From a phage: DNA of 64,000 nt. Positions 1 through 64,000 of the stretch are shown here, one piece after another. The notes below the pieces were generated by a model. The model was not told where the DNA came from. It worked only from the letters and a program-made list of their open reading frames with translations, and did not search any database. The translations under genes were made by a program, and so were the position numbers. How positions within the stretch are numbered: the first letter of the stretch is position 1; the number at the start of each line of letters is the position of its first letter. The DNA is taken from NCBI GenBank assembly GCA_028030915.1, contig GCA_028030915.1_4867.1; one strand, 5' to 3'.

Positions 1-101
1 CTCCGAATACTGAACTGCATTCCCAACAGTACAATTGAGTTAGTAATTACTGCATTAAAGAATGCTTCTTTCGGTGTCTGGTAAACTAATTCGTTATACA
101 T
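1..101 (-). CDS. hypothetical protein, 5' fragment (gene runs off the window start)
   Basis: ATG at 101..99 preceded by aaagga; open frame MYNELVYQTPKEAFFNAVITNSIVLLGMQFSIR continues past position 1; shorter than the ORF-track cutoff. Confidence 0.3.
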   Translation of the reverse strand, partial: MYNELVYQTPKEAFFNAVITNSIVLLGMQFSIR

Positions 102-197
102 TTGGTATTTCCTTTAAAGTACACTAAAGTGACCAAAAACTGTTACTAAAGAACAGTTGGTGTTTAAGCGACTGTGGGTTTATACACAATGCTCACT

Positions 198-218
198 AAG
201 ATGACATCTATCTGTAAA
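198..218 (-). promoter_or_regulatory. conserved intergenic motif copy 1 (+ strand AACATCTATCTGAAA-like), putative phage promoter/regulatory site
   Basis: gacatctatctgtaaaa directly downstream of the 222..539 stop and about 100 nt upstream of the ATG at 101; same motif at three other - strand intergenic sites. Confidence 0.3.
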
Positions 219-221
219 AAC

Positions 222-539
222 TTAGTATACGACCAGCACGACGCAGTCATCGATAGCCAGATTCAGTAATGCGTAGTCGTTACTTAACCGCTGGTAACGC
301 ATCCCTTTTTCAAACTGACTTAATTGTTCAGTCGGCATGGCGTATACCGCGCTTTGCACTACTCCCGTAAACAGTTCGTCGTAGAACTGGTCTACTTCCC
401 CGACTTTGTAAAAGCGCATTCTTTGATTGTTAGCAAAGACGCTGTCTAGCTTCCCGTTACTGGCTTTCTGTAACGCAGTAAAGGCACTGTCTGCATCATT
501 ACGCTCTAATGCACTTTTAATGGTTTGAAATAAAGACAT
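222..539 (-). CDS. hypothetical protein (105 aa)
   Basis: ORF with ATG at 539 and gaggag Shine-Dalgarno 9 nt upstream; no recognisable motif. Confidence 0.55.
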   Translation of the reverse strand: MSLFQTIKSALERNDADSAFTALQKASNGKLDSVFANNQRMRFYKVGEVDQFYDELFTGVVQSAVYAMPTEQLSQFEKGMRYQRLSNDYALLNLAIDDCVVLVVY

Positions 540-725
540 GGTACTGCACTCCTCGTTAGGTTAGAAGTCAAGGTCAACTACAAAAACAAAAAGGATGTCG
601 GTATCCTACGGATACCTCCGTTTATGTTCGCATCCAATACATAAACCCCCTTACCCCCGTACACTCCTCGATTGTCAAACGATGAGATCGAAACGTAAAA
701 AAGTGTAGTATGAGAGGAGGGTGGT

Positions 726-1658
726 ATGAATAAATCTAAGTCAGGGTTGCACATCTTCTCGATAGGTATCGTCGCGGAAGATAAACCTCGTGGTGCCACT
801 CGAGTTAAAGTCATCCCTATCGAAGTTAACTTTATTAATCCTACAGCTGTCGATGCAACAGAGACACCTGTAGAGAAGCAACACAACAGTTTAAGTGGTA
901 CTGACAACCTTACTGTAAAGCAAGGTAATGCCATCACTGCAAAATGGATGAAGTCCAACAGCAACCGGGTTAACCCTCCGGATGTGAAAAAAGAAGACTA
1001 CGTAAGAATCTGGCGTATCGGTGAAACCGATATGTACTTCTGGGAAGATTTAAACAACAGTAACGTTAAGCGACTGGAAGATGGGGTATACGCCTGGTCT
1101 GCTGACCCAGTAAACCAGATGGCCGATGACCTCTCTAACGCCTACGTACTGAATATCTCCCCGATGGATGGTCACGTTACTTTACGCACCAGTATGACTA
1201 ACGGCGAGAAAAATGCGTATCTATTTCAATTGAACACGCGCGATGGGTTTTTCCAGTTAGTAGATGACGAAGGGCGTAAGTTCTACCTTAACTCCCCAGA
1301 GGATGACTTAGGGTTTGAAAACGCCTGCCGATCGAAGGTTAATATCAATAAAGAGGACGCTTTCATTTATGCTAAACGTTCTATTAATCTCGAGACAAAA
1401 ACGATTAACGAGAAGTGCGAAACTCGCAACTCTACAGCGTCGAAAAACATGGCATGGACGACTGAAGACTGGAAGACCACATGCCCAACGAATCTATTTA
1501 CCGGTAACCTGGAAGTAGGTAAGGATTTCCTCTATAATGGCAAGGGTGAAGGTAAGGGTACATTCACAGTTACCGAATCGGTTATCGGTGGCATCACCTT
1601 TAGTCTTCACTTGCATACTGGCCATGGTCCGGGCAACGACACCAGTACACCGCACTAA
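726..1658 (+). CDS. hypothetical protein (310 aa), possibly structural
   Basis: ATG at 726 preceded by aggagg; 310-aa ORF; no family recognised. Confidence 0.65.
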   Translation: MNKSKSGLHIFSIGIVAEDKPRGATRVKVIPIEVNFINPTAVDATETPVEKQHNSLSGTDNLTVKQGNAITAKWMKSNSNRVNPPDVKKEDYVRIWRIGETDMYFWEDLNNSNVKRLEDGVYAWSADPVNQMADDLSNAYVLNISPMDGHVTLRTSMTNGEKNAYLFQLNTRDGFFQLVDDEGRKFYLNSPEDDLGFENACRSKVNINKEDAFIYAKRSINLETKTINEKCETRNSTASKNMAWTTEDWKTTCPTNLFTGNLEVGKDFLYNGKGEGKGTFTVTESVIGGITFSLHLHTGHGPGNDTSTPH

Positions 1659-1865
1659 GTTATTTACGTGTGTGGGGTATAATGTGACAATAAACCCCTA
1701 ACTGTAACGATAACCCGAATCGCTTGTGCACAGTTAGCCACTTTTTTCGCACAAAAGCCGGTTTATTGTCAACTAATTTACGAGTCGGGGCAGTTAATAT
1801 GCCTCGAAGTACAAGTAGTTGAACATAGGGTTCTTCTGCTATCATTTGTTAATGGAGATAAGTAA

Positions 1866-2075
1866 ATGAGCATTCGTGAAATCACCGCAGGCAGCGACGT
1901 TTCTGGTCTGGTAGAAGCAGGCACCGTTCAGGTTTCTGGACTGAGCACCGTTACCGAAGTTACCGAAGCGCTGGCTAAGAAAGCCGAAGCTGAAGGCGGC
2001 GTAGCATTTAAAGTTACCGCTTGCGGCGGCAACAACAAAATGTTCGGCAACGCCATCTATTACGTAAACGCGTAA
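1866..2075 (+). CDS. DUF1471 (YdgH/BhsA/McbA-family)-like small protein without signal peptide
   Basis: 69 aa; ...EALAKKAEAEGGVAFKVTACGGNNKMFGNAIYYV resembles the DUF1471 fold signature of enterobacterial YjfY/BhsA proteins; in-frame TAA immediately upstream of the ATG rules out an N-terminal signal peptide; ggaga SD. Confidence 0.55.
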   Translation: MSIREITAGSDVSGLVEAGTVQVSGLSTVTEVTEALAKKAEAEGGVAFKVTACGGNNKMFGNAIYYVNA

Positions 2076-2092
2076 TCGGCCTGCGGGCAAAA

Positions 2093-2147
2093 AAGATATA
2101 GGTACCCTACTCCCGTTGGGAGTAGGGTTTACCTTTTATTTTTTTCG
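2093..2147. terminator. bidirectional rho-independent terminator
   Basis: hairpin ccctactcc-cgttg-ggagtaggg (2105..2127) flanked by an A-run upstream and a T-run downstream; lies between convergent genes 1866..2075 (+) and 2136..3398 (-). Confidence 0.55.
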
Positions 2148-3398
2148 TGCTTTGTAGCGATGCATTTCAACAAATGGCTTACCCCAAGCCCCGAAAGGCC
2201 CGACGATTGCCTGCACGTCGTTTACCAAATTCTGGTTATACCAACGCGCGTTCCCCAACAAAAAGTTTTCCCGGTCGAAGAATGTGGTATTAAAGACCCA
2301 CTCCCCTTCTTCCCAGGTCGGCCAGTACCCTACACATTTACCAACACGGTTAAAGATAGGACCTAGCGTCTTCTTCCCATCTGGGTCAGTCGGGTCTTTT
2401 AAATAGAACCGGCCCCAGATAGCGTTGTGGCTTATTCCGTGAATCTCTTTTTCGAGATACGGGTTGTCTATCGTAAAGATAAACGAGGATTCGTGCGTCA
2501 GCAACGCTTTTAACGTTTCTGAGTTACGAATACGTTGAACGGACGTAGGCGTACTTAAATCACCTACACCGATGGCGTCCCAATCGTAATAGCGACGGGT
2601 TTCCAATACAATCTTCGCCACGCTAAGGTTTGGCAGACTCAGCATAATCGCACGGTCGCTGAAATAGCCCTGCGGCGGCAACCAATGCAGAATACCTCCG
2701 ATGACGAACCCAACGGTTTTCCCTGTAATGGAATCGGGTAAGGTCAACATTAACGAAGAATAGTAATCTCGCGTAGTATCGAGTTTGTTCATCGTTAAAC
2801 CGGATATGGGGTAGGTCTTTACTTTACCGATATTTGCCATCACCAGACAGCCAATGTCTGGCGTATTGGCACGCCGCACGATATTACCAGCGCCGGTTAA
2901 GCGAACGCCCACTGGGTCAGATTGGTGAGGTACCCACTGGCCGTTGATGTTGTACAGCACCCCAGTACGGTATTTCTCTTTCCACTCATCGTCGCAGACT
3001 ACAACAACGTCGTGTGCATCATCAGGATTGAAGTCCTGAGTGTAGTGGTACCCAGGAGGGCACAGGTGCGTTTCCACGGGCACATCTGCATTAATAGACT
3101 GGTAATGTGCCTCAACGAATTCGAGCTTCGGTAGGCCCTTCCCAAGCGTTGGAATCGCGATTCCTGACTTGGTGTTTAACCAATCTTGCAACGTGTCCGT
3201 ACGGTTTTGTAAATCAGCCAGGTGATACTGGCTATAGAAGGTATATTCAGCACCTAGTGCTTCTAGTCCTACTTCGAAAAAGTGGTAGTTAGCACAAAGG
3301 GTATTTAAGGGCTGCGTGACATCGATGGTTCCCCAAGTTCGGGTGTCTCGAGAGAAGCCAAAAGCGCTGTCGGCCCGCACTTGATAAGCAGTAGTCAC
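2136..3398 (-). CDS. hypothetical protein (420 aa)
   Basis: long ORF, divergent from the tail-fibre operon; no family recognised. Confidence 0.6.
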   Translation of the reverse strand: MTTAYQVRADSAFGFSRDTRTWGTIDVTQPLNTLCANYHFFEVGLEALGAEYTFYSQYHLADLQNRTDTLQDWLNTKSGIAIPTLGKGLPKLEFVEAHYQSINADVPVETHLCPPGYHYTQDFNPDDAHDVVVVCDDEWKEKYRTGVLYNINGQWVPHQSDPVGVRLTGAGNIVRRANTPDIGCLVMANIGKVKTYPISGLTMNKLDTTRDYYSSLMLTLPDSITGKTVGFVIGGILHWLPPQGYFSDRAIMLSLPNLSVAKIVLETRRYYDWDAIGVGDLSTPTSVQRIRNSETLKALLTHESSFIFTIDNPYLEKEIHGISHNAIWGRFYLKDPTDPDGKKTLGPIFNRVGKCVGYWPTWEEGEWVFNTTFFDRENFLLGNARWYNQNLVNDVQAIVGPFGAWGKPFVEMHRYKARKK

Positions 3399-3465
3399 TG
3401 GCTGTTTCCTCTAAGGATTCGGGTCATAGTATGAACTCGACGCCCTCAGAGAAAAGGAGTGTAAA

Positions 3466-6400
3466 ATGGCTGTCGTCCCTGACCCGCACTATCAAGAACC
3501 GGGGAATATGCAGACCGGTGAAGCGGTAACGCCGATCGGTACTAAGTACCGGATGCTGTTCCCCGCACACGCCCCCTTTTATACCACATCCCTGGTGGTC
3601 AAGAGTGGCGGCAAGAAATTAACATTAGGTGATGATTACGTCATCACCCATGCGTACGTTACGGGCATGGCACGCACTGGCCATGTTTGTCATGGTGGTG
3701 TGTGGATTACCAACCCGAAATATCAGAGTGGCTTTACACTCGATTACCACGCAATTGGCATCGGTGAAGCCACCGCAGAAATGATCGCCGCAGAACGAGA
3801 AGCGAATAAAGATCGCTATCCCGTAGACTGCCAATGGGATAACGTTATTGGGGATTTATATTTCCCACCGGTCGATATTAAGTTCGATTGGGAAAACTGG
3901 CGTGGCGAATCCGAGTTGATGGAAGCCATTGTTGCGGTTGGTGCTAAGCTCGGTGAAGCGATCAGTCGTGTTGACCCGATTGCTCGTAACACGTTAGACC
4001 TTCAATATCGCGCCGGCGTCACGCTTATCACATCCGAGCAGTATGCGACGTACGACGGTACTGGCGGCTACACCTATAACGCGTCACGTCGTCGTTATTC
4101 GTTATCTTACCAGAACACGACATTCGATGCGTATTCGTTAGCGGCAAAATACCGTTTACCGAGCATTCCACCGGAAACAACGTTGAACCCAGGCGAGTTG
4201 ATCGATTGGATGCTCTGTTACGCAAACGGTGGGACAAGTATCCTGCGTCTTCAGTTGAAGCAACGCGCGATTTATCTTACCTTAACGACGGCGATTGGTT
4301 CTGGTTCGTCTAATTACAGCTATACGTTGACGACTGGCCTGACCGATACCGAGTTGGCGGGTGATATTGAGCTTAGCGTGGTCAGACGCGAAGGTAACGG
4401 CGTTTACGACATTACCGTTAAAACAAGCAAGCAAACCGTTAACTACAGCTTTAACGTTGACAACCCACCGAGCGAATTTGCACCAGGGTATCAGAAAACT
4501 GATGTCGCAAAATGGTTGAAGTTTAAATCGGGCGTCAACCTAAACTGGTGGGCAGGTGAGAACGATTACGTCCAGATTCGTTCATTACCAGGCGCACCGG
4601 CACCTGACGTTAACAACGACGTGTACCAGCTGCTGGTAAAATATCACCAGATTGTCGATAAGCTGTACCGTGATGCACCAGCACATACGCACGTGCCGCG
4701 CAAGGATAACCCACATCGCGATTCGTGGGGCGCAATCCGTGCTTTGGAGAATAACGGTATTGCTTCGGACGCGACACTGGTATACGGAAAAACGCAACCG
4801 CAGCTGACAGATTACGTTAACAATCTGTTGCCGAAACTGTCAACGCTGGCGAATAAGCTTTTACGTTTACCGGCGGCTGCACAGTCTATCAACGGCACTT
4901 TCGGTATGAAGCCTGGCCTGACTTCGATAACGTCAGCAGTGGGTACCGATGAGTCTGAAGGCGTGGGTGCACAATTCACGGTTGACCCGAGGGTTATCCG
5001 TTTTATTGGCCGCGATTCGCAAACCGTTAACGCCGGGAATAACCCGATTACATGGCAAGGTGGGGCTAACCAACTCATCCTTTATCCGGATTCCCGTGGA
5101 TTGGAGTTCAACGGTAAGAAACTATTGGACCCTACTACGGTCGGACCGTACCTGCCGGGTAACGAGTCAGGTGGTGATGGACTGTTTTACGGAACATCCA
5201 CAGCTACTGTAACCATTAACGGCAACGGTATTCAGTCTGTTCCGTTCATTTGTACTTTTGTTCCACCGGAGTCCGACGACCTTGGCCTGATGGCTGTCCG
5301 TTTGTTGGCTACTGAATTCGGTGATCGTGAGGACTTGGCCGCAACGCCGGCACTCATCAAGAAATTGGATCAGCAGTTTACGGGCAAGTTGGTTGCCGTT
5401 AAATCGTACATCAACGACATGCCACTGACGAGTTCTATTTACATCGATAAAACTAACTTCGGCTTATCGAACGTACAGAACATCCCAGATGTGCAATTGC
5501 CGATTTCCCCGCTCCAACGAGCTGAGCTGGACAAGTATGCAGTCGTCGGTCACACACACACTCCTGCTGCGCTCGGGATTAAGCGTGCAACAACGACGGA
5601 GTTCGGTTTAGTACAGTTCGGCACCGCGGTTGACGATGCCACGCTGGCATTAGACGGCGGTGAGGTCATCCGACAGGCGGACGCTATCACAGAGATAGAG
5701 AAGGTTGCGAAGACAGTCGACTCTGGTGCTTCAATCAACATTATTCGTTACGGTTTACCCGGCACGGATATCATTGAGAACGGCATCACTTACACCGACT
5801 GGATGGTTACTATTAAAGCGAACGATTATTTCGTTGGTCGCGAGTACAAAGTACCTCTCTCCACATTTAACTTGGCGGAGCTATTCCCAGCGACGCACGA
5901 AGATGCTGAGTTTGGCGTGTATGTTGACGCGGCGGGCGATGACGGCAAGTACATTATCTACGAAAATCCAAACACGGCAGAAACTGAGACGATGACCAAA
6001 ATAGGTTCCATCATCACCAGTGAAACCGGTGTGGTTTTTGTAGAAATCCGCAACGTGACGCGTTTAGGTGAGTTCCGTGAATTAGGCGAGCACATCGAGG
6101 ATGATAACGCCCATATTCGTCGGGGCATGACGCAAGCTGAATTCGGATTTACTTACGGTACGGGCGGGCCTGTGTGGTCCACGGGTGCACCGGGTACAAA
6201 ACGTATAGATGCCGATTGGCGTTACGCGCAGGCTAGCAGCTATACGCCTATGTTGAAAGCGGACTACGATCCGGCTGCTGATAAATGGACGTTTAAAACA
6301 ACCAGTTTATCTGTAACCGATTATCGTTTTGTCCACAACACATTCCCGATGTTCCAGAATAACGGCATTACCGCGACGTGGACACCTTTAACCGCAACAG

Positions 6401-7179
6401 CGGACAGTGTGCTAGAAACGGTAATTGGCTGTTGCCATCACTCGGCCACGTTCATGCACCGTATTTCTGTACTCGTCGCACGCACCGCAGGGCGTATTAC
6501 CACTCCAGGCGGCGTGAGCACGTATGCGGGAATCGCGGTTAACTACGGACGTGCTGCACAGGTTGTTATTGGCTTGAACGGCGTTACTGGTTCCGGCCAT
6601 GACTGGACGGCACTTAATCCATCGGTGCGTTTCAGCCACGCGCGAACAGCGGACGGTATTTCGTTCGTGGGAACGATTAACATCGATTCCAAAACGATTA
6701 ACTTTGAGCTGACGCTAACCGCGACAACAAAGACGCTGAAATACACCTTGCAGTCGACCGGCGAGTCGTGGACTGAGGATTTGTCTACCCGTCTCCGTCC
6801 TGACTATATCGACTTGACGAAACTGATTACCGATCCGAGTACGCCGATTTATCACGGCGTGGGTGGTTTGTTTAGTTCCGACACAGAAGCGCGTTTGACT
6901 TACGCTAACCTGAACACGATGCCGACAAAGAATCGTTATTACGCCACGTTCCTTGACTATGCGATTAACTATTCCGGCTTAAACCGCGCAAGATTCTTTA
7001 CTGGCGTGGTGGATGCAGGTTCAACGATTAATGAGATGAACAGCGCGATGTGCAACTATTCATACAGTTCGTTCCGACCAGTGGATACAGGTAAAATTCC
7101 ACCGGCGGCGCACCCATCCAAGATGATGACGTTCAATCCGAAAAACACGTCAGGTCGAACACTTATTATTCGTGATTAA
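3466..7179 (+). CDS. tail fibre protein (large, 1237 aa)
   Basis: aaggag SD; N-terminal region shared with the next three genes (PFY...DY...); tail-fibre-type repeat ATTTEFGLVQFGTAVDDATLA; HTHTPAALG His-x-His motif; Ser/Thr/Gly/Asn-rich fibrous composition. Confidence 0.7.
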   Translation: MAVVPDPHYQEPGNMQTGEAVTPIGTKYRMLFPAHAPFYTTSLVVKSGGKKLTLGDDYVITHAYVTGMARTGHVCHGGVWITNPKYQSGFTLDYHAIGIGEATAEMIAAEREANKDRYPVDCQWDNVIGDLYFPPVDIKFDWENWRGESELMEAIVAVGAKLGEAISRVDPIARNTLDLQYRAGVTLITSEQYATYDGTGGYTYNASRRRYSLSYQNTTFDAYSLAAKYRLPSIPPETTLNPGELIDWMLCYANGGTSILRLQLKQRAIYLTLTTAIGSGSSNYSYTLTTGLTDTELAGDIELSVVRREGNGVYDITVKTSKQTVNYSFNVDNPPSEFAPGYQKTDVAKWLKFKSGVNLNWWAGENDYVQIRSLPGAPAPDVNNDVYQLLVKYHQIVDKLYRDAPAHTHVPRKDNPHRDSWGAIRALENNGIASDATLVYGKTQPQLTDYVNNLLPKLSTLANKLLRLPAAAQSINGTFGMKPGLTSITSAVGTDESEGVGAQFTVDPRVIRFIGRDSQTVNAGNNPITWQGGANQLILYPDSRGLEFNGKKLLDPTTVGPYLPGNESGGDGLFYGTSTATVTINGNGIQSVPFICTFVPPESDDLGLMAVRLLATEFGDREDLAATPALIKKLDQQFTGKLVAVKSYINDMPLTSSIYIDKTNFGLSNVQNIPDVQLPISPLQRAELDKYAVVGHTHTPAALGIKRATTTEFGLVQFGTAVDDATLALDGGEVIRQADAITEIEKVAKTVDSGASINIIRYGLPGTDIIENGITYTDWMVTIKANDYFVGREYKVPLSTFNLAELFPATHEDAEFGVYVDAAGDDGKYIIYENPNTAETETMTKIGSIITSETGVVFVEIRNVTRLGEFRELGEHIEDDNAHIRRGMTQAEFGFTYGTGGPVWSTGAPGTKRIDADWRYAQASSYTPMLKADYDPAADKWTFKTTSLSVTDYRFVHNTFPMFQNNGITATWTPLTATADSVLETVIGCCHHSATFMHRISVLVARTAGRITTPGGVSTYAGIAVNYGRAAQVVIGLNGVTGSGHDWTALNPSVRFSHARTADGISFVGTINIDSKTINFELTLTATTKTLKYTLQSTGESWTEDLSTRLRPDYIDLTKLITDPSTPIYHGVGGLFSSDTEARLTYANLNTMPTKNRYYATFLDYAINYSGLNRARFFTGVVDAGSTINEMNSAMCNYSYSSFRPVDTGKIPPAAHPSKMMTFNPKNTSGRTLIIRD

Positions 7180-7191
7180 GGAGATTTTTGA

Positions 7192-10100
7192 ATGAAAACG
7201 TATCCTTACGATCCTCGGGGTGTAAATCCTGAGTGTCACTTCATCGAGGAACGTATCATCGACTCCGACAATCCTAACGATCGGGTGGTGATGCTAGATC
7301 ATCGCCCGTTTTTCGAAGGATTGGTGGTAAGGCTCGCCGGCTCGTCCATACCGCTTACCCGCGGGACGGACTATGAGCTGGAGTATGCTTTAACACCGTT
7401 GGACGACTCGGTGACGACCCCGGTGTTTTGCGGGGTGCATCTTATTAACCCTAAACTGCGTGGTGCGGTGGTCTTTGAAGGCCAGATGCTCGGGGGTACG
7501 TTTTACAGTGGTTTGATTGAGATGTTGGATGAGCTAATTAAGGCACTCAACAATCCAACGGCTGCAGATTGGCTGCTTTTAGGTAATCGACCTTCCCTGT
7601 ACCCAGCCACCCCTGCAGCGGTAGCTTGGTCAGACATGCTGAATAAAAAGTATGTTGCCTCTGCAGTGCATGATGTGGAGTTAGATGCCGGGGCGGCCAA
7701 CGAGCAGATTCGTGAAAAGCTTACTGAGCTGAAAGATGCGGTTTTGGGCTTAGGAACTGAAATCGCCACATTTAACTACCCCGGACACATTGCGTCGACT
7801 AACCCTCATGGGACTACCGCGGCGCAGGCCGGTGCGCATCCTGTCAACCTGAAAACGCCAGATACTTTCCTGGCGTATGGAAAGACGTTGCGTCAGTTAA
7901 CCAGCGAGGTCCGTGCACTGGGTCTGCAACAATCGGATATCGACAAGTACATTTCTAAATGGGTATCGAAAGAATCCAGAGGGGTGTTTAATGCGACGAT
8001 ATCCGGTACTCGTGCCCTGTTCCGTTCTCCTGCTGGTGAATCCGAAATTGTGTTCTCTGCTGAGGCATTCACTCTTAAATCTAATGGCTCTGTTGTGTTG
8101 GCGTGTGGGTATGCCGACACTACTGGAACCGTCCGGTTTATGGAGTGGAAAGCAGGCATCAATACATTACGTATTGAGTCGACTGGCAGTGCCTTGGGGA
8201 TGGATAAGCTGACGCTTAATGGTACGACGTTACTGACCACAACCGCTCTCATGGGCTATCAACAAGACCCTGGTACCGGCGGTGGTACCGTTGACCCGGA
8301 TGACAACAAACTGTACATTAGCGGGGTGAACGGCATTACTTTCACGGGTAAAGGGTCAAAAGCCGATCCTGTCACCGGGAAGGTCACAGCCAAACCCGCG
8401 ACGACCTCTGAACCAGGCGTTGTGACGCTGACTGATAAGCCGAGCGATGTAGTCAAAGGGCAAGCAGCCACCCCGTCGGCGCTTTTGCCGTATGAGGGCG
8501 ACCTGTCTTCGTACGTCAGGAAGACAACGCTGCTGAATAACCAGCCGATGAACACTGGTAGTCGAACGCTGACGAAAAAGGATTTGGGTTTAGACTTGGC
8601 TGATAACACAGCCGACGTCGATAAACCACTTTCTGACGCGTTGGCAGAAGCAGTTACCGGTCTTAGCGATAAAGGCCATCATCACAACTTCGCTGATTTA
8701 CAGATCCCAACGGCTTCTCAAACTGTGCCAGGCATCGCGCGATACTCTACCAACTTAAACGGCTTGGCGGATAATCGTGGCGTTACCCCGAACGTTCTGA
8801 ACGAATTGTCAAAACGTTTAGACGTGGTTGCAGCCGCGTTAGCAAACGCGAAAGAGGATTCCGTGGCCGACTTCGCCGCTGTGCGTGGTAAGACATGGAC
8901 TGTGGGGTCTACGCGTACTACCCTCGCTGTAACAGATTTGAACTATTTCTATCTGTTAAATGGTACACGTAAAGAGGGGACGGTATCCGGCTCGATAGAC
9001 CTGCAAACCACACCGATGTTCCAGTGGTTCTCTCCGGATAACCGTATGGAAAGAACGTGGCAAAACGCGGTAATTAATACCGGTGCCGGTATTGATTTTA
9101 GTGGGTTCGAGGTTGCTGTCCCGGAAACAAACTACGGTGCGCAGATTGGTTTAACGACAACCGGAATGGGTGATTTGTCAGTCGTTAACCTCTTGGCGAA
9201 AACGTGGGTTCGTTGCGACTCTGGTAAGCTGCGGATTTGGGTTCGTGGCGGTGGTGCTGTTTCTGTTTATCTGGACGGTGAAATTATCGGTGCGGGTATT
9301 ACAGAAGCGGGGTATCTGGAGGCGACTGTCAAAGAGGGGTGGAAGCAACACTGCTTAGCATTCCGTGCAGAATGTAACGATAGCGCTAAAGCAGCCGCAA
9401 TTCGTTTCACAATTTACGACGGTGACTTTGCGGTTGGGGCCTCGGATAAAAACACCAAAGTTGCCCGCCTGCAGGAGTTTGTTAAGACGCCGAACGGTTT
9501 AAGGCATTACCTCTATGTGAACATGATAACCGATGCGTTATATTCGCGCGCCGAACCTATTGTGGACACGGAAGGTATTAACTTGGAACGCGGCTATATC
9601 GGCCACATTGATGTCCCTGACGCGGGATTGGTTGCAGGCACGACTTACGAGTTTGAAACGACGTTTGATTTTGGCATGGCGTCCGAACTTAAACGGCACT
9701 TCGAAACACGTCTAGCACACGGGGTGAGTAACACCGACTGGTCGTTGACGGATAACCCGAAAATGCTGCCGTTGAATAAGGTTGATCCATTACCTAAACA
9801 ATGGCTGTATGCGTATCCAACTAACCCGTCTGTTTCTGGGGATAACCTCGTTCGTTTAGATCGTGGGTTATTTGATTATAAATTCGTAAGTGCCACCTCG
9901 CTCAGGATTCTTCTTGCGGCGGTTGTTTCCACTGAAAACGCGTCCCCGTATTGCTGGTTTACACCAAGCAACCCGAAAGAAAATGGAATGGCGACATTCG
10001 AGGGTTCGGTGGTAATCGACACTGATTATCCTGAAGTCCCAAAAACCTCGGACGTCGAAGTTTCATTAAACTTCATGGCCCCTTCTGCTGATGGGAAAGG

Positions 10101-11322
10101 TAAAACCAGAGTCCTGCGGTGGAGTAACTCCCGCACCAGTTTAAACTGCGGCTTTATTGCTGCGCCGTACGATAAACCAACCGGAAGAATTGCCACCACA
10201 CAATCCAGCGTTACTAATACGCTGGTTGATGCTCCTCGTGTAATCAAGAGCGTGGATGTTCAGTCGCCTGACTGTTTAGACTATCTCCCGGTTTCAATCG
10301 CTAGCGAGTTCGCAGCCATTGGTTCGCGCTGGCTTATTCGTTATCGCTATATTGTTGATACGCAGATACTGCGAATATCGTCGATTAGTAAGATAGGCGG
10401 CCAGGCTTCGGCGACTGTTCGTGAGATAGAGTACGACATTCCGTTTGACGCGATTGATTATTTTAAAGGCGGCGCTTTATCGATTAGTGTTACTGGCATC
10501 GAAACTGGTGAAGGCGTCACAATCAACCACGGTTTGATGGACCCTTCCACAACAGAAGTAGATTTAAATCGTTTCCATTATCTACGCTCGCTATTTGAGT
10601 CGTATATTGAGCGTTCTCCGGACAGCCAGTCTTCTGGGCATGAGGAGATGTCGATATCAACCGTCGCGTTCGCGAACTTTGGAGATAACGTCGATAACCC
10701 GGTTACGGAATACATCACGATGTCTGCTGCAAGTGAGGGTTATCCGGAACTTGCACCGAACGGTAAACTCCCCGCACCGTTTTACAAAGGGCTGCAGAAA
10801 CGTGGTGCTCCGCTACTTGAGTCGGCTCCTGCAGACTATACGTCTAACGGTGGTGAATGGAAGTACGGCTTTATGCGGGCTTATCGCCCAACTCAAAATG
10901 AGCGTTTTGTGTCGGTAAATGGGACAATGCTCTCTAACTACCCAGGATATATCATCGTGGGTAGTGAGAAAATTCCGGGTAATGTTATACCTTTCAGTGC
11001 ATCGACAACAGCTGTTCAGATATCTGGGACTCTTGCCCGCACGAAACCGATGCAGCCAATTCACATCGTGTTCGTGCCTCCGGAAGGTTCTGTGCCGCCG
11101 CTGCAAGCGAAGTTCACTATTAATGGCGTGGGCAGTAGTGGTAATCCGATGTTCGTGATTACTGAAACGACACCGGTGGAACTTCGCACTGGTGGCGAGA
11201 CGATTCTCATTGAGAAGCGTAATCCATTCCATATCCCCACCAGGACATGGGATTGGATTTTACAAACGTTGGATACTGAACGTAGAAACGAAGGCAACAA
11301 CTCGGGTGAGTGGGCCTCTTAG
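7192..11322 (+). CDS. tail fibre protein (large, 1376 aa)
   Basis: taaggag SD, 12 nt after the previous stop; N-terminal RGTDYELEYA region shared with the 16649 gene; fibre repeats KPATTSEPGVVTLTD and GIARYSTNLNGLADNRGVTPNVLNEL. Confidence 0.7.
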   Translation: MKTYPYDPRGVNPECHFIEERIIDSDNPNDRVVMLDHRPFFEGLVVRLAGSSIPLTRGTDYELEYALTPLDDSVTTPVFCGVHLINPKLRGAVVFEGQMLGGTFYSGLIEMLDELIKALNNPTAADWLLLGNRPSLYPATPAAVAWSDMLNKKYVASAVHDVELDAGAANEQIREKLTELKDAVLGLGTEIATFNYPGHIASTNPHGTTAAQAGAHPVNLKTPDTFLAYGKTLRQLTSEVRALGLQQSDIDKYISKWVSKESRGVFNATISGTRALFRSPAGESEIVFSAEAFTLKSNGSVVLACGYADTTGTVRFMEWKAGINTLRIESTGSALGMDKLTLNGTTLLTTTALMGYQQDPGTGGGTVDPDDNKLYISGVNGITFTGKGSKADPVTGKVTAKPATTSEPGVVTLTDKPSDVVKGQAATPSALLPYEGDLSSYVRKTTLLNNQPMNTGSRTLTKKDLGLDLADNTADVDKPLSDALAEAVTGLSDKGHHHNFADLQIPTASQTVPGIARYSTNLNGLADNRGVTPNVLNELSKRLDVVAAALANAKEDSVADFAAVRGKTWTVGSTRTTLAVTDLNYFYLLNGTRKEGTVSGSIDLQTTPMFQWFSPDNRMERTWQNAVINTGAGIDFSGFEVAVPETNYGAQIGLTTTGMGDLSVVNLLAKTWVRCDSGKLRIWVRGGGAVSVYLDGEIIGAGITEAGYLEATVKEGWKQHCLAFRAECNDSAKAAAIRFTIYDGDFAVGASDKNTKVARLQEFVKTPNGLRHYLYVNMITDALYSRAEPIVDTEGINLERGYIGHIDVPDAGLVAGTTYEFETTFDFGMASELKRHFETRLAHGVSNTDWSLTDNPKMLPLNKVDPLPKQWLYAYPTNPSVSGDNLVRLDRGLFDYKFVSATSLRILLAAVVSTENASPYCWFTPSNPKENGMATFEGSVVIDTDYPEVPKTSDVEVSLNFMAPSADGKGKTRVLRWSNSRTSLNCGFIAAPYDKPTGRIATTQSSVTNTLVDAPRVIKSVDVQSPDCLDYLPVSIASEFAAIGSRWLIRYRYIVDTQILRISSISKIGGQASATVREIEYDIPFDAIDYFKGGALSISVTGIETGEGVTINHGLMDPSTTEVDLNRFHYLRSLFESYIERSPDSQSSGHEEMSISTVAFANFGDNVDNPVTEYITMSAASEGYPELAPNGKLPAPFYKGLQKRGAPLLESAPADYTSNGGEWKYGFMRAYRPTQNERFVSVNGTMLSNYPGYIIVGSEKIPGNVIPFSASTTAVQISGTLARTKPMQPIHIVFVPPEGSVPPLQAKFTINGVGSSGNPMFVITETTPVELRTGGETILIEKRNPFHIPTRTWDWILQTLDTERRNEGNNSGEWAS

Positions 11323-11356
11323 GACGGACTGCCTACGGGCGGGTAGTCCGTAGGTA

Positions 11357-11397
11357 AACCGCCCTTCCGTTATTGGGAGGGCGGTCTCCGTTTTATT
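11357..11397 (+). terminator. hairpin with short T-run between fibre genes (attenuator or weak terminator)
   Basis: accgccct-loop-agggcggt stem followed by ctccgttttatt; a second GC-rich stem at 11324..11354. Confidence 0.35.
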
Positions 11398-11417
11398 ACA
11401 GATTAGGAGTGTTTGCA

Positions 11418-14400
11418 ATGCCGAGAGAAGATGCGGCGCAGTTTAACGGTACCCTCAGTACCGCTACTTACCCGAACCGTTATTCGACGGTCATTCCCGT
11501 CGAAGCACCGTTCTATCGCATCGGGTTAACGTTAACCGTTACCGATAAAGCAACCGGAACCAAACGCAAGTTAATAGAAGGTCTTGATTATTTCTTAGGA
11601 CATTACTTCCAGGAATTAGCCGAGGCTGAGAACGATGCAATATACGGCAGCATAATGCTGCTGAACGCCACAGAGGTAGAATACGAGTTGTTGTCGGTTG
11701 GTCGACAGTATCGCATCCCTGCTTCTGAAATCGGCAAGTATCTGGTTAAGACGGATATGAAAGACCCGCGCAACTGCGATTGGTCTGAGCTGATGAAATA
11801 TCCACCGATTATCTCGCCAATCGACCCGCCAAAAGATCTCGAAGAAGCGATTCTTCGCGATGAAATCGTAAAGGCGTTGGAAGATATCCGTCTGGGTATT
11901 TTAGAGCGCGCCCACGAACTGGATGAGGCATTTGCCGAAGTTACCGATTTGATTTATCAGAACGGTAAGCAGGTGTTTGATGACGAAATGTATCAACACC
12001 ACCTGATTAAAAATGCACATGGTTACACCTGCGGTGACATTGGCGCACTCCCTGTGCTCGGTAAGGCCGTAGATGCGACTAAGGCATTCGGACGTACCCT
12101 GGCAGAGCTAGTGACGTTAATGTCTACCAGTGGCATCCAACAGAAACACGTTGACCTGCTTCTGGATAATACCCTGGGTGATTTACTGGGCCGTATGCGT
12201 GTTCTGAATAACGACGCGATTACGTTCCAAACAACGTCTGGTCACGTTATCAGCATGAAAGGTGAGAAGTTCATCATCACCTCGACAAAACCGCTGGTAT
12301 TAAAAGCTGACCAGGATAACAACGAACCGGGTATCGCTACGGAGTTCAGTGCTGGTCTGAACACGCTTTGGGTTCACTCGGGTAAAGCAGGTGACAAGTG
12401 GGGCGCTTATGATGCAGGTGTGCTTGCACCTGTGTATAACAGCGTGTATCTCGTTACACCGGATATGGTTAAGATGTACTTGACCTCGGTGAAGATACTT
12501 CCAGCAAACGCCTACTTCAAGTCCAGCGACACGTTGAAGATTTACGGCTCTGGTAAAGAAACAAACAAAGTTTACATGAATGCGGAGCTGCCTGCAGCAA
12601 CCACAACTGTGCAGGGTTTGTTTGCGATTACTAACCTCTCGGCATCCGCTGCAGCGTCCACAGCGATTTCCCAAAAAGCTGTTACTGACTTGAAGAACAA
12701 ACTCGACGGATATGTGGACGACACGTATACGGTCAATGGTAAAGGGTTTGTATTAGATTCAAACGGGCAGATGCATCTGACCTTAACCGCGGCAGATTTC
12801 GGTATTGAGAAAATGGACAATACCGGACCGTTAGAAAAGCCTGTTACTAACGCATTGCGTACCGTGCTATCAGGCAAAGCGTTTACATCGCACACCCACA
12901 CCATTGCAGATCTCGATAACGTGCCGTACGCATCCACGTCTGTTACAGGTTTGGCTAAACTGTGGGATGCAATCGACACTACCTCGGATAAGATGGTCAC
13001 TTCGCGCCAAGGCTTCTTGCTTGAACAGAAGATTGACACGCTGAATGACAAGATTGGTACGTTATTACCGGCGTGGACTGTCGGCGGATCATCGTACGGC
13101 AACAATAACTTCTTGCCTATACCAGTCCAGGGGAACTACGAAGGGTATACCAAAAACCAAACCTGGCAGAAAGGTTTGGCGCGTTACGAGTCTGGTAAGG
13201 TTTACTCGCTCCGTAATGGTTCTAACGGGAATCCACCTGGTGACTGGGCTATCTATTACGCTTACGCAGATGTAGCCGCGGATAACACGCTGACGAACAT
13301 GCAGCAGACGTCCGTACGTTACCGCCCCGCTGGAATGTCGGCGTATCCTGGGGTGAATCTGGTTGCTATTGTGATTACCGGTACAGATGCAATGATCTGC
13401 TTAGGCAGTGACGGTGCGTATTACCTGGTCATCTTTGACGGCACCATTGACCATGCAAAACATCATCGTGTTGTTAAAGTTCAGTTGGGCGATTACCGAA
13501 ATGGTAACGCGGCCGGTGTGATTACAACCGCTCCATGGGTTGCCGATCCATCAACAAACGATTTGATCGTTTGCAACGAGCGGGTTTATCTGCTCCGTAC
13601 TGTCCTTACCTCCGGTGACTATTTCGTGAGTATGCGTAGCATCGCACTTGACGAACTTAATCTGGGTGGTAGCAACACGTTTGTGGCGGATGTGTTAACA
13701 GGCGGGATGTTAACGTCGGGAGATAATATCTATTTGCGTCAGGGTCAGAAACGTTCTGATACAGATGTGTTGGTAGCGCCAGTAACACAAATCTACGCAG
13801 ACGCATCGGCGAAGTGGAATAGTGCGCGAAATTTCGTCCATGGTCCGGAATGTAATCACGCGATTGGTGTGGATGGGCTGAACTTTCGTGTTGGTTTAAC
13901 TCCAACGGTTTGGTTTGCTTCTACTACAGGGCAAACTATTAACTTTAAACAATGGGTGTCAAGCTTTGTTGTTGATTGTAGTTCAATGACGATAACGCTG
14001 GAAGGTGCTGATCGATTCCCTATTGTGGCCGATCTTACCACGGTTCGTTATAACGGTGGTGCTGAGATTGGGATTCCGAGCCGGAAATGGGGCGAAGGTC
14101 AAGCTAATAACCGAACCTTTGCAACATCGCAAGACAAGTATATCGTTTCGCAAGGACATGCAGGCGATCGCGACCTGATGCCTTACGTCACGATTACCAC
14201 GTTAGATGACGGTGTGAGTTGGTACGAGTACCTGTCGTGCGACTACAACTTCACTGCCAGAAGTTTTAGTGCGGTAATGTTAAACCAAGGTCGTGGTTCT
14301 ATCTACGAGCTGGGTATGGCGTATCCGCTGACTCTGGGAGCGAATTCCAGACTTATCTGGTTGTCACAGCCGCGTACCCGTTTGGCAATTGAAGTTGAGT

Positions 14401-16601
14401 TTGATCCGAACACCACTTACTCAGGTAAGGCGGGGTACGGCCCAACTAACAATCGTCGTGTGGTGGATTCTACCACGTACGAGAATCTGTCGCAGATGTG
14501 CCACATTGTTACACCGGCGTCGCCTGGTACAGAGTTAAACGGCTGGTATTGCACAGGACCAGAAACATTCCCTTACCACAACGTTTCTGGCACTTTCACG
14601 ATTCATGCCGATCGGTTGACGCTGTCACAAGCTGAATGGGATAAGATGAAGCAGATGATCATCGACGGAGCACCGGCAGGCGCTGCGAATGGTTATGCTT
14701 CGGAATTTATCCTTGCCGCAAATAACGCAGGAAAGGCATTGTTCTCCGTTTGGTTCATCGGCATTGGTACGGCCACACCGCTCACGTTAGCACAAGTAGC
14801 ATGTACGCGTACTGTGAACAACGTTAACGTGTTGGATATCTACTACTTTACACTGAAACCAACAATCAGCAACGGGCAGGTAACATTCCCGGCAGCGATA
14901 TTGGCATTGTTTGACTTCTATAACAACCTCGACTATGGCTTGAACTATGCTACGTTGGGTGAGATAACGGGAGGAAAAACACGCCGGCCGGGACAACCTA
15001 CACTGGTGTCAGTAGATGGTACTCAGTTCGGGTTGTATCTTCCACACACGTTAACCTTGCGCCAAATTGGCGACTTGGGTGCGCTTAACTACGGCGTTGG
15101 TCTTACGCTGTCTAATGGTACCTGGACGCGTTCTTCTGCTCCACACGGCATTGGACGCATGGCACCATCACACACTCCAGTCAGCCCAGCTTATCTGGCT
15201 CATCGTGATCAGGTGATGCTACACAACTCATCTCTCGACTACGTCTATTGTGGTGGTATCGCAATGTCGTCGAGTGATTTTGTCGCGGCTCCTAATTTTA
15301 GTGGCCCGACTGAATCGGTCGTCATTGCTGGTGTGGAAACAGCCGAAGGTTGGCTGGTATATGTGACTGAGGAAGTTGACCTGCGTTTCGGCTCGAGCAC
15401 TTATAAACTGCCTACGTGGTATATTGACCTCAGCGCAGCATTTCCAACAAACCATCAGAACCGGACATTCTACCTGCACGCCAAGGTAGAAAATGGTACA
15501 CCGAAGTACGTAATGGACGTGATTCAACATCCAGACACTGAAACGGAACTCTATATCGGGTATGTTAAAACGGGCTCGTCGCGAGTCGTCGAGACTAACG
15601 TCGAACATGCTAAGCGATTAGGGGCGGTGAAACAACTGTTGGAACATGCGGCGGTTGAGAATAAGCATGATGTGGAGGTGGGAAGGGATGCAGCAACGGG
15701 CAGACTGGCACCATTGCGTAAAGAAGCGATGGGTCCTTTGTCGATCGATGCTACGAAAGGCTATCTGGATAGTCAGTTGCTTTATACCGTATCTGACGCA
15801 CAGCGTCGCGGTAAAGCGATGGTCTCCAAACGTTTCGAAGGCTTGAAAACTTTGCCGGCGTTTACTCAGGCAAACAAGTCGGGGGCGTTTTGGAAACATC
15901 CTACAACAATTGCGACGGTAACGGCCGATGAGAACGGTGAAGCGGCATCGTTGGGAATGGAGTGGGTAGGTATTCCAACGCCCGCTTTCTCACCGACCTC
16001 AACGAACTTGATGGTGGTGGTGCAAAGTAAATTCGTCGTCCCAGGTACACCGGGAGTAGAAACGACCTTTAATGTCCACGTTGCCCCATGGGAGGCGGTG
16101 GATGGCTTTTTCTACAACGTCGAGGCGGAAGGTACGGATGTTAACATTGACGAAAATCCAGAAGTGTTATTGCCGTCACCACATACCGTGCACCACAAAC
16201 AGCACTCTCTGCCAGCAGGCGTGCCGTGCACCTTTACATTTGTCGCGGCGGTAAGTTCTTCAGCGCTCGAAACAGCCAACCAGCATATTTGCTCTTGGCT
16301 TTTCACGGAAGCGGGGGGACTACCAATCACCACCGATCTTTCGGATAGTAAGATTCAAATCTTACCACAGCCGGGAGAAACCTATGGCACTCCAGTTGTT
16401 CTGAACAGTCGTAGCTATACGTTTACGAATGTGGCAGGTGCAATCCCGGTTGTTACCACGGGCGCTCAGGGTTTATTCCCACCACCGATCGTGGCGTGGG
16501 ATGGCGATGATCTTACGTTAACGATTGCGCACGATTGGGTGAACGAGAGAGGACGTCAGCAGCCTGATATTATCCAGGTCAATCTTATGTTCCGTACCTA
16601 A
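11418..16601 (+). CDS. tail fibre protein (large, about 1727 aa from refined start)
   Basis: start refined to ATG 11418 (taggag SD) because the listed upstream start lies inside the hairpin; fibre repeats ATTTVQGLFAITNLSASAAAS and SVTGLAKLWDAIDTTSDKMVTSRQGF; HTHTIADLD motif. Confidence 0.7.
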   Translation: MPREDAAQFNGTLSTATYPNRYSTVIPVEAPFYRIGLTLTVTDKATGTKRKLIEGLDYFLGHYFQELAEAENDAIYGSIMLLNATEVEYELLSVGRQYRIPASEIGKYLVKTDMKDPRNCDWSELMKYPPIISPIDPPKDLEEAILRDEIVKALEDIRLGILERAHELDEAFAEVTDLIYQNGKQVFDDEMYQHHLIKNAHGYTCGDIGALPVLGKAVDATKAFGRTLAELVTLMSTSGIQQKHVDLLLDNTLGDLLGRMRVLNNDAITFQTTSGHVISMKGEKFIITSTKPLVLKADQDNNEPGIATEFSAGLNTLWVHSGKAGDKWGAYDAGVLAPVYNSVYLVTPDMVKMYLTSVKILPANAYFKSSDTLKIYGSGKETNKVYMNAELPAATTTVQGLFAITNLSASAAASTAISQKAVTDLKNKLDGYVDDTYTVNGKGFVLDSNGQMHLTLTAADFGIEKMDNTGPLEKPVTNALRTVLSGKAFTSHTHTIADLDNVPYASTSVTGLAKLWDAIDTTSDKMVTSRQGFLLEQKIDTLNDKIGTLLPAWTVGGSSYGNNNFLPIPVQGNYEGYTKNQTWQKGLARYESGKVYSLRNGSNGNPPGDWAIYYAYADVAADNTLTNMQQTSVRYRPAGMSAYPGVNLVAIVITGTDAMICLGSDGAYYLVIFDGTIDHAKHHRVVKVQLGDYRNGNAAGVITTAPWVADPSTNDLIVCNERVYLLRTVLTSGDYFVSMRSIALDELNLGGSNTFVADVLTGGMLTSGDNIYLRQGQKRSDTDVLVAPVTQIYADASAKWNSARNFVHGPECNHAIGVDGLNFRVGLTPTVWFASTTGQTINFKQWVSSFVVDCSSMTITLEGADRFPIVADLTTVRYNGGAEIGIPSRKWGEGQANNRTFATSQDKYIVSQGHAGDRDLMPYVTITTLDDGVSWYEYLSCDYNFTARSFSAVMLNQGRGSIYELGMAYPLTLGANSRLIWLSQPRTRLAIEVEFDPNTTYSGKAGYGPTNNRRVVDSTTYENLSQMCHIVTPASPGTELNGWYCTGPETFPYHNVSGTFTIHADRLTLSQAEWDKMKQMIIDGAPAGAANGYASEFILAANNAGKALFSVWFIGIGTATPLTLAQVACTRTVNNVNVLDIYYFTLKPTISNGQVTFPAAILALFDFYNNLDYGLNYATLGEITGGKTRRPGQPTLVSVDGTQFGLYLPHTLTLRQIGDLGALNYGVGLTLSNGTWTRSSAPHGIGRMAPSHTPVSPAYLAHRDQVMLHNSSLDYVYCGGIAMSSSDFVAAPNFSGPTESVVIAGVETAEGWLVYVTEEVDLRFGSSTYKLPTWYIDLSAAFPTNHQNRTFYLHAKVENGTPKYVMDVIQHPDTETELYIGYVKTGSSRVVETNVEHAKRLGAVKQLLEHAAVENKHDVEVGRDAATGRLAPLRKEAMGPLSIDATKGYLDSQLLYTVSDAQRRGKAMVSKRFEGLKTLPAFTQANKSGAFWKHPTTIATVTADENGEAASLGMEWVGIPTPAFSPTSTNLMVVVQSKFVVPGTPGVETTFNVHVAPWEAVDGFFYNVEAEGTDVNIDENPEVLLPSPHTVHHKQHSLPAGVPCTFTFVAAVSSSALETANQHICSWLFTEAGGLPITTDLSDSKIQILPQPGETYGTPVVLNSRSYTFTNVAGAIPVVTTGAQGLFPPPIVAWDGDDLTLTIAHDWVNERGRQQPDIIQVNLMFRT

Positions 16602-16648
16602 CAGATAGCGCTATGGGGCAAGGAAGCCCCAATCAAAGGAGTTTGGCA

Positions 16649-17851
16649 ATGGCCGAAATCATTCATCAGTACCCGCTCGACCTTACCGGGACATTAACGT
16701 CGAACGCCGTTACACGGCGTATTACGTTAGGTTCTGGTAAAGTTAACCGGGCTTTTGCATTTCCTGACGGAGCTTTCTACGCGGATACCTTCCGCTTGGC
16801 AGCTGCGAATAAACCAGGTGTCTACCCGTACAAACGCGGCACAGACTACGAACTGATTTTTGCACATACTGCATATCAGAAAATGACCAAGAACCGCGAA
16901 GTGGTCATGGGTGTGGTGGTAACTAACTCGGCCATTCCTACTGATATCGAGGTCTCTGCGCAAGTCGTTGGTGGTTTTCAGTCTGCGAACGTCGAAGGCA
17001 TCCGACAAGCGATTGCGTCGTTGAAAATTGAAGACCGCGTGGTGGACTTCAAGGATCTTCGAAACGTACCCGATACGTTCCCGTCCGCCCCGACGTATAA
17101 AGACCTTGGCGATATCTACGGTTTTGAGTATATCATTACCGTACTCGCGGGGATTAAAGATGCGATTAACTCCGGCTCTGCAGTACAGCTGGAAGAAATT
17201 AAAGGTATTCTGGATGGTCTGAAAAACGACTTCCTCGACGCCTTAAATACCCACATCAACGCCGAAGGTAACGTACACAATCTCGACATTCATCAGGTTA
17301 ATGGCCTGACGGAGACGGAGATTCGTGCCCTGATTCAAAGTGTACAGACTGCCATTGACGCCACTATCAGAGATATCGGCGACTTAAGAGCAGCAGACAC
17401 GGCATTGGGGCAACGCATCGATGCAATTGTGGCTTCGTTAGCCGCGTGGAACGACCAGCTTAACGTGGTTGCTCAAAATTACCAGAAAATGTCGTTAGCA
17501 TTAGCTAACCTTAATTCTCTGGTGTTGCAATTACAGAAGATGGTTAACGATCTTCAGTCTGCACTGAATGAAACAAATCAGCGTGTCACGGATCTTGAGA
17601 ATCAGGGCAAAGACTTCCAACAGCAAATTGATAACCTGCAAGGACAAATCAACAGTCTTAAAACTCAGGTTGTAAACAACACCAACGCAATTTCGCAGGC
17701 AAACCAGAATCTGGCGAACCATGCGGCTGCGGATAACCCACACCCGAATTACCTCCATAAACAGTATGGCGGTGTTGTGCAGGCTGCTGTTCACGTCAAC
17801 AACAACCTCACCTCGCGCGACGATGTTCAAGCTGAAGCGGGTACTAAGTAA
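16649..17851 (+). CDS. tail fibre-associated coiled-coil protein (about 400 aa)
   Basis: start refined to ATG 16649 (aaggag SD); N-terminal KRGTDYELIFAHTAY region shared with the fibre genes; long heptad-like segment LQLQKMVNDLQSALNETNQRVTDLENQGKDFQQQIDNLQGQINSLKTQ. Confidence 0.6.
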   Translation: MAEIIHQYPLDLTGTLTSNAVTRRITLGSGKVNRAFAFPDGAFYADTFRLAAANKPGVYPYKRGTDYELIFAHTAYQKMTKNREVVMGVVVTNSAIPTDIEVSAQVVGGFQSANVEGIRQAIASLKIEDRVVDFKDLRNVPDTFPSAPTYKDLGDIYGFEYIITVLAGIKDAINSGSAVQLEEIKGILDGLKNDFLDALNTHINAEGNVHNLDIHQVNGLTETEIRALIQSVQTAIDATIRDIGDLRAADTALGQRIDAIVASLAAWNDQLNVVAQNYQKMSLALANLNSLVLQLQKMVNDLQSALNETNQRVTDLENQGKDFQQQIDNLQGQINSLKTQVVNNTNAISQANQNLANHAAADNPHPNYLHKQYGGVVQAAVHVNNNLTSRDDVQAEAGTK

Positions 17852-17860
17852 CTTGTTTAC

Positions 17861-17906
17861 GAGCCGGACTATGTTTATGGACATAGTCCGCTCGTTCTAC
17901 TTTTTA
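17861..17906 (+). terminator. hairpin plus T-run after the fibre operon (terminator/attenuator)
   Basis: gagccggactatgt-ttatgg-acatagtccgctc (14-bp stem, one bulge) followed by gttctactttttaagg, just before the first Cys-rich gene. Confidence 0.45.
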
Positions 17907-17916
17907 AGGAAGCGTA

Positions 17917-18309
17917 ATGGCGATATCTATTAAAGACGTCAGAAACCGCGTCCAGATAGTCGAAGCTAACATGGCGACAGGCCCCCGCATCGAGGCGCAA
18001 GTGGCCTCTAAAGCCCATAATGCGGCAGACCGATTTGGGGGTTGGACGAAAGCACAGCTAGATTGCGGCGGGACATGTTCTTGGACATGCTCTAACGGTT
18101 GCTCGCACGGCTGTTCGAGCTGTTCAGGAAGCTGTTCTGCTTCTTGTATCGGTAGCTGTTCTTCGACGTGTGGCGGTAACTGTTCTGGTTGCTCTGGTTG
18201 TTCTGGTGGTTGCAGTAGTAGCTGTACCGGTAACTGCACAGGTGGTTGCGGTGGCTCATGTTCTTCCAGTTGTTCCGGGGCCTGCTCCGGCGGCTGTTCA
18301 GGTCGCTAA
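17917..18309 (+). CDS. Cys/Ser/Gly-rich peptide 1, putative radical-SAM substrate (RiPP-precursor-like), 130 aa
   Basis: aaggaag SD; about 49-aa leader-like N-terminus (MAISIKDVRNRVQIVEAN...) then a core with 21 Cys at mostly CxxxC spacing; paralog of the next two ORFs. Confidence 0.7.
   Translation: MAISIKDVRNRVQIVEANMATGPRIEAQVASKAHNAADRFGGWTKAQLDCGGTCSWTCSNGCSHGCSSCSGSCSASCIGSCSSTCGGNCSGCSGCSGGCSSSCTGNCTGGCGGSCSSSCSGACSGGCSGR
18064..18306 (+). repeat. low-complexity coding repeat (about 12-nt period, TGY-TCN-GGN pattern) in the peptide-1 core
   Basis: reiterated ggttgctctggt / agctgttct units visible in the sequence; generates spurious overlapping ORFs on both strands. Confidence 0.6.
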
Positions 18310-18319
18310 GGGGGATTAA

Positions 18320-18724
18320 ATGGCAATTGGATTAAAAGAACTGAATAACCGATTAAACACGATCGATGCAAACGCTCTAAAGAATACCACGAATGTGCAA
18401 AACTACATTCGCAATAAAGCTACGAATAACGCTGACTTGTTCGCAGGTCAAGGTCGTTCGCACTACGACTGTGGTGGTACGTGTTCTTTTAGCTGCTCAA
18501 GTTGCTCTGGCGGCTGCACAGGATCTGCGACAGGTGGTTGTGGGTCGACTTGTTCGGCAAACTGTGTATCAGGCTGTAGCAGCAGCTGCACGGGCTGTAG
18601 CTCTTCGTGCTCTGGTGGTTGTAGCGGCACGTGCACAGGCAGCTGTTCTGGGGGTTGTGGTAAATCCTGCTCCGCAAACTGCTCAGGTGCGTGCTCTGGT
18701 GGTTGTTCAGGTCCTAACTCCTAA
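18320..18724 (+). CDS. Cys/Ser/Gly-rich peptide 2, putative radical-SAM substrate, 134 aa
   Basis: 10 nt after peptide 1, aggggga SD; leader MAIGLKELNNRLNTIDAN...HYDCGG; core with 20 Cys. Confidence 0.7.
   Translation: MAIGLKELNNRLNTIDANALKNTTNVQNYIRNKATNNADLFAGQGRSHYDCGGTCSFSCSSCSGGCTGSATGGCGSTCSANCVSGCSSSCTGCSSSCSGGCSGTCTGSCSGGCGKSCSANCSGACSGGCSGPNS
18470..18721 (+). repeat. low-complexity coding repeat (about 12-nt period) in the peptide-2 core
   Basis: same TGY-TCN-GGN periodicity as the peptide-1 core. Confidence 0.6.
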
Positions 18725-18739
18725 CTGACGGAGGCTTAT

Positions 18740-18946
18740 GTGATCAGTCTCAAGACTATTCGAAACCGTCTCGTTACGGCAGAAGGTTACATTACAACCG
18801 CACAGGCAAACAACTATATCGCTAACCAGGGCACCGTGTCGACCACAAATAACCTGGCTGGCTTACCGCTTTCTCACTATAACTGTAATGGTGGGTGTAG
18901 CTGGTCCTGCAGCGGAAGCTGTAGCCGTGGAGCGGGGAATCGATAA
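18740..18946 (+). CDS. Cys-rich peptide 3 (short-core paralog), 68 aa
   Basis: GTG start with gacggagg SD; leader MISLKTIRNRLVTAEGY...SHYNCNGG matches peptides 1 and 2; core only CSWSCSGSCS (4 Cys). Confidence 0.5.
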   Translation: MISLKTIRNRLVTAEGYITTAQANNYIANQGTVSTTNNLAGLPLSHYNCNGGCSWSCSGSCSRGAGNR

Positions 18947-18968
18947 CAGAAAACGTTCGGAGTATTAA

Positions 18969-19856
18969 ATGAAAAACGATTTGCATCTTGCGTATAAAAC
19001 CACATTCAACCACCCGCTGCATCTATCTTCCCCAGATTCAGTGCGTGCACACCTTGCTGACAAAGTCAGACTGATTGCACAGATTCCTGGTGAGTGGCCA
19101 AAGGTTCGTGGTCGCTTCTTGACCGACAAGAAGAACTACACCGTAGAAAATACGTTTAAGATCCGTGATATGGTTGCAGAGGCCATCGTTATCTTTAACG
19201 GCGATGGTAACTCTCGTGGCGTGTTAGTCGACGGTAAGTATTTCTTCAGTGAAGGGATTTTGAACAACAGCGTCGATTTAGAACTGATGTTTACACCGTT
19301 TGACGAACTTGAAGCAAAACCGATGGCGCGCCGTTGGTGGAGTCCGGACTATCTGGGCTCGTTCCCTTACTACTTTGTACTGGTACCTGCCGATACGGAA
19401 ACGTATTTCGACACCGAACCATACATCGATATCGAGGGGTATAAAGAACTCGGCATCACCCGTTTAGCGGACATGATGGCGTATAGCTATAAGTTCGTGT
19501 GGGATAAAAAGCGTTCTGTCTGGTATGCACTGACTGACGATTTCGAAATCACCAAACGTATTCGTAAACCGTGGATGCAACATCTGGTTCAAACCCGATA
19601 TGGGGATTATCCGGCGACGGAAGCGGATTTGAGTAAGCTGGTAAGTTTCCTCTTAACGAAGGTGGATTTAACGAAAGAAGAAGCAGAAGCTGTTTCTGAG
19701 ATTCGTGGTCGTTCGGTAACGTTGGCCGATTTGAAACGCCTGAACGAAAGACACGCCGACCTGAACAAAATTTTAGCTGCCTATCACGACCCGATGTTAC
19801 TGGTGCCCGGCGCTAATGTAGACGAAGATCCTTTATTCGCCATTGATTATATTTAA
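18969..19856 (+). CDS. hypothetical protein (295 aa) between the Cys-rich peptides and the radical-SAM genes
   Basis: ATG at 18969 with ggag SD, 22 nt after peptide 3; no recognisable motif; position suggests a role in the cluster. Confidence 0.6.
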   Translation: MKNDLHLAYKTTFNHPLHLSSPDSVRAHLADKVRLIAQIPGEWPKVRGRFLTDKKNYTVENTFKIRDMVAEAIVIFNGDGNSRGVLVDGKYFFSEGILNNSVDLELMFTPFDELEAKPMARRWWSPDYLGSFPYYFVLVPADTETYFDTEPYIDIEGYKELGITRLADMMAYSYKFVWDKKRSVWYALTDDFEITKRIRKPWMQHLVQTRYGDYPATEADLSKLVSFLLTKVDLTKEEAEAVSEIRGRSVTLADLKRLNERHADLNKILAAYHDPMLLVPGANVDEDPLFAIDYI

Positions 19857-19878
19857 AAATATACTGGAGCAACCTGCA

Positions 19879-20793
19879 ATGACAGATCAAGTAGAATCCA
19901 GGATCTCGTCTGAACTGTACGACAAACCGTCAATTCTGTCGGTTGTCGCAACTTCTAAGTGTAACTTAGACTGTAGCTTCTGTGGAGGGGCTTATTACAT
20001 GGATAGAGAAGATACTTCTCGTGAGTTTCAACGTGAAGAGATTCTCTCGATTTTAGAGAAGAATCCGGATATCGGTGAGATTCATTGGACGGGCGGTGAG
20101 CCGCTGTTAGCGCAGCGCAAGATTGAAGACTTCGTGAACGAGTTGAAGGAGTCTCATCCGAACCTCCGTCATCACATGTACACCAACGGTTTAAAGATGC
20201 GTAAATCACATCTGCCGTTGCTGAAACAGTTCGACCTTATCTTTGTGTCCATTGACGGCTACAAGAAGTCGGAACGTCCGTTTATGAACTTTGTAAACGG
20301 TGGTAATCATGAAGCGCTGGAAGTGCTGTACGAGCTGGACAACTATTACACCTGGGGTGTGATGACGCGTGACCAGTTAGGTGATAAACGCTGGTACGAA
20401 GATTTCATCGAGCTGCACCGAGCAATCTATCATTACCGTCCAGGTGGGATGTCGTTGCTGTTTGATGCGATGATGCCGAAACCGTTATCGCCAGACCACG
20501 TCATGAACTTCATGTACGGGTATTGGAAAATACTCGACAATATCGAACGCCTTAACATGCAGAACGATTCTGAATGTGGGCTTGCGATCAGTAAAATGTT
20601 CGATACCGAGTGCAACACGTGCAGTGAAGTTCTGTGGCTTAACGCCGACGGTACGCAGGAGCAAATTCAGAACGCCCCAGAGATATTGGAAGTCGGCTGT
20701 AATCGCCTGGCGCGTTCTATCGGCGTTGATGCGTATAACTACATCAACCGTGTAATTTCTGCTAAGCGTAAACGGGCGGCGAACAATGAGTAA
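19879..20793 (+). CDS. radical SAM enzyme (about 304 aa)
   Basis: start refined to ATG 19879 (ctggag SD; the listed start is TTG at 19843); canonical CNLDCSFC (CxxxCxxC) cluster motif; GGEPLL motif; C-terminal Cys group ECNTCSEV...VGCNRL. Confidence 0.75.
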   Translation: MTDQVESRISSELYDKPSILSVVATSKCNLDCSFCGGAYYMDREDTSREFQREEILSILEKNPDIGEIHWTGGEPLLAQRKIEDFVNELKESHPNLRHHMYTNGLKMRKSHLPLLKQFDLIFVSIDGYKKSERPFMNFVNGGNHEALEVLYELDNYYTWGVMTRDQLGDKRWYEDFIELHRAIYHYRPGGMSLLFDAMMPKPLSPDHVMNFMYGYWKILDNIERLNMQNDSECGLAISKMFDTECNTCSEVLWLNADGTQEQIQNAPEILEVGCNRLARSIGVDAYNYINRVISAKRKRAANNE

Positions 20794-22114
20794 CAGCGAA
20801 CAGCAAATCCAGTACACACCACGCACATATCAGGTCGTGACTAACTTGTCATGTAACCTGGACTGCGAATACTGCTACGAGCGTAAATACCCACGCAACA
20901 ACAAAGTAGCTGACGTGATTGATTTTATCCACGCTTGCTTCGAGCGTGATAAAGATATCCCGAACGTTGAAGTCATCATCGATATCATCGGTGGTGAGCC
21001 GTTCATGCAGCCTAAACTTCTTTTGGCGGCCTTTGAAACCGCAGAGAAGTTATGTGCAGAACACAATCGCCCGTATATGTTCAGTATCTCCACGAACGGT
21101 ACGCTTCTGGACCGTCCGCTGAACAAAGAAATTATCGAGCGCTGGAAAGACAAACTGTCTATTGGGGTCTCCATCGATGGTTTACCTGAAATCCATGACA
21201 AATATCGTATCTTTACCACGACGCGTGAAGGGTCGTACGAAGCTGCGGTACGCGGTTACAATTACCTGAAGAGTGTTGGCATCGCTGAGCTGGGCGTAAA
21301 GGCGACGTTTACGATCGATACATTGCCGCACTATGCCGCCAGCATGAAATCGTTAATTGACATGTCCGGCGGTGGTACCATTTCTGGTAACGTAACGTAC
21401 GAAGATATCCTGCCGCGCCATATGGCGTTGGATATCGCGAACCAGATGATGGACGTGATGGACTACTGGATTGAGAAGGGTCTGCACACCAACCCGCGTA
21501 ACACGATTACGCACATCATCCCGGATGGCCTGAACTTTATGGCAACTTGGGACCCGGATTGGCGTGACAAACTCTTACATGACGACTCTGTTCGTCTCGA
21601 CCCAGAACGCCTGAAACCGTACTGCGGTACGTTGACGCACATGACCTGTCTCGGCTTTGATCGCAAGATTTACGGTTGTAACCGTTTCATGTCCACGGTA
21701 ACTTCCCGTTCTGCTGTAGCAGAACTGGTCGGTCGTGAGTTTGTGAGCCTGGACGGTGGTAAGCTGTTAGAAGAGATTCAAACGCAGTACACCAACTACC
21801 CAGAAACCTGTTTAGGGTGTCCGATGAAACACAGCTGCGGTAGCTGCGCAGCAGCATCGTACGAAAACGGTGAAGGTACACTGGAAGACCGTAAAGCGTA
21901 TCACGCCGAGCGTCGTCAGTGTGGTTGGACTACTGCGAAGCTGATGGCGGCGGAATATTGGTATCAGAAAACTGGTACGACCCGCGCATCAGATTTGCAC
22001 GATAAATCCATGTGCTATTGTTCACGTTGTGTACGCCAACGTGCTGAAGCAGAAAAATTACAAAACGGAGCCCAGAATGAAGTCAATACTGATTCACAAT
22101 TTTACGAAGCGTAA
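20786..22114 (+). CDS. radical SAM enzyme with SPASM-like Cys-rich C-terminal domain (442 aa)
   Basis: start overlaps the upstream stop (ATGAGTAA, translational coupling); CNLDCEYC motif; GGEPFM; C-terminal Cys cluster YCGTLTHMTC...GCNRF...CLGCPMKHSCGSCAAA...RQCGW...CYCSRC. Confidence 0.8.
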   Translation: MSNSEQQIQYTPRTYQVVTNLSCNLDCEYCYERKYPRNNKVADVIDFIHACFERDKDIPNVEVIIDIIGGEPFMQPKLLLAAFETAEKLCAEHNRPYMFSISTNGTLLDRPLNKEIIERWKDKLSIGVSIDGLPEIHDKYRIFTTTREGSYEAAVRGYNYLKSVGIAELGVKATFTIDTLPHYAASMKSLIDMSGGGTISGNVTYEDILPRHMALDIANQMMDVMDYWIEKGLHTNPRNTITHIIPDGLNFMATWDPDWRDKLLHDDSVRLDPERLKPYCGTLTHMTCLGFDRKIYGCNRFMSTVTSRSAVAELVGREFVSLDGGKLLEEIQTQYTNYPETCLGCPMKHSCGSCAAASYENGEGTLEDRKAYHAERRQCGWTTAKLMAAEYWYQKTGTTRASDLHDKSMCYCSRCVRQRAEAEKLQNGAQNEVNTDSQFYEA

Positions 22115-22643
22115 ACTGCACTTGGTCGATCGCTTCCTGCGCAAAAGCAAGCTGTACAATGTGCACGCAATTGTGGCAGGGGAAGACTTCACTGATGAAA
22201 TCCAAAGCCTGTTGATTAAATACGGGCTGAATGTGATGATCCCGGTCTACTGCGTTGAGAAAGGACACGAGTCTGTCGCGGAAATCGAAAAGCGCAACCC
22301 TGGCTTTGAGAAGCGACTGCTTGCATACCCACGCCACAAAATCGAACTGCTACGACACTCTATTGATGAAGCCAGTCCTGAAAGTTTAGTGGCATTGGGC
22401 TTGTCTTTCCCGCGGATGCGTATTCGTAACTTACGCTCCAATAACCCGGTTGACGCTTATTACACAGAGCGTCAAATCTTCGAAGAACACCTGCTCCCGC
22501 AGTTGGAAGAAGAAGAGCAACACAACATTTCTCTGTTGTGGGCCGGTAACCTCGATCAGGACTTCCAGATGCTGGACTTCGGTTTGTTGTTAGAACTTGG
22601 CCTGATTGAGGAGGACGAATGTCTGTTACTGACAAAAGCTTAA
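22077..22643 (+). CDS. hypothetical protein (188 aa from refined start)
   Basis: ATG 22077 with acggag SD; overlaps the radical-SAM 3' end by 38 nt in another frame; no motif recognised. Confidence 0.5.
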   Translation: MKSILIHNFTKRKLHLVDRFLRKSKLYNVHAIVAGEDFTDEIQSLLIKYGLNVMIPVYCVEKGHESVAEIEKRNPGFEKRLLAYPRHKIELLRHSIDEASPESLVALGLSFPRMRIRNLRSNNPVDAYYTERQIFEEHLLPQLEEEEQHNISLLWAGNLDQDFQMLDFGLLLELGLIEEDECLLLTKA

Positions 22644-23290
22644 CGAACGAAGAGATCCGCGCCCGTTATTTCCAGCGTGATTTGCCGATTGATCGTCACG
22701 GTAATTTCATGGAACGAATCGGTGCGCAGGATCAGGGCCGTACCGGATTTTGTGCATTACTCCATTACCATCTCATCGAAGGGATGTCTGATAAAGAAGC
22801 CCTGGCACGCATGAAGCTGTATGAGATGTCGGAGATTGAAGCTAACTTCACATTGAAACGCACGAAAGAGTTTATTGCTAATGTGCTGGAGATTGACCTC
22901 GACGAAATTCGCGGGAATCTGAAATCTACCGCACGTTACATTTACGAAGACGTGCAGAAGATGCTGTTGGAACTCGACCACCGCTACGAAGATGAGCGCC
23001 ATGGTTATATCGAGTTTGAAGGTAGTCACTTTCAAGCCGATGAATCGTCGCGTACCATCCTCGGTCAATACATTCAGGCAGATACCGCACCAGAATACTG
23101 GCTCGATACGCTGAATACTAAGCACAGTCCGTTTACAGTAGCCCAATGTAAAGCGTTGCTGGCCGCTATTGTTGCACGTGACCAAGTGTTGCACTCAGCA
23201 ATGGCAGATAACAAACGCCAAATCCGTGAGTTAGCTGAAAAGCGCGATTACACTGGATTAAAAACATTGTCCGAGTCACTCGGCATGTAA
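22619..23290 (+). CDS. hypothetical protein (223 aa), last gene of the + operon
   Basis: ATG 22619 with gaggagg SD, overlapping the upstream gene end; followed by a terminator. Confidence 0.6.
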   Translation: MSVTDKSLTNEEIRARYFQRDLPIDRHGNFMERIGAQDQGRTGFCALLHYHLIEGMSDKEALARMKLYEMSEIEANFTLKRTKEFIANVLEIDLDEIRGNLKSTARYIYEDVQKMLLELDHRYEDERHGYIEFEGSHFQADESSRTILGQYIQADTAPEYWLDTLNTKHSPFTVAQCKALLAAIVARDQVLHSAMADNKRQIRELAEKRDYTGLKTLSESLGM

Positions 23291-23348
23291 GCAAAGAAAA
23301 TAAAGGCCCTACCTCCCCGAAGGGAGGTAGGTACCTTTTATTTATTTC
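23291..23348. terminator. bidirectional rho-independent terminator at the convergence point of the + and - modules
   Basis: hairpin cctacctccc-cgaa-gggaggtagg (23308..23331) flanked by A-rich and T-rich runs; between the 23290 (+) stop and the 23372 (-) stop. Confidence 0.6.
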
Positions 23349-23371
23349 TTAGAAACTACTAAGTTGTTTTG

Positions 23372-23899
23372 TTAAACGAATCCGTCCAGTTCACCGTTGG
23401 TGGTGCTCAGGTCAGTTTTAACGATTGGCTGCGTTACAGTATAAACTGCAAGGCTGGCAGGTTGGTATTTAATGTGGCCTTCTTTCACCATAACAGTGAT
23501 GATTTTCTCACCACTGTCGCCGTCCTCGCGTGAAATGGTGAGTTCAGACAATGCAAACGCATCTTCCGTTTTACCGGCGGCAATTAGATCTGCGTTGACA
23601 AAAGCAAGCACTTCTTCATCGGTATCCCATTCTGCCTGGTCAGCGGTAACTGCTTTCGCACCGATGATGTTCAATGAATCGAGGCGGGTGTAATGCAGCT
23701 CTTTCTCGCCAGTAAAGTTAGCGGATTCCGCGGTGGCAGTGATGGTGAGTTTGGAGTTGCGAGTGTCTCCAGAATCTGCTGGTGAATAGTCAGCAACAGC
23801 GCCGAATGTAACGTCAGCAGTAGTTAACGGACTAGACAGTCCGCTGTTTGCAGCATTAAACAGCGCGACGAGTTGGTCTTTTGCAGAGATGACTGCCAT
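23372..23899 (-). CDS. paralog-family protein, short member with C-terminal NGELDGF tag (175 aa)
   Basis: N-terminus MAVISAKDQLVALFNAANSG resembles the family N-terminus; C-terminus TDLSTTNGELDGFV matches the tag of the A-type proteins. Confidence 0.6.
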   Translation of the reverse strand: MAVISAKDQLVALFNAANSGLSSPLTTADVTFGAVADYSPADSGDTRNSKLTITATAESANFTGEKELHYTRLDSLNIIGAKAVTADQAEWDTDEEVLAFVNADLIAAGKTEDAFALSELTISREDGDSGEKIITVMVKEGHIKYQPASLAVYTVTQPIVKTDLSTTNGELDGFV

Positions 23900-24022
23900 G
23901 GTTGTTTCCTTATAGTAGGTTTGTGGTGCATACTAAATCGTTCTAAAAACAACATAGTGGGCTTAATATGACAGTAAAGTTGGCTGTTAAACGAGAAAGT
24001 TTTTACCACTGAAAGGTACTCT

Positions 24023-24514
24023 ATGAAACGTCTATTTATCGTATTCGCGATTATAAACCTGTTGGCCGGTTGTGTTCAGTCGCCAAGCAACATAGGACAA
24101 TTTAGCGCCACACCAGTAAAGAATCACGACTTGGTGATTTATACATGCACAGGGACGCAGGAGAAGTTTGTAGACTACCGTCCGGTACTGGACAACCTAC
24201 AAATGATGCCGCGGTCAGTAACAGTAATGGATGTGGGTGCAAACTGGGTAGCAGCGTGGGACGGTGGCAAACTAGAGTCACCGATGATGTTTAAAGATAC
24301 AATTGGCAAAATCGACGGGAATGTTAATACCACCACAGGTGAGCGTTATTACCGTATTAATAAAACCGTAAACGATAGCCCCACTTACTCTTTTTCGGAT
24401 GTGAACCCGTATACCGGCGAAGGTAAAGGGATGACATTCTTTCGCTGCAGCAGCGGGTTTATCGGTGAAGTTCCTACTCCGATTACGATTGTTCCGTTAG
24501 AAGAAAATAAATAA
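24023..24514 (+). CDS. putative lipoprotein (163 aa)
   Basis: N-terminal signal peptide with lipobox MKRLFIVFAIINLLAGC; followed by a terminator. Confidence 0.65.
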   Translation: MKRLFIVFAIINLLAGCVQSPSNIGQFSATPVKNHDLVIYTCTGTQEKFVDYRPVLDNLQMMPRSVTVMDVGANWVAAWDGGKLESPMMFKDTIGKIDGNVNTTTGERYYRINKTVNDSPTYSFSDVNPYTGEGKGMTFFRCSSGFIGEVPTPITIVPLEENK

Positions 24515-24516
24515 TG

Positions 24517-24560
24517 CTTACCCACTCCCGTAAGGGGAGTGGGTAAGGGCTTTATTTACC
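24517..24560 (+). terminator. rho-independent terminator
   Basis: 13-bp stem cttacccactccc / ggggagtgggtaag followed by ggctttattta. Confidence 0.6.
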
Positions 24561-24639
24561 CTCTAAAACGCTCTGTAACGCTCTCTAAGCGCATTAAACG
24601 TATCAAATGATAAATGATATTACTTTTGATTAAAGTGGA

Positions 24640-25155
24640 TTAGATTTTAACTAGCTTGCTCCAATCGATGGGTTGTTGCTTAACCACTTTAACGGTACCA
24701 CGTGTCGGTGACCAGAAGGTGATATCAGGCTGGTTGCGTACGTCAACATGCAGCCAGGTAATATCGCACTCGATAAAGTGAATAAACGGAAACTCGTTAG
24801 GGTTCGCGGCAATATAGTCGTGTACTTTCTGCAACGGAGTATCAAGCATTGTTGCATCAAACGCATTACCGAATTTATGCATACTGCCTGATTCGGCGTA
24901 CAGTTTGTTTGCACGAGTTTGCCAATCGCCACCCTTTGGTTTCTCTTGATTAATAAAGAACTGCAGGGTACGCAGACTACGCTGTTGCTGGGAACTGGTT
25001 AAAATCACCATCCGCCCAAAACGATTACGAATCTGTTGGAGCGAGATTAGCAGTAACGGATTAAGGAAACGAATAGCACCTTCACCGTATTTCGCGATGT
25101 ACTCCTGCGGCATCAACTCTTTTAACGCGAAGTTGGCAGGATTCGGATGAAACAT
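24640..25155 (-). CDS. peptidase M15-family (L-alanyl-D-glutamate or D-Ala-D-Ala peptidase-like) cell-wall hydrolase
   Basis: zinc-ligand motifs SMHKFGNAFD (S-x-H-x-x-G-x-A-x-D) and WLHVD; aaggagag SD; 171 aa. Confidence 0.65.
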   Translation of the reverse strand: MFHPNPANFALKELMPQEYIAKYGEGAIRFLNPLLLISLQQIRNRFGRMVILTSSQQQRSLRTLQFFINQEKPKGGDWQTRANKLYAESGSMHKFGNAFDATMLDTPLQKVHDYIAANPNEFPFIHFIECDITWLHVDVRNQPDITFWSPTRGTVKVVKQQPIDWSKLVKI

Positions 25156-25164
25156 TTTCTCTCC

Positions 25165-25806
25165 TTAAGGGGTAGTCAGGAACGCACGTTTGATATTCAA
25201 ATACTGCACGTTTACCGGTTGCCCATTAGTAATGTCAACACGTTCGTGTTCAGGAATCGCTAACGTACGCGACGTTCTAAAGAACAGGTAGTTGCGATTA
25301 TAGGACAACGTCTTTTCTACCGGCCGGCTATAAACCACCTTAGAGTTATCGTCTACATAGGACGGCCAACCAAACTCGTGAACGGCATGGTAGAAGGACT
25401 TACGAATAAAGGTGTCAACGCCTAATGCCTCCATGATACGTAAGAACATCAGGTCAGCGAAAGTTTTGTCACATGCACGAGATAGATTACCTTCGACAGT
25501 GTCAGGGTAAAAGCCTACAGATGAACGTTTCTGGTAAAACAAATCATGCACACAAGCGGCAGCAGCCCAAGGCCCATCCGGATGCAGGATAGGACGTAAC
25601 GCTTCTGGAATGCTTGCCAGGTCCGTCACAAATCCTTTCGGTACCGTTACCCATAACGGGGTATCCGGATGCACACCTGCTAATGCTACCATCGCATCCA
25701 TTCCGGTCTGTTCACGATAGAGGCTGCGCAACGTAAACTCGAAATGGAAATCATCCGTGAGGATAAACCACGGCTTCTCTAACAACTTATACTTAAGTGC
25801 TTCCAT
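25165..25806 (-). CDS. DUF1353-family protein (213 aa)
   Basis: VTDLASIP and CVHDLFY motifs typical of DUF1353; lies between the muramidase and the M15 peptidase. Confidence 0.55.
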   Translation of the reverse strand: MEALKYKLLEKPWFILTDDFHFEFTLRSLYREQTGMDAMVALAGVHPDTPLWVTVPKGFVTDLASIPEALRPILHPDGPWAAAACVHDLFYQKRSSVGFYPDTVEGNLSRACDKTFADLMFLRIMEALGVDTFIRKSFYHAVHEFGWPSYVDDNSKVVYSRPVEKTLSYNRNYLFFRTSRTLAIPEHERVDITNGQPVNVQYLNIKRAFLTTP

Positions 25807-25813
25807 ACTGACC

Positions 25814-25906
25814 TCACGTCATATAACGCACGACCATCGTGAGGACCATTAATCCCAGTAAAATGGGCATTAAGCCTTTCGGCCAGTCGTCGTTGTCGTA
25901 TTGCAT
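25814..25906 (-). CDS. small hydrophobic peptide (30 aa), possible lysis-associated membrane peptide
   Basis: hand-found: ATG 25906 with ggaggg SD; MQYDNDDWPKGLMPILLGLMVLTMVVRYMT; stop 8 nt before the DUF1353 start; below the ORF-track cutoff. Confidence 0.3.
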   Translation of the reverse strand: MQYDNDDWPKGLMPILLGLMVLTMVVRYMT

Positions 25907-26094
25907 GGCTTTACCCTCCGACAGAAGATCGCACGTAATAGTTTGAAGAACCCAGAATCGTAATACGTTTCCGGAACGGTTTGTACTTCGGGGAACTTAG
26001 GCGGAGTTGGACGGTGGGTCATTACGTTTTCTCCTTGCGGCAAAAACAAGGGCGCGCCAGATAGCTTTCATTAAGGCAGCAAACCAATTCTGTT

Positions 26095-26712
26095 TCATTT
26101 GCACATCCCCAACTTAGCCACGTAGTCTGGCATTTCCTGATAGACGCGGCCATACCAGCCGTAAGTAAACTCTTCGTTATCCTCACGCCCTTCACTGATT
26201 TCCGTGTAGTACGCAACCTGATGACAGGTTAAAGCGAACATCAGTCGATTCAGGCCCTCTTCCCCACGGGCTTTGATGAAGCCTTCTAACGCTGTTAACG
26301 TACGTGGCCCGATACCACCATCGGCATCGATATCATCGTATAGTTTACCCTGACGGTTTAATACGTTCAGAATACGTTGCAGGGACTTGATACAGTTACC
26401 GCGTCCTGCGTTAATGCCGAAATCAAACATTCGGTCAGCTAGCAGGACATTCATTTTCATAATCTGGTCTAAACGCATCCGTTGCCACCAGAGTTTGTTG
26501 TAGATGTCTAACGCGGTTTCTAGGCTCAGGTCACGCATATCCCCTTTATAGCCATATTCACGCGCAGTGAGTTCAGTGACACCACGGTTCGTTGCTTTAC
26601 CCAAATCTTTCGGGTTATTAACGTAACCGGCTTCGATGTTTACTTTGGCACGAATAATGCCCTCTTTACTCCAACGATCGACCACGATAACCTCCTGCGT
26701 TGATAGGGTCAT
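26095..26712 (-). CDS. glycoside hydrolase family 108-like muramidase (lysozyme) with probable peptidoglycan-binding C-terminus
   Basis: IEAGYVNNPKDLGKATNRGVTELT resembles the GH108 EGGYVNDPxDPGGxTxxGIT signature; start refined to ATG 26712 because the listed start 26748 is encoded by the upstream terminator hairpin. Confidence 0.65.
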   Translation of the reverse strand: MTLSTQEVIVVDRWSKEGIIRAKVNIEAGYVNNPKDLGKATNRGVTELTAREYGYKGDMRDLSLETALDIYNKLWWQRMRLDQIMKMNVLLADRMFDFGINAGRGNCIKSLQRILNVLNRQGKLYDDIDADGGIGPRTLTALEGFIKARGEEGLNRLMFALTCHQVAYYTEISEGREDNEEFTYGWYGRVYQEMPDYVAKLGMCK

Positions 26713-26747
26713 AAAAAGAAAGCCTCTTCCCCGTGGGGAAGAGGGCA
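26713..26747 (-). terminator. rho-independent terminator (- strand) abutting the muramidase start
   Basis: - strand cctcttcccc-ac-ggggaagagg followed by ctttcttttt. Confidence 0.5.
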
Positions 26748-26790
26748 TGGGTTATTCTCAGGCTTTAACCCCGTCAAGTTCCTCGTTAAA

Positions 26791-28968
26791 TTATGATAAC
26801 GATTTCTTTGGCCGCTCCCACGGTTTAGGGGCGGATTTGGTATACGGATTACATTCCATCATCTTGCCGAGATACGCATCGTAATACACGAAGCGATCGA
26901 CATAGAACTTCTCCACCGGTGCACTACTGGTAGCCGATTTCACCCGGTTGCGTTCCACAGCGAGGTTAATCGTCCCGGTAGGCGCGGGTTTTAGCGTGAA
27001 CATCACCGCACGGTTGTAACGCCAAGTGTCGTGCACAATATCAAACTCCGATACACTGTGTGCCATGATACCAAACAATGTGGTGCTCGGTAAATTGGCT
27101 ACAGCATCACCGTATGGTGTTCCCACCAAACCGCCGGGTATGTTTTGCTTTTTGAACAGCGTACCTGAAATAATCGTACCTAAGAACTCCACAACTACAG
27201 GCTTGGTTGGGTCGGTGACTTTATCTATCCCATCCGCACTGGCCAGTCGATTGGCATCTAAAACTGCGAGGTAGTCGAGGAACTCTTGGTACTCGTCGGT
27301 AACATTCGGTTTCACCGTTCCGACGGATACCCAGTTGACGATACTTTTATTCCCACCGACAGCTTCGCCTGCCATCCCAGGGCGAGTCCATGACATCCCG
27401 TCTTCACGACCGTAGACATAGACTGGCGAGCCGGTAGCCGGGGTGTTCCATTGCTCGAACGCTGTATATCGTCCCGGCTGGCCCCAATCCCCACCCGGAC
27501 CGCCATAGTAGCGACTCTGGTAGCCGGTAAATTGCGCGACGACTAACTGGGTAGCACCGCCTTTGTCACGGGACCCAGCTAAGCCGTTACGGTTATTGGT
27601 GCCGCTGGGCACCGCCGCGCCTGGCCCGAGAGGCGCACCACCAGCTCCACCGATCTTGGTGGTGCTAAACGCATAGTAGTCGCCCCCACCCCCACCTCCG
27701 GCGATGGTGCCGTAGTTTTCGATGGTGACTTTGCCACGGAAGGCATCGGTAATGTGGATTGCGTCAGCTCCGTCTGCTGATGTGTTCGCAGGCAGAGAAT
27801 AGACCATACCCGAACCACCACGACCAAGAATGGTTCCCCGGTTAACGAAGTTCCAAACCACCTCGCCAATTTGCGGCAATTCGTCGATAACGAACGTCGG
27901 TTTCAGGTTGCTGTCGCGATAAACGAAAGCCCCTGCATCCACGGTCACGTTAACAAACAAACGCCCGCACGCCGCATGGTTGGTCAACGTCGTGGCCCAG
28001 TAGCTGTCCGAAACTTGCGACGTAGTTGTGTAGTTCAGGTTAAGGGTTTGCTCGTTATCTTGATAGCGTGCCACATTCAACGTGGCACTGCCCATGACTT
28101 TGTACGAACCCTCCACGGGTGCCAATTGCACTTGTCTTGGCCACTCGCCTGCCAAGTTCTCTACAGGAGCAATTTCGTTTACATCAAAAACACTCCGAAT
28201 GCCGAGTGTCTCGATGGCCAGAGCATCGTGCAGGCTACCGGTGAAATCATCCGGGACGTATGTGGTTTTGCCTGCATATGTCTCGAGTTTGTTACGTGAA
28301 AAGAACACATACTTCGTTCCAAACATCCCGCTCCCCGGTCTAGCGGTCAAAGCCACGACGCTGTTATACGCAGAGGTTTGGCCTATATCCTCCGGGGACA
28401 TCGGGGCGCTGACATCGACTTTATCAAGATCCACGATCCGTTTGGCTGCATTAGAGTAGAAGTTAATCCACTGCTGTTTATTCGCAGCCTTTAACGTGAG
28501 AATGATATTGGTAACAGTGTAGACGGTGTTGATATCCACGTCGCCGTTTATCACATCTAGCGTTTGGCTGCCGTACCAGACAAGACTTGTCTGTTTCGCC
28601 TGGAACGTGATGCGCGCAGCATTGTTTGTCCAAGTGATAGGCAGGTCTTCAAAGTCGTCGGTTAAAAAGGTAATCCCCAGTAAAGTGTCTAAATGCGGCA
28701 ACAGTTCGTGAATGGATGCACAAGTGGGAATGGCATCCAACTTAACCTTAGCGAAATAATCAGCAATATTTTGCTTCGTGACTTGGGCCGTAATTTGACC
28801 GTAATTTGAATACCCCGGACCCCCTGTCAGTGTGACGTCTAGGGTTTTTTCGTCACGATGCGCCACGGACACCAGGCGTACGTTAGCGGGGTCTACTGCT
28901 TTGGCGACCGCGTTTTTACGGTTGAGCGACCGAATCACGGTCGCCACTAAATCAGGAGTGTAGGACAT
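26791..28968 (-). CDS. Gly-rich fibre-like structural protein (725 aa) with C-terminal PYTKSAPKPW tag
   Basis: Gly-rich tracts (TIAGGGGGGDYY, GGAGGAPLGPGAA); C-terminal NPYTKSAPKPWERPKK resembles the C-terminus of the upstream 439-aa protein. Confidence 0.6.
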   Translation of the reverse strand: MSYTPDLVATVIRSLNRKNAVAKAVDPANVRLVSVAHRDEKTLDVTLTGGPGYSNYGQITAQVTKQNIADYFAKVKLDAIPTCASIHELLPHLDTLLGITFLTDDFEDLPITWTNNAARITFQAKQTSLVWYGSQTLDVINGDVDINTVYTVTNIILTLKAANKQQWINFYSNAAKRIVDLDKVDVSAPMSPEDIGQTSAYNSVVALTARPGSGMFGTKYVFFSRNKLETYAGKTTYVPDDFTGSLHDALAIETLGIRSVFDVNEIAPVENLAGEWPRQVQLAPVEGSYKVMGSATLNVARYQDNEQTLNLNYTTTSQVSDSYWATTLTNHAACGRLFVNVTVDAGAFVYRDSNLKPTFVIDELPQIGEVVWNFVNRGTILGRGGSGMVYSLPANTSADGADAIHITDAFRGKVTIENYGTIAGGGGGGDYYAFSTTKIGGAGGAPLGPGAAVPSGTNNRNGLAGSRDKGGATQLVVAQFTGYQSRYYGGPGGDWGQPGRYTAFEQWNTPATGSPVYVYGREDGMSWTRPGMAGEAVGGNKSIVNWVSVGTVKPNVTDEYQEFLDYLAVLDANRLASADGIDKVTDPTKPVVVEFLGTIISGTLFKKQNIPGGLVGTPYGDAVANLPSTTLFGIMAHSVSEFDIVHDTWRYNRAVMFTLKPAPTGTINLAVERNRVKSATSSAPVEKFYVDRFVYYDAYLGKMMECNPYTKSAPKPWERPKKSLS

Positions 28969-28982
28969 GGTGACACCTTAGT

Positions 28983-30302
28983 CTATAGCGGTGGATACCA
29001 AGGGACCGGGGCGGTTTTGCTATATGGACTGTAGACCATATAGCCGCCTTTGCTTGGGTCGTAATAGATGAAATAGTTACAGTAATTCGAGTAGAGGCTC
29101 GTCAATTGTTTGGATTGGTATCCGTTACGGTATAGTCCCTGGTAAGTAATAGCCGATGTCGTGGTGGTGTAAGCAGTGTGGTACAGTACCCGACGCCGGT
29201 TAGCAATACTTTCTTGGAACATCTCTTCGGTCGGAAACGCGTGTTGCATCAGCCGTCGAATACTCCCGGTACAGTATCGAGTGCCATACGGGGAACCCGT
29301 TAAATCATCCATTGTTTCAGGCGCTTCCGCCCGAGTCAACACGTACTCGTTTTGATACAACGTGACGCTCATCGAATTTGAGCTGGTTTCCCGGAACCTC
29401 ATGTAACGCGCATAACGTTCGACGTCCTCTTCCTGCGCCAAATAGGCCACGTTATTTTTCGGACCAAAGTGCAAGAAGAACGGACGGCGGAGATTACCCA
29501 TATCCTCAGGTGGCGTCAACTTCACGCAGTAATTGTACTCCCCACGCATATCAGGGTCTAAGCCTGGGTTGTTATTGCGTGTAGCGACATACCCATAGAG
29601 GTCATACGGGTTATCGGTAGCAGCATTACTGATGGTGAACGGGATGCCAGACCATGCCGACAGCGCCGCGATAAACTGGGTCATGTACGAGTTACTGTTT
29701 AGTCGCAGCGGGGTACCCATTGGAATATTGATTATCTGTTGGGTGTACATGCTCCAGTCGAGTCGATAGACCGTGCTGTAAACATCCATGGGTTCCCAAG
29801 CCCCGGTTTCGGTGGTGTGGTACAAGTCGGCAAAGCTGGGCTCTTCACGAATAAAGCTAATAGGAATGTGACCCGTGAATGCGGGGTTATCCGATTTAAT
29901 CGCCACCGTCCGATCGCCCGTTGCCACAGTGATCATTGCAAACTGGCTGTCGGGATACGTTAAATCGTCAGCAGTAAGCACCAACCCACATGCTGCGGAA
30001 ATCCGGTCGATGATGTCGCGGTAGACCGTCGCCCGATAAGGTACTTTAACCGGTACGCTGACGCCTTTAAAATACTGCGAAAGGTTTAAGCGGTCGTAGT
30101 AGATGTCCATCTTACCGCTGTAACCGCCACCCTGTAATCCGTTTACCACTATACGGCTGTTGCGGCCATCGCGCAAGGCATTGGTTAAAGGACCTTGTAA
30201 TAACGCCACGTTGGTTGCGTTGAGTGGTTTCTTGAGCTGCGGGTTATCACGATTAATCTGATCCCAAACCAGCTGCATGACAGGTTTGTTATAGTTGATC
30301 AT
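28983..30302 (-). CDS. paralog-family protein, A-type variant (439 aa) with C-terminal SPYSKTAPVPW tag
   Basis: family N-terminus (...INRDNPQL...MDIYYDRLNLSQYF); C-terminus SPYSKTAPVPWYPPL instead of NGELDGF. Confidence 0.6.
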   Translation of the reverse strand: MINYNKPVMQLVWDQINRDNPQLKKPLNATNVALLQGPLTNALRDGRNSRIVVNGLQGGGYSGKMDIYYDRLNLSQYFKGVSVPVKVPYRATVYRDIIDRISAACGLVLTADDLTYPDSQFAMITVATGDRTVAIKSDNPAFTGHIPISFIREEPSFADLYHTTETGAWEPMDVYSTVYRLDWSMYTQQIINIPMGTPLRLNSNSYMTQFIAALSAWSGIPFTISNAATDNPYDLYGYVATRNNNPGLDPDMRGEYNYCVKLTPPEDMGNLRRPFFLHFGPKNNVAYLAQEEDVERYARYMRFRETSSNSMSVTLYQNEYVLTRAEAPETMDDLTGSPYGTRYCTGSIRRLMQHAFPTEEMFQESIANRRRVLYHTAYTTTTSAITYQGLYRNGYQSKQLTSLYSNYCNYFIYYDPSKGGYMVYSPYSKTAPVPWYPPL

Positions 30303-30310
30303 TGCAACGT

Positions 30311-30350
30311 CCTAAAAAAAGAAAATAGGCCCTGAAGGGCCTATTTTTAG
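30311..30350. terminator. rho-independent terminator
   Basis: hairpin aggccctgaagggcct with T-runs on both strands; between the A-gene remnant and 28983..30302. Confidence 0.55.
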
Positions 30351-30376
30351 CTGCTATGGTGAAGTACGCTATCCCT

Positions 30377-30469
30377 TTAACTCCAGCTGATTCGACCTGC
30401 GTGTTGGGGATTATCCCGCTGAATGAGCCGACACAACAGCTCAAGTGCAGTGGATGAGTAAAACCCCAT
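30377..30469 (-). pseudogene. 30-codon remnant of an A-type paralog N-terminus
   Basis: ATG 30469 with caggag SD; translates MGFYSSTALELLCRLIQRDNPQHAGRISWS then TAA; compare A3 MGLYSAPELELLCQQVVRDNPELAGRISADS; sits where a fourth A gene would follow C3. Confidence 0.5.
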
Positions 30470-30480
30470 ATTAGCTCCTG

Positions 30481-31383
30481 TTAGCTAAGAACCAATTCGA
30501 TAACGTGGACTACCGACGCGCTATCGGTCGAATAGGTATACGATGGTGAGTCTGGTGAGTTGCTGCGATAGTACCAGGCGTTGTAGATGTCACGACCGTT
30601 GGCAAACAATGTTGCGCTTGAATCGGTTGGACTACCGCCGGAGCGCATCGGTAAGTCGCCAAAACGTCTTACGACGCCCGCGTACCGGAACAAGCTTGCG
30701 AACGTGTTGTGCCACTCGCCGTCTTGAAAATAACCACCGCTGCTTAGGTAGGTGCTGTGCCCATAACTGTAGTCTCCGAGTCGAGGCAAGCGTACCACAT
30801 ACTCGTAACCGTCTTTATTAAATGTCCGACGCTGGTTAGTGGTAGTGACGCCCCCTGGCGGGAAACCGTAGTCATCTGTTCCCCAGGCCAGACCTTGCCG
30901 GTATTGTTCTTCCCACGTCGTCCCTAAACGGGTCACCGTGTCAGGAATGAACAGAATGCGTCCTTTGAAAACGAATTTATGGAACAATGTTGGAGCTTGG
31001 TTCCAGGCATTAAAGCCAATTAAACCATTCAGCTCGGCATGGTTAAGAATAAATTCTTCGTTTGTCAGTGTGCCAAAGTAGCCACGATGCCAATCGCCAC
31101 GAATAAGTTCCTGTGGGCCGGGCCCTGTCATTGGAAAGTCGCCCTGTACAATCGGCAGCCCCATAACCTTTTCAGTGCCCTTTACCGCCACGATGCGATA
31201 TTGATACGTTTTATACGCCTCGGTGGTCGTGTCCTCGTACGTCGTTGTGTTACCTGGTAGTGTTACAATAGGTTCCCCCGGTGCCACTGGGTTAACACTT
31301 TGTCTAGGGTTGTCGTAACGATAGATTTCAATGGAATCTAAAGTCTGACCTGGCTGTTGTTTCCAGTTTAAGATAATCGACAT
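30481..31383 (-). CDS. module protein C3 (FN3-like N-terminus plus shared GPGP/GYFG domain), 300 aa
   Basis: MSIILNWKQ...IEIYR...YQYRIVAVKG beta-sandwich-like N-terminus; TGPGPQELIRGDWHRGYFGTLTNEEF; paralog of C1 and C2. Confidence 0.65.
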   Translation of the reverse strand: MSIILNWKQQPGQTLDSIEIYRYDNPRQSVNPVAPGEPIVTLPGNTTTYEDTTTEAYKTYQYRIVAVKGTEKVMGLPIVQGDFPMTGPGPQELIRGDWHRGYFGTLTNEEFILNHAELNGLIGFNAWNQAPTLFHKFVFKGRILFIPDTVTRLGTTWEEQYRQGLAWGTDDYGFPPGGVTTTNQRRTFNKDGYEYVVRLPRLGDYSYGHSTYLSSGGYFQDGEWHNTFASLFRYAGVVRRFGDLPMRSGGSPTDSSATLFANGRDIYNAWYYRSNSPDSPSYTYSTDSASVVHVIELVLS

Positions 31384-31386
31384 GTT

Positions 31387-32385
31387 TTACTCCACTAACT
31401 CGATAACGAATGCGTACAAACCGACCTTCTCAGCACTATCAACTAACGTAACTTGGGAGAGGTTACGTTTCGACGTATTGGTTATGCTTGAATCGATAGG
31501 CGCAGACCCGCGAACCAGAACTAATCCCGATTCAGGATCACGTTCTTGGCACAAGAAACCTTTGCCTTGGTAAGCGCTACCGCTCCCATAAATGGACGCT
31601 GGACTAATATTAGTCCAGTTAGGGAGCATTTGTTTGTTAGGGATACATTCTCCGAACGGATAAACAAAATCGTTATATTCGCAGCGACCATATTCCAAGT
31701 CATCATGGTCTGCGTTTCGCAACGATTCATCCAATGTCATTACTGTCGGTTCGTCCCCGTCGGTTAAACCGCGCAGCAATCGCATCCGATAGGTGTCGCC
31801 TTGCCATTCAAACAACCCACTCTGGTCAACACCTGCCAAATCCCCACGTCCGTTATCAGGACCAAATCCATCAACACCGTACACAAGCCCCGCGTTATAA
31901 ATGTCATTCCACGAGTAAAGTGTAGAGTTAAATCGTCCGCCGCTGTTCATCATGTAGTAAACTTTACCATGACGATAAAACTTGTTCATGATTAGCGTGC
32001 CCGTGCCCGATATCCCTGTTAATGCACGAAAGCCTGCAGGCAACGCGTCATAGGTCATCTGTTCTTCGAACGGCAACTGCCCCAGAAACGCCAAGTCGTC
32101 AGTATCGGAATAGTTAATCTGGTCGACGCCACCCACACCACGACGGTTTTTAATGACAATGGATTTTTGTGGACTACCTACGGTACGACCGTTAACAGTT
32201 ACTGTTAAAAGATACCAGTAACGGGTGTTAAGAATAACGGTTTCGTCCGTCCATTCCGTTTCGCCATTACTTAAAGTTGCAATAGGGGCTGGTAATGCGG
32301 CTGTATTTATTTTAGCCGTGCCCCGATAAATGTTAACAATTGAACCTGCCGGATTTTCATTTTTCCAGCGTAGTGTGAAAGCCAT
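31387..32385 (-). CDS. module protein B3 (FN3-like N-terminus plus shared domain), 332 aa
   Basis: MAFTLRWKN...VNIYRG...YWYLLTVTVNG; paralog of B1 and B2. Confidence 0.65.
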   Translation of the reverse strand: MAFTLRWKNENPAGSIVNIYRGTAKINTAALPAPIATLSNGETEWTDETVILNTRYWYLLTVTVNGRTVGSPQKSIVIKNRRGVGGVDQINYSDTDDLAFLGQLPFEEQMTYDALPAGFRALTGISGTGTLIMNKFYRHGKVYYMMNSGGRFNSTLYSWNDIYNAGLVYGVDGFGPDNGRGDLAGVDQSGLFEWQGDTYRMRLLRGLTDGDEPTVMTLDESLRNADHDDLEYGRCEYNDFVYPFGECIPNKQMLPNWTNISPASIYGSGSAYQGKGFLCQERDPESGLVLVRGSAPIDSSITNTSKRNLSQVTLVDSAEKVGLYAFVIELVE

Positions 32386-32395
32386 CTGTTACTCC

Positions 32396-33838
32396 TTAGA
32401 AGCCGTTCAACTCACCGTTCGCGGTTGCTAAATCTGTTTTAAGTGGAGGTTCTGCCTGAGTAGGCGGTAGTGGACGCGGTGCGTCGACGTGTGGTTCAAG
32501 TACAACCATCGGCCTAACTGTACCTACGCTCTTCGACACTGTCGATAACGGCAGCGCAGTATCGACGTTTGGTTCACCCACCACAATCGGGCTGATAGGT
32601 TCTTCCACCTGTTCCGCAGTTGTTGCTAGAGGTCTCGGCGCATCTGTTGTCGCAACCTCGACTGCAAGAGGGCGAATGCTATCAGGTTGTGGTGATGGTA
32701 CATTAGGAATAACCCTAACGCGCCACACAACATCCCCTTCCACATCAGCTAAAGGTAAGACGATGTCGTCCTTATTGATTTCCTCTAAAACAGGCCACCA
32801 GTAAGTGGTATCTGCAAGGGTTACCCATTCAACTGAGCCACCGCGCATATTGCAACGTTGTACTTTAACAGGGTTACCCCCGGTTAACAGTTGTTGCGTG
32901 AAGAAGACGGTGGTTCTGGTTAACGTGGTGTCATTTGCCCAGTCGCCACCCGTAGAACCGTCACCGAGTTGTGAAATAAGCCACAACGGCGTGGCCTTTG
33001 ATAAATCAGGGCTAACCGGAACGGAGACGCGGTAATAATGCGTCTTGTTATTCTCAGTTTTCGTGACAATCAAAGCCTGGTCAACAGGTTCGATACCGTC
33101 TGGATACGGACCAGCGTCACCTGTACCGAAAATGGCACCCGCTTGATAAAGGGCCGTCCAGGTTGCTGTTAACGTTCCGGTAGTCGGTAGATAAACAATC
33201 TTACCATCCTTGAAAAATTTCAACCACTCGAAAGTCATTTTCGTTGGGGCAATATCAGGACGAATTAGGTTGTTTAGTTCAGCAAAGGTAAATAACTCTT
33301 GCTGAGAAACGTGGCCGAAGTATCCGTTTGTGCTGTCCCCTGCCAACAGATATTTATTGCCTGGCCCAGAATCTGGATAGTACCTTACGGCTTCATTCAA
33401 ATAATCGACCGGGATATAGCCGCGATAGCATACGCTATTATACGCGGTTAAATTAATACGTGTTGGCGTTGCCAGCGATTTGATAGGCGCGTCTACCGAC
33501 TGTACACTGCTATCAGATAACCAAACACCGTATAAATCGCGTAGAGCTGGGAGAAGATCCCGCACGGTCTTGGCCGTTTGTGGTACGTAGACGCGCGGAG
33601 CTATTTTAAATAGATCTGATAATGTTAAACGGTCGTAATAGACCGTTATTTCCCCAGAGAATCCTTTACCGGGTTTACCTACCAACGTAATCACCGTGTT
33701 ACGACCATTCTTAGTGGTCTCGGCAGGAATACCCCTCACCCCAATCGAATCAGCACTGATTCGACCTGCGAGTTCAGGGTTATCCCTTACAACCTGTTGG
33801 CAGAGCAGTTCCAGTTCGGGTGCGCTATACAATCCCAT
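32396..33838 (-). CDS. module protein A3 (family N-terminal domain, central GPG/GYFG domain, C-terminal xPRPL repeats plus NGELNGF tag), 480 aa
   Basis: N-terminus nearly identical to A2 (MGLYSAPELELLCQQVVRDNPELAGRIS...ITVYYDRLTLSDLF); ends ...ATANGELNGF. Confidence 0.65.
   Translation of the reverse strand: MGLYSAPELELLCQQVVRDNPELAGRISADSIGVRGIPAETTKNGRNTVITLVGKPGKGFSGEITVYYDRLTLSDLFKIAPRVYVPQTAKTVRDLLPALRDLYGVWLSDSSVQSVDAPIKSLATPTRINLTAYNSVCYRGYIPVDYLNEAVRYYPDSGPGNKYLLAGDSTNGYFGHVSQQELFTFAELNNLIRPDIAPTKMTFEWLKFFKDGKIVYLPTTGTLTATWTALYQAGAIFGTGDAGPYPDGIEPVDQALIVTKTENNKTHYYRVSVPVSPDLSKATPLWLISQLGDGSTGGDWANDTTLTRTTVFFTQQLLTGGNPVKVQRCNMRGGSVEWVTLADTTYWWPVLEEINKDDIVLPLADVEGDVVWRVRVIPNVPSPQPDSIRPLAVEVATTDAPRPLATTAEQVEEPISPIVVGEPNVDTALPLSTVSKSVGTVRPMVVLEPHVDAPRPLPPTQAEPPLKTDLATANGELNGF
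33605..33838. repeat. nucleotide-level repeat (A3 5' region) shared with A2
   Basis: about 230 nt visibly near-identical to 37015..37247 (ggtcgtaata..ccgttatttccccag..tcctttaccgggtt..cctaccaacgtaatc..ttggcagagcagttcca..). Confidence 0.6.
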
Positions 33839-33849
33839 GAAGTCTCCTG

Positions 33850-34749
33850 TTAAGGCAGAACGAGTTCAAGTACCGCAATAGAGCGTATTGTAGCGGTACC
33901 GTAGTTACCCCATAACGGCGACTCTGGGTAGGGTGGACGGTTGTACCACTGAGCGGACAAGTTAACCATAGCCGCAAAGAATGCAGATTGTTGGGCAGTA
34001 ACCGAATCGATTGAACCGACCGGAAGGTCGTCAAAGCGCGGAAACTGCCCACTGTAGTTGTACAGGCGCGCGAAGGTGTTAAACCACTCACCGTCGAGAT
34101 ACAACTCGGTGTTACCGCTTCCAACGAAAGACGTCCAGTATTTGTAGTCGAACAAATACGGCAAGCGCACCACGTATTCGTAACCGTTTTTCGTCACCGT
34201 GCGGCGTTGGTTACGTGCACTAGCCCAGCTCGGCACATATCCGTTGCCATCCTGGCCGTACATCAGCCCCTGGTTATAAATGAACTGCGGGCTAGCGTAT
34301 ATTATCGAGTTATCGGACATAAACAGAATACGGTTTTTGTAAATGAACTTATGCCAGGCACCAACGGCGGAACTGAACATATTCACCACGAGGCTGTTCA
34401 GTTCCGCGTTAGTGAATAACTCTGCTGGCGTTACTGTTCCAAAGTATCCGGCGTGCCAGTCGCCGTATAACAGTTTCTGGGGGCCAGGCCCGGTGTCTAA
34501 AAAGAACCCTTGGGCGGTAGGGGTGTTGAAGACACGCTCACCGTCTTTAACCGCAGCTATCCAATAACGGTAAGTGGTGTTGTTTTCCACAGCGTTGTCT
34601 TCGTACGATGTAGCGTCACCCGGAAGGGTTGCCAGAGGCGTTCCCGGTGCATTAACATCAATGGTGGCGTTGCCCGGCGTCTTGCGATAGATTTCAATGT
34701 TATCGAGCGCCTGTGGCTTCCGTTGTGCAAAGTTTAATGTAATAGGCAT
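33850..34749 (-). CDS. module protein C2, about 299 aa
   Basis: start refined to ATG 34749 (gagga SD; listed start is TTG 34785); MPITLNFAQ...IEIYRK...YRYWIAAVKD; TGPGPQKLLYGDWHAGYFGTVTPAELF. Confidence 0.65.
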   Translation of the reverse strand: MPITLNFAQRKPQALDNIEIYRKTPGNATIDVNAPGTPLATLPGDATSYEDNAVENNTTYRYWIAAVKDGERVFNTPTAQGFFLDTGPGPQKLLYGDWHAGYFGTVTPAELFTNAELNSLVVNMFSSAVGAWHKFIYKNRILFMSDNSIIYASPQFIYNQGLMYGQDGNGYVPSWASARNQRRTVTKNGYEYVVRLPYLFDYKYWTSFVGSGNTELYLDGEWFNTFARLYNYSGQFPRFDDLPVGSIDSVTAQQSAFFAAMVNLSAQWYNRPPYPESPLWGNYGTATIRSIAVLELVLP

Positions 34750-34751
34750 GA

Positions 34752-35738
34752 TTAATCCTCGATAAGCTCGATTACTGGAATCCAAATACCGCCGGTCGCA
34801 CCAGGGACATGTTGTATACGCTGGAGGTTATCCACAGTATCAGTGGAATCCGCCGCCGCCCATCCGCGCGTCAGCCCCAACTTACTGTCTGGGTCAAACT
34901 CCTGACAATGCGCCCCACGGCCTGCCACCAGCGATCCACTTCCGAATATGCTGGTGTTCGACCACTTTATCAGGGACATCACTTTTTTCTTTTCTGGGAA
35001 CCAGCTACTTATCCCATAGATGAGTCGGTTGTATTCGCTATCGGCAGTATACGGCGACTCGTCATGGAGTTTACCGTTCCACTGTGCGTCGAGTGTCATG
35101 ACCGGGCTTTCACTGTCGAGCGTTAACCCGCGCAGCAGGCGCATCCGATAGCGGTCACCCAACCACGTAAACTCCCCAGCCTGGTCAACGTCAGGTAAAT
35201 CACCATGACCGCCTTCCGGACCAGGTCCCGCCACACCGTACAGCAAACCCGCGTTATAAATCGCATCACGGCTATACAGCGTGTTGCCGTTCACACGAAG
35301 ACCACTAAACAGATACAGAATTTTACCGTCTAGCTGGAACTTCATCAAGCCCGGCTTAACAGTTGGGTCGTATCCAGAAAGGGCCACAAACCCTGGCGGA
35401 TAATCACCCGCGCTAGGTAATTCACCGTACGCCACGTACCCGTAATACGCAAAGCGGTCATCACCGTACTGTGGAGCCACGATGCCGATACCGCGACGGT
35501 TCTGAATCAGAATTGATTTCTGCGGACTGAACAGTGTCCGACTTCCCACTGTCACGGTGGTCATGTAGTAATACGTTGTCCCCAGTATCGCTGTTCGGTC
35601 AGTATACTCAGTTTCCCCGTTAGTGAACGTTGCCAGGGGTTCAGGTAATGCCGTACGCACCAGAGGTTTGGTGTCGCGGTACAGCTTCACGGTCGAAGCC
35701 CCAGAGTTATTGTTCGTCCAACGAATTGTAAAAGCCAT
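34752..35738 (-). CDS. module protein B2, 328 aa
   Basis: MAFTIRWTNNNSGASTVKLYRD...YYYMTTVTVGS. Confidence 0.65.
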   Translation of the reverse strand: MAFTIRWTNNNSGASTVKLYRDTKPLVRTALPEPLATFTNGETEYTDRTAILGTTYYYMTTVTVGSRTLFSPQKSILIQNRRGIGIVAPQYGDDRFAYYGYVAYGELPSAGDYPPGFVALSGYDPTVKPGLMKFQLDGKILYLFSGLRVNGNTLYSRDAIYNAGLLYGVAGPGPEGGHGDLPDVDQAGEFTWLGDRYRMRLLRGLTLDSESPVMTLDAQWNGKLHDESPYTADSEYNRLIYGISSWFPEKKKVMSLIKWSNTSIFGSGSLVAGRGAHCQEFDPDSKLGLTRGWAAADSTDTVDNLQRIQHVPGATGGIWIPVIELIED

Positions 35739-35750
35739 TGTCGTTACCTC

Positions 35751-37247
35751 TTATTGGAATCCATCCAACTCACCGTTAGTATCGCCCAGAGTAATTTTTG
35801 AAGGTTGGGCGATTTGGTCAGTCGTGAGAATAATCGGTCTAATCTTAACGCTAGCCATGCCTGTTACCGCGACGGAATATGCACGTTCATCATTGTCCGT
35901 CGTGGCAAGCAGAGGACGTGGTGAGTCTGATGACGCTTCCCGTACCCAGGCAGGGGTGGCAGTTTCGGTGTTGTCGGTGTTGAAAACTAACGGACGTGGA
36001 TTCGCTGCGGCGGAGGTTTCCGTAATAGGCACCACACGAAGAGATTCATTTTGGTCGATGTCCGTCAGAGTAACCACGGACGGTGCCCATGTTAATTCTG
36101 CACCTTCGTCAATCAACGGCACAGGTTCATTGGCAACATCAAACATCTCCAAGATTGGCCAAAAGCCAGAAGAGGTGTAGATGTAGGTGTATGAACGATA
36201 GCTCCCACTGATAGACTGGTAATACGCTTGGTCGGCACCGAACTGGTGTCGTAACCACACGTAATCCAGGAAGTTAGCATCAGTCGTGCTAAGAGTTCCC
36301 CACTCCCCATATACGTTCACCGACCCCAATTTGCTGGTCAGTGACAGGATAGAGGTGATTGACGGCGGTTTACTCCAATCAGGCGCGGCGGCGTTCTCGG
36401 TGTAATACGGGATAGACATTCTGAAATAATGCGTTCCTTCATCATCCCGTTTTACCATGTATTTCAACTGTTCAACATCGACAGGTGTGTAAGTCGACTT
36501 CGGGCGAGGTCCTGCGTCTCCGGAATCAAATATTGCACCCTTGTTGTACAGGTCTGCCCAGGTAACGTTGCAAATCGCACGGGTCGGAACAAACACTACC
36601 GCCCCATTCAGAAAGAATTTGAGCCACTTGATAGCGTAGCGGTTAGGCCAGTTGGTGCCGTTATAGAGGGCATACACCATTTCATCAGATGTGAATAACT
36701 CTTCCGCGCTTACCAGCCCAAAGAATCCGTATAACTCATTACCGGCCATTAATCCTTTTGGCCCAGGGCCCGACTTCGGATACATCGCAATCGGTTCGTA
36801 AACATAGGTCATCTTGCATGACCCGGTATAACACAAGGAGTTAGCGTGCGCCGTCAGAGTTACAGTTTCCGGCGTAGCGTATTTCATTAATGCAACGTTT
36901 GGACTGGTGATGTCACTCGCGGTTAAGTTCAACCCGTTCAATTCATTGAACGCCGGTAACGCTTCCGCATGGGTTTGTGCGCTACGTGGAATACTCACCA
37001 TATTCGGGCCAGACTTAAATAGACTGGCCAGATTCAACCGGTCGTAATATACCGTTATTTCCCCAGCAAATCCTTTACCGGGTTTTCCTACCAACGTAAT
37101 CTGAGTGTTTCGTCCGTTAACGTTTTTCGCAACAGGAACACCCCTGACCCCAATGGAGTCAGGGGTGATTTTTCCTGCTAAACCGGGATTGTCACGCACA
37201 ATTTGTTGGCAGAGCAGTTCCATTGAAGGTTCTGTATACAACCCCAT
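35751..37247 (-). CDS. module protein A2, 498 aa, C-terminal NGELDGF tag
   Basis: MGLYTEPSMELLCQQIVRDNPGLAGKIT...ITVYYDRLNLASLF; xPRPL repeats; ends ...GDTNGELDGFQ. Confidence 0.65.
   Translation of the reverse strand: MGLYTEPSMELLCQQIVRDNPGLAGKITPDSIGVRGVPVAKNVNGRNTQITLVGKPGKGFAGEITVYYDRLNLASLFKSGPNMVSIPRSAQTHAEALPAFNELNGLNLTASDITSPNVALMKYATPETVTLTAHANSLCYTGSCKMTYVYEPIAMYPKSGPGPKGLMAGNELYGFFGLVSAEELFTSDEMVYALYNGTNWPNRYAIKWLKFFLNGAVVFVPTRAICNVTWADLYNKGAIFDSGDAGPRPKSTYTPVDVEQLKYMVKRDDEGTHYFRMSIPYYTENAAAPDWSKPPSITSILSLTSKLGSVNVYGEWGTLSTTDANFLDYVWLRHQFGADQAYYQSISGSYRSYTYIYTSSGFWPILEMFDVANEPVPLIDEGAELTWAPSVVTLTDIDQNESLRVVPITETSAAANPRPLVFNTDNTETATPAWVREASSDSPRPLLATTDNDERAYSVAVTGMASVKIRPIILTTDQIAQPSKITLGDTNGELDGFQ
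37015..37247. repeat. nucleotide-level repeat (A2 5' region) shared with A3
   Basis: see 33605..33838. Confidence 0.6.
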
Positions 37248-37260
37248 GGTATTTACTCCA

Positions 37261-38184
37261 TTACGGTAAGACTAATTCAAAAGCAAAGAATATCGTGGCC
37301 GAGTTCCCGACACCTGCGGTGTTACTAATCCCCATAGGCACGGTGCCATACGCATAAGCGAATATGTTGTTGCTCCACAAAGGAGCTAATACAGCGGCAC
37401 CTGACTCATTCGGCTGCGCAGTCGCGCCTTGTCTTTCAAGTGAGTCAATCGCACCAAGACCGAGGGCTGCGTACTGTGCACCGACAGGATACAAACGGCC
37501 CATTGTGTTTCGCCATTCACCGTTGTTGTAATCCTGTCCTGAGAGTGCCGCGTCGTACGGGACTGCGTAAGGTAATCGGATACGGTACGTACGACCATCC
37601 TTCGTGACCTTACAATCTTGTTTAGTCGCCGTGGCTCCCTGCGGAACAATACTTCCGACATCATCGGTCCCGTACATCATGCCGTACTGATACGCCATTT
37701 GTACCGAGTTGCTTTTCGAATGCATCGTCGCTGGGAAGAAGACAATTCGCCCACGGAAAATAAACTTGTGCCATTCCTGAGGGTCGTAAGTAAACATGTT
37801 TCCCTGCTGCGCGGTTAACATGAGTTTTAACTCGGCAGTATTAAAGAACTCGGTATTAGATACCGTACCGAAATAGCCTGACGCCCAATCGCCACGCAAA
37901 ATAGTTTGTGGCCCCGGTCCAGTGTCCGGATAGAACCCTTGCGTAATCGGATTGCCGATAAGTCGTTCATTATCTTTCACAGCAGCTACCCAGTAACGAT
38001 AAGTTGTATTCTTCGTCAGGGTATCGATATTATCTACGAACTCTACCGCGCTACCGGATAAGGTGGCGTGGGGTGTGCCTGGGTTGTAAACGTCGATTGT
38101 TGCGTTCCATCCTTCCTTGCGGTAGATTTCAATCGCGGTAAGACCTTTGCTGGCTTGGGACGGCCAGCTTAACCGTATAGTCAT
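37261..38184 (-). CDS. module protein C1, 307 aa
   Basis: MTIRLSWPSQ...IEIYRKEG...YRYWVAAVKD; TGPGPQTILRGDWASGYFGTVSNTEFF. Confidence 0.65.
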   Translation of the reverse strand: MTIRLSWPSQASKGLTAIEIYRKEGWNATIDVYNPGTPHATLSGSAVEFVDNIDTLTKNTTYRYWVAAVKDNERLIGNPITQGFYPDTGPGPQTILRGDWASGYFGTVSNTEFFNTAELKLMLTAQQGNMFTYDPQEWHKFIFRGRIVFFPATMHSKSNSVQMAYQYGMMYGTDDVGSIVPQGATATKQDCKVTKDGRTYRIRLPYAVPYDAALSGQDYNNGEWRNTMGRLYPVGAQYAALGLGAIDSLERQGATAQPNESGAAVLAPLWSNNIFAYAYGTVPMGISNTAGVGNSATIFFAFELVLP

Positions 38185-38193
38185 GACTGCCCC

Positions 38194-39192
38194 TTACTCG
38201 ACCAGTTCAAAGATAGGGTAGTAGCGCCCTTTCGTGGTGGGTGATAAATAGTTTATACGCTGAATCGTGGATACGGGTGTTCCACCGGCATTGTTAAAAA
38301 TACCACGATGGAGCACACGGTCTTCCGCGGTGTCGTGTTCCATACAGAGAACACCACCGCCGAAATACTGTGCCAAGGTTCCCAAAGTACCCTGCCCCAG
38401 AAAAGTATAACTGTTCGTTGCCCAGTTAGCCCAACGCTGTTTCCACGGCACCTCGTTAACCATCGTGTAAAGTAAATCGTTATACTCACACGGGTTGGTT
38501 AGAGAAGCGATTTCATCGTGGGTTTTCCCATTGTAGTCAGCTACGAAAGGATACGCAGGAGACTCGCTAGACGTCGTCAGGCCGCGAGGAAGACGCATAA
38601 TGTACGTATCCCCTTTGTGGACTATCTTAGCGTCTTGTGGAGTGGCTGGTAGCGTTCCATGGCCGTTCTCTGGGCCAGCATCGCCTGTACCATAGACTAA
38701 ACCAGCTTGATAGAGGGAAGCCCAGTCCACAGGCGTATTCGGGAACTGCGACGTGCTAGATAGCATGTAATAGATCTTCCCGTTTCGGGTAAATTTATAC
38801 AACGCCACACGATCGGTTAGTAGGTTAGGGAACATCGCCAAAAATGCAGGTGGCATTTGCGACGGAAGCCACTGTTCGTCGTAAGGAACCGCACCCATAA
38901 ACCCTAAACGGTCGTCACCGTTTAGAATAGTCATTGGACCGATCCCACGCTTTATCTCAATGGTGTATTTCTGGCTAGACGATGCCACTGTTTTACCGTT
39001 GGCGGTTACCGTCAGAAGGTAATAATAGGTTGCGCCTGGTGTGGCGGTGGTATCACGCCATTCTGTCTCGCCATTTGAGAGCGTTGCAATCGGTTCAGGC
39101 AAAGCGCTTGGTGTGATATCTTTAACATCACGGTAGATTTTTACTACCGTAGGGATTACGTTTGGATTTTTCCAACGCAAAGTAAAAGACAT
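38194..39192 (-). CDS. module protein B1, 332 aa
   Basis: MSFTLRWKNPNVIPTVVKIYRD...YYYLLTVTANG. Confidence 0.65.
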   Translation of the reverse strand: MSFTLRWKNPNVIPTVVKIYRDVKDITPSALPEPIATLSNGETEWRDTTATPGATYYYLLTVTANGKTVASSSQKYTIEIKRGIGPMTILNGDDRLGFMGAVPYDEQWLPSQMPPAFLAMFPNLLTDRVALYKFTRNGKIYYMLSSTSQFPNTPVDWASLYQAGLVYGTGDAGPENGHGTLPATPQDAKIVHKGDTYIMRLPRGLTTSSESPAYPFVADYNGKTHDEIASLTNPCEYNDLLYTMVNEVPWKQRWANWATNSYTFLGQGTLGTLAQYFGGGVLCMEHDTAEDRVLHRGIFNNAGGTPVSTIQRINYLSPTTKGRYYPIFELVE

Positions 39193-39203
39193 AGATGATA
39201 CCT

Positions 39204-40616
39204 CTACTTAAAGCCGTCCAGTTCACCGTTAAGAGACGTTAACGTTGTCTTGTCAGGGGGCGTATACATTTCAGCGGCGGCTGCAATAGGTTGGAAGTCG
39301 ACTGTCTTCGGCAGCATTAAAGCAGGCGGATGCAGTGCGAAACTGTTTTCTGAAGTAACAACTACCGGTTCGAAATCGGTAGTATCCGGATTACCGAGCA
39401 CTAACGGCTTGAGACTAAATGTGTTTTCTGCGGACACGCTGCACGGTTGGAGACTGTAATCTACCGCACCATGGATATCTTCTAAACCCAAGGTAACTGT
39501 GGACTTATCCACCAACTCCAGCACCGGGAACCAGTAGTAGTTGCCCGCACTCGATGATTTTTCTAAGTTTGTCCAACTGGCTCCAGACAACGTCGCCATG
39601 CGATGATTGGCGACGTTGGTGTTCAGTGTATCTTTCAATAAACAGAACAGCGACCAGTAACTGTTAATCGGTTTGTCCCACGTTCCATTATACAGAAAGT
39701 TGAACATCTCAAACTCACTACCTGCTAACTCAGCGGCAGTTGGGGTGCCGCTGACATATGGGTCCTTCCCAGCACTAGGTAGACGAACGCGGAAGTAAAA
39801 CCTTTTATTGTCTGCGCCTGTAAAGCTAATGATGCGTCCCTGGTTAACGGGCGTCGCCGCAGGGTATTTACCATTATCGTCTGTTCCGTAAACGAGTCCG
39901 TTTGTATATAACGTATTCCAGGAGATGGAGCCAGCGACAGGACTGATCGGGAGGTAAATAACCCTACCCTGGTAAAAGAACTTGTACCAACCTTCGGCAC
40001 CAGAATGTACCGGTGGTAACGCACCGGCCGATATAGTGGCATTAAGAAGTTGAGAGTGTGTAAACAACTCTGCAGTTCTGGTTGTTCCGAAATAACCCGC
40101 GATAGTGTTACCTTGCAGCAACGTTTTAGGGCCAGGTCCAGAATCGGGGTAAATTGCACCACTCGGGACGGTATAACGTATCGTTAAGCTGCCTGTAAAC
40201 GCAGGGCAATTGCCTGAGATATTTAATTTCAACGTCTGCGGCGAAACGCTCGGTTTAGGTAAACTTGCGTCAGGTGACTGCAAATCAGAAGCAACTAATG
40301 TAAGCCCCAATGCGTCGTTTATTGCAGGTAGCGCGTCTCGTACCGTTAAGACTGTATCTTTGATAGCCACAGTCGGCACAAAATTAAATAAAGTGGCCAG
40401 GTTAATCCGGTCGTAGTACACGGTAACATTACCTTGTACACCTGTCCCTGGATACCCGGTGAAAACAGCTTTGGTGTTACGTTGGTTTAACGTAACTGAG
40501 GTTGGGCCACCGGTTAAAGCAGCGATAGCCGGCGTCAACTTAACAACTAAATCAGGGTTATCCCGATTGACTTGGTCGTATACAAGCAGTGCCGACTCCT
40601 TCGAGTAAAATAGCAT
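39204..40616 (-). CDS. module protein A1, 470 aa, C-terminal NGELDGF tag
   Basis: MLFYSKESALLVYDQVNRDNPDL...NVTVYYDRINLATLF; YPDSGPGPKTLLQGNTIAGYFGTTRTAELF; ends ...TSLNGELDGFK. Confidence 0.65.
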   Translation of the reverse strand: MLFYSKESALLVYDQVNRDNPDLVVKLTPAIAALTGGPTSVTLNQRNTKAVFTGYPGTGVQGNVTVYYDRINLATLFNFVPTVAIKDTVLTVRDALPAINDALGLTLVASDLQSPDASLPKPSVSPQTLKLNISGNCPAFTGSLTIRYTVPSGAIYPDSGPGPKTLLQGNTIAGYFGTTRTAELFTHSQLLNATISAGALPPVHSGAEGWYKFFYQGRVIYLPISPVAGSISWNTLYTNGLVYGTDDNGKYPAATPVNQGRIISFTGADNKRFYFRVRLPSAGKDPYVSGTPTAAELAGSEFEMFNFLYNGTWDKPINSYWSLFCLLKDTLNTNVANHRMATLSGASWTNLEKSSSAGNYYWFPVLELVDKSTVTLGLEDIHGAVDYSLQPCSVSAENTFSLKPLVLGNPDTTDFEPVVVTSENSFALHPPALMLPKTVDFQPIAAAAEMYTPPDKTTLTSLNGELDGFK

Positions 40617-40630
40617 AGGGACTCCGCATC

Positions 40631-40660
40631 GCCAAAAGATGGGGCTCCGAAGAGCCCCTA
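40631..40660 (-). terminator. hairpin with short T-run (weak terminator)
   Basis: - strand ggggctcttcggagcccc followed by atctttt; between 40664..41494 and A1. Confidence 0.4.
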
Positions 40661-40663
40661 CAC

Positions 40664-41494
40664 TTAGCTGTTATAGTGGTAGTACGCCACACCTTTCACG
40701 CCGTCTTCATCAATACCCGTTTGGATAACCACACGGTCGTACGATTTGTTAGCGAACTGAGCGGTGGATGTCGGCACATCCTGAACGGTGTTACTGTTCA
40801 GTGGCCCCGCGTAGTTCGGAATACCCAGGTCATCCAACACCTTACGCAAACCAGCCCACTGCGGTAGGCCAGAAGCATCTACTGCCAGTAGGTTTTTATA
40901 CGCGGTAAAGTCAATACCGTACGTCAACAGGTCGATGCACTTCTTACCGAGAGACGGTGAAATAGGCTCTTGAATCGCATTCAAGACATCCGATTTCACC
41001 GAAGTGTCTAGTACCGGTAAACCACGGTTATAACGCAACGTCGCAGAACCGATATAAGCCGGAGATGTCGATAGCGCTGCAATGGTCTGTGTATTGGTGT
41101 AATTTGGGGTATTGGCACCAAACAGTGAGTAGTTTTGGATATCGATTGCGGAGAAGTTTACTCCGTAGGTATCCAAGAGCACCGAAAAGGCTGAGTGGAG
41201 GTTGGGTGCGTCAAACGTGACGAACTGCGCCTGGACGGAAGGCCCCCACGGCAATAACCGCGCTAAGTTCACACGGTCGTAGTAAACGGTGATTGCGTCT
41301 CGAAATCCAGAACCCTGAATACCGCGCAAGCGTGCCGACGTATTGCGGTTGTTGGAAGCTGCATTAACGGGAACCTGTGTCACTTTCTCCACGTAGCAGT
41401 TTGCCGGCGACGCTTTAATAGGCAGGTTTGGGTTATCCCGGTTAATGAGGTCAAAGACCAACTCGTTTGACGGCTTAGCATAGTTGATCATCAA
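40664..41494 (-). CDS. paralog-family protein (about 280-aa class), 276 aa
   Basis: N-terminal family domain (...LINRDNPNL...ITVYYDRVNLARLL); C-terminus ...AYYHYNS. Confidence 0.6.
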   Translation of the reverse strand: MMINYAKPSNELVFDLINRDNPNLPIKASPANCYVEKVTQVPVNAASNNRNTSARLRGIQGSGFRDAITVYYDRVNLARLLPWGPSVQAQFVTFDAPNLHSAFSVLLDTYGVNFSAIDIQNYSLFGANTPNYTNTQTIAALSTSPAYIGSATLRYNRGLPVLDTSVKSDVLNAIQEPISPSLGKKCIDLLTYGIDFTAYKNLLAVDASGLPQWAGLRKVLDDLGIPNYAGPLNSNTVQDVPTSTAQFANKSYDRVVIQTGIDEDGVKGVAYYHYNS

Positions 41495-42382
41495 TTATAC
41501 CTCGCTTGGATCGTCCAGATCGTTGAACTGGAGATACAACGTTCCGACGATGGTGGTACAGGTAACAGGCAGTTTCAACACCAGCGCATACTTGTACTTC
41601 GCGTTTGTCGGCATTGCAACAGGGTCATTCAGACCAACGCTGATAACCTCCGCGCCCGCCAAACCGTAGGAAGCGGAGGTGGTCGCTACCCATGCAGTAC
41701 CCGTAATATCTTTCAGCAGGTTAACCATATCCGTCAACGGCTGTCCGGACAGAATACCCGGCTTGTATGCCAGCAACTCATCACGGTATTTGGTGAAGTT
41801 GTACGGGTAGGAATAAACCTCTGCAATGACCGCAGTAACATTTTCGGAACCCATCTGACCGTTCGGGTATTTCAGACCGGTCAGGACGTTAGTGGTGACT
41901 GCAGAGACTAACGACTCATCGCCTTTCACGACTTTAAATGTCGCCTGTCCAACCCAACCGATAGACTCAGGATGTGCAACAACACGCACAGTTCCTTCAG
42001 TCTTATCACCGTTCCATTCGATATCTGCGTCCTGCAGGTCAGCTTCTTCCAGAACAAAACCGTAACGTTGGTTCAGTCCAGGAATGGCCGCATACAAGGT
42101 TTCGTTGGATGGGCCGATCGCCAACGTGTCACCAATCAGCACTAACAAGTCTTCGACTTTCATGCGGTTGTAGAAGACATTTTTCTTACCCGACCAGGTA
42201 GAGCCCGTTACTCCATCTGCCGTAATTTTAATTTGCGTGTTACGGTTAGTCAGCGTTTCCTTCTCCGTACCACGAATGTCCTTTGGCGTGGACCAGATGA
42301 TATCAGTCATCTTAACAGCAAGCGAGTTCTGTGCGTTCACTGCTGCCAACAGGACGTCTTTAGAAGGTTGATAAATAGCCAT
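41495..42382 (-). CDS. paralog-family protein, 295 aa
   Basis: MAIYQPSKDVLLAAVNAQNS...NVFYNRMKVEDLL; C-terminus ...LYLQFNDLDDPSEV. Confidence 0.6.
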   Translation of the reverse strand: MAIYQPSKDVLLAAVNAQNSLAVKMTDIIWSTPKDIRGTEKETLTNRNTQIKITADGVTGSTWSGKKNVFYNRMKVEDLLVLIGDTLAIGPSNETLYAAIPGLNQRYGFVLEEADLQDADIEWNGDKTEGTVRVVAHPESIGWVGQATFKVVKGDESLVSAVTTNVLTGLKYPNGQMGSENVTAVIAEVYSYPYNFTKYRDELLAYKPGILSGQPLTDMVNLLKDITGTAWVATTSASYGLAGAEVISVGLNDPVAMPTNAKYKYALVLKLPVTCTTIVGTLYLQFNDLDDPSEV

Positions 42383-42392
42383 TCGCTAATTC

Positions 42393-43232
42393 CTAGTTGT
42401 TGTAGTGCAACATACACTCGCCGATTACTTTCGGGTCGTTCTGAATGCCGGTAATCAGCAATACGTTATCGTACGCTTTATTGGCGGTCGCCAACTCACT
42501 CGTTTTGTAGCGGGTAATTGTGCAGTTCGTCGGATCAAACGACGGTACCCCACGTGCGACCAATGTGGCCATCAGATTGGACGTGTAACCCAAATCAAAG
42601 TTACTTCCTACGTCCATTCGCCCGTTCTTAAACGAGGCCATAACCTGCACTTCATCAGTAAAGTCTTCCCCGTACGTCAAGAAGCCCATGTATTTCTTAC
42701 CAGTGCTTGCTGCTGCAGGGTGGTTCAAAGCCGACAAGATGTCGTTTACCACGAGGTCTTCGAGGCTATTCTTACCCCGGATAGACATAAAGGTGATGCT
42801 GCCAGTGTATTGGATACAGCTAGCGTTAATGCGCATCGTGTTGTTTACGTTCAGATAAACGTATTGTTCTGGGATATCATCTGCGACCAGGTTTAACCCA
42901 TAACGACCGTTCAGGTTCTGCGCAAACGCAGTACGTTTCGACTCCACGTTCAACCAACCGTAGGCATTCGGTGCAGTTACCTGAGGTGTCATGTTCTTAA
43001 ATAAGTCGTTCAGCGACAAGCGCTTATAACGGAACGTCTGAGGACCGATATAGCCACGACCTTGACGACCACGAATGATAATCTCAGTATTGGCACCGCT
43101 TGCTGTCGGTGTGATTGCTTTCGGCGTACCGATGATAGCATTGTCTAAACCCATCGGTAGAACAGCATCCGGGTTTTCGGCATTAATCGCATCGTACAGA
43201 TATTGTCGCTGAGACAGACTATATAAAGCCAT
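42393..43232 (-). CDS. paralog-family protein, about 279 aa
   Basis: start refined to ATG 43232 (gaggagg SD; listed start is TTG 43250); ...DAINAENPDA...TFRYKRLSLNDLF; C-terminus ...MLHYNN. Confidence 0.6.
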   Translation of the reverse strand: MALYSLSQRQYLYDAINAENPDAVLPMGLDNAIIGTPKAITPTASGANTEIIIRGRQGRGYIGPQTFRYKRLSLNDLFKNMTPQVTAPNAYGWLNVESKRTAFAQNLNGRYGLNLVADDIPEQYVYLNVNNTMRINASCIQYTGSITFMSIRGKNSLEDLVVNDILSALNHPAAASTGKKYMGFLTYGEDFTDEVQVMASFKNGRMDVGSNFDLGYTSNLMATLVARGVPSFDPTNCTITRYKTSELATANKAYDNVLLITGIQNDPKVIGECMLHYNN

Positions 43233-43251
43233 AATAGCCTCCTCGGCCAAA

Positions 43252-43290
43252 AAAGAAAGGAGTAGCCAGGAGGAGGATTTCCTCCTCCCA
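43252..43290 (-). terminator. hairpin-type terminator between paralogs
   Basis: - strand ggaggagga-aat-cctcctcc followed by T-rich ctcctttcttttttgg. Confidence 0.45.
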
Positions 43291-43301
43291 GCGAGGCCTA
43301 A

Positions 43302-44213
43302 TTAGGCATTAAAATGCAGGTACATGACGCCCTGGAAGTTGGTGCACAGAGTGTCATCCAGCTGCAGCAGCAGAACCTGGTTGTAAGCAGTGTTTGCACC
43401 TTCAACCGGTTTCTTAGGATCGTCGCCTGAAGCAGTGCCATCGTCAGTAGTAGAACCAACGTACAACACGTTAGCACCTTTCAGGTTATAATCCGCAGGC
43501 TCATCAGATGCAACCCACAGTTCCGGCACAACTTTATTCAGCTCAACCGGGAATGCAGAGTCGCCAGCGATAACACCTTTCGCCTGTACTTTCAGGAATG
43601 CTGCGATTGCTGTGCAGTCTACACCGTAAGAGTAGATGTAGCCCTGACCCTTCGCTTCGCTTGGACCATCTGGGTAAACCAGGCCGTCGAGCTTGGTTTG
43701 TGTTACCACCAGACTCAGACGTTCACCAACCTGAGGCTTAGCACCGATTTTAACCGGGATGCTGCCCAGATATGCGTAGCAGTCTTCTTTGAAGGTAATG
43801 ACATGGTCAACCGGTGCTGGGTCCGGATCGTTCGGGTTAGTCAGCGGCGGGTTGGTATTTTCCGGAATAGCCGCCGGAACGATATCGTCTTCGGTCAGCT
43901 TCAATCCGTATTGGTTGTTCAGGGTCGTCAGCAGGTCTGTGGTGGTTTTCGGCAGTTTAACGTCGAGGTATGCTGTTACGTTACGGAACAGCGCACCGCC
44001 TTCCAGGCGATTATAAGTCACGTCCTGAGTACCGATGTACCCGGAGTTCTTTTTCGCAGTCAGGGTCATGCTGGTATTGCGATCGGCACCTTCGTCGACA
44101 ATAGGGGTCGGTGTGCCGAGCGTTATTTTAGAAAGTTCCAGTTCTGCGTCTGGGTTTTTCTCATTAATAAAATCCAGAACCAGCTGATCGGACGTTTTGT
44201 TTAAAGGTTTCAT
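43302..44213 (-). CDS. paralog-family protein, 303 aa
   Basis: ...LDFINEKNPDAEL...DVTYNRLEGGALF; C-terminus ...MYLHFNA. Confidence 0.6.
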   Translation of the reverse strand: MKPLNKTSDQLVLDFINEKNPDAELELSKITLGTPTPIVDEGADRNTSMTLTAKKNSGYIGTQDVTYNRLEGGALFRNVTAYLDVKLPKTTTDLLTTLNNQYGLKLTEDDIVPAAIPENTNPPLTNPNDPDPAPVDHVITFKEDCYAYLGSIPVKIGAKPQVGERLSLVVTQTKLDGLVYPDGPSEAKGQGYIYSYGVDCTAIAAFLKVQAKGVIAGDSAFPVELNKVVPELWVASDEPADYNLKGANVLYVGSTTDDGTASGDDPKKPVEGANTAYNQVLLLQLDDTLCTNFQGVMYLHFNA

Positions 44214-44234
44214 TCTTACTTCCTTTACTCAGGA

Positions 44235-45080
44235 TTAATCAGGGTCGTTGTAGTGCAAATACAAACGCCCGCCAAAATTCAGACAGTACAACGACAGCTC
44301 CACAATCAGCACGTTGTCGACTGCTGGGTTGGTTGGTAATTCCGCTTTGTTACGCCCGTTATAGACGACGACGGCTTCACGAAGGTTAAAGTCGATTGGG
44401 TTACGGTACGTTGTCCAGTTATCACCGGTGACCGTTTTGAGAATCTGTGCCAGACGTTCTGCGGTTATCGCAGCACCTAGTCGTTGAAATTCCTCCGCGA
44501 AATTATCAAAGCGCCAGGGATACGAATAAACTGCACCTTGACCGACCTTGATGTTAAAATACGGATACTCGTAAGGTGTTACTGTTAAGGGTTCGAAGTT
44601 TGCAGGAAGCAACGCATCGCCTGGTAACAGCTGTACCTGTTGTTGCCCTATCCAACCTAAAGAAGTGGGCGTGGCAATCAGATCCACACGCCATGTCTTC
44701 CTGTCGATTTCGGTATTCACCACATCTGCGGGTTTAAGGCTGAGACCGTAATACTGGTTAATTAACCCGACCACGTCATGCATCTGGTAAACAGCATCGA
44801 GACGTGCAGGAACACGTAAAGGTTGAATCCCGTCTGGGTCGGTAAACATGTCTGCGAAGTCAACACGATCGTAATACACGGTAGTGGCACCGATAGCATT
44901 AGCGGTGGCCAATGCCTGAATGCGCACCATCGCGTTATGACCATTGGCTTTTGCCAGGTCTTCGTCAGACGTCGGAATCGCAGGGACACCGAAAACCACA
45001 TCTTCGACTTTTAAATCGAGATTGTTTTCGACGTTAACCTCCGCGATAATAATCTTTTCAGCAGTGGCTAAAAGTGGCAT
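44235..45080 (-). CDS. paralog-family protein, 281 aa
   Basis: ...TTVYYDRVDFADMF; C-terminus ...LYLHYNDPD. Confidence 0.6.
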   Translation of the reverse strand: MPLLATAEKIIIAEVNVENNLDLKVEDVVFGVPAIPTSDEDLAKANGHNAMVRIQALATANAIGATTVYYDRVDFADMFTDPDGIQPLRVPARLDAVYQMHDVVGLINQYYGLSLKPADVVNTEIDRKTWRVDLIATPTSLGWIGQQQVQLLPGDALLPANFEPLTVTPYEYPYFNIKVGQGAVYSYPWRFDNFAEEFQRLGAAITAERLAQILKTVTGDNWTTYRNPIDFNLREAVVVYNGRNKAELPTNPAVDNVLIVELSLYCLNFGGRLYLHYNDPD

Positions 45081-45090
45081 GTCAAAATCC

Positions 45091-45933
45091 TTATATCGGG
45101 AGATAGTGAAGGATGAGATTACCGGCGTAGTTGCTGTCCGCAGCTAGCTTGATAATCGCCACACGCTGATAATCGGGGTTGTAACTATCGTTCGGTGTGA
45201 CTGAAGTTATCCCCATATATCGTGCACCTTGAAGCGCAATTTGTTCAGGTTGGGCAGTCGCCCCCGTCACATATGCAAACTTTAATGGCACCACTTCGTT
45301 AAGCAATTCAACATCCGCCGCGGTGATTGCGCGGTTGTAAGCCCAATCGGTAGTGAACTGTTTTTGCAGTTCAGTCCAATCGTAACCATACGCCACATAC
45401 TCAGCCTGTGGTTTACTAGCAACCACGAACGGCGCGATAATTGCGCTGAGGTCAACATCCGTCACCACGTCCGCCAAGTTCGGGAAGAACTTCGCAAAGC
45501 GTAAACGGAAACCACCTTGCCAGGCCAAGCAACCAGGCTTAATAGTCACATCGATTAACCAGCTTTCTCCCAAATCTTTTACTGACTGGTCAACGATATC
45601 GTCGGCAACTAAAGACAAGCCGTATTTCGCATTCAGAAACGGCAACAACTCAGAGAGTTTATTTACCGGGTCGGCAACGACTACCGGTATTACGTTCCTG
45701 AACAGAATTTCCATTTCGATACGGTCGTATTCGAGCGTAACGTTGCCTTTGTAGCCCTTGCCGTTCAACCCGTATAAGAGCACACGCGTATTCCGGTCAG
45801 CGCCAGGCGTTTGGACAGACTCAGGGAAGCCAGTTGCAACCTGCTCCCATGTGAGTGGATTGGCCGTTAATCCGTTCTGTCGGTTAATAGCATCTAACAA
45901 CATCTCTTTCGAGGGCTTATCGTAAATAGACAC
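45091..45933 (-). CDS. paralog-family protein, 280 aa
   Basis: ...LLDAINRQNGL...NVTLEYDRIEMEILF; C-terminus ...LILHYLPI. Confidence 0.6.
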   Translation of the reverse strand: MSIYDKPSKEMLLDAINRQNGLTANPLTWEQVATGFPESVQTPGADRNTRVLLYGLNGKGYKGNVTLEYDRIEMEILFRNVIPVVVADPVNKLSELLPFLNAKYGLSLVADDIVDQSVKDLGESWLIDVTIKPGCLAWQGGFRLRFAKFFPNLADVVTDVDLSAIIAPFVVASKPQAEYVAYGYDWTELQKQFTTDWAYNRAITAADVELLNEVVPLKFAYVTGATAQPEQIALQGARYMGITSVTPNDSYNPDYQRVAIIKLAADSNYAGNLILHYLPI

Positions 45934-45943
45934 CTATACCCTC

Positions 45944-46741
45944 CTAGTTGTTAAAGTGTAGGTTGAGGCTGCCCTGGAAGTTCGTACATTTATCGGTCAG
46001 TTGCACTGACACGACTTTCGCGAACGCCGTATTTGCTCCCGGCAAGTCTGCAGGTACGCCGTCGAATACGACAGTGGCACCACGCAGGTTATACGGGGAT
46101 GGGGTATCTTCAGCTACCCAAATCTCAGGAACACATTTGTTGAGTTCGATTGCCAACGCCGTGTCATCTACCTCGATACCGACCGCTAAGAGGCTCAGGA
46201 AACGAGAGATGTGGCTACAATCGATGTCACGCGAATAGATATACGCCTGACCCAACTGGATGTCCTGGTGATCCGGGTACAGAAGACCGCTCAACTCTGT
46301 ATTGGTTACTACTTCTGCCAGAGGTGTAGCAGGTTTCAGCTCGATGACCGCTTGACTTCGCCACTCGTGGGAAGTTTCAACAGCAACGACTGTGTGCGTC
46401 TGTCCATCAATGGGGTTATCTTCGATATCCTCAGGTAAGATAGACAGATTAAAACGCTCGTTAATCGCCGCGAGTAAGTCGTGCGTGGTTTGCACGTCCT
46501 CGTCTCCAAAGGCAACATCGCCTTTAAGGTAGTCCTCTAATGGACGACGATGGTAGTCCACAATCACTTGCGTACCTTCATCACCGCGCATCTTCGAGGT
46601 AAGGACTACCTCCGAATCACGACCGTCTACTGACACAACCTCCGGCAGTCCGATATCAACATCGTCAAAGGTAAGCGGTGGGCTTATCTTATTCTCTTCG
46701 TTGATGAGTTTTAGCAGATTCTGTTTTGAAGTAAAAGACAT
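45944..46741 (-). CDS. paralog-family protein, 265 aa (first gene of the array)
   Basis: ...LLKLINEENKIS...VIVDYHRRPLEDYL; C-terminus ...LNLHFNN. Confidence 0.6.
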   Translation of the reverse strand: MSFTSKQNLLKLINEENKISPPLTFDDVDIGLPEVVSVDGRDSEVVLTSKMRGDEGTQVIVDYHRRPLEDYLKGDVAFGDEDVQTTHDLLAAINERFNLSILPEDIEDNPIDGQTHTVVAVETSHEWRSQAVIELKPATPLAEVVTNTELSGLLYPDHQDIQLGQAYIYSRDIDCSHISRFLSLLAVGIEVDDTALAIELNKCVPEIWVAEDTPSPYNLRGATVVFDGVPADLPGANTAFAKVVSVQLTDKCTNFQGSLNLHFNN

Positions 46742-46839
46742 CGCGTTAACTCGAGTTAAGGGATTATTGAGGTCGTAAGATTTTTAGACCCCCTGCCAGC
46801 ATATTAAAAGCGTAGTGCGTACCAGAATCCGAACAAGAG

Positions 46840-46892
46840 CAAACAAAAAAAGAAAAGGAAACAAAAAAGAAGGGGAGCCGAAGCTCCCTTTT
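46840..46892 (-). terminator. rho-independent terminator
   Basis: - strand aagggagcttcggctcccctt followed by cttttttgtttccttttcttttttt. Confidence 0.55.
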
Positions 46893-46894
46893 CT

Positions 46895-47326
46895 TCACGA
46901 CTTCGGCAGTTCCCATTCAGGATAGACGAAGCTTCCATTGTGTTCTTTGTAGTGTTTGTAGAGTTCCTGGACAAGATCAGAAATCTTATCCCCGCACTCT
47001 TGAAACCAACTATCCCAGCAAAAGTGCGGGAAGTCGTTCCACGAATAAGATACCTTGTCATTGAAAGCTTCCCAACTGACATACCACCAATACCCCTTCT
47101 GCAGTTCATAGGCATCCCAGAACATATACCCACTAGACGTTTCGTATACCACGATAATCCATTTGACATCGTTCGTCCCTTCGTCGCAGATACCGAATGC
47201 GTGGTCAGTGGTGTCGAACGTGTAGTCCGTCTTATAGGGTTTGTTTTTGTTGTTTATCCGAATACGTGCACCCTTCGGCATCAGAGCATGGAAAGTATCG
47301 CCGTTCAGCTTTTTGATTACGTTCAC
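46895..47326 (-). CDS. hypothetical protein (143 aa, Trp/Tyr-rich)
   Basis: ORF with terminator downstream; overlapping alternative ORFs judged spurious. Confidence 0.5.
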   Translation of the reverse strand: MNVIKKLNGDTFHALMPKGARIRINNKNKPYKTDYTFDTTDHAFGICDEGTNDVKWIIVVYETSSGYMFWDAYELQKGYWWYVSWEAFNDKVSYSWNDFPHFCWDSWFQECGDKISDLVQELYKHYKEHNGSFVYPEWELPKS

Positions 47327-47347
47327 GACTTTATCCTCAATCGTCGA

Positions 47348-47566
47348 TTAACAGACCCACACGAGGCCGTTATTCTTTGGGCGGTCTTTAACACCGTAGG
47401 TTACTTCAACATTGTCAATCATTTTATCGCCGTCTTTCATTGTTTTCATGAAAGCTTTGGCTTCTGCTGCAGACATTTTCAGCAGCAGGTCAATCATGTC
47501 AGGCTTACGTTTGGCGGTGGTTTCAACAACAGGTTTGATTTCAGATTTGGAGAAGAGGTTGCGCAT
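47348..47566 (-). CDS. hypothetical small protein (72 aa)
   Basis: compact ORF in the gene string. Confidence 0.4.
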   Translation of the reverse strand: MRNLFSKSEIKPVVETTAKRKPDMIDLLLKMSAAEAKAFMKTMKDGDKMIDNVEVTYGVKDRPKNNGLVWVC

Positions 47567-47627
47567 GGGATATTCCTTTTTTGTAGATTGCAGGTTGATT
47601 GGCGGGACTTTGCCCGCCGGGTTATTG

Positions 47628-48074
47628 TTAGTGTACTTCTTTTTCTAAACGCAGGCGATGCGTCGCTAAGGCGATTGCACGGTTTTCGAATTCAAGACTG
47701 AATGGGCTGATTTGTGCCATGTATTTCTTTACGATATCGTCAGAGACAACTTGACGACGATAATCACGAATCATTTCAGCAAAGCTGCTAGTAGGAAGTT
47801 CATCGTATTCGATTTCCATACCACGTTTATTGATGTAGTACGAAGCAATCATGTCGTTAAACATTACATCGCCGGCTTCACCTAGAGGGAACTCGTCGCG
47901 AGTAGGTTCTGTGGTCTGGAACGTGGCTTCTTTGGCGTTGGCGATAATCTCTTCGAAGTCCTCAGTAGTGAATTCGCTAGGGTCTTGTTTGTTGGCCGCC
48001 ATCACGATTAGGAAAGAAATCATAATCGGGTTTTTGCTAGCGTACTTAGTAAGTTCGTTATTCAGAATGTACAT
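47628..48074 (-). CDS. hypothetical protein (148 aa)
   Basis: ATG 48074 with aaggag SD; conserved intergenic motif about 63 nt upstream. Confidence 0.55.
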   Translation of the reverse strand: MYILNNELTKYASKNPIMISFLIVMAANKQDPSEFTTEDFEEIIANAKEATFQTTEPTRDEFPLGEAGDVMFNDMIASYYINKRGMEIEYDELPTSSFAEMIRDYRRQVVSDDIVKKYMAQISPFSLEFENRAIALATHRLRLEKEVH

Positions 48075-48129
48075 GTTAAAACTCCTTAAGATAATGGTCG
48101 ATTAGATAAGAGTTAATGGTTAACTCTCA

Positions 48130-48155
48130 CCTAAGTAATATATATCTGAAAATAA
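48130..48155 (-). promoter_or_regulatory. conserved intergenic motif copy 2 (variant atatatatctgaaaa)
   Basis: between the terminator at 48171..48209 and the ATG at 48074. Confidence 0.3.
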
Positions 48156-48170
48156 TTGTAATCGGACTAG

Positions 48171-48209
48171 GCAAAAAAAGAAGAAGCCCTACTCCCGAAG
48201 GAGTAGGGT
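48171..48209 (-). terminator. rho-independent terminator
   Basis: ccctactcc-cgaa-ggagtaggg hairpin with - strand T-run cttcttcttttttt. Confidence 0.6.
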
Positions 48210-48245
48210 ACTGCTTTATTCGCTACCCTTGGTATAAGCGTCATC

Positions 48246-48674
48246 CTAGTTGATGTGGAGTAGAGTGTCCTTCAACGCCTTCTGCTTTTCGTACGACTGA
48301 CGACACAAGGAAGTCAGCGTCGAATACGCCGTGCCGGTACGCACCGGTAATTCGCCACCCGCTTCGGTGGGTTCTGTACGAACAAAAGACCCTTCTTCAA
48401 ACGGCGGCGCTGCGTGTGGGAAGTTCTTTTTCATGTATCGCTTATACCAGCCGGCCACAACACGGATAACTTTTGGCATCTGAGATCGTCGGTCACGTAC
48501 TTTCTTCCCGTGCATCTGATTCATCTCGGAAGACATGCATAGCGAGGTGTACTGACTGAATCCGTCACTGACCCACTTACCGTCCTGGACCAGTAATTTC
48601 TTACCAACTGCTACAGCGATTCTCGGAGAGAAAATGACCGCACCATCTCTACGTTTCTTAGGCTTAAGCATCAT
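48246..48674 (-). CDS. hypothetical basic protein (142 aa)
   Basis: ORF; Lys/Arg-rich; N-terminus MMLKPKKRR resembles the start of the upstream gene (MLKPRKQKR). Confidence 0.5.
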   Translation of the reverse strand: MMLKPKKRRDGAVIFSPRIAVAVGKKLLVQDGKWVSDGFSQYTSLCMSSEMNQMHGKKVRDRRSQMPKVIRVVAGWYKRYMKKNFPHAAPPFEEGSFVRTEPTEAGGELPVRTGTAYSTLTSLCRQSYEKQKALKDTLLHIN

Positions 48675-49467
48675 TATCGTCCTTGTATAGGGAGTCGTAA
48701 GGGCTGTTAGTGTTCATGTTAAATTCTTGTTCTACTTCAGGATGTTGTGAAAGGGAATCCAGAAAGATCGGTTGATATCCACCCTCTGTACGTTTCTTTA
48801 TCATTTCAAGGAACGACTTTCCATCAGGAACATCAGGTGTTGATACTAACACCGTGTCAGAGACTGTCGGTAAACGCGTGCAGCCTTCAGTGTTCAGCTG
48901 TAGTACCGCGTCTGGTGCGATGTGTCTGATGTTAGGAAACTTCAACGCGATCTCTTCCATCTTCGCTTTCAATGCATCACCGTTTAGCAGCGGTACAGTC
49001 GGCGTCATATAAGCGAACTCAACATCTCGATCGGCCACATAATCGCGTAAGTGTTTTCGGGCTGCTACTGTAGCAGAAACTTGCTCTTTATTAGCGTTTA
49101 TGCCGATGTCATTAAAGCGTTTTAGTTTGTCTAAGAAAACGCTAATGTTTTCCTTCGGCATAGGGCGTGGGAACTTACGCAGAAAATAAAGTTGTTCGCG
49201 GCCAGGCACCCAGCTGAGTACCCAGCACGCTTTTAGTGTACGGAAGATATCACGATAGGGTTTCTTCTCTTGAAAGAAATCCCCTTTTAACTGGCAACGG
49301 TCTTCAACCATTGCCTGGAGTTGGGTGGCTACGTTGGCCATTGCCGACCAGGTGATAAGACGACTACGGTGTTTACCCACGTAGAGACGTCCACCTGTAA
49401 CACGACGGGACTGTGGATGTACTATTTTGACAAACTGTAATCTTTTCTGTTTGCGTGGCTTTAACAT
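48664..49467 (-). CDS. hypothetical protein (about 267 aa)
   Basis: start refined to ATG 49467 (aaggag SD 7 nt upstream); the listed longer ORF would begin without an SD. Confidence 0.5.
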   Translation of the reverse strand: MLKPRKQKRLQFVKIVHPQSRRVTGGRLYVGKHRSRLITWSAMANVATQLQAMVEDRCQLKGDFFQEKKPYRDIFRTLKACWVLSWVPGREQLYFLRKFPRPMPKENISVFLDKLKRFNDIGINANKEQVSATVAARKHLRDYVADRDVEFAYMTPTVPLLNGDALKAKMEEIALKFPNIRHIAPDAVLQLNTEGCTRLPTVSDTVLVSTPDVPDGKSFLEMIKKRTEGGYQPIFLDSLSQHPEVEQEFNMNTNSPYDSLYKDDNDA

Positions 49468-49544
49468 TTTAATACTCCTTATGGTCGTAACTAATTTGAA
49501 ACTGTTGCTTTTAAGGATTAACGAACAGCCTGCCAACCTCTAAT

Positions 49545-49961
49545 TTACTCATCTTTTACCTCGAAACCGTGACTACGGAAATACTCGATGGCCGCAGAAC
49601 GTTTACCTACACAGGAGAGTTTTTCATAGAGCAACTCAAGGAGTGTTTTTGGTTCCCAACGTTGCTCTATGAAATAGATTAGGGCACCCAGGTTCCGTCC
49701 TAACATCTTGTCACGCAGATCCGCATCTCGTCGGGCATCCCGTAGCTCGTCTTCGAGTTTCCGGTTCTTAGACTGTTCCTCAGAAAGTAGTCGTGTAAGC
49801 TTACGGCGTTCTTCGAAAGATTCATCAAGATTTCTCTTCCACGCTTCTTTCGAAATTTCCAACTCAGTCTTTGATAGGCTGAGTTCCAATTCCAGTATTT
49901 CTAATTGGCGGCGCAACTGTTTTTTCTCCTGAAACAGGCCGAACATGTTTTCTCCTTGCAA
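49545..49961 (-). CDS. hypothetical coiled-coil protein (138 aa)
   Basis: charged heptad-like sequence LRRQLEILELELSLSKTELEISKEAWKRNLDESFEERRKL. Confidence 0.5.
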   Translation of the reverse strand: MQGENMFGLFQEKKQLRRQLEILELELSLSKTELEISKEAWKRNLDESFEERRKLTRLLSEEQSKNRKLEDELRDARRDADLRDKMLGRNLGALIYFIEQRWEPKTLLELLYEKLSCVGKRSAAIEYFRSHGFEVKDE

Positions 49962-50011
49962 TAGCCCTGTCGATTCTGTTACGAATTTCTGCTAACGTTA
50001 ACGGTTCCCAC

Positions 50012-50317
50012 TTAAAATCCATTGTGACCTCCCTGTGCGATGTATAACGCACATTTCGCATTGAGTGCTTCGATATTAGCGATAAGTATCATCACCCCGC
50101 CGAGTGTTCGTGGTACGCGAACTGCTTCGTACTCGCGACCTTGTGTACGGACACAATATTCATCGCCCAGGAACGCGATTTCGTAATACTCAGCACGTAA
50201 CGGTACAAATGACTGTAGCAACATATCTGCGGTTTGATAGTCGTCAGTCAGTTTCCCGCCCTCGAGTAAATATTTCTGAATCTCGTGAATAGTCAGTCCC
50301 CGTAATGAAATAGACAC
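50012..50317 (-). CDS. hypothetical protein (101 aa)
   Basis: GTG start with aaggag SD; overlaps the upstream gene by about 74 nt in another frame. Confidence 0.45.
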   Translation of the reverse strand: MSISLRGLTIHEIQKYLLEGGKLTDDYQTADMLLQSFVPLRAEYYEIAFLGDEYCVRTQGREYEAVRVPRTLGGVMILIANIEALNAKCALYIAQGGHNGF

Positions 50318-50669
50318 CGGCTTCTCCTTCGTGGTCGATTAATAACAGTTCAGGTGGCACGTCATAGTCGATGGGTGCGGACTCCTCCATCGCGCTATAC
50401 AATCGCTGACAGAACTCTCTGGAAGTTTCCAGGTGCCCTCTTGACACATGTCTGACATGTGGTATGTTAGGATGATAAAACTCGCCGTAGGTTATCGCTA
50501 ACTCAACAAACCATAGACATAGTTCTCTTGGCCCGTACCGGTTATAAAACTTTATCACCCCAACATCAAACATCTTGTTGTAATGCGGTAAATCGCGATA
50601 ACGAAGTTTTAGTGTACCTACACCGATGCGTTGAAGCTCGATAGAGATAGCTACGTCTATGGTTACCAT
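50244..50669 (-). CDS. hypothetical protein (141 aa)
   Basis: ORF in the gene string. Confidence 0.5.
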   Translation of the reverse strand: MVTIDVAISIELQRIGVGTLKLRYRDLPHYNKMFDVGVIKFYNRYGPRELCLWFVELAITYGEFYHPNIPHVRHVSRGHLETSREFCQRLYSAMEESAPIDYDVPPELLLIDHEGEAGVYFITGTDYSRDSEIFTRGRETD

Positions 50670-50692
50670 TCACAATCACCCTTATCTACCGA

Positions 50693-51076
50693 TCAGTTAA
50701 ATCCGGTATATTCGTTGATGCTACCGTCCTTGATATACACGCCTGGCGTCAGTGCAACTTTACGTGGATCGTTATCAGCACGCTCACTGTTACACTGAAC
50801 GTTCCACTCGTTGACTAAGCGCTCCATTTCGCGCGATGCATATAGGCGCACGTCTGTAACCAGCTCGCTGGCCTCACCCAGATGCGTTGCGTGAAGCACG
50901 CTGTTCTCCAGGCTGTAGAGTTTAGCGAGCAGGATTTTGTTAAGTTCTAACGCTGCTTTTGCAACGAGTGCATACCCTTGACGTTGTCCGTCTGTGCTTG
51001 CATTCAGTAACGTCAGCTGATGGTTTTTCATGTGTTCGATTGCCAGTGCTAAGTCGGTGTTCATTGGCATTTCCAT
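50693..51076 (-). CDS. hypothetical protein (127 aa)
   Basis: ORF; start overlaps the upstream stop. Confidence 0.5.
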   Translation of the reverse strand: MEMPMNTDLALAIEHMKNHQLTLLNASTDGQRQGYALVAKAALELNKILLAKLYSLENSVLHATHLGEASELVTDVRLYASREMERLVNEWNVQCNSERADNDPRKVALTPGVYIKDGSINEYTGFN

Positions 51077-51396
51077 TAGTATTTATCCTCACGGTTGCTA
51101 AACTCTTCTAACATCTCGTCGTACACACTCCTGGTATCTTTTAATCCCTGGACGGCCGCGTCATAGACACGACGCGCAGGGGACGTAAGATGGTAGTGCC
51201 CAATACGTTCGATAATGTCGTGACAGCGACTTATGTGCGTGCAGAGCCTACTCGCATTAACGCCCAGTTCCGCGAGGTCGTGTCTTAACTGCAAGTTATC
51301 GGCCTGTACACGACGGTTAGCGGCAGCTAATTCTCGGTTTTCTTCGTACAGTTGTTTTTGTCGCTTGTTAATCAGCGCCAGTAACCAGTTCAACAT
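51076..51396 (-). CDS. hypothetical protein (106 aa)
   Basis: ORF in the gene string. Confidence 0.5.
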   Translation of the reverse strand: MLNWLLALINKRQKQLYEENRELAAANRRVQADNLQLRHDLAELGVNASRLCTHISRCHDIIERIGHYHLTSPARRVYDAAVQGLKDTRSVYDEMLEEFSNREDKY

Positions 51397-51406
51397 CCTG
51401 TCCCCC

Positions 51407-51925
51407 TTAACGCTTCAGATAGATAACGTTATGGTTTTCGTACTTCGCGTCTACCCAGGAAAATTCCCAGTAATGTCTCGGACGATCGGCGATTTTCATG
51501 TCCAGTTCCAGTATACCGTCTAAAGGTACCTGTCTGAGCACCTCTACGATGCTCTGCAGCTCGTTACGAGGCCGGTCGTGGATTAGCTCCAGATAACGCT
51601 CCAAACGCGCAGGCGTCGCTACAGTGCGAATATGAGTACGTTTATCATCGTCGTGCAGGTAAAGGAAGTTTGGTGTGCGTGGAACGTACCAGTGCCAGGT
51701 ACCGATATACGGACCAGGCTGATAATCAGACAGTTGCTTGATTGCATTTAATACCGACGAACAACGGAAATACCAGATGTCCCATTCATCACGAGGGAAC
51801 AGTTCCGCGACTTTCACTTTCAATGGGTCGATACTAATATCCCCCGCAGCCAATACTTCCGGGGCAACGCCCGATTCTAAAACGTTACGTTCCCGTTTGG
51901 TATACAGGTTCATGATAATATTCAC
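51407..51925 (-). CDS. hypothetical protein (172 aa)
   Basis: ORF in the gene string. Confidence 0.5.
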   Translation of the reverse strand: MNIIMNLYTKRERNVLESGVAPEVLAAGDISIDPLKVKVAELFPRDEWDIWYFRCSSVLNAIKQLSDYQPGPYIGTWHWYVPRTPNFLYLHDDDKRTHIRTVATPARLERYLELIHDRPRNELQSIVEVLRQVPLDGILELDMKIADRPRHYWEFSWVDAKYENHNVIYLKR

Positions 51926-51952
51926 TTAATGCTCCTTAGGATTTAAAATAGC

Positions 51953-52306
51953 TTACTGTTTAGCCCAGTATTCGGCTAACGTTTGGTCACCTTTACCGAT
52001 GCGAGCATGAATGCCCATTTTACGCAGCCGGTACAGTTCAAGGGACATGGTGTTTAGTTTGATAAGATTTACGTCCGTTGGACTCTTAAGGCAATCGTCT
52101 AATACATTAACGAATTTATCCAGCGCCTCTTGCGGAACTTTACCTTCTGGGTAGTCGTACAGTGTTATCACTTTAAAGGTGTAACCGTCGATATTCGACA
52201 ACTGTTTTACAGCTTCACCGATATCACGATTTATCATCGGTGTCCTATTGAGACGCATTGGTCTGGCAACACCGATTACTCTACTCATTGACCACCCCCA
52301 AACCAC
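51953..52306 (-). CDS. hypothetical protein (117 aa)
   Basis: ORF; overlaps the upstream gene by 26 nt. Confidence 0.5.
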   Translation of the reverse strand: MVWGWSMSRVIGVARPMRLNRTPMINRDIGEAVKQLSNIDGYTFKVITLYDYPEGKVPQEALDKFVNVLDDCLKSPTDVNLIKLNTMSLELYRLRKMGIHARIGKGDQTLAEYWAKQ

Positions 52307-52613
52307 TTACAGTGGATGCTGCGGGGACATCCAGGTTATTCATCCATAGCGACAGCTTGTTCATCTTCGCTGCGGTCTCTGGGCTAGGGTTATTGCGCAA
52401 TTCACTTAAAGCCATCGCATACTGGGTTGCCAGTATTTGACTGCCGTAGAAAGCACCACGGCTTACAGGCAGCGCCTCGAAGCGTGCATCGAAATTGTTT
52501 GCTTGGTTAAGTTCTTTAACAGTGCTCAGAATGGCTTCTTGCATTCGAAGTTCACCGTCGCCTTCAAGGTCAGTTGCCTGACGCAATACCGCAATGTGAT
52601 AGACTTTGGACAT
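52281..52613 (-). CDS. hypothetical protein (110 aa)
   Basis: ATG 52613 with aaggag SD; conserved intergenic motif about 68 nt upstream. Confidence 0.55.
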   Translation of the reverse strand: MSKVYHIAVLRQATDLEGDGELRMQEAILSTVKELNQANNFDARFEALPVSRGAFYGSQILATQYAMALSELRNNPSPETAAKMNKLSLWMNNLDVPAASTVSGLGVVNE

Positions 52614-52675
52614 TTTAATTGCTCCTTAATACATGACATAAGCTCTGATTGAAACGTAAATTTCAGAGGTTCACT

Positions 52676-52700
52676 GAGATAACATCTATCTGAAATAAAA
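52676..52700 (-). promoter_or_regulatory. conserved intergenic motif copy 3 (aacatctatctgaaa)
   Basis: between the terminator hairpin of the 1005-aa gene and the start at 52613. Confidence 0.3.
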
Positions 52701-52736
52701 TAAAGCGTACCAGCCACCCCGAAGGATAGCTGGTAT
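52696..52736 (-). terminator. hairpin plus T-run (terminator of the 1005-aa gene)
   Basis: taccagc...gctggta stem with - strand T-rich gctttattttat. Confidence 0.4.
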
Positions 52737-52740
52737 ACAC

Positions 52741-55700
52741 TTAATTAGTTTCGAGCGGATCGTCTGGGATAGTAAACGTTATATCGAGTGAAGCTGTTGT
52801 GTGGTCGGGTATTGCCAAGTCACGATAAATATCATGTCCTGGGCCATGTTCTTTATAGAGGAGATACAACCCGATTGCACGCATCGCTTCTCCAGTATAA
52901 AACCCAAAAGCCTGACCGTTATCCGTGGTAGGATTTGCCCACGGAGACCAGGCACCGTTAATGGCTTTTCCTGGAATGTCGGTGACGGTGAAGTTGTCAC
53001 CCATCTCCTTCATCCCCATATCCATAATACGGCTCAACCCTTCCACTGTACAGCCAGCCATTGCCGCATAAGCGCTGCCTGCTATCCAGAGCGCACACAT
53101 ATGTGCTGTGAAATCATTCTCTACCCATACCGGTTTATTTGGTGCCGTAGGGAATTCATTCGGCGTGTGGTTGTCAAAGCGGTCTAAGAACCCTACGAGC
53201 CACTTAGCCCAATTTTCAACGTACTCTACTAGCTCTGGTGGAACCTCTTTACCACGCACAACTAATTCGTACCAACAACGCGCAGCGGCGTTATACGCGC
53301 GTGGCTGATAACCTGCCCACGGATGTCCATCTCCCCAATGGAACGTTGTCCACGTATCTGCCGGTCCGTAAGTGTAGTTATCCCAACGGTTCCAAATATA
53401 CGCCGCACAACCTGGACCTAACTCACCTAGCTGCGCCTGGTAGTTGGTTTGTGAATCGTGCATAAACCGAATCTGATTTAAGAGCCAGACTTTGTAGCGA
53501 TCATCGGTGTGTATGGTGTACATAAACGGATACTGATAGCCAGGATACGGCATCCCGTGCCATGCACCTAGCTGATACGTTCCTTCCGAATAAATGTTCG
53601 AGAACGGTATCGTTCCTGGACAATACGCGAGCGAGTCAAGACGGTAATCTTTTATCGTACAATCGCCCACTTTACCCGTAAATGCAGAACCTCCCCGAAT
53701 CGCGATGCGAAACGTTAATGTCCAGCCATCATCTGCATTAAACAGTGGCGGAACATCGTTTACGCAATACCAGCTAAAGTGCGCATTCTCCACAGCCGAA
53801 TCGGGCAGTATGGTTACCTGATCGATAGTTGTGTAGTTTGGCGCAGACGGTTTTGTTTCGACATCAGTATCGTGGTCAGGTTGATAGCCCGAGAGTGTTG
53901 CGTCTTCAGGGCGAATAATAACCTGTTTCCATTCCCCGTTAGTCGCGGGCAACATCCACCACCAACGCCACTTGTTGGTATCTTCGAAACGGAAGTTGAA
54001 ATCGGCATCAGCACGATAGACAATTGACTGTGGGGGCGCAACTCCAGCATCGGTTAACCAGAAACCGATAATGAAGCCCGCATCGTCGTTCGGGAATAAC
54101 GCTTCTACGATTGTGCCTGAACGACCATCGTAGATGTTGCTCTCAAACTTCTCCTGCCACGTACACCCACCGTAATCTGAACATGCTCGCGCATCGGCAA
54201 TGATGTAATCTTCGCCGTTGGCCGGATTAGTCATTCTGGCCAGATGCCCTAAACCGATGTCATGCTGTTTTACTTCCATCGATGTTGATCCTGGAAGCGT
54301 ACAGCCGTACCAGTTTACTTCTTCAGTATCCGCTTTGACGGGGTTAATATCCACCATCACTTTACACGCAAGTGCATCACCGTTGTCGCAAACACCGCCA
54401 TATGTCACACGTAACTTCGATTGACTGTTTATCCTGAAACGCACGGCTTGCTGTTCCATAAAGTTCTGCACAGCTTCCTCAGAACGGAACACAATATCAC
54501 CATTTTCATCACGACTGTAAGCGACCTCAACGGTGCTGGGGTATTTATAGTCGTACGAGATACCATCTGTAAATGGTGTTTCGGCTAGCTTAGAACGACG
54601 GAAAAACTTGTCCTTCGCATCGATATACGTGTACTCGTGCGCTGTATAGAACACGGAGTCTAATGCGGCTTTATAGCGCGGTTCACCTGTGATACGCCAG
54701 AGCAGATAACAGGCATCAATAAACCACACCTCAGCATCTGCCGCGTTACCCATCTGGTTGACAGAGCCTTTTAACGGGGTATGAACCGGACGGTTGTGCC
54801 ACGGCTCATTGCGGTCAAACAAATATCCGCCGTGCTCTACAGGTACCTGGGAAGCGTAGTTAATCAAATATACACCGTTAATACTGGTGTCCTTTAATTG
54901 TACGGTTCCTTTCTGGGCATCAGGTAAACCGGATTCGATGACTTCGCCGTCTTGAACCTTCTCACCCGTCCACACAACAAACCAGTCAGGTTCGTACCGC
55001 GGACCTTTCGAGGTAGAACCACCCCATATTGGGGTATATCCGGTTGGGTCGTTTAACATCCTGTTCCAGTCCACCCACGCTTTTACATCGTAAGGTTTCT
55101 CTGGATTGGTGATTAAGTAATCAGGGACTTTAGACCAGTCAATTAACCCGTCTTCCGATTCCTTAATTTTCTGTACGTCAGCATTAACCGCTCCCCAGGT
55201 AGGATGGCCACGATGTGCAGAAAAGAAATTGTTCAGATATTCACCAAAGAACGGTGCGCCTTGGGGTATCTGACAACGCCCGTTCGTAAACGTTACCGGT
55301 ACACACTTGTAACCACCGTGGGTTGGCTCGGTCGGATGCACCGGATAGTCTGACAGCACCGGTTCTTTACCGTTAACTAGCCAGTTACAAATCCAACGTT
55401 GCGGTGACTCAGGAATGGCCTGACCTGCGTAATAGTAGGTAGCGTACGCTTCCCATGCATGAATCGCCGCATCTAACCACATCTGGTTTTTGGTAGCAAT
55501 GTACATGTGACAGTAGCCAATAATCAGCAACGATTGACCTTCTGTGGTGGCGTCACCATTAGGTTGATACACTGCCATGGAGTCAGCAATGAAATGCCGG
55601 TTATTAGATAGCACCCCTTCTGGGTTAATCAGATAATGGTCATTGTGGGCGTCGTTAGTTAAGCCGGTGTTTCGACGAACAAAGTCCTGATGTCCGTAAG

Positions 55701-55758
55701 CCAGCGACAGTGCGTAGTTCAGCGCATGTCGTTTAGCAGAGATTTTAAATTTGCGCAT
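52741..55758 (-). CDS. large hypothetical protein (1005 aa), Trp/Tyr-rich, possibly a virion-associated glycan-processing enzyme
   Basis: uninterrupted 1005-aa ORF; aromatic-rich composition (WRWWWM, many W/Y/G/D/N); the enzyme guess is inference only. Confidence 0.55.
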   Translation of the reverse strand: MRKFKISAKRHALNYALSLAYGHQDFVRRNTGLTNDAHNDHYLINPEGVLSNNRHFIADSMAVYQPNGDATTEGQSLLIIGYCHMYIATKNQMWLDAAIHAWEAYATYYYAGQAIPESPQRWICNWLVNGKEPVLSDYPVHPTEPTHGGYKCVPVTFTNGRCQIPQGAPFFGEYLNNFFSAHRGHPTWGAVNADVQKIKESEDGLIDWSKVPDYLITNPEKPYDVKAWVDWNRMLNDPTGYTPIWGGSTSKGPRYEPDWFVVWTGEKVQDGEVIESGLPDAQKGTVQLKDTSINGVYLINYASQVPVEHGGYLFDRNEPWHNRPVHTPLKGSVNQMGNAADAEVWFIDACYLLWRITGEPRYKAALDSVFYTAHEYTYIDAKDKFFRRSKLAETPFTDGISYDYKYPSTVEVAYSRDENGDIVFRSEEAVQNFMEQQAVRFRINSQSKLRVTYGGVCDNGDALACKVMVDINPVKADTEEVNWYGCTLPGSTSMEVKQHDIGLGHLARMTNPANGEDYIIADARACSDYGGCTWQEKFESNIYDGRSGTIVEALFPNDDAGFIIGFWLTDAGVAPPQSIVYRADADFNFRFEDTNKWRWWWMLPATNGEWKQVIIRPEDATLSGYQPDHDTDVETKPSAPNYTTIDQVTILPDSAVENAHFSWYCVNDVPPLFNADDGWTLTFRIAIRGGSAFTGKVGDCTIKDYRLDSLAYCPGTIPFSNIYSEGTYQLGAWHGMPYPGYQYPFMYTIHTDDRYKVWLLNQIRFMHDSQTNYQAQLGELGPGCAAYIWNRWDNYTYGPADTWTTFHWGDGHPWAGYQPRAYNAAARCWYELVVRGKEVPPELVEYVENWAKWLVGFLDRFDNHTPNEFPTAPNKPVWVENDFTAHMCALWIAGSAYAAMAGCTVEGLSRIMDMGMKEMGDNFTVTDIPGKAINGAWSPWANPTTDNGQAFGFYTGEAMRAIGLYLLYKEHGPGHDIYRDLAIPDHTTASLDITFTIPDDPLETN

Positions 55759-55761
55759 GGC

Positions 55762-56232
55762 TTAGTATCCTGTTCCGCAAATGGCCCCTTTCCAGGTTGT
55801 GCCGCCATCCGTAGATGACAAAGACAACACATCCTCGGCGTCTAGCGTGTACGATAACGGAGGTTCTGCACCGTTAGGCCATTTAACCGAAGCCGGCCAG
55901 GTGATTTTGTTTGCACCGGTACCCTGACGTAGCGTCAGTAATAACTCATATCGCGTACCCGGAACCGGGTCGGTAATAGGTGTGATAGAAAGCGCAGTGG
56001 TGGGGTCACCTAAACGGATAATGAAGTCGTCCGCAATATTGGGATCTATTTCAACGATACCGTCAGCACCGGATAAGTTTTGGATAGGGTTTGCATCTGC
56101 CCCGCCGCCGATTTCACTGAGAGGAAGTTTGTACTCCTTTTCATCAACGCTAATAAGCGCTACTGCGCTCGACTTATCACCGTCGTAAGAATCGAGTTCA
56201 TGCAAACGTTTCTTTTTGACTACAGTTGCCAT
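55762..56232 (-). CDS. hypothetical protein (156 aa)
   Basis: ORF directly upstream of the 1005-aa gene. Confidence 0.5.
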   Translation of the reverse strand: MATVVKKKRLHELDSYDGDKSSAVALISVDEKEYKLPLSEIGGGADANPIQNLSGADGIVEIDPNIADDFIIRLGDPTTALSITPITDPVPGTRYELLLTLRQGTGANKITWPASVKWPNGAEPPLSYTLDAEDVLSLSSTDGGTTWKGAICGTGY

Positions 56233-56765
56233 TATGCATCGTCTCCGTAGGTTAACACTGCATCATCACCGATGCATAAAACAGTTTCTTCATCCAGACT
56301 TGCCACAGCTTCTTTTTCATTAAACGCCGTGAATGTAAAGGTAGCCGTCCAAGCCGGTGAATCGTCACTCATCGCTGCAATCAACGGCTCGTTTGTTGGT
56401 GTAATAACCCCTGTCGAGATGTCTTCACGTGACAAGTTTAAACCGCATAACTGGTTTACAACTGTCGCTAAATCAGCATAGGTGTCGCCGGGAGCTACAG
56501 TAACCAGTATCGGTCCTTGCGGGTCGATAATCTTATTAGCGACTAGACGGTCGTAATAGACGGTAACCTTCTTGCCGTTAGGTTTACGTGCTTTCGCAAT
56601 GTACGCTTGCGAGGTACGGGCACTTTCAACACCTAAGTCGATTGGCCCTACTCCGCTTATCACAATCTCGTCAGGCGATAATGACAAGCCGTTATCGTGA
56701 TTAATCAACGCCACGACAAGCGCTTTCGACGAGAGTGTTAGGTCGGGCTGATAGCGGTCTGCCAT
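56232..56765 (-). CDS. paralog-family protein (outlying member), about 177 aa
   Basis: start refined to ATG 56765 (ggagg SD) because the listed N-terminal extension is encoded by the upstream terminator; ...ALINHDNGL...KVTVYYDRLVANKI. Confidence 0.55.
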   Translation of the reverse strand: MADRYQPDLTLSSKALVVALINHDNGLSLSPDEIVISGVGPIDLGVESARTSQAYIAKARKPNGKKVTVYYDRLVANKIIDPQGPILVTVAPGDTYADLATVVNQLCGLNLSREDISTGVITPTNEPLIAAMSDDSPAWTATFTFTAFNEKEAVASLDEETVLCIGDDAVLTYGDDA

Positions 56766-56775
56766 TAACGCCTCC

Positions 56776-56820
56776 AGAAACAAAAAAAATAAGCTACCAC
56801 ACATATGATCGTGTGGTAGC
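56776..56820 (-). terminator. rho-independent terminator
   Basis: gctaccacac-atatgatc-gtgtggtagc hairpin with - strand T-run ttattttttttg. Confidence 0.55.
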
Positions 56821-56834
56821 CTACTCGTACGCCG

Positions 56835-57230
56835 TTAGTGTAGTGTAGCGCTGTGCACCACAGTTAACCCGCGACGTTTGATCTCATCCGCGATGGATTG
56901 CAACAGCTTATCGTAACCCACCTTTACAAATTCAGGTAAGCCGCGGTCAACCATCTCCATCTCGGTGATTTCTTCACGGAAAACTTGACAACAGCCTTCT
57001 AAATAACGTTTAGCTTCTGTCACGTCATCGACATACCGCGCATAACTCAGGGCGATCGCGTAACCTTCTGCAATAAACGCATACTTCATGAAGACTTCAG
57101 GGTCGAGTTCTTCAACTGCTACGTCTAGACGTGAAGCGGTCTGACGTACAGAGTTACGTAATGATTCAGAAAACAGTGTAGTCGTAACCATATCCTGATT
57201 AGGAACGGTTTTAGGCATAATCAATTTCAC
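56835..57230 (-). CDS. hypothetical protein (131 aa)
   Basis: ORF in the gene string. Confidence 0.5.
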   Translation of the reverse strand: MKLIMPKTVPNQDMVTTTLFSESLRNSVRQTASRLDVAVEELDPEVFMKYAFIAEGYAIALSYARYVDDVTEAKRYLEGCCQVFREEITEMEMVDRGLPEFVKVGYDKLLQSIADEIKRRGLTVVHSATLH

Positions 57231-57241
57231 GAGGACTCTCC

Positions 57242-57625
57242 TTACGATAACTCGCCCATGTAAATTACTTCATAACCGAACCACTCACCGATTTCAATAA
57301 GGTAAGAAACTAGCAAGTGGCGATGACAGAATTTCCCCGGTGGGCAATAGCACATTAGTACGACCTCGCCCTGGCGGAGAATCTCTATCAACTTATCAGT
57401 GTCTTCATCAAACAACCGACTAAGTTTCTGCAGGTAGCGTTTGGTATACGCAGCTTCTGCGTCGGGGCCTTTGTCAGACTTCTTGTAGTCCATCAGAAAG
57501 TCCCAGTCGGGTGCCAAATATTTCAGCCCCGACTTAACTGTTATATCCAGCTTTGGCAAATTCCGTTTTTCAGCTATCCGCCACTTCGCCAGTTGGAGCG
57601 TCCACAGCTTTACTTGCTTTGGCAT
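57242..57625 (-). CDS. DUF488-like protein, about 127 aa
   Basis: C-terminal VVLMCYCPPGKFCHRHLLVSYL resembles the DUF488 signature (..TLLCxCxxPxxCHRHLLAE..); start refined to ATG 57625 to reduce overlap with the upstream gene. Confidence 0.45.
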   Translation of the reverse strand: MPKQVKLWTLQLAKWRIAEKRNLPKLDITVKSGLKYLAPDWDFLMDYKKSDKGPDAEAAYTKRYLQKLSRLFDEDTDKLIEILRQGEVVLMCYCPPGKFCHRHLLVSYLIEIGEWFGYEVIYMGELS

Positions 57626-58577
57626 TTTTCGCTCTCTCTTTTTCTTTCTCCTGAAGCGCTTTAAAATGTGGCGCATACGCGCACCACTCTTCCGCGGTAA
57701 ACGATGTGATACATAACCGGTCAGTATCTTCACTTACCGTAAAGGTCGTGTGGTTTCTTTCCGTGTCCTTAAAGTTAGCAAAAGCCGGCACGTCCAAACC
57801 CATAGCAGAAATAGCACTACCAAGAGCAGAACACCATACCCGTCTGTAAGCATCGTTGATTTTAATCTCCCATCCCACTGACGGTGTAATACCAAGACTA
57901 CGATAATTCTGCGACTTTGCTGACGGATTGGCATAAACGATGAGCACGTTATTCTCACGGTCTATCGCGAATTCGTAGTTGTTGTAGTTACTGACCTGTA
58001 CCAACCTACGAATATCTTCCGGCAACTCCTGCCACATTTCCAGTTTCTCTTTATCCCACGCAGGTGTTAGAAGCGGTGGAACGCGACCGGCATGATCTTG
58101 GAAATACATCAATTCGCTATAGAGGTTCTTTAAGCGAGCGTACTCGTCTAATGTCCAATCTCCCAGCTCTAGACTATTCTCCAACGCATCTAGCTTATTC
58201 CAACCAACAACTGCATAGGCGTGGTGCTGTTTGCGCGTAATACCACACATCAGTTTAGCGAGACCGTTAACAACATTGCCCTGTTGAACCAGAGGCGACC
58301 AGCCGTTAGCGTAGCCGGCGCTAACGACAGGCGGGAAGTTCTCTTCCCCGAGCACCGCCCATGTAACATGATCGGTTTGTGCATGGTGTCTATCCATCAA
58401 CCGTTCAACAATGGCCACGCTACAAAGAATTTCCATGAAGTTCGCGTTACCTCCATTCCACATGGAGAAATACGCAGGACGGACATGTCGTGCTTCATTG
58501 GCCGGTGCTTTGCATAGCAGCTGATACATTATCCAGGTGGAATCCAACCCTGCTGAAAACGAAACGAGCTTCGCCAT
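57570..58577 (-). CDS. PP-loop (SGGxDS-type) ATP pyrophosphatase-family protein, 335 aa
   Basis: N-terminal LVSFSAGLDSTWIMYQL matches the PP-loop nucleotide-binding motif; specific subfamily not assignable by eye. Confidence 0.45.
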   Translation of the reverse strand: MAKLVSFSAGLDSTWIMYQLLCKAPANEARHVRPAYFSMWNGGNANFMEILCSVAIVERLMDRHHAQTDHVTWAVLGEENFPPVVSAGYANGWSPLVQQGNVVNGLAKLMCGITRKQHHAYAVVGWNKLDALENSLELGDWTLDEYARLKNLYSELMYFQDHAGRVPPLLTPAWDKEKLEMWQELPEDIRRLVQVSNYNNYEFAIDRENNVLIVYANPSAKSQNYRSLGITPSVGWEIKINDAYRRVWCSALGSAISAMGLDVPAFANFKDTERNHTTFTVSEDTDRLCITSFTAEEWCAYAPHFKALQEKEKERAKNAKASKAVDAPTGEVADS

Positions 58578-58585
58578 CCTTTACC

Positions 58586-58813
58586 TCACTTTTGTTTCTG
58601 TTTTTCTTCACGCATCAACGCCGTTTTACCCGTGCCTCTTGGCCCTTCTATTAAAAGGTTCTGTTTGTGGACCGTATGTCGGTCCACTACGTTAAGTTTA
58701 TTGGCACGGTATCGATTACGTAGCGCAATCGCCAGCATTTTCTTTGCTTGCGTTTGTCCATATACGTAACGGTCGAATGGCGACACTATCTCAATCGGTG
58801 TGAGGTTTTCCAT
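58586..58813 (-). CDS. HslU N-terminal domain fragment-like protein (75 aa, Walker A only)
   Basis: MENLTPIEIVSPFDRYVYGQTQAKKMLAIALRNRYRANKLNVVDRHTVHKQNLLIEGPRGTGKT aligns by eye to the E. coli HslU N-terminus through the P-loop; ORF stops 12 residues later; start overlaps the upstream stop (TAATG). Confidence 0.55.
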   Translation of the reverse strand: MENLTPIEIVSPFDRYVYGQTQAKKMLAIALRNRYRANKLNVVDRHTVHKQNLLIEGPRGTGKTALMREEKQKQK

Positions 58814-59022
58814 TAATTTTCCTCTTTCAATATCTCAGCAACTGCTTTACGGCACGCATTCACCGCGTCAGGATAAGTGGTACTGTTCGGGTCTACGCGG
58901 TCAATGCACATTCTGAACGTACTGGTTGCGGTCTCGCGACGTTCTGCAGTGCGGGTACTGGTGCTGATGGCGATATAGATACAAAACAACACAGCAGCCA
59001 CGATCGGCCAACATAGATTCAT
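58813..59022 (-). CDS. small membrane or secreted protein (69 aa)
   Basis: hydrophobic N-terminus MNLCWPIVAAVLFCIYIAIST; translationally coupled to the HslU-fragment gene. Confidence 0.5.
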   Translation of the reverse strand: MNLCWPIVAAVLFCIYIAISTSTRTAERRETATSTFRMCIDRVDPNSTTYPDAVNACRKAVAEILKEEN

Positions 59023-59720
59023 CAGTAGTCCCCCGTTGCCCCTATCGCAGTCGCTACTTTACTGACAACCTCGTCAACCGGAAGCACCACCTCGTCTTTC
59101 TTGCTCACAATCTCTGGTACTTCTTTGACATGTTCAACGGTCACGTCAAACTTCCGAGTATAACCAACGAGCAGGTTGGCCATTTCTGCACGACTAACGA
59201 ACTGTTGTTCTTCCGACAGATGTAACGACGTATCAAGTAGTCCAGAATGCATGAAGTTTTCAATGAGCTGGTCTTCTTCCGCTTTGAAGTCGTACCGCTC
59301 GTTCGGGGCGGCCACAAACGCATAACCGAAATATTTCCCTTCTTCCTGTTCAGGACGTAGCGATTTAACTAACTTCTCAGCGTGTTCACAGAAGTCCGCC
59401 AAAGTATAATCGTCAAGTGTGGCAACTGCGGTTTCTGTTGCAATTTCACCGGTGTCGAGTTCAGTGAGGTGCATCACCCAAAGATGCCATGGTCGCGGTT
59501 GGTCGAACAGCCCACCGACTAACATATCTGTGGCGATAGCACGAATACGTGGGCTTGCTGTAAAGTGAAAACCACGGCCCGCGTACGGCCCGAGGCGACG
59601 AATCGAACTACCGATAAACGTGATACGATTCAGAGCGTTTTCAGCGACGGTGTGTGCCGTACGTTCTGTGGCAACTTTCGGGTTATACTTTTTGTTACGG
59701 GGTTTCTTTTGCTTAGCCAT
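59022..59720 (-). CDS. hypothetical protein (232 aa)
   Basis: ORF; start overlaps the upstream stop. Confidence 0.5.
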   Translation of the reverse strand: MAKQKKPRNKKYNPKVATERTAHTVAENALNRITFIGSSIRRLGPYAGRGFHFTASPRIRAIATDMLVGGLFDQPRPWHLWVMHLTELDTGEIATETAVATLDDYTLADFCEHAEKLVKSLRPEQEEGKYFGYAFVAAPNERYDFKAEEDQLIENFMHSGLLDTSLHLSEEQQFVSRAEMANLLVGYTRKFDVTVEHVKEVPEIVSKKDEVVLPVDEVVSKVATAIGATGDY

Positions 59721-60100
59721 TAGTTAAAAACCTTTTTGCAAACTGTGTGGAATACTTTACGAATTTCACGAAGGGATTGTTCGGTGTGCAGATAACGATA
59801 CGTTATCTTCCACGCGTTATACGTGTTTTTCAGGGTGATTTCGCTGAGGTCATAAACGAAATCATCATCAGGGTACATGAGTCTCGCCATGGATAAATCC
59901 CACAACGGTGGAATATCCGCTTTCATTAACTCAGCAACTAGCTCATGCGCTTTGTGCTCAAAGCCAACACCAAGAACAAACACTACATGGAACTCCCCTG
60001 GCGAGTTCTTTTTAGAATATGGTCCGTGTCCATGACATGACCACATTGTCGTCGAGCGTGGGGTAACGGCAAATAACTTCACACGCATCCCGTACCCCAC
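59720..60100 (-). CDS. hypothetical protein, possibly the C-terminal part of a frameshifted gene
   Basis: GTG-start ORF without SD; overlaps the better-supported small ORF 60012..60191 in another frame. Confidence 0.35.
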   Translation of the reverse strand: MGYGMRVKLFAVTPRSTTMWSCHGHGPYSKKNSPGEFHVVFVLGVGFEHKAHELVAELMKADIPPLWDLSMARLMYPDDDFVYDLSEITLKNTYNAWKITYRYLHTEQSLREIRKVFHTVCKKVFN

Positions 60101-60191
60101 GCTCGACCCAACCGTTTACGAGCGCTTCGGATGCCCGTAGTTTAAACCGATCCAAAACTTTCAGATCCACACCACCGTATAAAACTGGCAT
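60012..60191 (-). CDS. small ORF (59 aa) with strong SD, possibly the N-terminal part of a frameshifted gene
   Basis: hand-found: ATG 60191 with aaggag SD 8 nt upstream; MPVLYGGVDLKVLDRFKLRASEALVNGWVERGVRDACEVICRYPTLDDNVVMSWTRTIF. Confidence 0.35.
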   Translation of the reverse strand: MPVLYGGVDLKVLDRFKLRASEALVNGWVERGVRDACEVICRYPTLDDNVVMSWTRTIF

Positions 60192-60219
60192 CTTTAATTC
60201 TCCTTAAGGGTGTCTTCAT

Positions 60220-60672
60220 TTAATGGTTGTGTTCTGTAAAAATTGCGAGTGCGAGCCAGTGCTCCATCACTCTTTCCATCACATCTGGGTCAGGTCGATA
60301 GTTGAGTCTAAACGTCCAGCTTGGATAACAGAGATTCGCGTTGCCTTCTTGACGCAGCCAAGTAAAGTTTAACTGAAAACGTTTCCCGTATTCGTGCGGC
60401 TGCCATCCTTCTAATAAATGATTAATGTCTTTAAGACCCGCCTCGGTTGCCACAAATGTTAAGCTGTGGTGTCTACGTGTACGAAGCTTGTCTCCGTCTT
60501 TGCGAACTTCTCCCGTGAATGCCCAAACGGTTGCGATATTCGGCCATTCGCTAAATGCCCTAATGATTGCACGCGTTTTAACATCGACTGGTTTTTCAGC
60601 ATCCAGCGCCCGGATTGTGCGCTGCTTGTACACGGCCAATTCCGCATCATTGACGACTGAACATTGAAACAT
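60220..60672 (-). CDS. hypothetical protein (150 aa)
   Basis: ATG at 60672; ORF in the gene string. Confidence 0.5.
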   Translation of the reverse strand: MFQCSVVNDAELAVYKQRTIRALDAEKPVDVKTRAIIRAFSEWPNIATVWAFTGEVRKDGDKLRTRRHHSLTFVATEAGLKDINHLLEGWQPHEYGKRFQLNFTWLRQEGNANLCYPSWTFRLNYRPDPDVMERVMEHWLALAIFTEHNH

Positions 60673-60690
60673 GGTATATCCCCCAGAGGG

Positions 60691-60732
60691 TTAAAAATAA
60701 AAAGAGCCCTACCTAACCGAAGTTAGGTAGGG
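60691..60732 (-). terminator. rho-independent terminator
   Basis: ccctacctaac-cgaa-gttaggtaggg hairpin with - strand T-run ctctttttatttttaa. Confidence 0.6.
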
Positions 60733-60738
60733 GACTAC

Positions 60739-61044
60739 TTAAGCGACAGCGCGTTTGCGTTTATCGACGACTTTCTTGGTTGCTTTCGCTGCCTTCTTAG
60801 TGGCAGGGATAGTATCAACCGGGGTGTCGGCTACCAAGGCACGCTCTACACCGTCTGCACGTACGACGCGCAGATTCTTCGCCTGTGGTAAGCCTTTGAA
60901 AGTGATGGTCAAACCCGCGCGGAGACCTTGATACAGAAACCCTTGCAGGTTCAGTTTCTTGGCGGTTGCAGTGTTCTCACAACCTTTCTCCACGTACAGC
61001 AGAGTCGTACCTGCGCGTTTAACAATTGTGTATTGTTTAGCCAT
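60739..61044 (-). CDS. hypothetical protein with Lys-rich C-terminal tail (101 aa), possibly nucleic-acid binding
   Basis: aagga SD; C-terminus TKKAAKATKKVVDKRKRAVA; conserved intergenic motif about 39 nt upstream. Confidence 0.5.
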   Translation of the reverse strand: MAKQYTIVKRAGTTLLYVEKGCENTATAKKLNLQGFLYQGLRAGLTITFKGLPQAKNLRVVRADGVERALVADTPVDTIPATKKAAKATKKVVDKRKRAVA

Positions 61045-61077
61045 CTACTTTTTCCTTTCTTTACAGTTAGGTTCAGT

Positions 61078-61100
61078 AAAATAACATCTATCTGAAAAGT
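61078..61100 (-). promoter_or_regulatory. conserved intergenic motif copy 4 (aacatctatctgaaaa)
   Basis: between the stop at 61107 and the ATG at 61044. Confidence 0.3.
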
Positions 61101-61106
61101 CGTGCG

Positions 61107-61439
61107 TTAGACCATCATCTCTAAGCGCACATACTCTTTACGGCTAGGATGTACCTGCGCCATAATCCGATGATGTACACGGTCGATGAGCAGCGTTTCG
61201 TTTACGCGCGGAATAAACCGAAATACGTTTAACGGTAACGTGAACTCAACACCCGTCACAATATTAGACAGTGTCATTAGTTCTTCGCCGATACCTTTAA
61301 CTTCTGCAACCACGGAACGATCGTGTACCTCACCACCTAACGGGGGTGTGAACGCCCGAATAAAACGGACATGCAGTTCCTGGTGCGTCAGTGTGGGCTC
61401 AATGGGGTTTAGGTTCGACATGAAGCTGTCCTGGGGCAT
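61107..61439 (-). CDS. hypothetical protein (about 110 aa; start uncertain)
   Basis: the listed 183-aa ORF overlaps the upstream gene heavily; an internal ATG (61439 or 61421) is the more plausible start. Confidence 0.4.
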   Translation of the reverse strand: MPQDSFMSNLNPIEPTLTHQELHVRFIRAFTPPLGGEVHDRSVVAEVKGIGEELMTLSNIVTGVEFTLPLNVFRFIPRVNETLLIDRVHHRIMAQVHPSRKEYVRLEMMV

Positions 61440-61716
61440 ACGCGGTACCTTTTTCATTGGTTGTGTTAGCAACGCACCACATCCACTGTTTAGTTTCTTT
61501 GTCTTGCCAAGAAAACAAGATAGAACCCTCGCGGATTTCAGACGCATCAACTTCGGGATGGAATAACATGAATTCGTTTTCATCGTTGTCCACCACGACA
61601 TACTGCCCTTCCTCCATACGGTCGAAGTTAGCGACACCAACGGTAATCGGTTCCGCATCGACAGAAAGGGTCACTTCACGTTTTGGCAGGTCACGATGAA
61701 TAGCACTTAACCACAT
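61399..61716 (-). CDS. hypothetical protein (105 aa)
   Basis: ATG 61716 with agagga SD. Confidence 0.5.
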   Translation of the reverse strand: MWLSAIHRDLPKREVTLSVDAEPITVGVANFDRMEEGQYVVVDNDENEFMLFHPEVDASEIREGSILFSWQDKETKQWMWCVANTTNEKGTAYAPGQLHVEPKPH

Positions 61717-61765
61717 TCTCTTAATTCCTCTTTACGTGGGTTGTTTCACATAAGTTAGTGGACTG

Positions 61766-61812
61766 ATGTAAATAAAAAGGGACCTCCTCACCCGTGGGCA
61801 AGGAGGCGGGCC
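61766..61812 (-). terminator. rho-independent terminator
   Basis: GC-rich hairpin cctcctcacccgtgggcaaggagg with - strand T-run cccttttttattt. Confidence 0.5.
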
Positions 61813-62307
61813 TTACAGTTGGTTTTCTTCACGGTCGTCTGTCAGGACGGCTGCGCAGATAAAGCGCGCGAGTTTCAATTTCGCAGCTGCAGTCTCCTCT
61901 GCAGACGGATTCGGGTCAACCGGCGCAGCCAAATCGACATCTGCCAGCTCTTCCGCGTATTTCTCAGCAGCTTCATCGAAGCCTGCACGGATACCTGCCA
62001 GAAGGTCTTGTACTTCATCGCTTGGCACAGGACCATCGATAAGAATCTTCTGAGCGTCAGACGGCTCTACATCGGCAAAGTTCATTTCGTTCAACATGCC
62101 AATGCGTTCTGCGTTAGAGGTGATGAGTTGTGCCAACAGTTTTTCAAAACGGTTGATGTGTTCATCGTCCAACGGTTGACCGGTCAGTAGCTCGTAGTAG
62201 CGGGCCATTAGTGTGTTCGCGTCGGCCCCTTCCTCATGACGCACGCCTAAATCGAAATCGTGCTGAGGGAGCTGACCTAATTCGATCATATCCATAGTTA
62301 ACCTCAA
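61813..62307 (-). CDS. hypothetical acidic protein (164 aa)
   Basis: ORF; Asp/Glu-rich. Confidence 0.5.
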   Translation of the reverse strand: MRLTMDMIELGQLPQHDFDLGVRHEEGADANTLMARYYELLTGQPLDDEHINRFEKLLAQLITSNAERIGMLNEMNFADVEPSDAQKILIDGPVPSDEVQDLLAGIRAGFDEAAEKYAEELADVDLAAPVDPNPSAEETAAAKLKLARFICAAVLTDDREENQL

Positions 62308-62335
62308 CGGTGTTTAAGGGTCATACAATGGCGAA

Positions 62336-62626
62336 TTACGCCGTTACCGGAACAGGGGTGATTAACAGCTCCCCTTCCACCTCACGTAACTGATAACCGT
62401 ACATAACGTTGTAGGATTTAATGCCGTCGCGTTGTTTGGCTTTCGCGACGAGCTTTTCCAACACGCGACTATGTGCACGAGTCATCTCTTCTTTCGAATA
62501 AACAACTTGGAGTACGTGCTGTTCGTCAATAACGGCACGGAACTGCATTACGTCGCCGTCCTCAACGTTGTAAACGACTTCTTTAGACTTCGACACTGTA
62601 CGATTAATTTGCATTATTTTCTCCAT
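62336..62626 (-). CDS. hypothetical protein (96 aa)
   Basis: ORF; start overlaps the upstream gene end. Confidence 0.45.
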   Translation of the reverse strand: MEKIMQINRTVSKSKEVVYNVEDGDVMQFRAVIDEQHVLQVVYSKEEMTRAHSRVLEKLVAKAKQRDGIKSYNVMYGYQLREVEGELLITPVPVTA

Positions 62627-63416
62627 TAGTAGTTTTCAGGGCACGTCCGTACACATAACTTTCGGGTAGCCAACCGTTTTCTAATAACCACATTGCGGCT
62701 GGACCCCCAGTATATTGGTGGTAAGTGTAAACTAATTCATCCCCCACCGGTAATTCGGATTGGATACAATGCATCAACAGTCCGAACTCCTCACGGCTTA
62801 GGGCAACCACCCCTTCTGCGGTAAACCATCCACCAATAACCCAGCGTTGTCCACGATGTGAGAGCACTGTCAACTTGTAGCTATCGGCGTTCCGCCACGA
62901 CATCAGCCTCCCACCCATAACGAGCGTTGAGTAGATAGAGCTTGTACCGTAAAGCATTCTAACCCAATCCAAGAACGCTTTCTTACTATCGAACAACGAA
63001 CTGACATCCCCACAGAAATCCTCATCGTGGCTAGGCACCGATGTATTAATTTTGCGGTAGTTTATCGTTTCGCAACAAAAGCCCATGCGAGCATATTCGT
63101 CCCCTTCCGAACGAGTAAAATGCATCGCGTAGTTACACCCCGCTGAGCGGAGTAAAGCATCCGCAAGCGAGGTTAACTGGGCGTCTAAAGCACGAACCAT
63201 GTTGATAACTTCTAACATGTATCCGTGGTCCAGACAGAGCACAATCGCATCAGGCGCAACTGTGTCCCGACTGAACACTTCAAAGATTCGGTAGTAAAGA
63301 CGACGTTCATCTTGTAACGTGGAAGGATCGATATCATTTAACAACGATAACGCTTTACGGTCTTCCAACCACGTTCGGTCCAGAATCCTCTCCGTGCGTT
63401 CGATAACTCTCAGCAT
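62604..63416 (-). CDS. hypothetical protein (270 aa)
   Basis: ORF in the gene string. Confidence 0.5.
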   Translation of the reverse strand: MLRVIERTERILDRTWLEDRKALSLLNDIDPSTLQDERRLYYRIFEVFSRDTVAPDAIVLCLDHGYMLEVINMVRALDAQLTSLADALLRSAGCNYAMHFTRSEGDEYARMGFCCETINYRKINTSVPSHDEDFCGDVSSLFDSKKAFLDWVRMLYGTSSIYSTLVMGGRLMSWRNADSYKLTVLSHRGQRWVIGGWFTAEGVVALSREEFGLLMHCIQSELPVGDELVYTYHQYTGGPAAMWLLENGWLPESYVYGRALKTTNGENNAN

Positions 63417-63425
63417 ATTCTCTCC

Positions 63426-63953
63426 TTACGCAAGGGTGTAGTGATGCGTGATTACACGATACTCTAACCCTTCGATAGAAGGAAACTCGTGCTCTATCGC
63501 AACGCCCATGTTGACCTTCTTACCTTTCTGTCCCGCCAAATGCAAAATGGCGTGGTAGTGTTTTAGAAACTCTACCGAGTAAGCAACCGGGTCAAAAGTT
63601 TGGCAGCAGAATTGCTCAGTAATGATGCTCTTCGGGAACTCCTTATAAAGCATTAATGAAAACGGTTTCTGGCCGTGCAGCCCCACGAACGCAGAGACAA
63701 AACCATTTGCTAATTCACCCAACATCTCACGCGTTCCTGCGTCTTTTAGCGTAGGTCGCATTAGATAGCAAACATCTTGGGTTTGTTCTAATGACAATGT
63801 CTCCAACGGGACAACCGATGGGTCTGACGTAAAACCGTATTTCGGACTGACAGTAATCTCCACACGCTTCGTTACAGCTTCGAACCCCAGACGTTGGTAC
63901 AATGCCGCATGTTCGGTGTCATGCGGAAAACAGGTGATATCAAGCATCTGCAC
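63426..63953 (-). CDS. hypothetical protein (about 173 aa; start GTG 63953 or ATG 63947)
   Basis: ORF near the window end. Confidence 0.45.
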   Translation of the reverse strand: MQMLDITCFPHDTEHAALYQRLGFEAVTKRVEITVSPKYGFTSDPSVVPLETLSLEQTQDVCYLMRPTLKDAGTREMLGELANGFVSAFVGLHGQKPFSLMLYKEFPKSIITEQFCCQTFDPVAYSVEFLKHYHAILHLAGQKGKKVNMGVAIEHEFPSIEGLEYRVITHHYTLA

Positions 63954-64000
63954 TTCCAGGAGTCGCGTTAAACGCTTCCACTCGTGGAACAGGGGCTCGG

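What the first reader, a model, noticed from the sequence alone, without database searches (positions are those of the whole stretch)
198..61100. Conserved intergenic motif AACATCTATCTGAAA (four copies) upstream of - strand genes: candidate phage promoter
The same 15 to 17-nt sequence occurs at 204..214, 48137..48154 (variant), 52681..52695 and 61083..61097, always in intergenic DNA and about 40 to 100 nt upstream of a - strand start codon. Three of the four sit just downstream of a terminator hairpin. On the transcribed strand it reads TTTCAGATAGATGTTAT, which is neither a sigma-70 nor a T4 late (TATAAATA) consensus, consistent with a phage-specific promoter (own RNA polymerase or sigma factor) or a regulatory protein binding site. 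All four copies lie in the early-type small-gene region or at its edge.
Basis: seen in the sequence. Interest (0 to 1): 0.5.

Follow-up and report, generated by a model that had tools for sequence, protein, structure and literature searches.

The report
Early promoters of a jumbo phage
The repeated motif is real and marks four early promoters of an SPN3US-like giant Salmonella phage, of the type read by the RNA polymerase that phiKZ-like phages carry inside the virion; this promoter class is already well described, so the finding is correct but ordinary.

Summary
The window is about 97% identical to Salmonella jumbo phage SPN3US, a phiKZ-related phage. All four copies are present at the stated coordinates. 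They are all intergenic, on the minus strand, and 39-102 nt upstream of minus-strand start codons.

A matrix trained only on 19 SPN3US sites outside the window region recovers exactly these four sites in the window and nothing else. SPN3US has 23 such sites. 21 of them lie in the 6.2% of the genome that is non-coding, and all 23 are on the coding strand.

The sites precede the non-virion RNA polymerase genes but not the virion polymerase genes. They recur at orthologous gaps in an Erwinia relative. In phiKZ, matching sites sit before gp54 and gp68.

The consensus matches the published predicted early promoters of OBP and N1M2 almost base for base. It also has the architecture mapped experimentally in AR9, ATATTAT-(6N)-G(+1).

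Verdict: these are early promoters read by the injected virion RNA polymerase. Predicted starts are at 194, 48128, 52672 and 61074 on the minus strand. No transcript data were available. This is a new member of a known kind, of low interest.

The parts
187..222 (-). Early promoter c1 (36-mer, about -28 to +8): AGTTTTTACAGATAGATGTCATCTTAGTGAGCATTG. Predicted start is G at 194, giving a 93-nt leader to the start codon at 101..99.
   Evidence: Scores 28.6 bits with the independently trained matrix. Identical to SPN3US 161910-161945. The start position is inferred from the ATATTAT-(6N)-G(+1) rule.
48121..48156 (-). Early promoter c2, the TATATTAC subtype: ATTATTTTCAGATATATATTACTTAGGTGAGAGTTA. Predicted start is G at 48128, giving a 54-nt leader.
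   Evidence: Scores 41.5 bits. Conserved at the orthologous gap of Erwinia phage pEa_SNUABM_29.
52665..52700 (-). Early promoter c3: TTTTATTTCAGATAGATGTTATCTCAGTGAACCTCT. Predicted start is G at 52672, giving a 59-nt leader.
   Evidence: Scores 29.6 bits. In the Erwinia orthologue the motif is retained while the upstream terminator region has diverged completely.
61067..61102 (-). Early promoter c4: CGACTTTTCAGATAGATGTTATTTTACTGAACCTAA. Predicted start is G at 61074, giving a 30-nt leader.
   Evidence: Scores 27.3 bits. The Erwinia orthologue keeps TTTTCAGATAGATGTTATTT while the downstream sequence diverges.
48187..48208 (-). Intrinsic terminator ending the transcription unit upstream of c2.
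   Evidence: Terminator scan. Folds at -18.8 kcal/mol, z = -3.4.
52708..52735 (-). Intrinsic terminator directly upstream of c3.
   Evidence: Terminator scan: 12 pairs followed by a T-run. Folds at -24 kcal/mol, z = -5.8.
61095..61138 (-). Atypical hairpin upstream of c4. It overlaps the stop codon of gene 61107-61658, and its 3' arm and T-run overlap the promoter's -27..-21 T-rich block.
   Evidence: Folds at -17 kcal/mol, z = -3.7. Not called by the terminator scan.
60707..60732 (-). Intrinsic terminator right after the first gene downstream of c4. This makes c4, the 101-aa gene and the terminator a likely monocistronic unit.
   Evidence: Terminator scan.
60739..61044 (-). First gene downstream of c4 (101 aa, unknown function).
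   Evidence: ORF list. PHROG 12339, unknown function. No Pfam hit.
52281..52613 (-). First gene downstream of c3 (110 aa, unknown function).
47628..48074 (-). First gene downstream of c2 (148 aa, unknown function).
1..101 (-). 5' part of the first gene downstream of c1. It runs off the window and corresponds to the 412-aa SPN3US gene 162031-163269, of unknown function.
   Evidence: Sequence read. Collinearity with SPN3US. PHROG 33648, unknown function.

Best explanation
The four copies are early promoters of an SPN3US-like, phiKZ-related jumbo phage.

Proposed mechanism (inferred): the multisubunit RNA polymerase packaged in the virion (SPN3US gp42, gp218, gp240, gp241 and gp244) is injected with the DNA. 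It recognises a roughly 36-bp element made of these blocks:
- an A-rich block with invariant A at -29;
- TTTCAG at -23..-18;
- an AT-rich core ATATTA(T/C) at -13..-7.

It starts transcription at the invariant G six bases downstream of the core. In the window this G lies at 194, 48128, 52672 and 61074 on the minus strand. Each promoter sits just after the end of the preceding transcription unit, behind an intrinsic terminator in two or three of the four cases. Each restarts transcription into short genes of unknown function.

Shown here: the motif, its family, its placement and its conservation. Inferred: which polymerase reads it, the start site and the early timing.
For: 1. Identity of the phage. 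The window is 96-98% identical to SPN3US-like jumbo phages.

2. Family behaviour.
- SPN3US has 23 sites scoring at least 25 bits. 21 of them lie in the 6.2% of the genome that is intergenic (binomial P about 1e-23), and 23 of 23 are on the coding strand.
- 300 shuffles of the intergenic DNA gave no hits.
- A de novo count of 8-mers in intergenic DNA gives only terminator T-runs, ribosome-binding sites and this motif.
- An independently trained matrix picks exactly the four window sites.

3. Match to known early promoters.
- The published predicted early promoters are N1M2 TTTCARRYAKATATTATYWAAGTGWA, OBP TTTYARRYAKATATTATYWWADTG, 201phi2-1 ...TATATTACDWHDGTG and phiKZ TATATTAC (PMC7058600).
- The AR9 early consensus mapped by dRNA-seq and primer extension is AAATATATATTAT-(6N)-G(+1). 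In phiKZ and phiR1-37 the start also lies 6 nt after the element (PMC5312081).
- Here ATATTAT-(6N)-G holds, with G invariant in 23 of 23 sites.

4. Placement.
- Sites precede the non-virion polymerase genes (SPN3US 28960 before 29014; 15605 and 15698 before the 15768/17704 pair) and the gp68 homologue (23801 before 23886; BLASTP 2e-13).
- None precedes a virion polymerase gene.
- The SPN3US matrix hits phiKZ upstream of gp54 (nuclear shell protein), gp58.1 and gp68, at syntenic positions. It also hits OBP upstream of OBP_007 and OBP_016.

5. Footprinting. The motif is kept at the orthologous gaps of Erwinia phage pEa_SNUABM_29 while the flanks diverge.

6. General statement in the literature. 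Every RNAP-encoding jumbo phage has such a motif upstream of early operons, centred near -10 (PMC7598289).
Against: - No transcript 5' ends, timing data or polymerase-binding data exist for this phage in anything I could access. The polymerase assignment and the start site rest on analogy.
- Three of the four window sites carry G at -11, where 19 of 23 family members have A. They may therefore be weak or atypical.
- Two of the 23 SPN3US sites are intragenic.
- Downstream of c4 and c2 the short genes are followed by virion structural genes on the same strand, so where early transcription ends is not resolved.
- The polymerase genes are not in the window. They are inferred from near-identical relatives.
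- The protein determinant that recognises these promoters is unknown for the whole family (PMC5312081; PMC13282480).
Confidence: 0.85

Rival explanations
1. The motif is an operator for a phage-encoded DNA-binding regulator, for example the HTH protein encoded at SPN3US 94310, rather than the promoter itself.
For: Part of the core is a short dyad, AGATA-N5-TATCT, which gives weak reverse-strand matrix hits at two divergent gaps. One site precedes an HTH protein gene.
Against: The perfect dyad is present in only 7 of 23 sites, and in only one of the four window sites (inspection). Conservation is strongly asymmetric: A at -29, TTTCAG upstream, G at +1 downstream. 23 of 23 sites share the gene's orientation. 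The spacing to an invariant G equals the experimentally mapped start in AR9, phiKZ and phiR1-37.
Confidence: 0.05
2. The motif is a promoter for the phage's second, non-virion polymerase (middle or late class), not for the virion enzyme.
For: Some sites lie upstream of units that run into virion structural genes.
Against: The sites precede the non-virion polymerase genes themselves and the gp68 homologue, which must be transcribed before that enzyme exists. Published phiKZ middle and late promoters look different: a weak AT-rich block at -24, and TATG at the start (PMC7598289). The motif carries the phiKZ early signature TATATTAC.
Confidence: 0.05
3. The motif is a host sigma-70 promoter used for the first transcription after injection.
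For: TATTAT lies at -12..-7 relative to the invariant G and matches TATAAT at 5 of 6 positions in 12 of 23 sites.
Against: There is no -35 element: the best TTGACA match at 16-18 nt spacing is 1-4 of 6, and mostly 3 or fewer. The best-conserved subtype has C at -7, and the window sites have G at -11; both positions are critical for sigma-70 (established knowledge). The sigma-70 scan finds nothing on the minus strand at the four sites, and its total count is at chance (18 found against 20.6 expected). Conservation extends well beyond a -10 hexamer. phiKZ-type development does not depend on host polymerase (PMC7598289).
Confidence: 0.03
4. The motif acts at the RNA level, as a leader, processing or translational-operator element inside longer transcripts.
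For: It lies in untranslated DNA 39-102 nt before start codons.
Against: In two or three cases it lies immediately after an intrinsic terminator, so little read-through RNA would contain it. There is no Rfam match in the window. If the start is at the invariant G, nearly the whole motif is upstream of the transcript.
Confidence: 0.02

Closest known systems
Predicted early promoters of Pseudomonas phage OBP and Klebsiella phage N1M2 (consensus TTTCARRYAKATATTATYWAAGTGWA; PMC7058600, Table 2)
   Same: Almost base-for-base the same consensus, including the upstream A/T block, TTTCAG, the ATATTAT core and GTG(A) at the start. Copy number is similar (31 in N1M2, 23 here). The SPN3US matrix finds intergenic, co-oriented sites in OBP.
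   Different: The host and genus differ (Seoulvirus on Salmonella). A second spelling, GATATATATTACYTAGGTGAGAGTTA, co-exists in the same genome. Three of the four window copies have G at -11.
phiKZ early promoters (TATATTAC; 28-32 per genome, transcribed by the virion RNA polymerase)
   Same: The core is shared, and copy c2 contains TATATTAC exactly. Positions are syntenic: before the nuclear-shell gene position and before gp68 and its homologue. The transcription strategy is the same, with two phage multisubunit polymerases.
   Different: The phiKZ promoters have been validated by primer extension and RNA-seq; these have not. Most SPN3US-type sites read TAGATATTAT rather than TATATTAC.
Bacillus phage AR9 early promoters, AAATATATATTAT-(6N)-G(+1), mapped by dRNA-seq and primer extension (PMC5312081)
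   Same: The same core ATATTAT, the same 6-nt spacer and the same invariant G start.
   Different: AR9 has uracil-containing DNA, forms no phage nucleus and is only distantly related. It lacks the TTTCAG block at -23..-18.
201phi2-1 early promoters (ONT-cappable-seq; conserved at about -10, -20 and -30)
   Same: The same three-block layout, with an AT-rich core about 10 bp before the start. They precede hypothetical genes.
   Different: Only six were detected experimentally there, and the spelling of the flanking blocks differs.
Bacterial sigma-70 -10 element
   Same: A TATAAT-like hexamer sits at -12..-7 relative to the predicted start.
   Different: There is no -35 element. C at -7 or G at -11 is tolerated. 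Conservation extends over about 36 bp, and the polymerase lacks a sigma homologue.

Membership tests
Virion-RNA-polymerase early promoters of phiKZ-related jumbo phages | Extended, highly conserved AT-rich element with core (T)ATATTA(T/C) | tested here: met
   Columns -13..-8 (ATATTA) are invariant or nearly so across 23 sites. They match the published consensus of OBP, N1M2, 201phi2-1, phiKZ and AR9.
Virion-RNA-polymerase early promoters of phiKZ-related jumbo phages | Conserved start nucleotide 6 nt downstream of the core (sequence pattern) | tested here: met
   G is present 6 nt after ATATTAT/C in 23 of 23 SPN3US sites and in all four window sites. The rule comes from PMC5312081.
Virion-RNA-polymerase early promoters of phiKZ-related jumbo phages | Primary transcript 5' ends actually map to that nucleotide | not testable with these tools
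   No transcriptome of an SPN3US-like phage was found in the held literature.
Virion-RNA-polymerase early promoters of phiKZ-related jumbo phages | Tens of copies per genome, intergenic, co-oriented with the downstream gene | tested here: met
   23 sites. 21 lie in the 6.2% of the genome that is non-coding (P about 1e-23). All are on the gene strand. Predicted leaders are 26-135 nt, with two longer.
Virion-RNA-polymerase early promoters of phiKZ-related jumbo phages | The genome encodes a virion-packaged multisubunit RNA polymerase | tested here: met
   This is not in the window. It holds in the 96-98% identical SPN3US: RNA polymerase beta-type genes are annotated, and gp42, gp218, gp240, gp241 and gp244 are shown to be packaged and essential (PMC5694885).
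Virion-RNA-polymerase early promoters of phiKZ-related jumbo phages | Sites precede the non-virion polymerase genes and other early genes, not the virion polymerase genes | tested here: met
   Sites lie before 29014 and before the 15768/17704 pair (both non-virion beta-type polymerase genes) and before 23886 (gp68 homologue). None lies before 39365, 189763, 212357, 213989 or 220023. Downstream genes are of unknown function.
Virion-RNA-polymerase early promoters of phiKZ-related jumbo phages | Transcription is early, rifampicin-resistant and independent of new protein synthesis | not testable with these tools
   This needs infection experiments.
Bacterial sigma-70 promoters | A -35 hexamer (TTGACA-like) 16-18 nt upstream of the -10 hexamer | tested here: not met
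   The best matches are 1-4 of 6, and mostly 3 or fewer. The scan finds no sigma-70-type site on the minus strand at the four copies.
Bacterial sigma-70 promoters | A -10 hexamer TATAAT with A at -11 and T at -7 | tested here: inconclusive
   The match is 4-5 of 6. However, 7 of 23 sites have C at -7 and 4 of 23 have G at -11, including three of the four window sites.
T4-type late promoters | TATAAATA at -10 | tested here: not met
   The sequence is absent from all four sites.

The most novel reading that the evidence does not exclude
The G(-11) spelling (GATGTTAT/GATGTCAT) occurs in only 4 of the 23 SPN3US sites, and 3 of those 4 lie in this window. It could define a functionally distinct subclass of virion-polymerase promoters, for example weaker or delayed-early ones. 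The terminator-promoter cassettes could also act as recombination joints: the gene replacements between this phage and SPN3US lie next to them (window 48221-49029 and 58620-58770). Neither idea was tested beyond one observation: the Erwinia orthologues keep G at c4 but have T at c3.
Probability: 0.1. Interest if true: 0.35.

Novelty: new member of a known kind. Interest (0 to 1): 0.15.

Why it matters
**Use for annotation.** SPN3US is the genetic model for giant nucleus-forming phages of enterobacteria, yet its records annotate no promoters. The 23 predicted sites, with predicted start points, define its likely early transcription units. They therefore point to the candidate host-takeover and anti-defence genes, which are all of unknown function here.

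**Use for mechanism.** The positions that stay invariant from AR9 through phiKZ and OBP to SPN3US are A at -13, T at -12, T at -10, A at -8 and G at +1. They are the natural targets for finding how the sigma-less virion polymerase recognises promoters, which is still unknown.

**Limits.** None of this changes current understanding. It confirms that the established model applies to this phage.

Tried and rejected
Not significant alone. Replaced by a 36-column matrix.
- **Is SPN3US 15768-17621 the nuclear-shell protein (chimallin)?** Two motif copies precede it. BLASTP against OBP_057 and phiKZ gp54 gave nothing, and there was no PDB hit. Only synteny and size support the idea, so it is not claimed.
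- **Function of the genes downstream of the motif.** PHROGs returned only families of unknown function and Pfam returned nothing, for 20 proteins.
- **Primary papers not held.** Lavysh 2016 (Virology), Ceyssens 2014 (J Virol) and Cornelissen 2012 (J Virol) were unavailable. I therefore could not check whether an SPN3US logo has already been printed.
- **Supplementary start-site tables.** Those for 201phi2-1 and phiKZ are not held.
- **Literature searches for an SPN3US promoter or transcriptome.** Nothing specific was found.
- **Rfam.** No family matches in the window.
- **Sigma-70 and T4-late readings.** Rejected.
- **Dyad-symmetric operator reading.** Rejected, because the dyad is present in only 7 of 23 sites.
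Full report
**1. The observation**

The pattern AACATCTATCTGAAA occurs exactly at 52681-52695 and 61083-61097. It occurs with two mismatches at 203-217 and 48137-48151. The 11-mer CAGATAGATGT is exact on the minus strand at 204-214, 52682-52692 and 61084-61094.

With three mismatches allowed, four matches are not unusual: 1.66 are expected, and 12 of 100 shuffles reach four.

Read on the minus strand, the four copies align over about 27 positions: TTTCAGATAGATGTTATCTTAGTGA. The repeat finder independently reports one 29-nt family with exactly these four members (family D5).

All four lie between minus-strand ORFs. Their start codons are 102, 63, 68 and 39 nt further on. The first start codon is at 101..99.

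Canonical intrinsic terminators lie directly upstream of the copies at 48137 and 52681. The copy at 61083 follows an atypical hairpin (-17 kcal/mol, z = -3.7). The copy at 203 follows none.

**2. What the window is**

The window is 96-98% identical to SPN3US-like jumbo phages of Salmonella, E. coli and Proteus. It is about 76% identical to Erwinia relatives. It is collinear with SPN3US 97.9-162.1 kb in reverse orientation, with two short replacements.

SPN3US is a phiKZ-related, nucleus-forming phage (PMC13282480). Its virion carries a five-subunit RNA polymerase made of gp42, gp218, gp240, gp241 and gp244, which is essential (PMC5694885). The SPN3US record annotates further polymerase beta-type genes that are not in the virion set. 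None of these genes is in the window.

**3. The motif is a genome-wide family**

I assembled SPN3US (240 kb, 264 genes, 93.8% coding) and scanned it with a matrix built from the four window copies. After iteration there are 23 sites scoring at least 25 bits.

- 21 of the 23 lie in the 6.2% of the genome that is intergenic (binomial P about 1e-23).
- All 23 are on the coding strand.
- 300 shuffles of the intergenic DNA give no hit.
- An unbiased count of intergenic 8-mers returns only terminator T-runs, ribosome-binding sites and pieces of this motif.

Nothing else in the window reaches 8 bits. The best score in 200 random windows averaged 6.0, with a maximum of 22.9. The four copies are therefore real, and they are the complete set in this window.

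**4. Anatomy**

I aligned the sites on the invariant G downstream.

- Invariant positions (23 of 23): A at -29, A at -13, T at -12, T at -10, A at -8 and G at +1.
- Nearly invariant: A at -17 and A at -15 (22 of 23 each), G at -18, T at -16 and T at -5 (21 of 23 each), A at -19 (20 of 23), T at -9 (22 of 23) and A at +2 (20 of 23).
- A T-run fills -23..-21, and an A-rich block fills -28..-24.

Two spellings co-exist. One is GATAGATATTATCT. The other is GATATATATTACYTAGGTGAGAGTTA; copy c2 is of this type.

That is a minority spelling, found in 4 of 23 sites, three of them in this window.

There is no -35-like hexamer. The short dyad AGATA-N5-TATCT is perfect in only 7 of 23 sites.

**5. What it matches**

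- The published predicted early promoters of related phages are N1M2 TBYAWWWWWTTTCARRYAKATATTATYWAAGTGWA (31 sites), OBP BSHAWWWWWTTTYARRYAKATATTATYWWADTG, 201phi2-1 ...TATATTACDWHDGTG and phiKZ TATATTAC (PMC7058600). The SPN3US-type consensus fits the N1M2 and OBP strings almost base for base.
- In AR9, dRNA-seq and primer extension define early promoters as AAATATATATTAT-(6N)-G(+1). In phiKZ and phiR1-37 the start is also 6 nt after the element. AR9 early transcription does not need new protein synthesis (PMC5312081).
- Here ATATTAT/C is followed after exactly 6 nt by the invariant G. That G is therefore the predicted start: window minus-strand 194, 48128, 52672 and 61074, giving leaders of 93, 54, 59 and 30 nt.
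- Two papers describe the same layout: a conserved AT-rich element centred near -10, with further conservation near -20 and -30. These are a review (PMC7598289) and the 201phi2-1 start-site study (PMC11512511). The review states that such a motif can be found upstream of early operons in every polymerase-encoding jumbo phage.

**6. Placement supports early, virion-polymerase use**

- SPN3US sites precede the non-virion polymerase genes: 28960 before 29014, and 15605 plus 15698 before the 15768/17704 pair.
- A site at 23801 precedes 23886, which is homologous to phiKZ gp68, the sigma-like subunit of the non-virion enzyme (BLASTP 2e-13; role from PMC13282480).
- No site precedes a virion polymerase gene.
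- The SPN3US matrix applied to phiKZ hits upstream of gp54 (nuclear shell protein), gp58.1 and gp68. The gp54 and gp68 hits are at positions syntenic with the SPN3US sites.
- In OBP the matrix hits upstream of OBP_007 and OBP_016.
- The first genes after the window's four sites, and the rest of the c3 unit, have no known function. This is typical of early genes in these phages (PMC11512511).

**7. Conservation**

Erwinia phage pEa_SNUABM_29 has the motif on the gene strand at four intergenic gaps. Three are orthologous to c2, c3 and c4.

- At c3 the upstream terminator region is unrelated, but TTCAGATAGAT(G/T)TTATCT..GTGAA is kept.
- At c4 the block up to the core is kept and the leader diverges.
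- At c2 the whole gap is conserved, so it is uninformative.

**8. Rivals**

- A sigma-70 promoter is unlikely. There is no -35 element, C at -7 and G at -11 are tolerated, the scan finds nothing on the right strand, and phiKZ-type development is independent of host polymerase.
- A non-virion-polymerase promoter is unlikely, because the motif precedes that enzyme's own genes and differs from published middle and late motifs.
- A symmetric operator is unlikely, given the asymmetric conservation, the strict orientation and the rarity of the dyad.
- An RNA-level element is unlikely. The motif would lie upstream of the transcript, it follows terminators, and there is no Rfam match.

**9. What remains inferred**

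The polymerase assignment, the start nucleotide and the early timing all rest on analogy with AR9, phiKZ, phiR1-37 and 201phi2-1. I found no transcript data for any SPN3US-like phage. I could not read the primary papers that may already show an SPN3US logo. How the sigma-less virion polymerase recognises these promoters is unknown for the entire family.

**10. Verdict**

The element belongs to a well-described class, the early promoters of phiKZ-related jumbo phages, and its consensus is nearly identical to ones already published for relatives. It is at most an unannotated member of a known kind. Interest is low (0.15).

Noticed in passing
window 60707-61102: Promoter c4, a single 101-aa gene (60739-61044) and an intrinsic terminator (60732..60707) form what looks like a self-contained monocistronic early unit. 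Virion-protein genes follow on the same strand.
   Followed up: partly
window 48221-49029 and 58620-58770: These are the only stretches of the window with no megablast match to SPN3US. The first is the distal end of the c3-driven unit, next to the terminator-promoter cassette of c2, and includes most of a 290-aa ORF (48664-49536) with no Pfam hit. At the second, SPN3US has about 830 nt where the window has about 150 nt.
   Followed up: partly
window 33626, 37035, 41270, 44862, 45718, 56544 (21 nt each): A 21-nt repeat, TAAACGGTCGTAATAGACCGT, occurs six times (family D4). All copies lie inside minus-strand virion-protein genes about 200 nt after their starts. It probably encodes a conserved peptide motif of a paralogous structural-protein family (see also families D1-D3 and D6-D8).
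   Followed up: no
window 48121-48128; SPN3US 94230, 165678, 56285, 65404, 223268: The TATATTAC-type promoters share a conserved initially transcribed sequence, G(+1)AGAGTTA, beyond the promoter proper. This may reflect a constraint on promoter escape or on the mRNA 5' end, or recent spread of a cassette.
   Followed up: no
SPN3US 15605/15606 and 191593/191594 (L002, L005): At two divergent intergenic gaps the quasi-palindromic core also gives a weaker matrix hit on the opposite strand. The reverse reading breaks the invariant T at -10, so it is probably a by-product of the dyad rather than a bidirectional promoter.
   Followed up: partly
SPN3US 25217-25252 and 174945-174980 (L002, L004): Two family members lie partly or wholly inside annotated genes. 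They may be internal early promoters, or the genes may be mis-annotated.
   Followed up: no
window 52614-52672 versus L006 17492-17545: The predicted leader of the c3 unit keeps blocks conserved between the Salmonella and Erwinia phages (TTACGTT and GCTTATGTC), although the terminator region upstream is unrelated. It may be a structured or regulated leader.
   Followed up: no
SPN3US 15768-17621 (L002): A 617-aa gene preceded by two tandem motif copies sits at the syntenic position of the phiKZ and OBP nuclear-shell gene and has a similar size. It shows no BLASTP or PDB similarity to those proteins.
   Followed up: partly

Follow-up and report, generated by a model that had tools for sequence, protein, structure and literature searches.

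Tandem baseplate-fibre paralogues of a Seoulvirus jumbo phage and the conserved RNA hairpins between their genes

The four consecutive genes analysed here have been described before, as the baseplate-fibre paralogues of giant Salmonella phages of the SPN3US type, and are related to phiKZ gp131–135. They lie in a 64,000-nt stretch of phage DNA (contig GCA_028030915.1_4867.1, hereafter the window). The observation that singled them out is real and largely known, and only the conserved RNA hairpins in the intergenic spacers are a fresh detail. That the four proteins are tail-associated virion proteins, encoded beside a homologue of phiKZ gp130, is shown by homology, synteny and published proteomics, and we regard it as probable that the region is the late operon in which a Seoulvirus, an SPN3US-like jumbo phage, encodes its set of baseplate-attached fibres.

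The window derives from a Seoulvirus, with 96–98% nucleotide identity to SPN3US and its relatives across all 14.4 kb of the region. ORF calls, with which the RefSeq coordinates of SPN3US agree, bear out the four plus-strand genes reported in the preliminary description, each with an AGGAG-type ribosome-binding site before its ATG: gene 1 (3466–7179, 1237 aa), gene 2 (7192–11322, 1376 aa), gene 3 (11418–16601, 1727 aa from the ATG, within an ORF of 11373–16601 that opens with TTG) and gene 4 (16649–17851, 400 aa from the ATG, within an ORF of 16613–17851). They are the orthologues of SPN3US gp170, gp169, gp168 and gp167, respectively, with 96.4% nucleotide identity over the whole cluster, 95–99% amino acid identity, and equal order, lengths and spacers. 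Mass spectrometry detected all four proteins in the SPN3US virion, and none of them has a "Head" label in the published proteomics table; gp168–170 are missing from a tailless mutant and, on account of their similarity to phiKZ gp131, were described as "paralog family C, baseplate/tail fibre candidates" (PMC5694885, PMC5105663), and gp168 was published as "expected essential". While the SPN3US papers count three family members, we found the same N-terminal domain in gp167 too; the spacer RNA structures and the TATG palindrome discussed below are also absent from their descriptions. Divergent from the fibre genes, on the minus strand (2136–3398), lies the homologue of SPN3US gp171, whose product matches phiKZ gp130 in blastp (66.6 bits over 400 aa); gp171 is listed as the counterpart of phiKZ ORF130, essential and tail-associated (PMC5105663, Table 4). 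The arrangement of a minus-strand gp130 homologue followed by tandem plus-strand paralogues is that of gp130 and gp131–135 in phiKZ.

Each of the four proteins opens with a gp131-like anchor module, comprising a small beta domain of ~100 aa and then a long helix. The common N-terminal region, initially recognised from short motifs, is borne out beyond chance as a domain of ~180 aa: PHROG family 2163 matches all four proteins (E-values 3.8e-14, 8e-23, 4.7e-85 and 1.5e-108) and the PF[YF] ... G.DY motif aligns among them, with pairwise identity of the domains of merely ~20%. A search of the window ORFs with the domain profile matched none beyond the four. A profile built from the window domains and the gene 4 orthologues scored 109, 97, 88 and 56 bits against phiKZ gp135, gp131, gp134 and gp133, respectively, and matched no other phiKZ tail protein. 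Pairwise blastp of the four proteins against the phiKZ paralogues gave E-values of 1e-13 to 9e-7, the best match being gp131 for genes 1–3 and gp135 (61.6 bits) for gene 4. The domain family is broad, with 3823 representative clusters matched, always at the N-terminus, in proteins of 166–1560 aa, and at E ≤ 0.001 a Foldseek search of BFVD matched 53 entries, most of them virion or fibre proteins of jumbo phages, several per phage, including proteins of the phiKZ relative PA7. Structure prediction of the domain is in agreement: the AF2 model of gene 3 has a beta domain (blocks 21–100, pLDDT 85–94) and a helix at aa 142–186, and that of gene 4 a helix of ~200 aa, with helices at 151–204 after the N-domain. 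Both models possess a long helix that could take part in a six-helix bundle.

Beyond the anchor (aa 2–179, 2–183, 19–178 and 1–190 in genes 1–4, respectively) the proteins differ in their layout. Gene 1 carries a variable insertion (~aa 150–400), which is absent from the 1011–1021 aa versions in pSal-SNUABM-04 and Caitlin, a shaft with an HxH motif at aa 696–698 and a variable C-terminal part. The shaft of gene 2 extends to ~aa 560, with HxH at 496–498, and its C-terminal part is variable past ~aa 950. In gene 3 the long helix is followed by a shaft with HxH at 492–494, a large middle body, a domain (aa 1282–1417) common to gene 1 and a hypervariable C-terminus (~aa 1450–1700). Gene 4 consists of the anchor, the ~200 aa continuous helix and a conserved C-terminal segment of 40 aa; its Pfam matches are coiled-coil-type noise only, and none of the other three is as conserved, gene 4 having 80–88% identity where genes 1–3 show 44–60%. 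The alignment shows that the shafts of genes 1–3 are collinear, have the same length and carry motifs alike in order and spacing.

HxH sites are present at aa 407 and 696 of gene 1, 496 of gene 2 and 492 of gene 3, and gene 4 has none; these counts (2, 1, 1 and 0) are about what chance provides, as the histidine content predicts 0.43, 0.29, 0.88 and 0.2. What exceeds chance is their position, because one site per large protein is in register (plus-strand codons 5551–5559 for H696-T-H698 of gene 1, 8677–8685 of gene 2 and 12891–12899 of gene 3), with both histidines invariant in 11 orthologues. The proposed likeness to T4 fibre tips therefore holds in part: a single conserved in-register HxH exists in the proximal or middle shaft, but there is no gp37-like tip with multiple HxH motifs. 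We rejected a tip of the gp37 type, as each chain has a single in-register HxH, at aa 492–698 of 1237–1727 aa, the total count is at chance and neither the proteins nor their orthologue profiles match any solved structure by sequence. A metal site at the in-register motif is plausible from the sequence; in a three-chain shaft a six-histidine site could arise from the single HxH of each chain.

Fibre-type repeats were likewise confirmed in a weaker form than described: the exact pattern proposed is unmatched, but a relaxed version, [AS][ST]x4G[LIV]xx[LFY], occurs at aa 708 of gene 1, 403 and 508 of gene 2 and 505 of gene 3, and the alignment row of gene 3 from residue 326 shows an additional repeat, PAATTTVQGLF. 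A tblastn search with the fibre-repeat stretch led to actinophage minor tail proteins. The whole proteins reached no Pfam family, and segments of genes 1 and 3 stayed below the cut-offs of Phage_fiber_2 (PF03406; 17.3 bits, cut-off 22) and PTR (PF12789; 21.2 bits, cut-off 27), respectively. Comparison of the profile of each protein with solved structures, as suggested earlier, gave no match by sequence, a result that extends to the T4 fibres provided that the PDB copy used contains them. Overall, the profile searches place the proteins in tail or virion-structural families, and not among capsid-decoration or tape-measure proteins, in line with the predicted fibre or baseplate nature. Comparison of orthologues reveals modular divergence, with conserved N-termini and variable C-termini, and the divergent C-terminal parts presumably touch the host surface. 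The searches gave no sequence support for a C-terminal seven-bladed propeller of the gp131 type, as neither genes 1–3 nor the profiles of their orthologues match any PDB chain by sequence; the best blastp match to the C-terminal half of phiKZ gp131 has an E-value of 0.12.

The idea of a common anchor in a composite fibre is supported by the homology and synteny with phiKZ. In the phiKZ atlas (Nat Commun 2026, cryo-EM) the base of each of 12 fibres sits under gp130, comprises six gp131-like N-domains together with a bundle of six helices, and is read as a hetero-hexamer of mixed paralogues on the basis of AlphaFold models docked into 4.4–4.6 Å maps (PMC13250141); a composite fibre apparatus is therefore expected here. 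By analogy with phiKZ, each baseplate would carry 12 fibres, each based on six N-domains and a six-helix bundle under the gp130 homologue, and in the likeliest fibre every giant paralogue would be present once, along with a trimer of the coiled-coil gp167. Published proteomics of SPN3US gives spectral counts per kDa (SC/M) of 1.00, 1.41, 1.08 and 1.90 for gp170, gp169, gp168 and gp167, respectively. The values of 1.0–1.4 for gp168–170 are near that of the 12-copy portal (0.93), spectral counts being semi-quantitative, but gp167 reaches only 1.3–1.9 times the value of the others, not 3 times, which counts against the model. Equal shaft length, register and SC/M values are merely compatible with hetero-hexameric assembly of the N-domains, and because the paralogue sets of phiKZ and of this phage are not one-to-one, the stoichiometry is not simply transferable.

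Homotrimers are the default for phage fibres, which favours another arrangement, one that we consider possible but somewhat doubtful: each paralogue could form its own homotrimeric fibre or spike, giving three or four independent receptor-binding fibres per baseplate, multivalent like those of multi-tailspike phages, with the shared N-domain serving as a common plug for equivalent sockets. That genes 1–3 each have a divergent C-terminal part of their own agrees with it, as do the docking sites in phiKZ, which are non-equivalent, two per star lobe (PMC13250141). However, for each fibre the phiKZ density contains six N-domains with a bundle of six helices and was interpreted as a mix of paralogues, the shafts of genes 1–3 are collinear, equal and in register, as co-assembly would give, and the SC/M values, semi-quantitative as they are, fit 12 copies of each protein better than the 18 or 36 of six or twelve homotrimers. 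It is improbable, in our view, that the giant proteins are chiefly structural, as a peripheral baseplate scaffold or star lobe, with receptor recognition left to the tail module at ~52–56.8 kb of the window. Seoulviruses that infect E. coli and those that infect Salmonella are 94–96% identical at the nucleotide level in the fibre cluster, whereas in that other module the first protein falls to ~49% amino acid identity, so that host-range differences within the genus may lie outside the fibre cluster; in addition, the peripheral baseplates of phiKZ and Goslar still contain large unassigned portions, and searches of Pfam and, with profiles, of the PDB detected no known receptor-binding or enzymatic domain. 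Against this stand the fibre-type motifs (HxH, A-S/T-x4-G, AATP, NPH), which tblastn links to tail fibre and minor tail proteins, the rise in variability from N-terminus to C-terminus that is typical of receptor-binding fibres, and homology to phiKZ proteins that were themselves modelled as fibres.

Turning to the spacers, hairpins lie where they had been placed, after gene 2 (11358–11385, 12 pairs, then CTCCGTTTTATT) and after gene 4 (17859–17895, then TCTACTTTTT), with folding z-scores of -7.5 for the gene 2–3 spacer (MFE -50 kcal/mol) and -4.9 for the hairpin after gene 4. The preliminary description missed three further elements: two in the gene 2–3 spacer and a hairpin between genes 3 and 4. 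The gene 2–3 spacer forms a three-way junction (11320–11397, plus strand), a candidate leaky terminator, made of an outer stem (11320–11328 with 11387–11395), hairpin 1 (11330–11356) and hairpin 2, of which the outer stem and hairpin 1 had been overlooked. Hairpin 2 has a C-rich arm, a TTAT loop and a G-rich arm; its terminator-type match (11359–11384) reads CCGCCCTTCC gttatt GGGAGGGCGG and then TCTCCGTTTTATT, with C-rich and G-rich arms, a short loop and a T-run, and it belongs to a terminator-like class with 16 members in the window versus 1.2 in shuffled sequences. The gene 2–3 structure is present in Seoul-, Erskine-, Machina- and Wellingtonvirus, with compensatory changes in 5 of the 23 pairs, while relatives from Derbicusvirus have no gene 2–3 spacer at all. 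The small GC hairpin of the gene 3–4 spacer (GGGGC AAGGAA GCCCC, 16615–16630, plus strand) has no T-run, and its stems covary across relatives (GGGGC/GCCCC, GGGACA/TGTCCC, GGAACA/TGTTCC, GAGAC/GTCTC). The element 3' of gene 4 (17859–17906, plus strand), a candidate terminator and possibly the site of a late promoter as well, has arms at 17859–17875 and 17880–17895 and a TATG loop (17876–17879), and directly 3' of it the next gene begins, with its ribosome-binding site and its ATG (17917). All 10 relatives have this hairpin, with at least five different stem sequences, and in 10 of 10 the TATG loop is kept, 27–41 nt upstream of the next ATG. Structural selection on the hairpins, with compensatory changes across genera, is real.

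Between gene 1 and the gp130 homologue, the imperfect palindrome GTCATAGTATGAA (3423–3435) bears TATG on both strands, with the plus-strand G at 3433 and the minus-strand G at 3425; it is unique in the window and conserved in 10 relatives from five genera (in Derbicusvirus as GGTCATAATATGACC). The plus-strand TATG (3430–3433) lies 33 nt before the ATG of gene 1. TATG with G as +1 is the late-promoter consensus of the phiKZ nvRNAP (PMC4666361), although a motif of four letters is short, and of 34 upstream regions 7 bear a TATG at -45 to -25. From the sequence we infer that the palindrome holds two candidate late promoters placed back to back, one for the fibre operon and one for the gp130 homologue. 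The TATG within it would drive genes 1–4, the phiKZ-type terminator-like hairpin in the junction after gene 2 would have to be partly read through, and the hairpin after gene 4 would end the unit and probably also carry the TATG start for the downstream genes of a Cys-rich peptide and radical-SAM proteins. The further suggestion that attenuation at the hairpins sets fibre stoichiometry is not supported: the gene 2–3 spacer contains no TATG, so that genes 3 and 4 appear reliant on read-through, and both the SC/M values, which do not fall along the SPN3US operon, and the spacer-less Derbicusvirus argue against it. With a lower probability than the terminator reading, the stem-loops could instead act in the processing or stability of the RNA, as RNase III/E sites or 3'-end protectors, or serve as translational operators, with incidental T-runs. 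Several features of the spacers speak for this: in the outer stem of the gene 2–3 junction the T-run itself is base-paired with the region of the stop codon, which a simple terminator would not need, both the sequence and the structure of hairpin 1 are conserved, the gene 3–4 hairpin covaries though it has no T-run, and strong termination in a spacer without TATG would starve genes 3 and 4. On the other hand, hairpin 2 belongs to the window-wide class, several members of which lie at the ends of predicted ORFs or annotated genes, some serving gene ends on both strands (e.g. 2104–2128), and the class resembles the motif at experimentally mapped transcript 3' ends of phiKZ and 201phi2-1.

The intrinsic terminators of phiKZ and 201phi2-1 were mapped by ONT-cappable-seq (PMC10914365, PMC11512511), and the phiKZ motif is BCCYCCCCHWWDGGGRRGGBYTTATKYYGT (PMC10914365). 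The 16 hairpins in our window share with them a C-rich 5' arm, a short loop, a G-rich 3' arm and a TTAT or T-rich tail; unlike the phiKZ terminators, the gene 2–3 hairpin is located inside a three-way junction and has TCTCCG between the stem and the T-run. The fibre cluster of phiKZ resembles ours in its homologous N-domain (56–109 bits) followed by a helix, in the row of paralogues beside a divergent gp130 homologue and in a terminator-like hairpin within the cluster, there after gp132. It differs in protein sizes (one of 771 aa and three of ~460 aa, compared with 1237, 1376, 1727 and 400 aa), in gp132, which has no equivalent here, and in the propeller of seven blades at the C-terminus of gp131, to which our genes show no detectable similarity. 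With the long tail fibre of T4 (gp34–gp37) the set shares long fibres made from consecutive late genes; searches of the PDB with the proteins and their orthologue profiles found no sequence similarity to any solved fibre. As at the HxH iron sites of gp37, the HxH motifs could coordinate a metal on the three-fold axis, but in gp37 they form a run in the distal tip, whereas here one conserved motif per chain is found in the proximal or middle shaft. Moreover, the T4 proteins join end to end, while the paralogues described here have a common N-terminal anchor and so would all start at the same place. They also resemble the multi-tailspike and branched-fibre systems of CBA120/G7C-type phages, PhiK64-1 and RaK2, in which several receptor-binding proteins carry dedicated N-terminal adaptor domains.

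The four consecutive + strand genes of a preliminary description of this DNA are borne out as open reading frames at 3466-7179 (gene 1, 1237 aa), 7192-11322 (gene 2, 1376 aa), 11418-16601 (gene 3, 1727 aa counted from the ATG) and 16649-17851 (gene 4, 400 aa counted from the ATG), all four with an AGGAG-type ribosome-binding site. The 14.4-kb region shows 96-98% nucleotide identity to Salmonella phage SPN3US as well as to about thirty Seoulvirus relatives, while jumbo phages of Erwinia and Cronobacter are more distant relatives. Genes 1-4 correspond one-to-one, with equal lengths, to CDSs of the RefSeq entry for SPN3US, and by mass and order their products are gp170 (135 kDa), gp169 (149 kDa), gp168 (188 kDa) and gp167 (44.8 kDa). 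The locus is almost identical to the cluster of fibre/baseplate paralogues in SPN3US, which is already known; because of this near-identity, and because the phiKZ counterpart has already been visualised, the core finding carries no new consequences. Gene 1 at 98-100% identity also turns up in assemblies of Salmonella enterica and E. coli, well over a hundred of them, and the contigs that carry it are typically ~240 kb long; therefore the whole phage genome travels with these isolates, as a carrier state or as contamination. The fibre genes match the SPFM records LR5359xx (SPFM5-7, 10, 12, 14, 15, 20) only in 4-8 broken pieces, which give truncated "proteins"; this suggests that these records are frameshift-rich assemblies.

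The N-terminal region proposed to be common to the four proteins is weakly conserved in pairwise comparisons (identity only ~20%) yet clearly real. All four proteins match PHROG 2163 (E 3.8e-14 to 1.5e-108), and a profile of this ~180 aa domain, built from them and the orthologues of the gene 4 product, identified in phiKZ gp135 (109 bits), gp131 (97), gp134 (88) and gp133 (56), with no match to phiKZ gp145, gp146, gp157 or gp164 and no further matching ORF in the window. A tape-measure or capsid-decoration identity is rejected by these matches, which lead to tail and virion-structural families instead. The domain family comprises 3823 representative clusters, in which it is always N-terminal, in proteins of 166 to 1560 aa, and several paralogues per jumbo phage are present among the BFVD matches. 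AlphaFold2 predicted with confidence, for residues 1-230 of the gene 3 product, a beta domain (pLDDT 85-94 in residue blocks 21-100) followed by a helix (142-186), and for the gene 4 product the same domain followed by ~200 residues of helix; these models fit a phiKZ-type fibre base. In the PDB copies searched there was no significantly similar solved structure for the domain: Foldseek with the gene 4 model found no match at E <= 0.001, and the profile matched only a short repeat, W..L.N.P..F.P..H, in 9d93 ("tail collar fibers gp4"). The four sequences gave no PDB match apart from coiled-coil noise for gene 4, and neither did the profiles of 11-orthologue alignments of the gene 1-3 products. 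Whole-protein Pfam searches yielded nothing for genes 1-3 and only sub-threshold coiled-coil families for gene 4.

The divergent gene upstream of gene 1 (2136-3398, - strand; the orthologue of SPN3US gp171) matches phiKZ gp130, and therefore the synteny of phiKZ gp130 with gp131-135 is retained; the gene at 726-1658 matches phiKZ gp164 (central spike). In the 2026 atlas of phiKZ the fibre-attachment sites lie under gp130 (PMC13250141). SPN3US gp167-170 are virion proteins, of which gp168-170 form "paralog family C" and are missing from a tailless mutant (PMC5694885, PMC5105663); the SPN3US papers named gp168-170 as baseplate/tail-fibre candidates because of their similarity to phiKZ gp131. By the profile comparison gp167 is to be counted as the fourth member of the family, a modest increment over the published set.

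[quoted passage not shown] In genes 1-3 this appears to be the usual pattern of an anchor carrying variable host-contact modules. Between the anchor domain and the shaft, the gene 1 product contains a variable insertion of ~220-250 aa (aa 150-400, window 3913-4665), with 0-30% identity in relatives and missing in Caitlin (1021 aa) and pSal-SNUABM-04 (1011 aa). The shafts of the gene 1, 2 and 3 products (~380 aa) are collinear, with the same order of motifs at nearly the same spacing, and a further domain is common to aa 740-883 of gene 1 and aa 1282-1417 of gene 3. Homologue searches returned one frameshifted fragment for aa 1270-1727 of gene 3 and, for gene 1, only 98-100% identical proteins among the matches listed. 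The four-gene cluster stays at 94-96% nucleotide identity in Seoulviruses that infect E. coli (Lh1B, EC001) or Salmonella (JN03), a caveat to its role in host recognition. A separate tail module at ~52-56.8 kb (- strand) carries the annotations virion structural protein, tail fiber protein and tail protein; its first protein (56235-56765, - strand) has only ~49% amino acid identity in the same three phages, and the module may be a host-range cassette within the genus.

The preliminary description had also ascribed classic fibre repeats and T4-like HxH motifs to these proteins, each of which holds in part. Fibre-type motifs are present in the gene 1-3 products in a relaxed form, but the Pfam scores of the corresponding segments of genes 1 and 3 stay below threshold; in tblastn searches the HxH/A-S-T-x4-G stretch was linked to minor tail proteins of actinophages. 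The number of HxH motifs is that expected from the histidine content and they do not form a gp37-type tip, but one HxH in each large protein (gene 1, 696-698; gene 2, 496-498; gene 3, 492-494) falls at the same place in the collinear shaft alignment, and neither of its histidines varies among 11 orthologues, even that of a Vibrio phage. A second conserved pair, H-x6/7-[NA]-x-H (the "NPH" motif), directly follows the long helix of each of the four proteins (H409/H417, H199/H206, H194/H201 and H202/H210 in genes 1 to 4); it is invariant or nearly so among orthologues and is repeated threefold in one distant homologue.

Both hairpins previously placed after genes 2 and 4 exist, and they are not the only RNA structures. 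The spacer between genes 2 and 3 folds as a three-way junction (11320-11397; -50 kcal/mol, z -7.5). The same architecture is seen in Seoul-, Erskine-, Machina- and Wellingtonvirus, each of its three helices showing compensatory changes. The gene 3-4 spacer contains a small covarying hairpin (16615-16630) without a T-run; the TATG directly before it was rejected as a promoter, as it is not conserved in relatives. Derbicusvirus lacks the gene 2-3 junction, and its genes 2 and 3 are only 3-4 nt apart. Cronobacter phage CR5 and Erwinia phage Phobos, both of this genus, have a larger hairpin of terminator-like form in the gene 3-4 spacer instead (GTGGGGAGC ttcg GCTCCCCAC); where in the operon the stem-loop sits thus differs from genus to genus. 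As the gene 2-3 spacer has no TATG, genes 3 and 4 probably rely on read-through, and the gene 2-3 element would then be a leaky terminator, a processing/stability element, or both. Virion abundance (spectral counts per kDa in SPN3US virions) shows no fall along the operon and Derbicusviruses manage without the element; therefore the idea that attenuation sets fibre stoichiometry is not supported, although an effect on expression may exist.

The second hairpin of the gene 2-3 spacer belongs to a class defined by a C-rich arm, a short loop, a G-rich arm and a T-rich tail, with 16 members in the window versus 1.2 in shuffles; this stricter search was used instead of a permissive scan (G-T pairs and one mismatch), which gave mostly noise. 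The class resembles the motif at mapped terminators of phiKZ and 201phi2-1 (PMC10914365, PMC11512511). One example reads ACCCTACTCC-loop-GGAGTAGGGT, then TTTAT, and several read alike on both strands. Members of this terminator-like family lie at 2104-2128, 23307-23332, 24520-24544, 26722-26745, 48186-48209, 60707-60732 and elsewhere. Rfam at gathering thresholds had no match in the window, and no tRNA was detected.

The late-promoter consensus of phiKZ is TATG, with G as +1 (PMC4666361), and TATG is the sole known sequence determinant for phiKZ-type non-virion RNA polymerases. The hairpin after gene 4 (17859-17906) is present in 10 of 10 relatives; its stem takes five or more different sequences among them, and its loop always keeps TATG, at a distance of 27-41 nt from the start codon that follows. 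It was folded sequence by sequence; RNAalifold on a MAFFT alignment gave no structure because the arms are out of register there. A second TATG-loop hairpin, GCTACCACAC gatcaTATG TGTGGTAGC (56794-56819, - strand), with TATG at the 3' side of the loop and a T8 run after it, is located upstream of another tail operon, 41 nt from its start, and has a conserved sequence in both Seoulvirus and Erskinevirus. Between gene 1 and the gp130 homologue, the divergent region of 67 nt contains an imperfect palindrome, GGTCATAGTATGAAC / GTCATAGTATGAA (3423-3435), with TATG on both strands, kept in 10 relatives of five genera; it probably represents back-to-back late promoters. As RNA, the two hairpins would end transcription of the upstream unit, and as DNA the inverted repeat would show TATG at the end of a stem-loop that melts or extrudes easily; in the palindrome upstream of gene 1 this principle would work in both directions. 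If true, a promoter within a hairpin could supply the "missing" specificity of the phiKZ-type polymerases. Host-type promoters are rejected, since sigma-70-type matches in window 2000-20000 are rarer than chance (7 versus 19.9 +/- 3.8 in shuffles), a depletion consistent with the phage using its own RNA polymerases, independent of the host's. In the literature searched we found no transcript maps for Seoulvirus and relatives, and all these transcription signals are candidates drawn from sequence and phiKZ-group data.

After the hairpin that follows gene 4, three tandem paralogous small ORFs (17917-18309, 18320-18724 and 18740-18946) share a leader-like N-terminus and have Cys/Ser/Gly-rich C-terminal parts (CSGSCS...), followed by a 295-aa protein and two radical-SAM enzymes (18969-22114). 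The region 17917-22114 looks like a phage-borne peptide-modification cluster. In the RefSeq entry for SPN3US the first small ORF is unannotated and the second stretch is annotated in another frame (18393-18728).

Spectral counts per kDa in SPN3US virions, which are only semi-quantitative, are 1.0-1.4 for gp168-170, near the value of the 12-copy portal (0.93), and 1.90 for gp167. From these counts and by analogy we prefer a model with twelve fibres per virion, in which each fibre base would consist of one gp168, one gp169, one gp170 and a gp167 trimer, docked on gp171, the gp130 homologue, which is likely to be the dock. A serious rival is that each paralogue forms independent homotrimers instead of a mixed fibre. 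One further reading would make the hairpins at 17859-17906 and 56794-56819 dual terminators and promoters and, separately, join the three giant proteins in a heterotrimer whose shaft would have one metal site of six histidines; we consider it unlikely.

SPN3US is a giant phage amenable to genetics, for which amber mutants exist, and our analysis gives a concrete, testable model for it: gp167 as the fourth paralogue, giant shafts in register with an invariant HxH, and the gp130 homologue as the likely dock. It also supplies sequence-level candidate late promoters and terminators for Seoulvirus and relatives. The conserved three-way junction, the invariant in-register HxH together with the NPH histidines, and the TATG palindrome with the TATG-loop hairpins are each a modest addition to a known locus. 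Compared with known systems, the four proteins do not show the features of T4 gp37-type tips, and the products of genes 1-3 fall outside the Pfam fibre-repeat families and show no sequence match to the C-terminal propeller of phiKZ gp131 proper. The N-terminal domain, helix and synteny of the phiKZ gp131-like paralogue family are, in contrast, all present, and phiKZ too has a terminator-like hairpin within its own cluster, after gp132.

Follow-up and report, generated by a model that had tools for sequence, protein, structure and literature searches.

A gene block pairing Cys-repeat proteins with radical-SAM enzymes in the tail-fibre module of an SPN3US-like jumbo phage: a putative fibre-maturation cassette

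The window under study is a stretch of 64,000 nucleotides from an SPN3US-like jumbo phage (giant Salmonella phage), and the gene block described here lies within the tail-fibre module of this virulent phage. Such a location had been claimed in an initial annotation made from the sequence, and it was borne out by the assignment of the upstream gp167 homologue to the tail by mass spectrometry (MS). All the open reading frames (ORFs) of that annotation were recovered at the same coordinates, and a terminator was confirmed at the 3′ end (23308-23331). The features are the following:

16613..17851, + strand: gp167 homologue, abundant coiled-coil tail/fibre protein directly upstream of the block (annotated start, 16649)
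17859..17905, + strand: hairpin resembling a terminator, with a U-run, in the gap from gp167 to pepA; 5′ boundary of the block
17917..18309, + strand: pepA, 130 aa, 21 Cys; helical N-terminal segment of about 49 aa followed by an 81-aa CxxxC-repeat core
18320..18724, + strand: pepB, 134 aa, 20 Cys; paralogue of pepA
18740..18946, + strand: pepC, 68 aa, GTG start, 4 Cys; short paralogue
18969..19856, + strand: gp165 homologue, accessory protein of 295 aa and third of the components conserved in the cassette
19879..20793, + strand: rSAM-1 (gp164 homologue), probable ATG at 19879, ORF open from TTG 19843
20786..22114, + strand: rSAM-2 (gp163 homologue), radical-SAM/SPASM enzyme of the peptide-maturase type
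22077..22643, + strand: gp162 homologue, 188 aa, jumbo-clade-specific, ORF open from GTG 22029
22619..23290, + strand: gp161 homologue, 223 aa, DUF4376 domain, jumbo-clade-specific
23298..23343, both strands: bidirectional intrinsic terminator between the convergent gp161 (+) and gp160 (−); 3′ boundary

The gp167 homologue corresponds to SPN3US_0167 ("virion structural protein 20"); a Shine-Dalgarno (SD) sequence precedes position 16649, and its Pfam matches were solely of the coiled-coil type. According to MS data gp167-173 are tail proteins, and gp167 itself was found in the virion and assigned to "Tail", with 880 PSM in the wild type versus 5 in tailless heads. The hairpin at the 5′ boundary, possibly an attenuator, showed an RNA fold energy of −23.7 kcal/mol (z = −5.6) that was equalled by none of 200 shuffles, and downstream of it come UUCUACUUUUU and the pepA SD sequence AAGGAAG, in this order. 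At the opposite end, scanning detected on both strands a G+C-rich hairpin with a 10-bp stem and 7 G-C pairs (23308-23331), the fold energy of the whole terminator being −25.6 kcal/mol (z = −4.7).

The three paralogous Cys-rich ORFs agreed with the initial annotation in length, number of Cys and prevalence of CxxxC spacing. Its proposal that their N-terminal part ends in HY[DN]C[GN]GG held for pepB and pepC, whereas pepA has QLDCGG. Each ORF is preceded by an SD site at a distance of 4-6 nt (AAGGAAG-4-ATG in pepA, AAGGGGG-5-ATG in pepB and GGAGG-5-GTG in pepC). In the cores, consecutive Cys are spaced by 4 residues in 85% of the intervals and by 3 in 14%, Cys is followed by Ser or Thr in 70-81% of instances, and a nearly invariant Trp lies in the junction between leader and core. 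In the short pepC a leader precedes the junction motif CNGGCSWSC; its relatives contain 2-4 Cys. All three proteins matched PHROG 6085 (E values of 1e-40, 3e-41 and 3e-24 for pepA, pepB and pepC, respectively), and they scored 13.7-19.6 bits against TIGR04114, with pepA at 19.6 bits versus a cut-off of 20. An AF2 model of pepB was uninformative (pLDDT 43).

pepA-C are not annotated in the GenBank record of SPN3US, where gp166 (window 18393-18728), an out-of-frame ORF inside pepB, was called instead; the gp166 frame had no PHROG match and its product was never detected by MS. Compared with phage STsAS, which shares 80% nucleotide identity, codon changes are synonymous in 45 cases and non-synonymous in 2 for the pepA core, and in 48 and 5 for the pepB core, and differences by codon position in the Cys frame amount to 2/2/45 and 4/5/50, respectively. 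The cores are better conserved than the leaders in this comparison, the reverse of typical RiPPs, where the leader is more conserved than the core. pepA, pepB and pepC were all recovered from 7 genera and from each of 18 IMG/VR loci, pepA having exactly 21 Cys in every one of them, and their phyletic range coincides with that of rSAM-2. Such a pattern greatly exceeds chance expectation, and pepA-C are real genes under strong purifying selection.

Both enzymes are assigned by their profiles to the radical-SAM class, in agreement with the initial annotation: rSAM-1 and rSAM-2 matched PF04055 with 58.6 and 56.2 bits, respectively (Pfam cut-off, 29.5). Each has a CX3CX2C cluster motif (CNLDCSFC in rSAM-1, CNLDCEYC in rSAM-2) and GGEP, and their genes overlap by the predicted 8 nt, ATGAGTAA, which span the rSAM-2 start and the rSAM-1 stop. 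rSAM-1 ends in a short C-terminal, twitch-like CxxC...GC motif and gave in NCBIfam generic N-terminal matches alone, including HxsC (E 6e-12), with no specific family; the GenBank start of gp164 is truncated and leaves out the cluster motif. The Cys-rich C-terminus of rSAM-2, previously noted as SPASM-like, proved to be a full SPASM domain with all eight invariant Cys. Its top NCBIfam families were TIGR04115 of the CXXX-repeat system (E 3e-36) and PapB (E 1e-32), followed among the best-scoring ones by SCIFF/CteB, QhpD and CcpM, all of them Cys-thioether or Cys-rich-peptide maturases, and its best PDB match was CteB (5wgg, E 4e-10). These scores lie below every curated cut-off (125.5 versus 350 for TIGR04115 and 113.8 versus 340 for PapB). 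Identification of rSAM-2 as QueE, NrdG or anSME was rejected; thus, the earlier reading of rSAM-2 as a peptide-modifying enzyme stands on this point.

No recognisable fold was detected in the 295-aa gp165 homologue, a putative substrate-presenting or fibre-chaperone factor. gp162 belongs to PHROG 7988 (unknown function), had no Pfam or PDB match and is missing from the cassettes of non-jumbo phages. gp161 matched DUF4376 (E 1.4e-9, 38.8 bits versus a cut-off of 25) and, weakly, PHROG 2837 ("tail protein"), and may be related to fibre assembly. Only trace, non-virion MS signal was recorded for gp161, gp162 and gp163 (rSAM-2), as expected for maturation factors. Pfam, NCBIfam and PHROG profiles revealed neither a leader protease nor an exporter nor an immunity gene in the block, and no RRE was detected.

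A set consisting of a CxxxC protein, a gp165-like protein and rSAM-1-like and rSAM-2-like enzymes was also found in T7-like podoviruses, with the two enzymes fused, and in lambda-like prophages, other myoviruses and a further jumbo contig, always in tail-fibre modules; phage lineages that are not related to one another thus share the association of the four genes. In those other phages tail-fibre proteins carry the CxxxC region as their C-terminal domain, and it follows the same junction motif, with the consensus ..N-x-x-L-x-G-x5-Y-x-C-x-G-[ST]-C-S-W-[ST]-C and then a C-[ST]-G-x repeat domain; the C-termini of these proteins matched PHROG 6085 and their N-termini tail-fibre PHROGs. At least five other lineages have the Cys domain as an integral, covalently joined portion of a fibre protein of 200-570 aa. 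T7-like contigs (L007/L008, L009 and L035) carry the fibre adaptor PF03906, a collagen-like fibre, the CxxxC fibre, the gp165-like gene and the rSAM genes, and their two fibres resemble paralogues with a common N-terminal domain. In L037, a lambda-like prophage of Deferribacter abyssi, gpM-L-K-J are followed by a 302-aa fibre (29 Cys) and by gp165-like, rSAM-1-like (top match, HxsC) and rSAM-2-like genes, in the order of the window; L039 has a similar cassette, the myovirus-like L038 also has one, and the 213-kb contig L031 encodes a 568-aa fibre with 30 Cys. A 668-aa protein of L007 is a fusion of an N-terminal rSAM-1-like part to an rSAM-2-like part, with its C-terminal half 34.5% identical to rSAM-2 over 403 aa (E 9e-58), and in L014 and L029 an additional rSAM-1 paralogue lies between pepA and pepB. 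Judged by sequence comparison, the N-terminal segment and junction of the pep proteins are homologous to the segment preceding the Cys domain in tail-fibre proteins elsewhere, the pepC leader sharing 37% identity with a fibre protein of the T7-like type over residues 100-156 of the latter (E 8e-10).

Among the closest described counterparts is the CXXX-repeat system, defined by the targets TIGR04114/TIGR04117 and the maturase TIGR04115 in NCBIfam and by PF27846 ("tSAM_targ_Cxxx_rpt") in Pfam. As far as the literature search showed, this family is defined in silico only, and no published product, function or phage link was found for it. Common to both are a target with Cys at every fourth residue and an adjoining SPASM-type radical-SAM enzyme; rSAM-2 has its best NCBIfam match in TIGR04115, and a true member (L041, 382.6 bits) occurs among phage tail-fibre genes. 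However, rSAM-2 and its relatives (132-178 bits) fall far short of the TIGR04115 cut-off, so they represent a sister clade; the phage cassette adds a second, twitch-like rSAM and a gp165-like accessory, and its junction motif Y-x-C-x-G-x-C-S-W-x-C is absent from P0008-type CXXX targets.

rSAM-2 also resembles the ranthipeptide and SCIFF maturases: PapB, its second-best family (aligned over residues 22-357), which PMC9413430 describes as forming Cys-S-to-carbon thioethers on Cys-containing repeats, and CteB, its best match of solved structure, which likewise makes such thioethers and has been called a ranthisynthase (PMC10288494). In contrast to the Cys/Asp or Cys/Glu pairs used by PapB, the phage cores have no Asp or Glu acceptors, and the N-terminal RRE of CteB is lacking in rSAM-2. 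PapB and CteB act on short secreted peptides, whereas the phage substrates would be 68-134-aa proteins or C-termini of 200-570-aa fibres with about 20 Cys. In composition, the cassette recalls the His-Xaa-Ser system (HxsA, HxsB, HxsC, HxsD), where a short-period repeat protein accompanies an accessory protein and two rSAMs, one with SPASM and one without. rSAM-2 matched HxsB with E 5e-21 and rSAM-1 matched HxsC, both far below the cut-offs (74.9 versus 370 and 45 versus 268 bits), and unlike HxsA the phage repeat is based on Cys and lies in a phage-fibre context. To our knowledge, the chemistry of the Hxs system has not been established.

On balance, it is rather likely from the sequence evidence that the block is a tail-fibre maturation cassette, with pepA-C as small fibre-module proteins whose Cys domains would be thioether-cross-linked by the rSAM enzymes. 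Since the four genes recur in unrelated phages, either next to tail fibres or joined to their ends, their probable role is to make a fibre part that is cross-linked by enzymes. pepA-C have the appearance of a fibre module that became separate and whose modification, most likely thioether cross-linking, would take place in the cytoplasm. Late in infection, in the reducing cytoplasm, the gp165-like protein would present the Cys-repeat domain to rSAM-2 and the twitch-like rSAM-1, and the approximately 20 cysteines per chain would most likely form thioether bonds with carbon atoms of nearby Ser, Thr or Gly residues. The product could be a rigid rod or knob, redox-inert and protease-resistant, whose retained N-terminal segment would dock it onto the fibre apparatus, with gp167 as candidate partner; pepA, pepB and pepC may form a trimer. 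pepA-C would in this way be incorporated into the virion. No product of the block appears in the virion MS lists, and pepA-C, being unannotated, were missing from the search databases. Dedicated non-structural factors encoded just downstream of a fibre gene are also typical of tail-fibre assembly chaperones, and covalent cross-links make the HK97 capsid robust; cross-linking of that capsid is autocatalytic and forms isopeptide bonds, in contrast to the enzymatic cross-linking proposed here. Collagen-like fibres are further examples of covalently stabilised or chaperone-dependent phage structural proteins. Against a fibre-maturation role, radical-SAM enzymes are oxygen-labile, yet phages of this kind are routinely grown aerobically.

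The initial annotation had described pepA-C as leader-plus-core RiPP precursors that may give virion-associated or host-targeting molecules. If so, the leaders would be removed and the cross-linked cores freed at lysis, or carried as cargo, as bioactive peptides, for example bacteriocins, receptor blockers or agents of superinfection exclusion. The layout of tandem paralogues adjoining rSAM/SPASM enzymes, the small, free-standing Cys proteins of the jumbo clade and the silence of the virion MS lists fit such a reading, which we nevertheless consider quite improbable: the block lacks protease, exporter and immunity genes, conservation favours the core, and its position is always within tail-fibre modules. 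The homology of leader and junction to internal fibre segments makes "leader plus core" not the best description, and because the CxxxC region is elsewhere a fibre domain, fused in at least five lineages, pepA-C are probably not free RiPP antibiotics; virion association is favoured over host targeting.

A different chemistry on the same substrates at the same location, such as anSME-like formation of formylglycine from Cys/Ser, epimerisation, a C-C cross-link at CSW or another radical modification, appears unlikely. It would accord with the anSME matches (NCBIfam E 1e-15; PDB 4k36 and 4k37), the lack of a specific family for rSAM-1, the Ser/Thr after Cys, the junction Trp and the paired HxsB/HxsC-like enzymes, whose chemistry is not known; however, the best families of rSAM-2 are those of Cys-thioether or Cys-rich-peptide maturases, and the cores lack C/S-x-P/A-x-R, the substrate motif of anSME. 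It is very unlikely that the Cys repeat is an unmodified metal, Fe-S or disulfide element of structural or adhesive function, with the rSAMs acting on something else, for instance a different fibre protein, a cofactor or a component of the host surface. A Cys content of 25% does resemble metallothionein-like or cement-like repeats, some fused fibres contain HxH repeats of the metal-binding type, and the link between enzyme and substrate is an indirect one. Against this stand the strict adjacency of the Cys protein to the gp165-like gene and both rSAM genes across unrelated phages that differ in other genes, the rSAM-1 paralogue inserted between pepA and pepB, the position of rSAM-2 in the peptide-maturase branch and the existing status of CXXX repeats as an rSAM target class in NCBIfam and Pfam.

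In line with the view that this is not a described phage system, no published description of a phage radical-SAM/Cys-repeat system was found in the literature, and we know of no virion protein modified by radical-SAM enzymes. If the fibre-maturation reading is true, the cassette would provide an enzymatically cross-linked fibre part, a kind of modification not yet described in any virion.

Positions 17800-23400 shared 98-99% identity with SPN3US, a phage of Salmonella, and with phages closely related to it; these are jumbo myoviruses of the genus Seoulvirus with genomes of about 240 kb. The block corresponded to SPN3US gp167 to gp161. The ORFs listed in the initial annotation were all found again with the positions, lengths, Cys counts and motifs that it had described, as was the overlap of the two radical-SAM genes, which comprises 8 nt (ATGAGTAA). 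The features are the following (gp numbers are those of SPN3US genes):

16613-17851, gp167 homologue, tail protein
17917-18309, + strand, pepA, Cys-repeat protein of 130 aa
18320-18724, + strand, pepB, Cys-repeat protein of 134 aa
18740-18946, + strand, pepC, Cys-repeat protein of 68 aa
18969-19856, gp165 homologue, 295 aa
19879-20793, + strand, rSAM-1, gp164 homologue
20786-22114, + strand, rSAM-2, gp163 homologue, 442 aa
22077-22643, gp162 homologue
22619-23290, gp161 homologue
23308-23331, terminator hairpin

On the 5′ side of the block lie gp167 and the large proteins gp168-170, all of which have been assigned to the tail by virion mass spectrometry (PMC5694885, Supplementary Table 1; PMC10052503, Table S2), and the pep genes adjoin these tail protein genes immediately 3′. 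The first ATG of the gp167 ORF is at 16613; the annotated 400-aa protein begins at ATG 16649, where the Shine-Dalgarno sequence is better (AAAGGAG). The terminator proposed at the 3′ end proved to be a strong hairpin (23308-23331; fold of -25.6 kcal/mol, z = -4.7), and between the gp167 stop and pepA lies another strong hairpin with a U-run after it (-23.7 kcal/mol, z = -5.6), so that the block is bracketed by two terminator-like structures. A sigma-70 promoter scan, whose model does not cover the promoters of these phages, gave nothing above shuffled expectation.

Several reading frames are open on either strand of the region that holds the Cys ORFs, and the possibility that these ORFs are an artefact of low-complexity, multi-frame sequence was ruled out by codon-position statistics. 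In the comparison with phage STsAS, codon changes in the core (the CxxxC-repeat region) numbered 45 synonymous against 2 non-synonymous for pepA (differences by codon position 2/2/45) and 48 against 5 for pepB (4/5/50), the N-terminal segments being less constrained (16:14 and 16:10 synonymous to non-synonymous changes in pepA and pepB, respectively). Read in the Cys frame, the three genes were present in all 7 genera examined and in 18 of 18 IMG/VR jumbo loci; across the genera, pepA measures 127-130 aa and has 21 Cys without exception, pepB has 130-142 aa with 20-23 Cys, and pepC has 68-69 aa with 2-4 Cys. A Shine-Dalgarno sequence precedes each ORF by 4-6 nt, and all three proteins matched PHROG 6085 (E 1e-40 to 3e-24). 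Their leaders, the N-terminal segments, are paralogous (39% identity between pepA and pepB, E 2e-13), and no further copy was found elsewhere within the window. On the basis of this comparative analysis (codon changes, conservation across genera, Shine-Dalgarno sequences and PHROG 6085), pepA, pepB and pepC were shown to be three real, strongly constrained Cys-repeat proteins.

Their cores consist of 25% Cys, 30% Ser, 26% Gly and 8% Thr, essentially without Asp or Glu. Successive Cys are spaced by 4 in 85% of intervals and by 3 in 14%, and Ser or Thr comes next after 81% of the Cys. Every small residue of the core is conserved to an unusual degree, which speaks for a closely packed structure of defined shape, as opposed to a disordered linker. 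An AF2 model of pepB built from a 10-sequence alignment was uninformative (pLDDT 43, with a helix at residues 5-34 only and an unfolded Cys core), probably because the Cys domain requires modification or oligomerisation. The predicted leader tryptic peptides include VQIVEANMATGPR, IEAQVASK and FGGWTK for pepA, and LNTIDANALK and NTTNVQNYIR for pepB.

Both the GenBank and the RefSeq records of SPN3US omit the three pep genes and annotate instead gp166 (window 18393-18728, + strand), a Val/Ala-rich ORF of 111 aa that lies out of frame inside pepB. We rejected gp166 as a true gene, as it is out of frame and both a PHROG match and mass-spectrometric (MS) support are absent. Opposite-strand or overlapping ORFs were likewise called in the records of CR5 (CR5_157), Kwan (gp183), Phobos (gp167/168), Asesino (gp184-186) and Proteus phage 7, and among the records compared only that of Machina has all three pep genes correctly called. 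In addition, the GenBank starts of SPN3US gp164 (L002, 10199-10993) and of CR5_154 (L004, 8202-8981) are too far downstream, which removes the CX3CX2C cluster motif from the proteins. The true start of rSAM-1 in the window is likely ATG 19879, preceded by a GGAG Shine-Dalgarno sequence, within an ORF that spans 19843-20793. Several records of the Salmonella phages SPFM matched the region only as about 40 short pieces with 44% covered, and the proteins of SPFM5-10, 12, 14, 15 and 20 appear frameshifted, which suggests low-quality consensus sequences as opposed to real divergence. Identical rSAM-2 proteins (P0076-P0106) were also found on NCBI contigs of about 240 kb labelled as Salmonella enterica, Escherichia coli or '[Curtobacterium] plantarum'; these contigs are probably complete SPN3US-like phage genomes in bacterial assemblies, either in a carrier state or as contamination.

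The profile check confirmed both enzymes as members of the radical-SAM superfamily (PF04055, 58.6 bits for rSAM-1 and 56.2 for rSAM-2, with a cut-off of 29.5). Their cluster motifs are CNLDCSFC and CNLDCEYC, respectively, the CX3CX2C pattern being invariant among relatives, and the two proteins share 26% identity over the core. A SPASM domain is recognised by a C-terminal motif of seven or eight Cys (C-x9-15-G-x4-C ... C-x2-C-x5-C-x3-C ... C) that binds two auxiliary clusters. The SPASM-like C-terminus that had been noticed in rSAM-2 was borne out by eight invariant C-terminal Cys, including C342/C345/C351/C354 and C379, which are kept in all relatives, a T7-like fusion protein included; the spacing of this SPASM-type block is CX2CX5CX2C, without CX3C at its end. 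The C-terminus of rSAM-1 (about 304 aa from ATG 19879) holds only a twitch-like CxxC...GC in the jumbo clade and some relatives. For rSAM-2, no Pfam family beyond Radical_SAM and Fer4_12 was matched at E ≤ 0.1. The best NCBIfam match of rSAM-2 was TIGR04115, 'radical SAM peptide maturase, CXXX-repeat target family' (E 3e-36, 125.5 bits), followed by the PapB ranthipeptide maturase (E 1e-32), to whose model the alignment extends through the C-terminal Cys region, and by other peptide maturases, all under the curated cut-offs. Its closest solved structure was the thioether-forming CteB. A further rSAM-1 paralogue, about 55% identical to that of the window, lies between pepA and pepB in two IMG/VR jumbo contigs (L014, 4542-5444; L029, 4543-5445), which also keep the normal copy after gp165.

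The NCBIfam matches of rSAM-1 are generic, N-terminal only and include HxsC. These matches extend to QueE and NrdG2, at 40 bits against a cut-off of 260 and 39 bits against 131, again in the generic N-terminal part only, so that a QueE or NrdG-type identity was not borne out. The same applies to an anaerobic sulfatase-maturating enzyme (anSME, TIGR03942), with which rSAM-2 scored 57.6 and rSAM-1 34.4 bits against a cut-off of 349; the anSME substrate motif C/S-x-P/A-x-R does not occur in pepA-C. By homology, rSAM-1 and rSAM-2 were shown to be peptide-maturase-type radical-SAM enzymes, which in one lineage are fused.

The curated thresholds place the block outside the described families. Although TIGR04115 is the best family for rSAM-2, its 125.5 bits compare with a cut-off of 350, whereas the enzyme of locus L041, used as a control, passes with 382.6. 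The corresponding CXXX-repeat target (TIGR04114 / PF27846) has in common with the pep genes the Cys-x-x-x repeat pattern (85% of spacings being 4) and the adjacency to radical-SAM genes, but pepA, pepB and pepC reached 19.6, 17.1 and 13.7 bits against a cut-off of 20. With the PapB family (NF047865), rSAM-2 scored 113.8 against 340 bits, and PapB substrates carry Cys-x3-Asp/Glu, in contrast to the pep cores. The paired radical-SAM system HxsB/HxsC, at 74.9 and 45.0 bits against cut-offs of 370 and 268, has a His-Xaa-Ser target and not a Cys-based one; its likeness to the block is one of architecture, whereas that of the in-silico CXXX-repeat family and the ranthipeptide maturases concerns enzyme class and target pattern. 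By these thresholds the block is, as far as profiles can place it, outside the TIGR04115, PapB and Hxs families. A full-text search, the coverage of which leaves out most subscription-journal papers, retrieved no publication that ties radical-SAM enzymes to tail fibres and no account of CXXX-repeat systems or of the function of SPN3US gp161-166.

We then consider the loci recovered with pepB, gp165 and rSAM-2 as queries, whose encoding contigs were inspected; one and the same set of components recurred in phage backbones unrelated to each other. In two loci of T7-like podoviruses (L007 and L008), genes for tube, nozzle and a gp14-like protein precede that for the T7 tail-fibre N-terminal adaptor (229 aa, PF03906). 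Then come a collagen-like fibre of 118 aa, a protein of 206 aa that joins the N-terminal domain of this fibre to a CxxxC tail, a gp165-like protein of 238 aa and, last, an enzyme of 668 aa, a fusion of an rSAM-1-like and an rSAM-2-like half (the latter with 34.5% identity over 403 aa, E 9e-58). Variants of this arrangement occur in L009 and L035. The T7-like fibre module is split here (L007, 9632-9985; L009, 7899-8297) into the gp17-N-terminal adaptor and a pair of small proteins with an N-terminal domain in common; one of the pair has a collagen-like G-x-y tail and the other the CxxxC tail, so that the Cys repeat takes the position of the collagen-like shaft. In a lambda-like prophage of Deferribacter abyssi (L037), gpM, gpL, gpK, gpJ and two small ORFs are followed by a 302-aa fibre with HDxRYYTE repeats and a C-terminal '...KATNADQLGGQAGSYYRCSDCSWTCSSSC...' (29 Cys), then by gp165-like, rSAM-1-like and rSAM-2-like genes (the latter 38% identical, E 1e-89) in the same cassette order as in the window, with bacterial genes downstream. 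Locus L039 resembles it, with three radical-SAM genes. The set also occurs in a myovirus-like locus (L038), in a 213-kb contig with a 568-aa fibre of 30 Cys (L031) and in contigs of 30-35 kb (L032-L034), and in L041 the bona fide TIGR04115 enzyme (382.6 bits, cut-off 350) and a PF27846 'tSAM_targ_Cxxx_rpt' protein stand among tail-fibre genes.

The junction between leader and core, N-x-x-L-x-G-x5-Y-x-C-x-G-[ST]-C-[ST]-W-[ST]-C, is kept throughout these proteins. The C-termini of the Cys-tail fibre proteins matched PHROG 6085 from within the 'leader' part of the profile and their N-termini matched tail-fibre PHROGs, while pepC aligned with residues 100-156 of a T7-like fibre protein (37% identity, E 8e-10) with almost no Cys-rich sequence biasing the score. 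The pepB leader and full-length rSAM-2 were found in the same taxa among cultured phages. Both homology and location in the fibre module identify the pep family as predicted tail-fibre proteins, and the loci compared show the component set to be tied to tail fibres repeatedly and independently of lineage, the Cys repeat being normally, as judged from these alignments, the C-terminal domain of a fibre. Comparative genomics is the decisive evidence for this putative fibre link.

Other loci carry related elements. A 187-aa protein with HxH-type motifs (L036, 7423-7986) ends in a different Cys repeat of period 2, CCECECTCTCTCECTCACTCTCECRC, directly 5′ of a radical-SAM gene (7893-9098) whose product is 26% identical to rSAM-2; the pair is possibly another version of this arrangement. 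Two CxxxC-repeat proteins with PF27846 (P0013 and P0026) have an N-terminal twin-arginine-type signal (SRRKFL.. and SRREFFKKAA..), which points to versions of the repeat domain that are exported and possibly cellular. Locus L042 was excluded from the comparison owing to 7 in-frame stop codons under table 11 in its called radical-SAM gene (6704-7984); translation of its Cys-protein gene likewise did not reproduce the query, and a stop codon may be recoded here or the locus mis-oriented.

The AF2 model of gp165 was confident (pLDDT 88); a structural search of the PDB and BFVD returned no neighbour except its own orthologue and no PqqD-like or other significant match. Members of its family are rare: 51 cluster representatives among 1.84 billion. 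The gp161 and gp162 genes occur in the jumbo clade only; a DUF4376 domain was identified in gp161, gp162 had no match in family searches, and comparison of both sequences with the PDB found nothing. In SPN3US MS data, gp161-163 appeared only as trace 'non-virion' proteins (3-4 PSM) and gp165 and gp166 were undetected, a pattern for gp161-163 and gp165 that fits non-structural maturation factors. The published MS databases lack pepA-C because these genes are unannotated in SPN3US.

The initial annotation had read the block as a RiPP maturation system. That reading is partly supported and becomes more specific: the block is probably a fibre-maturation cassette and not a free RiPP. An N-terminal RRE is absent from rSAM-2, which begins about 20 residues before CX3CX2C, and no ORF of the block matched protease or transporter families; the block thus differs from RiPP natural-product clusters in the absence of the RRE, protease and exporter hallmarks. 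In the fibre-maturation reading, the radical-SAM enzymes would modify the Cys-repeat domain, most likely by Cys-to-carbon thioether cross-linking, by analogy with the PapB, CteB and SCIFF maturases (for the PapB chemistry, PMC9413430), and gp165 would present or chaperone the substrate. In SPN3US-like phages the module would be split into three small proteins, keeping the N-terminal segment for docking on the fibre apparatus. The reducing cytoplasm in which virions are assembled would bar disulfides, and once outside the cell a protein with free thiols would be at a disadvantage; thioethers formed before lysis could provide a redox-inert, protease-resistant rod or tip. We tentatively propose, at somewhat less than even chances, a portable cassette of four genes (for a Cys-repeat fibre domain, an accessory protein and a pair of radical-SAM enzymes), exchanged among myo-, sipho- and podoviruses, that installs a 'thioether ladder', that is, a RiPP-like cross-linked receptor-binding or structural tip made in the reducing cytoplasm.

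There is a substantial chance that the block represents a new category of virion modification. If so, the thioether-ladder fibre would be the first case of a virion structural protein modified by enzymatic radical chemistry and a new phage route to disulfide-independent covalent cross-links within the reducing cell, and radical-SAM/RiPP chemistry would reach beyond secreted natural products to virus-particle architecture. The orphan, database-only CXXX-repeat target family would gain a concrete, testable biological role, and the cassette, being compact and modular and having a defined recognition junction, could serve the engineering of hyper-stable peptide rods or phage fibres. Three conserved genes are absent or mis-annotated in SPN3US, a genetic model among jumbo phages, and in most of its relatives; if true, the modification could influence host range and particle stability in SPN3US-like phages, a group under development against Salmonella, E. 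coli and Erwinia.
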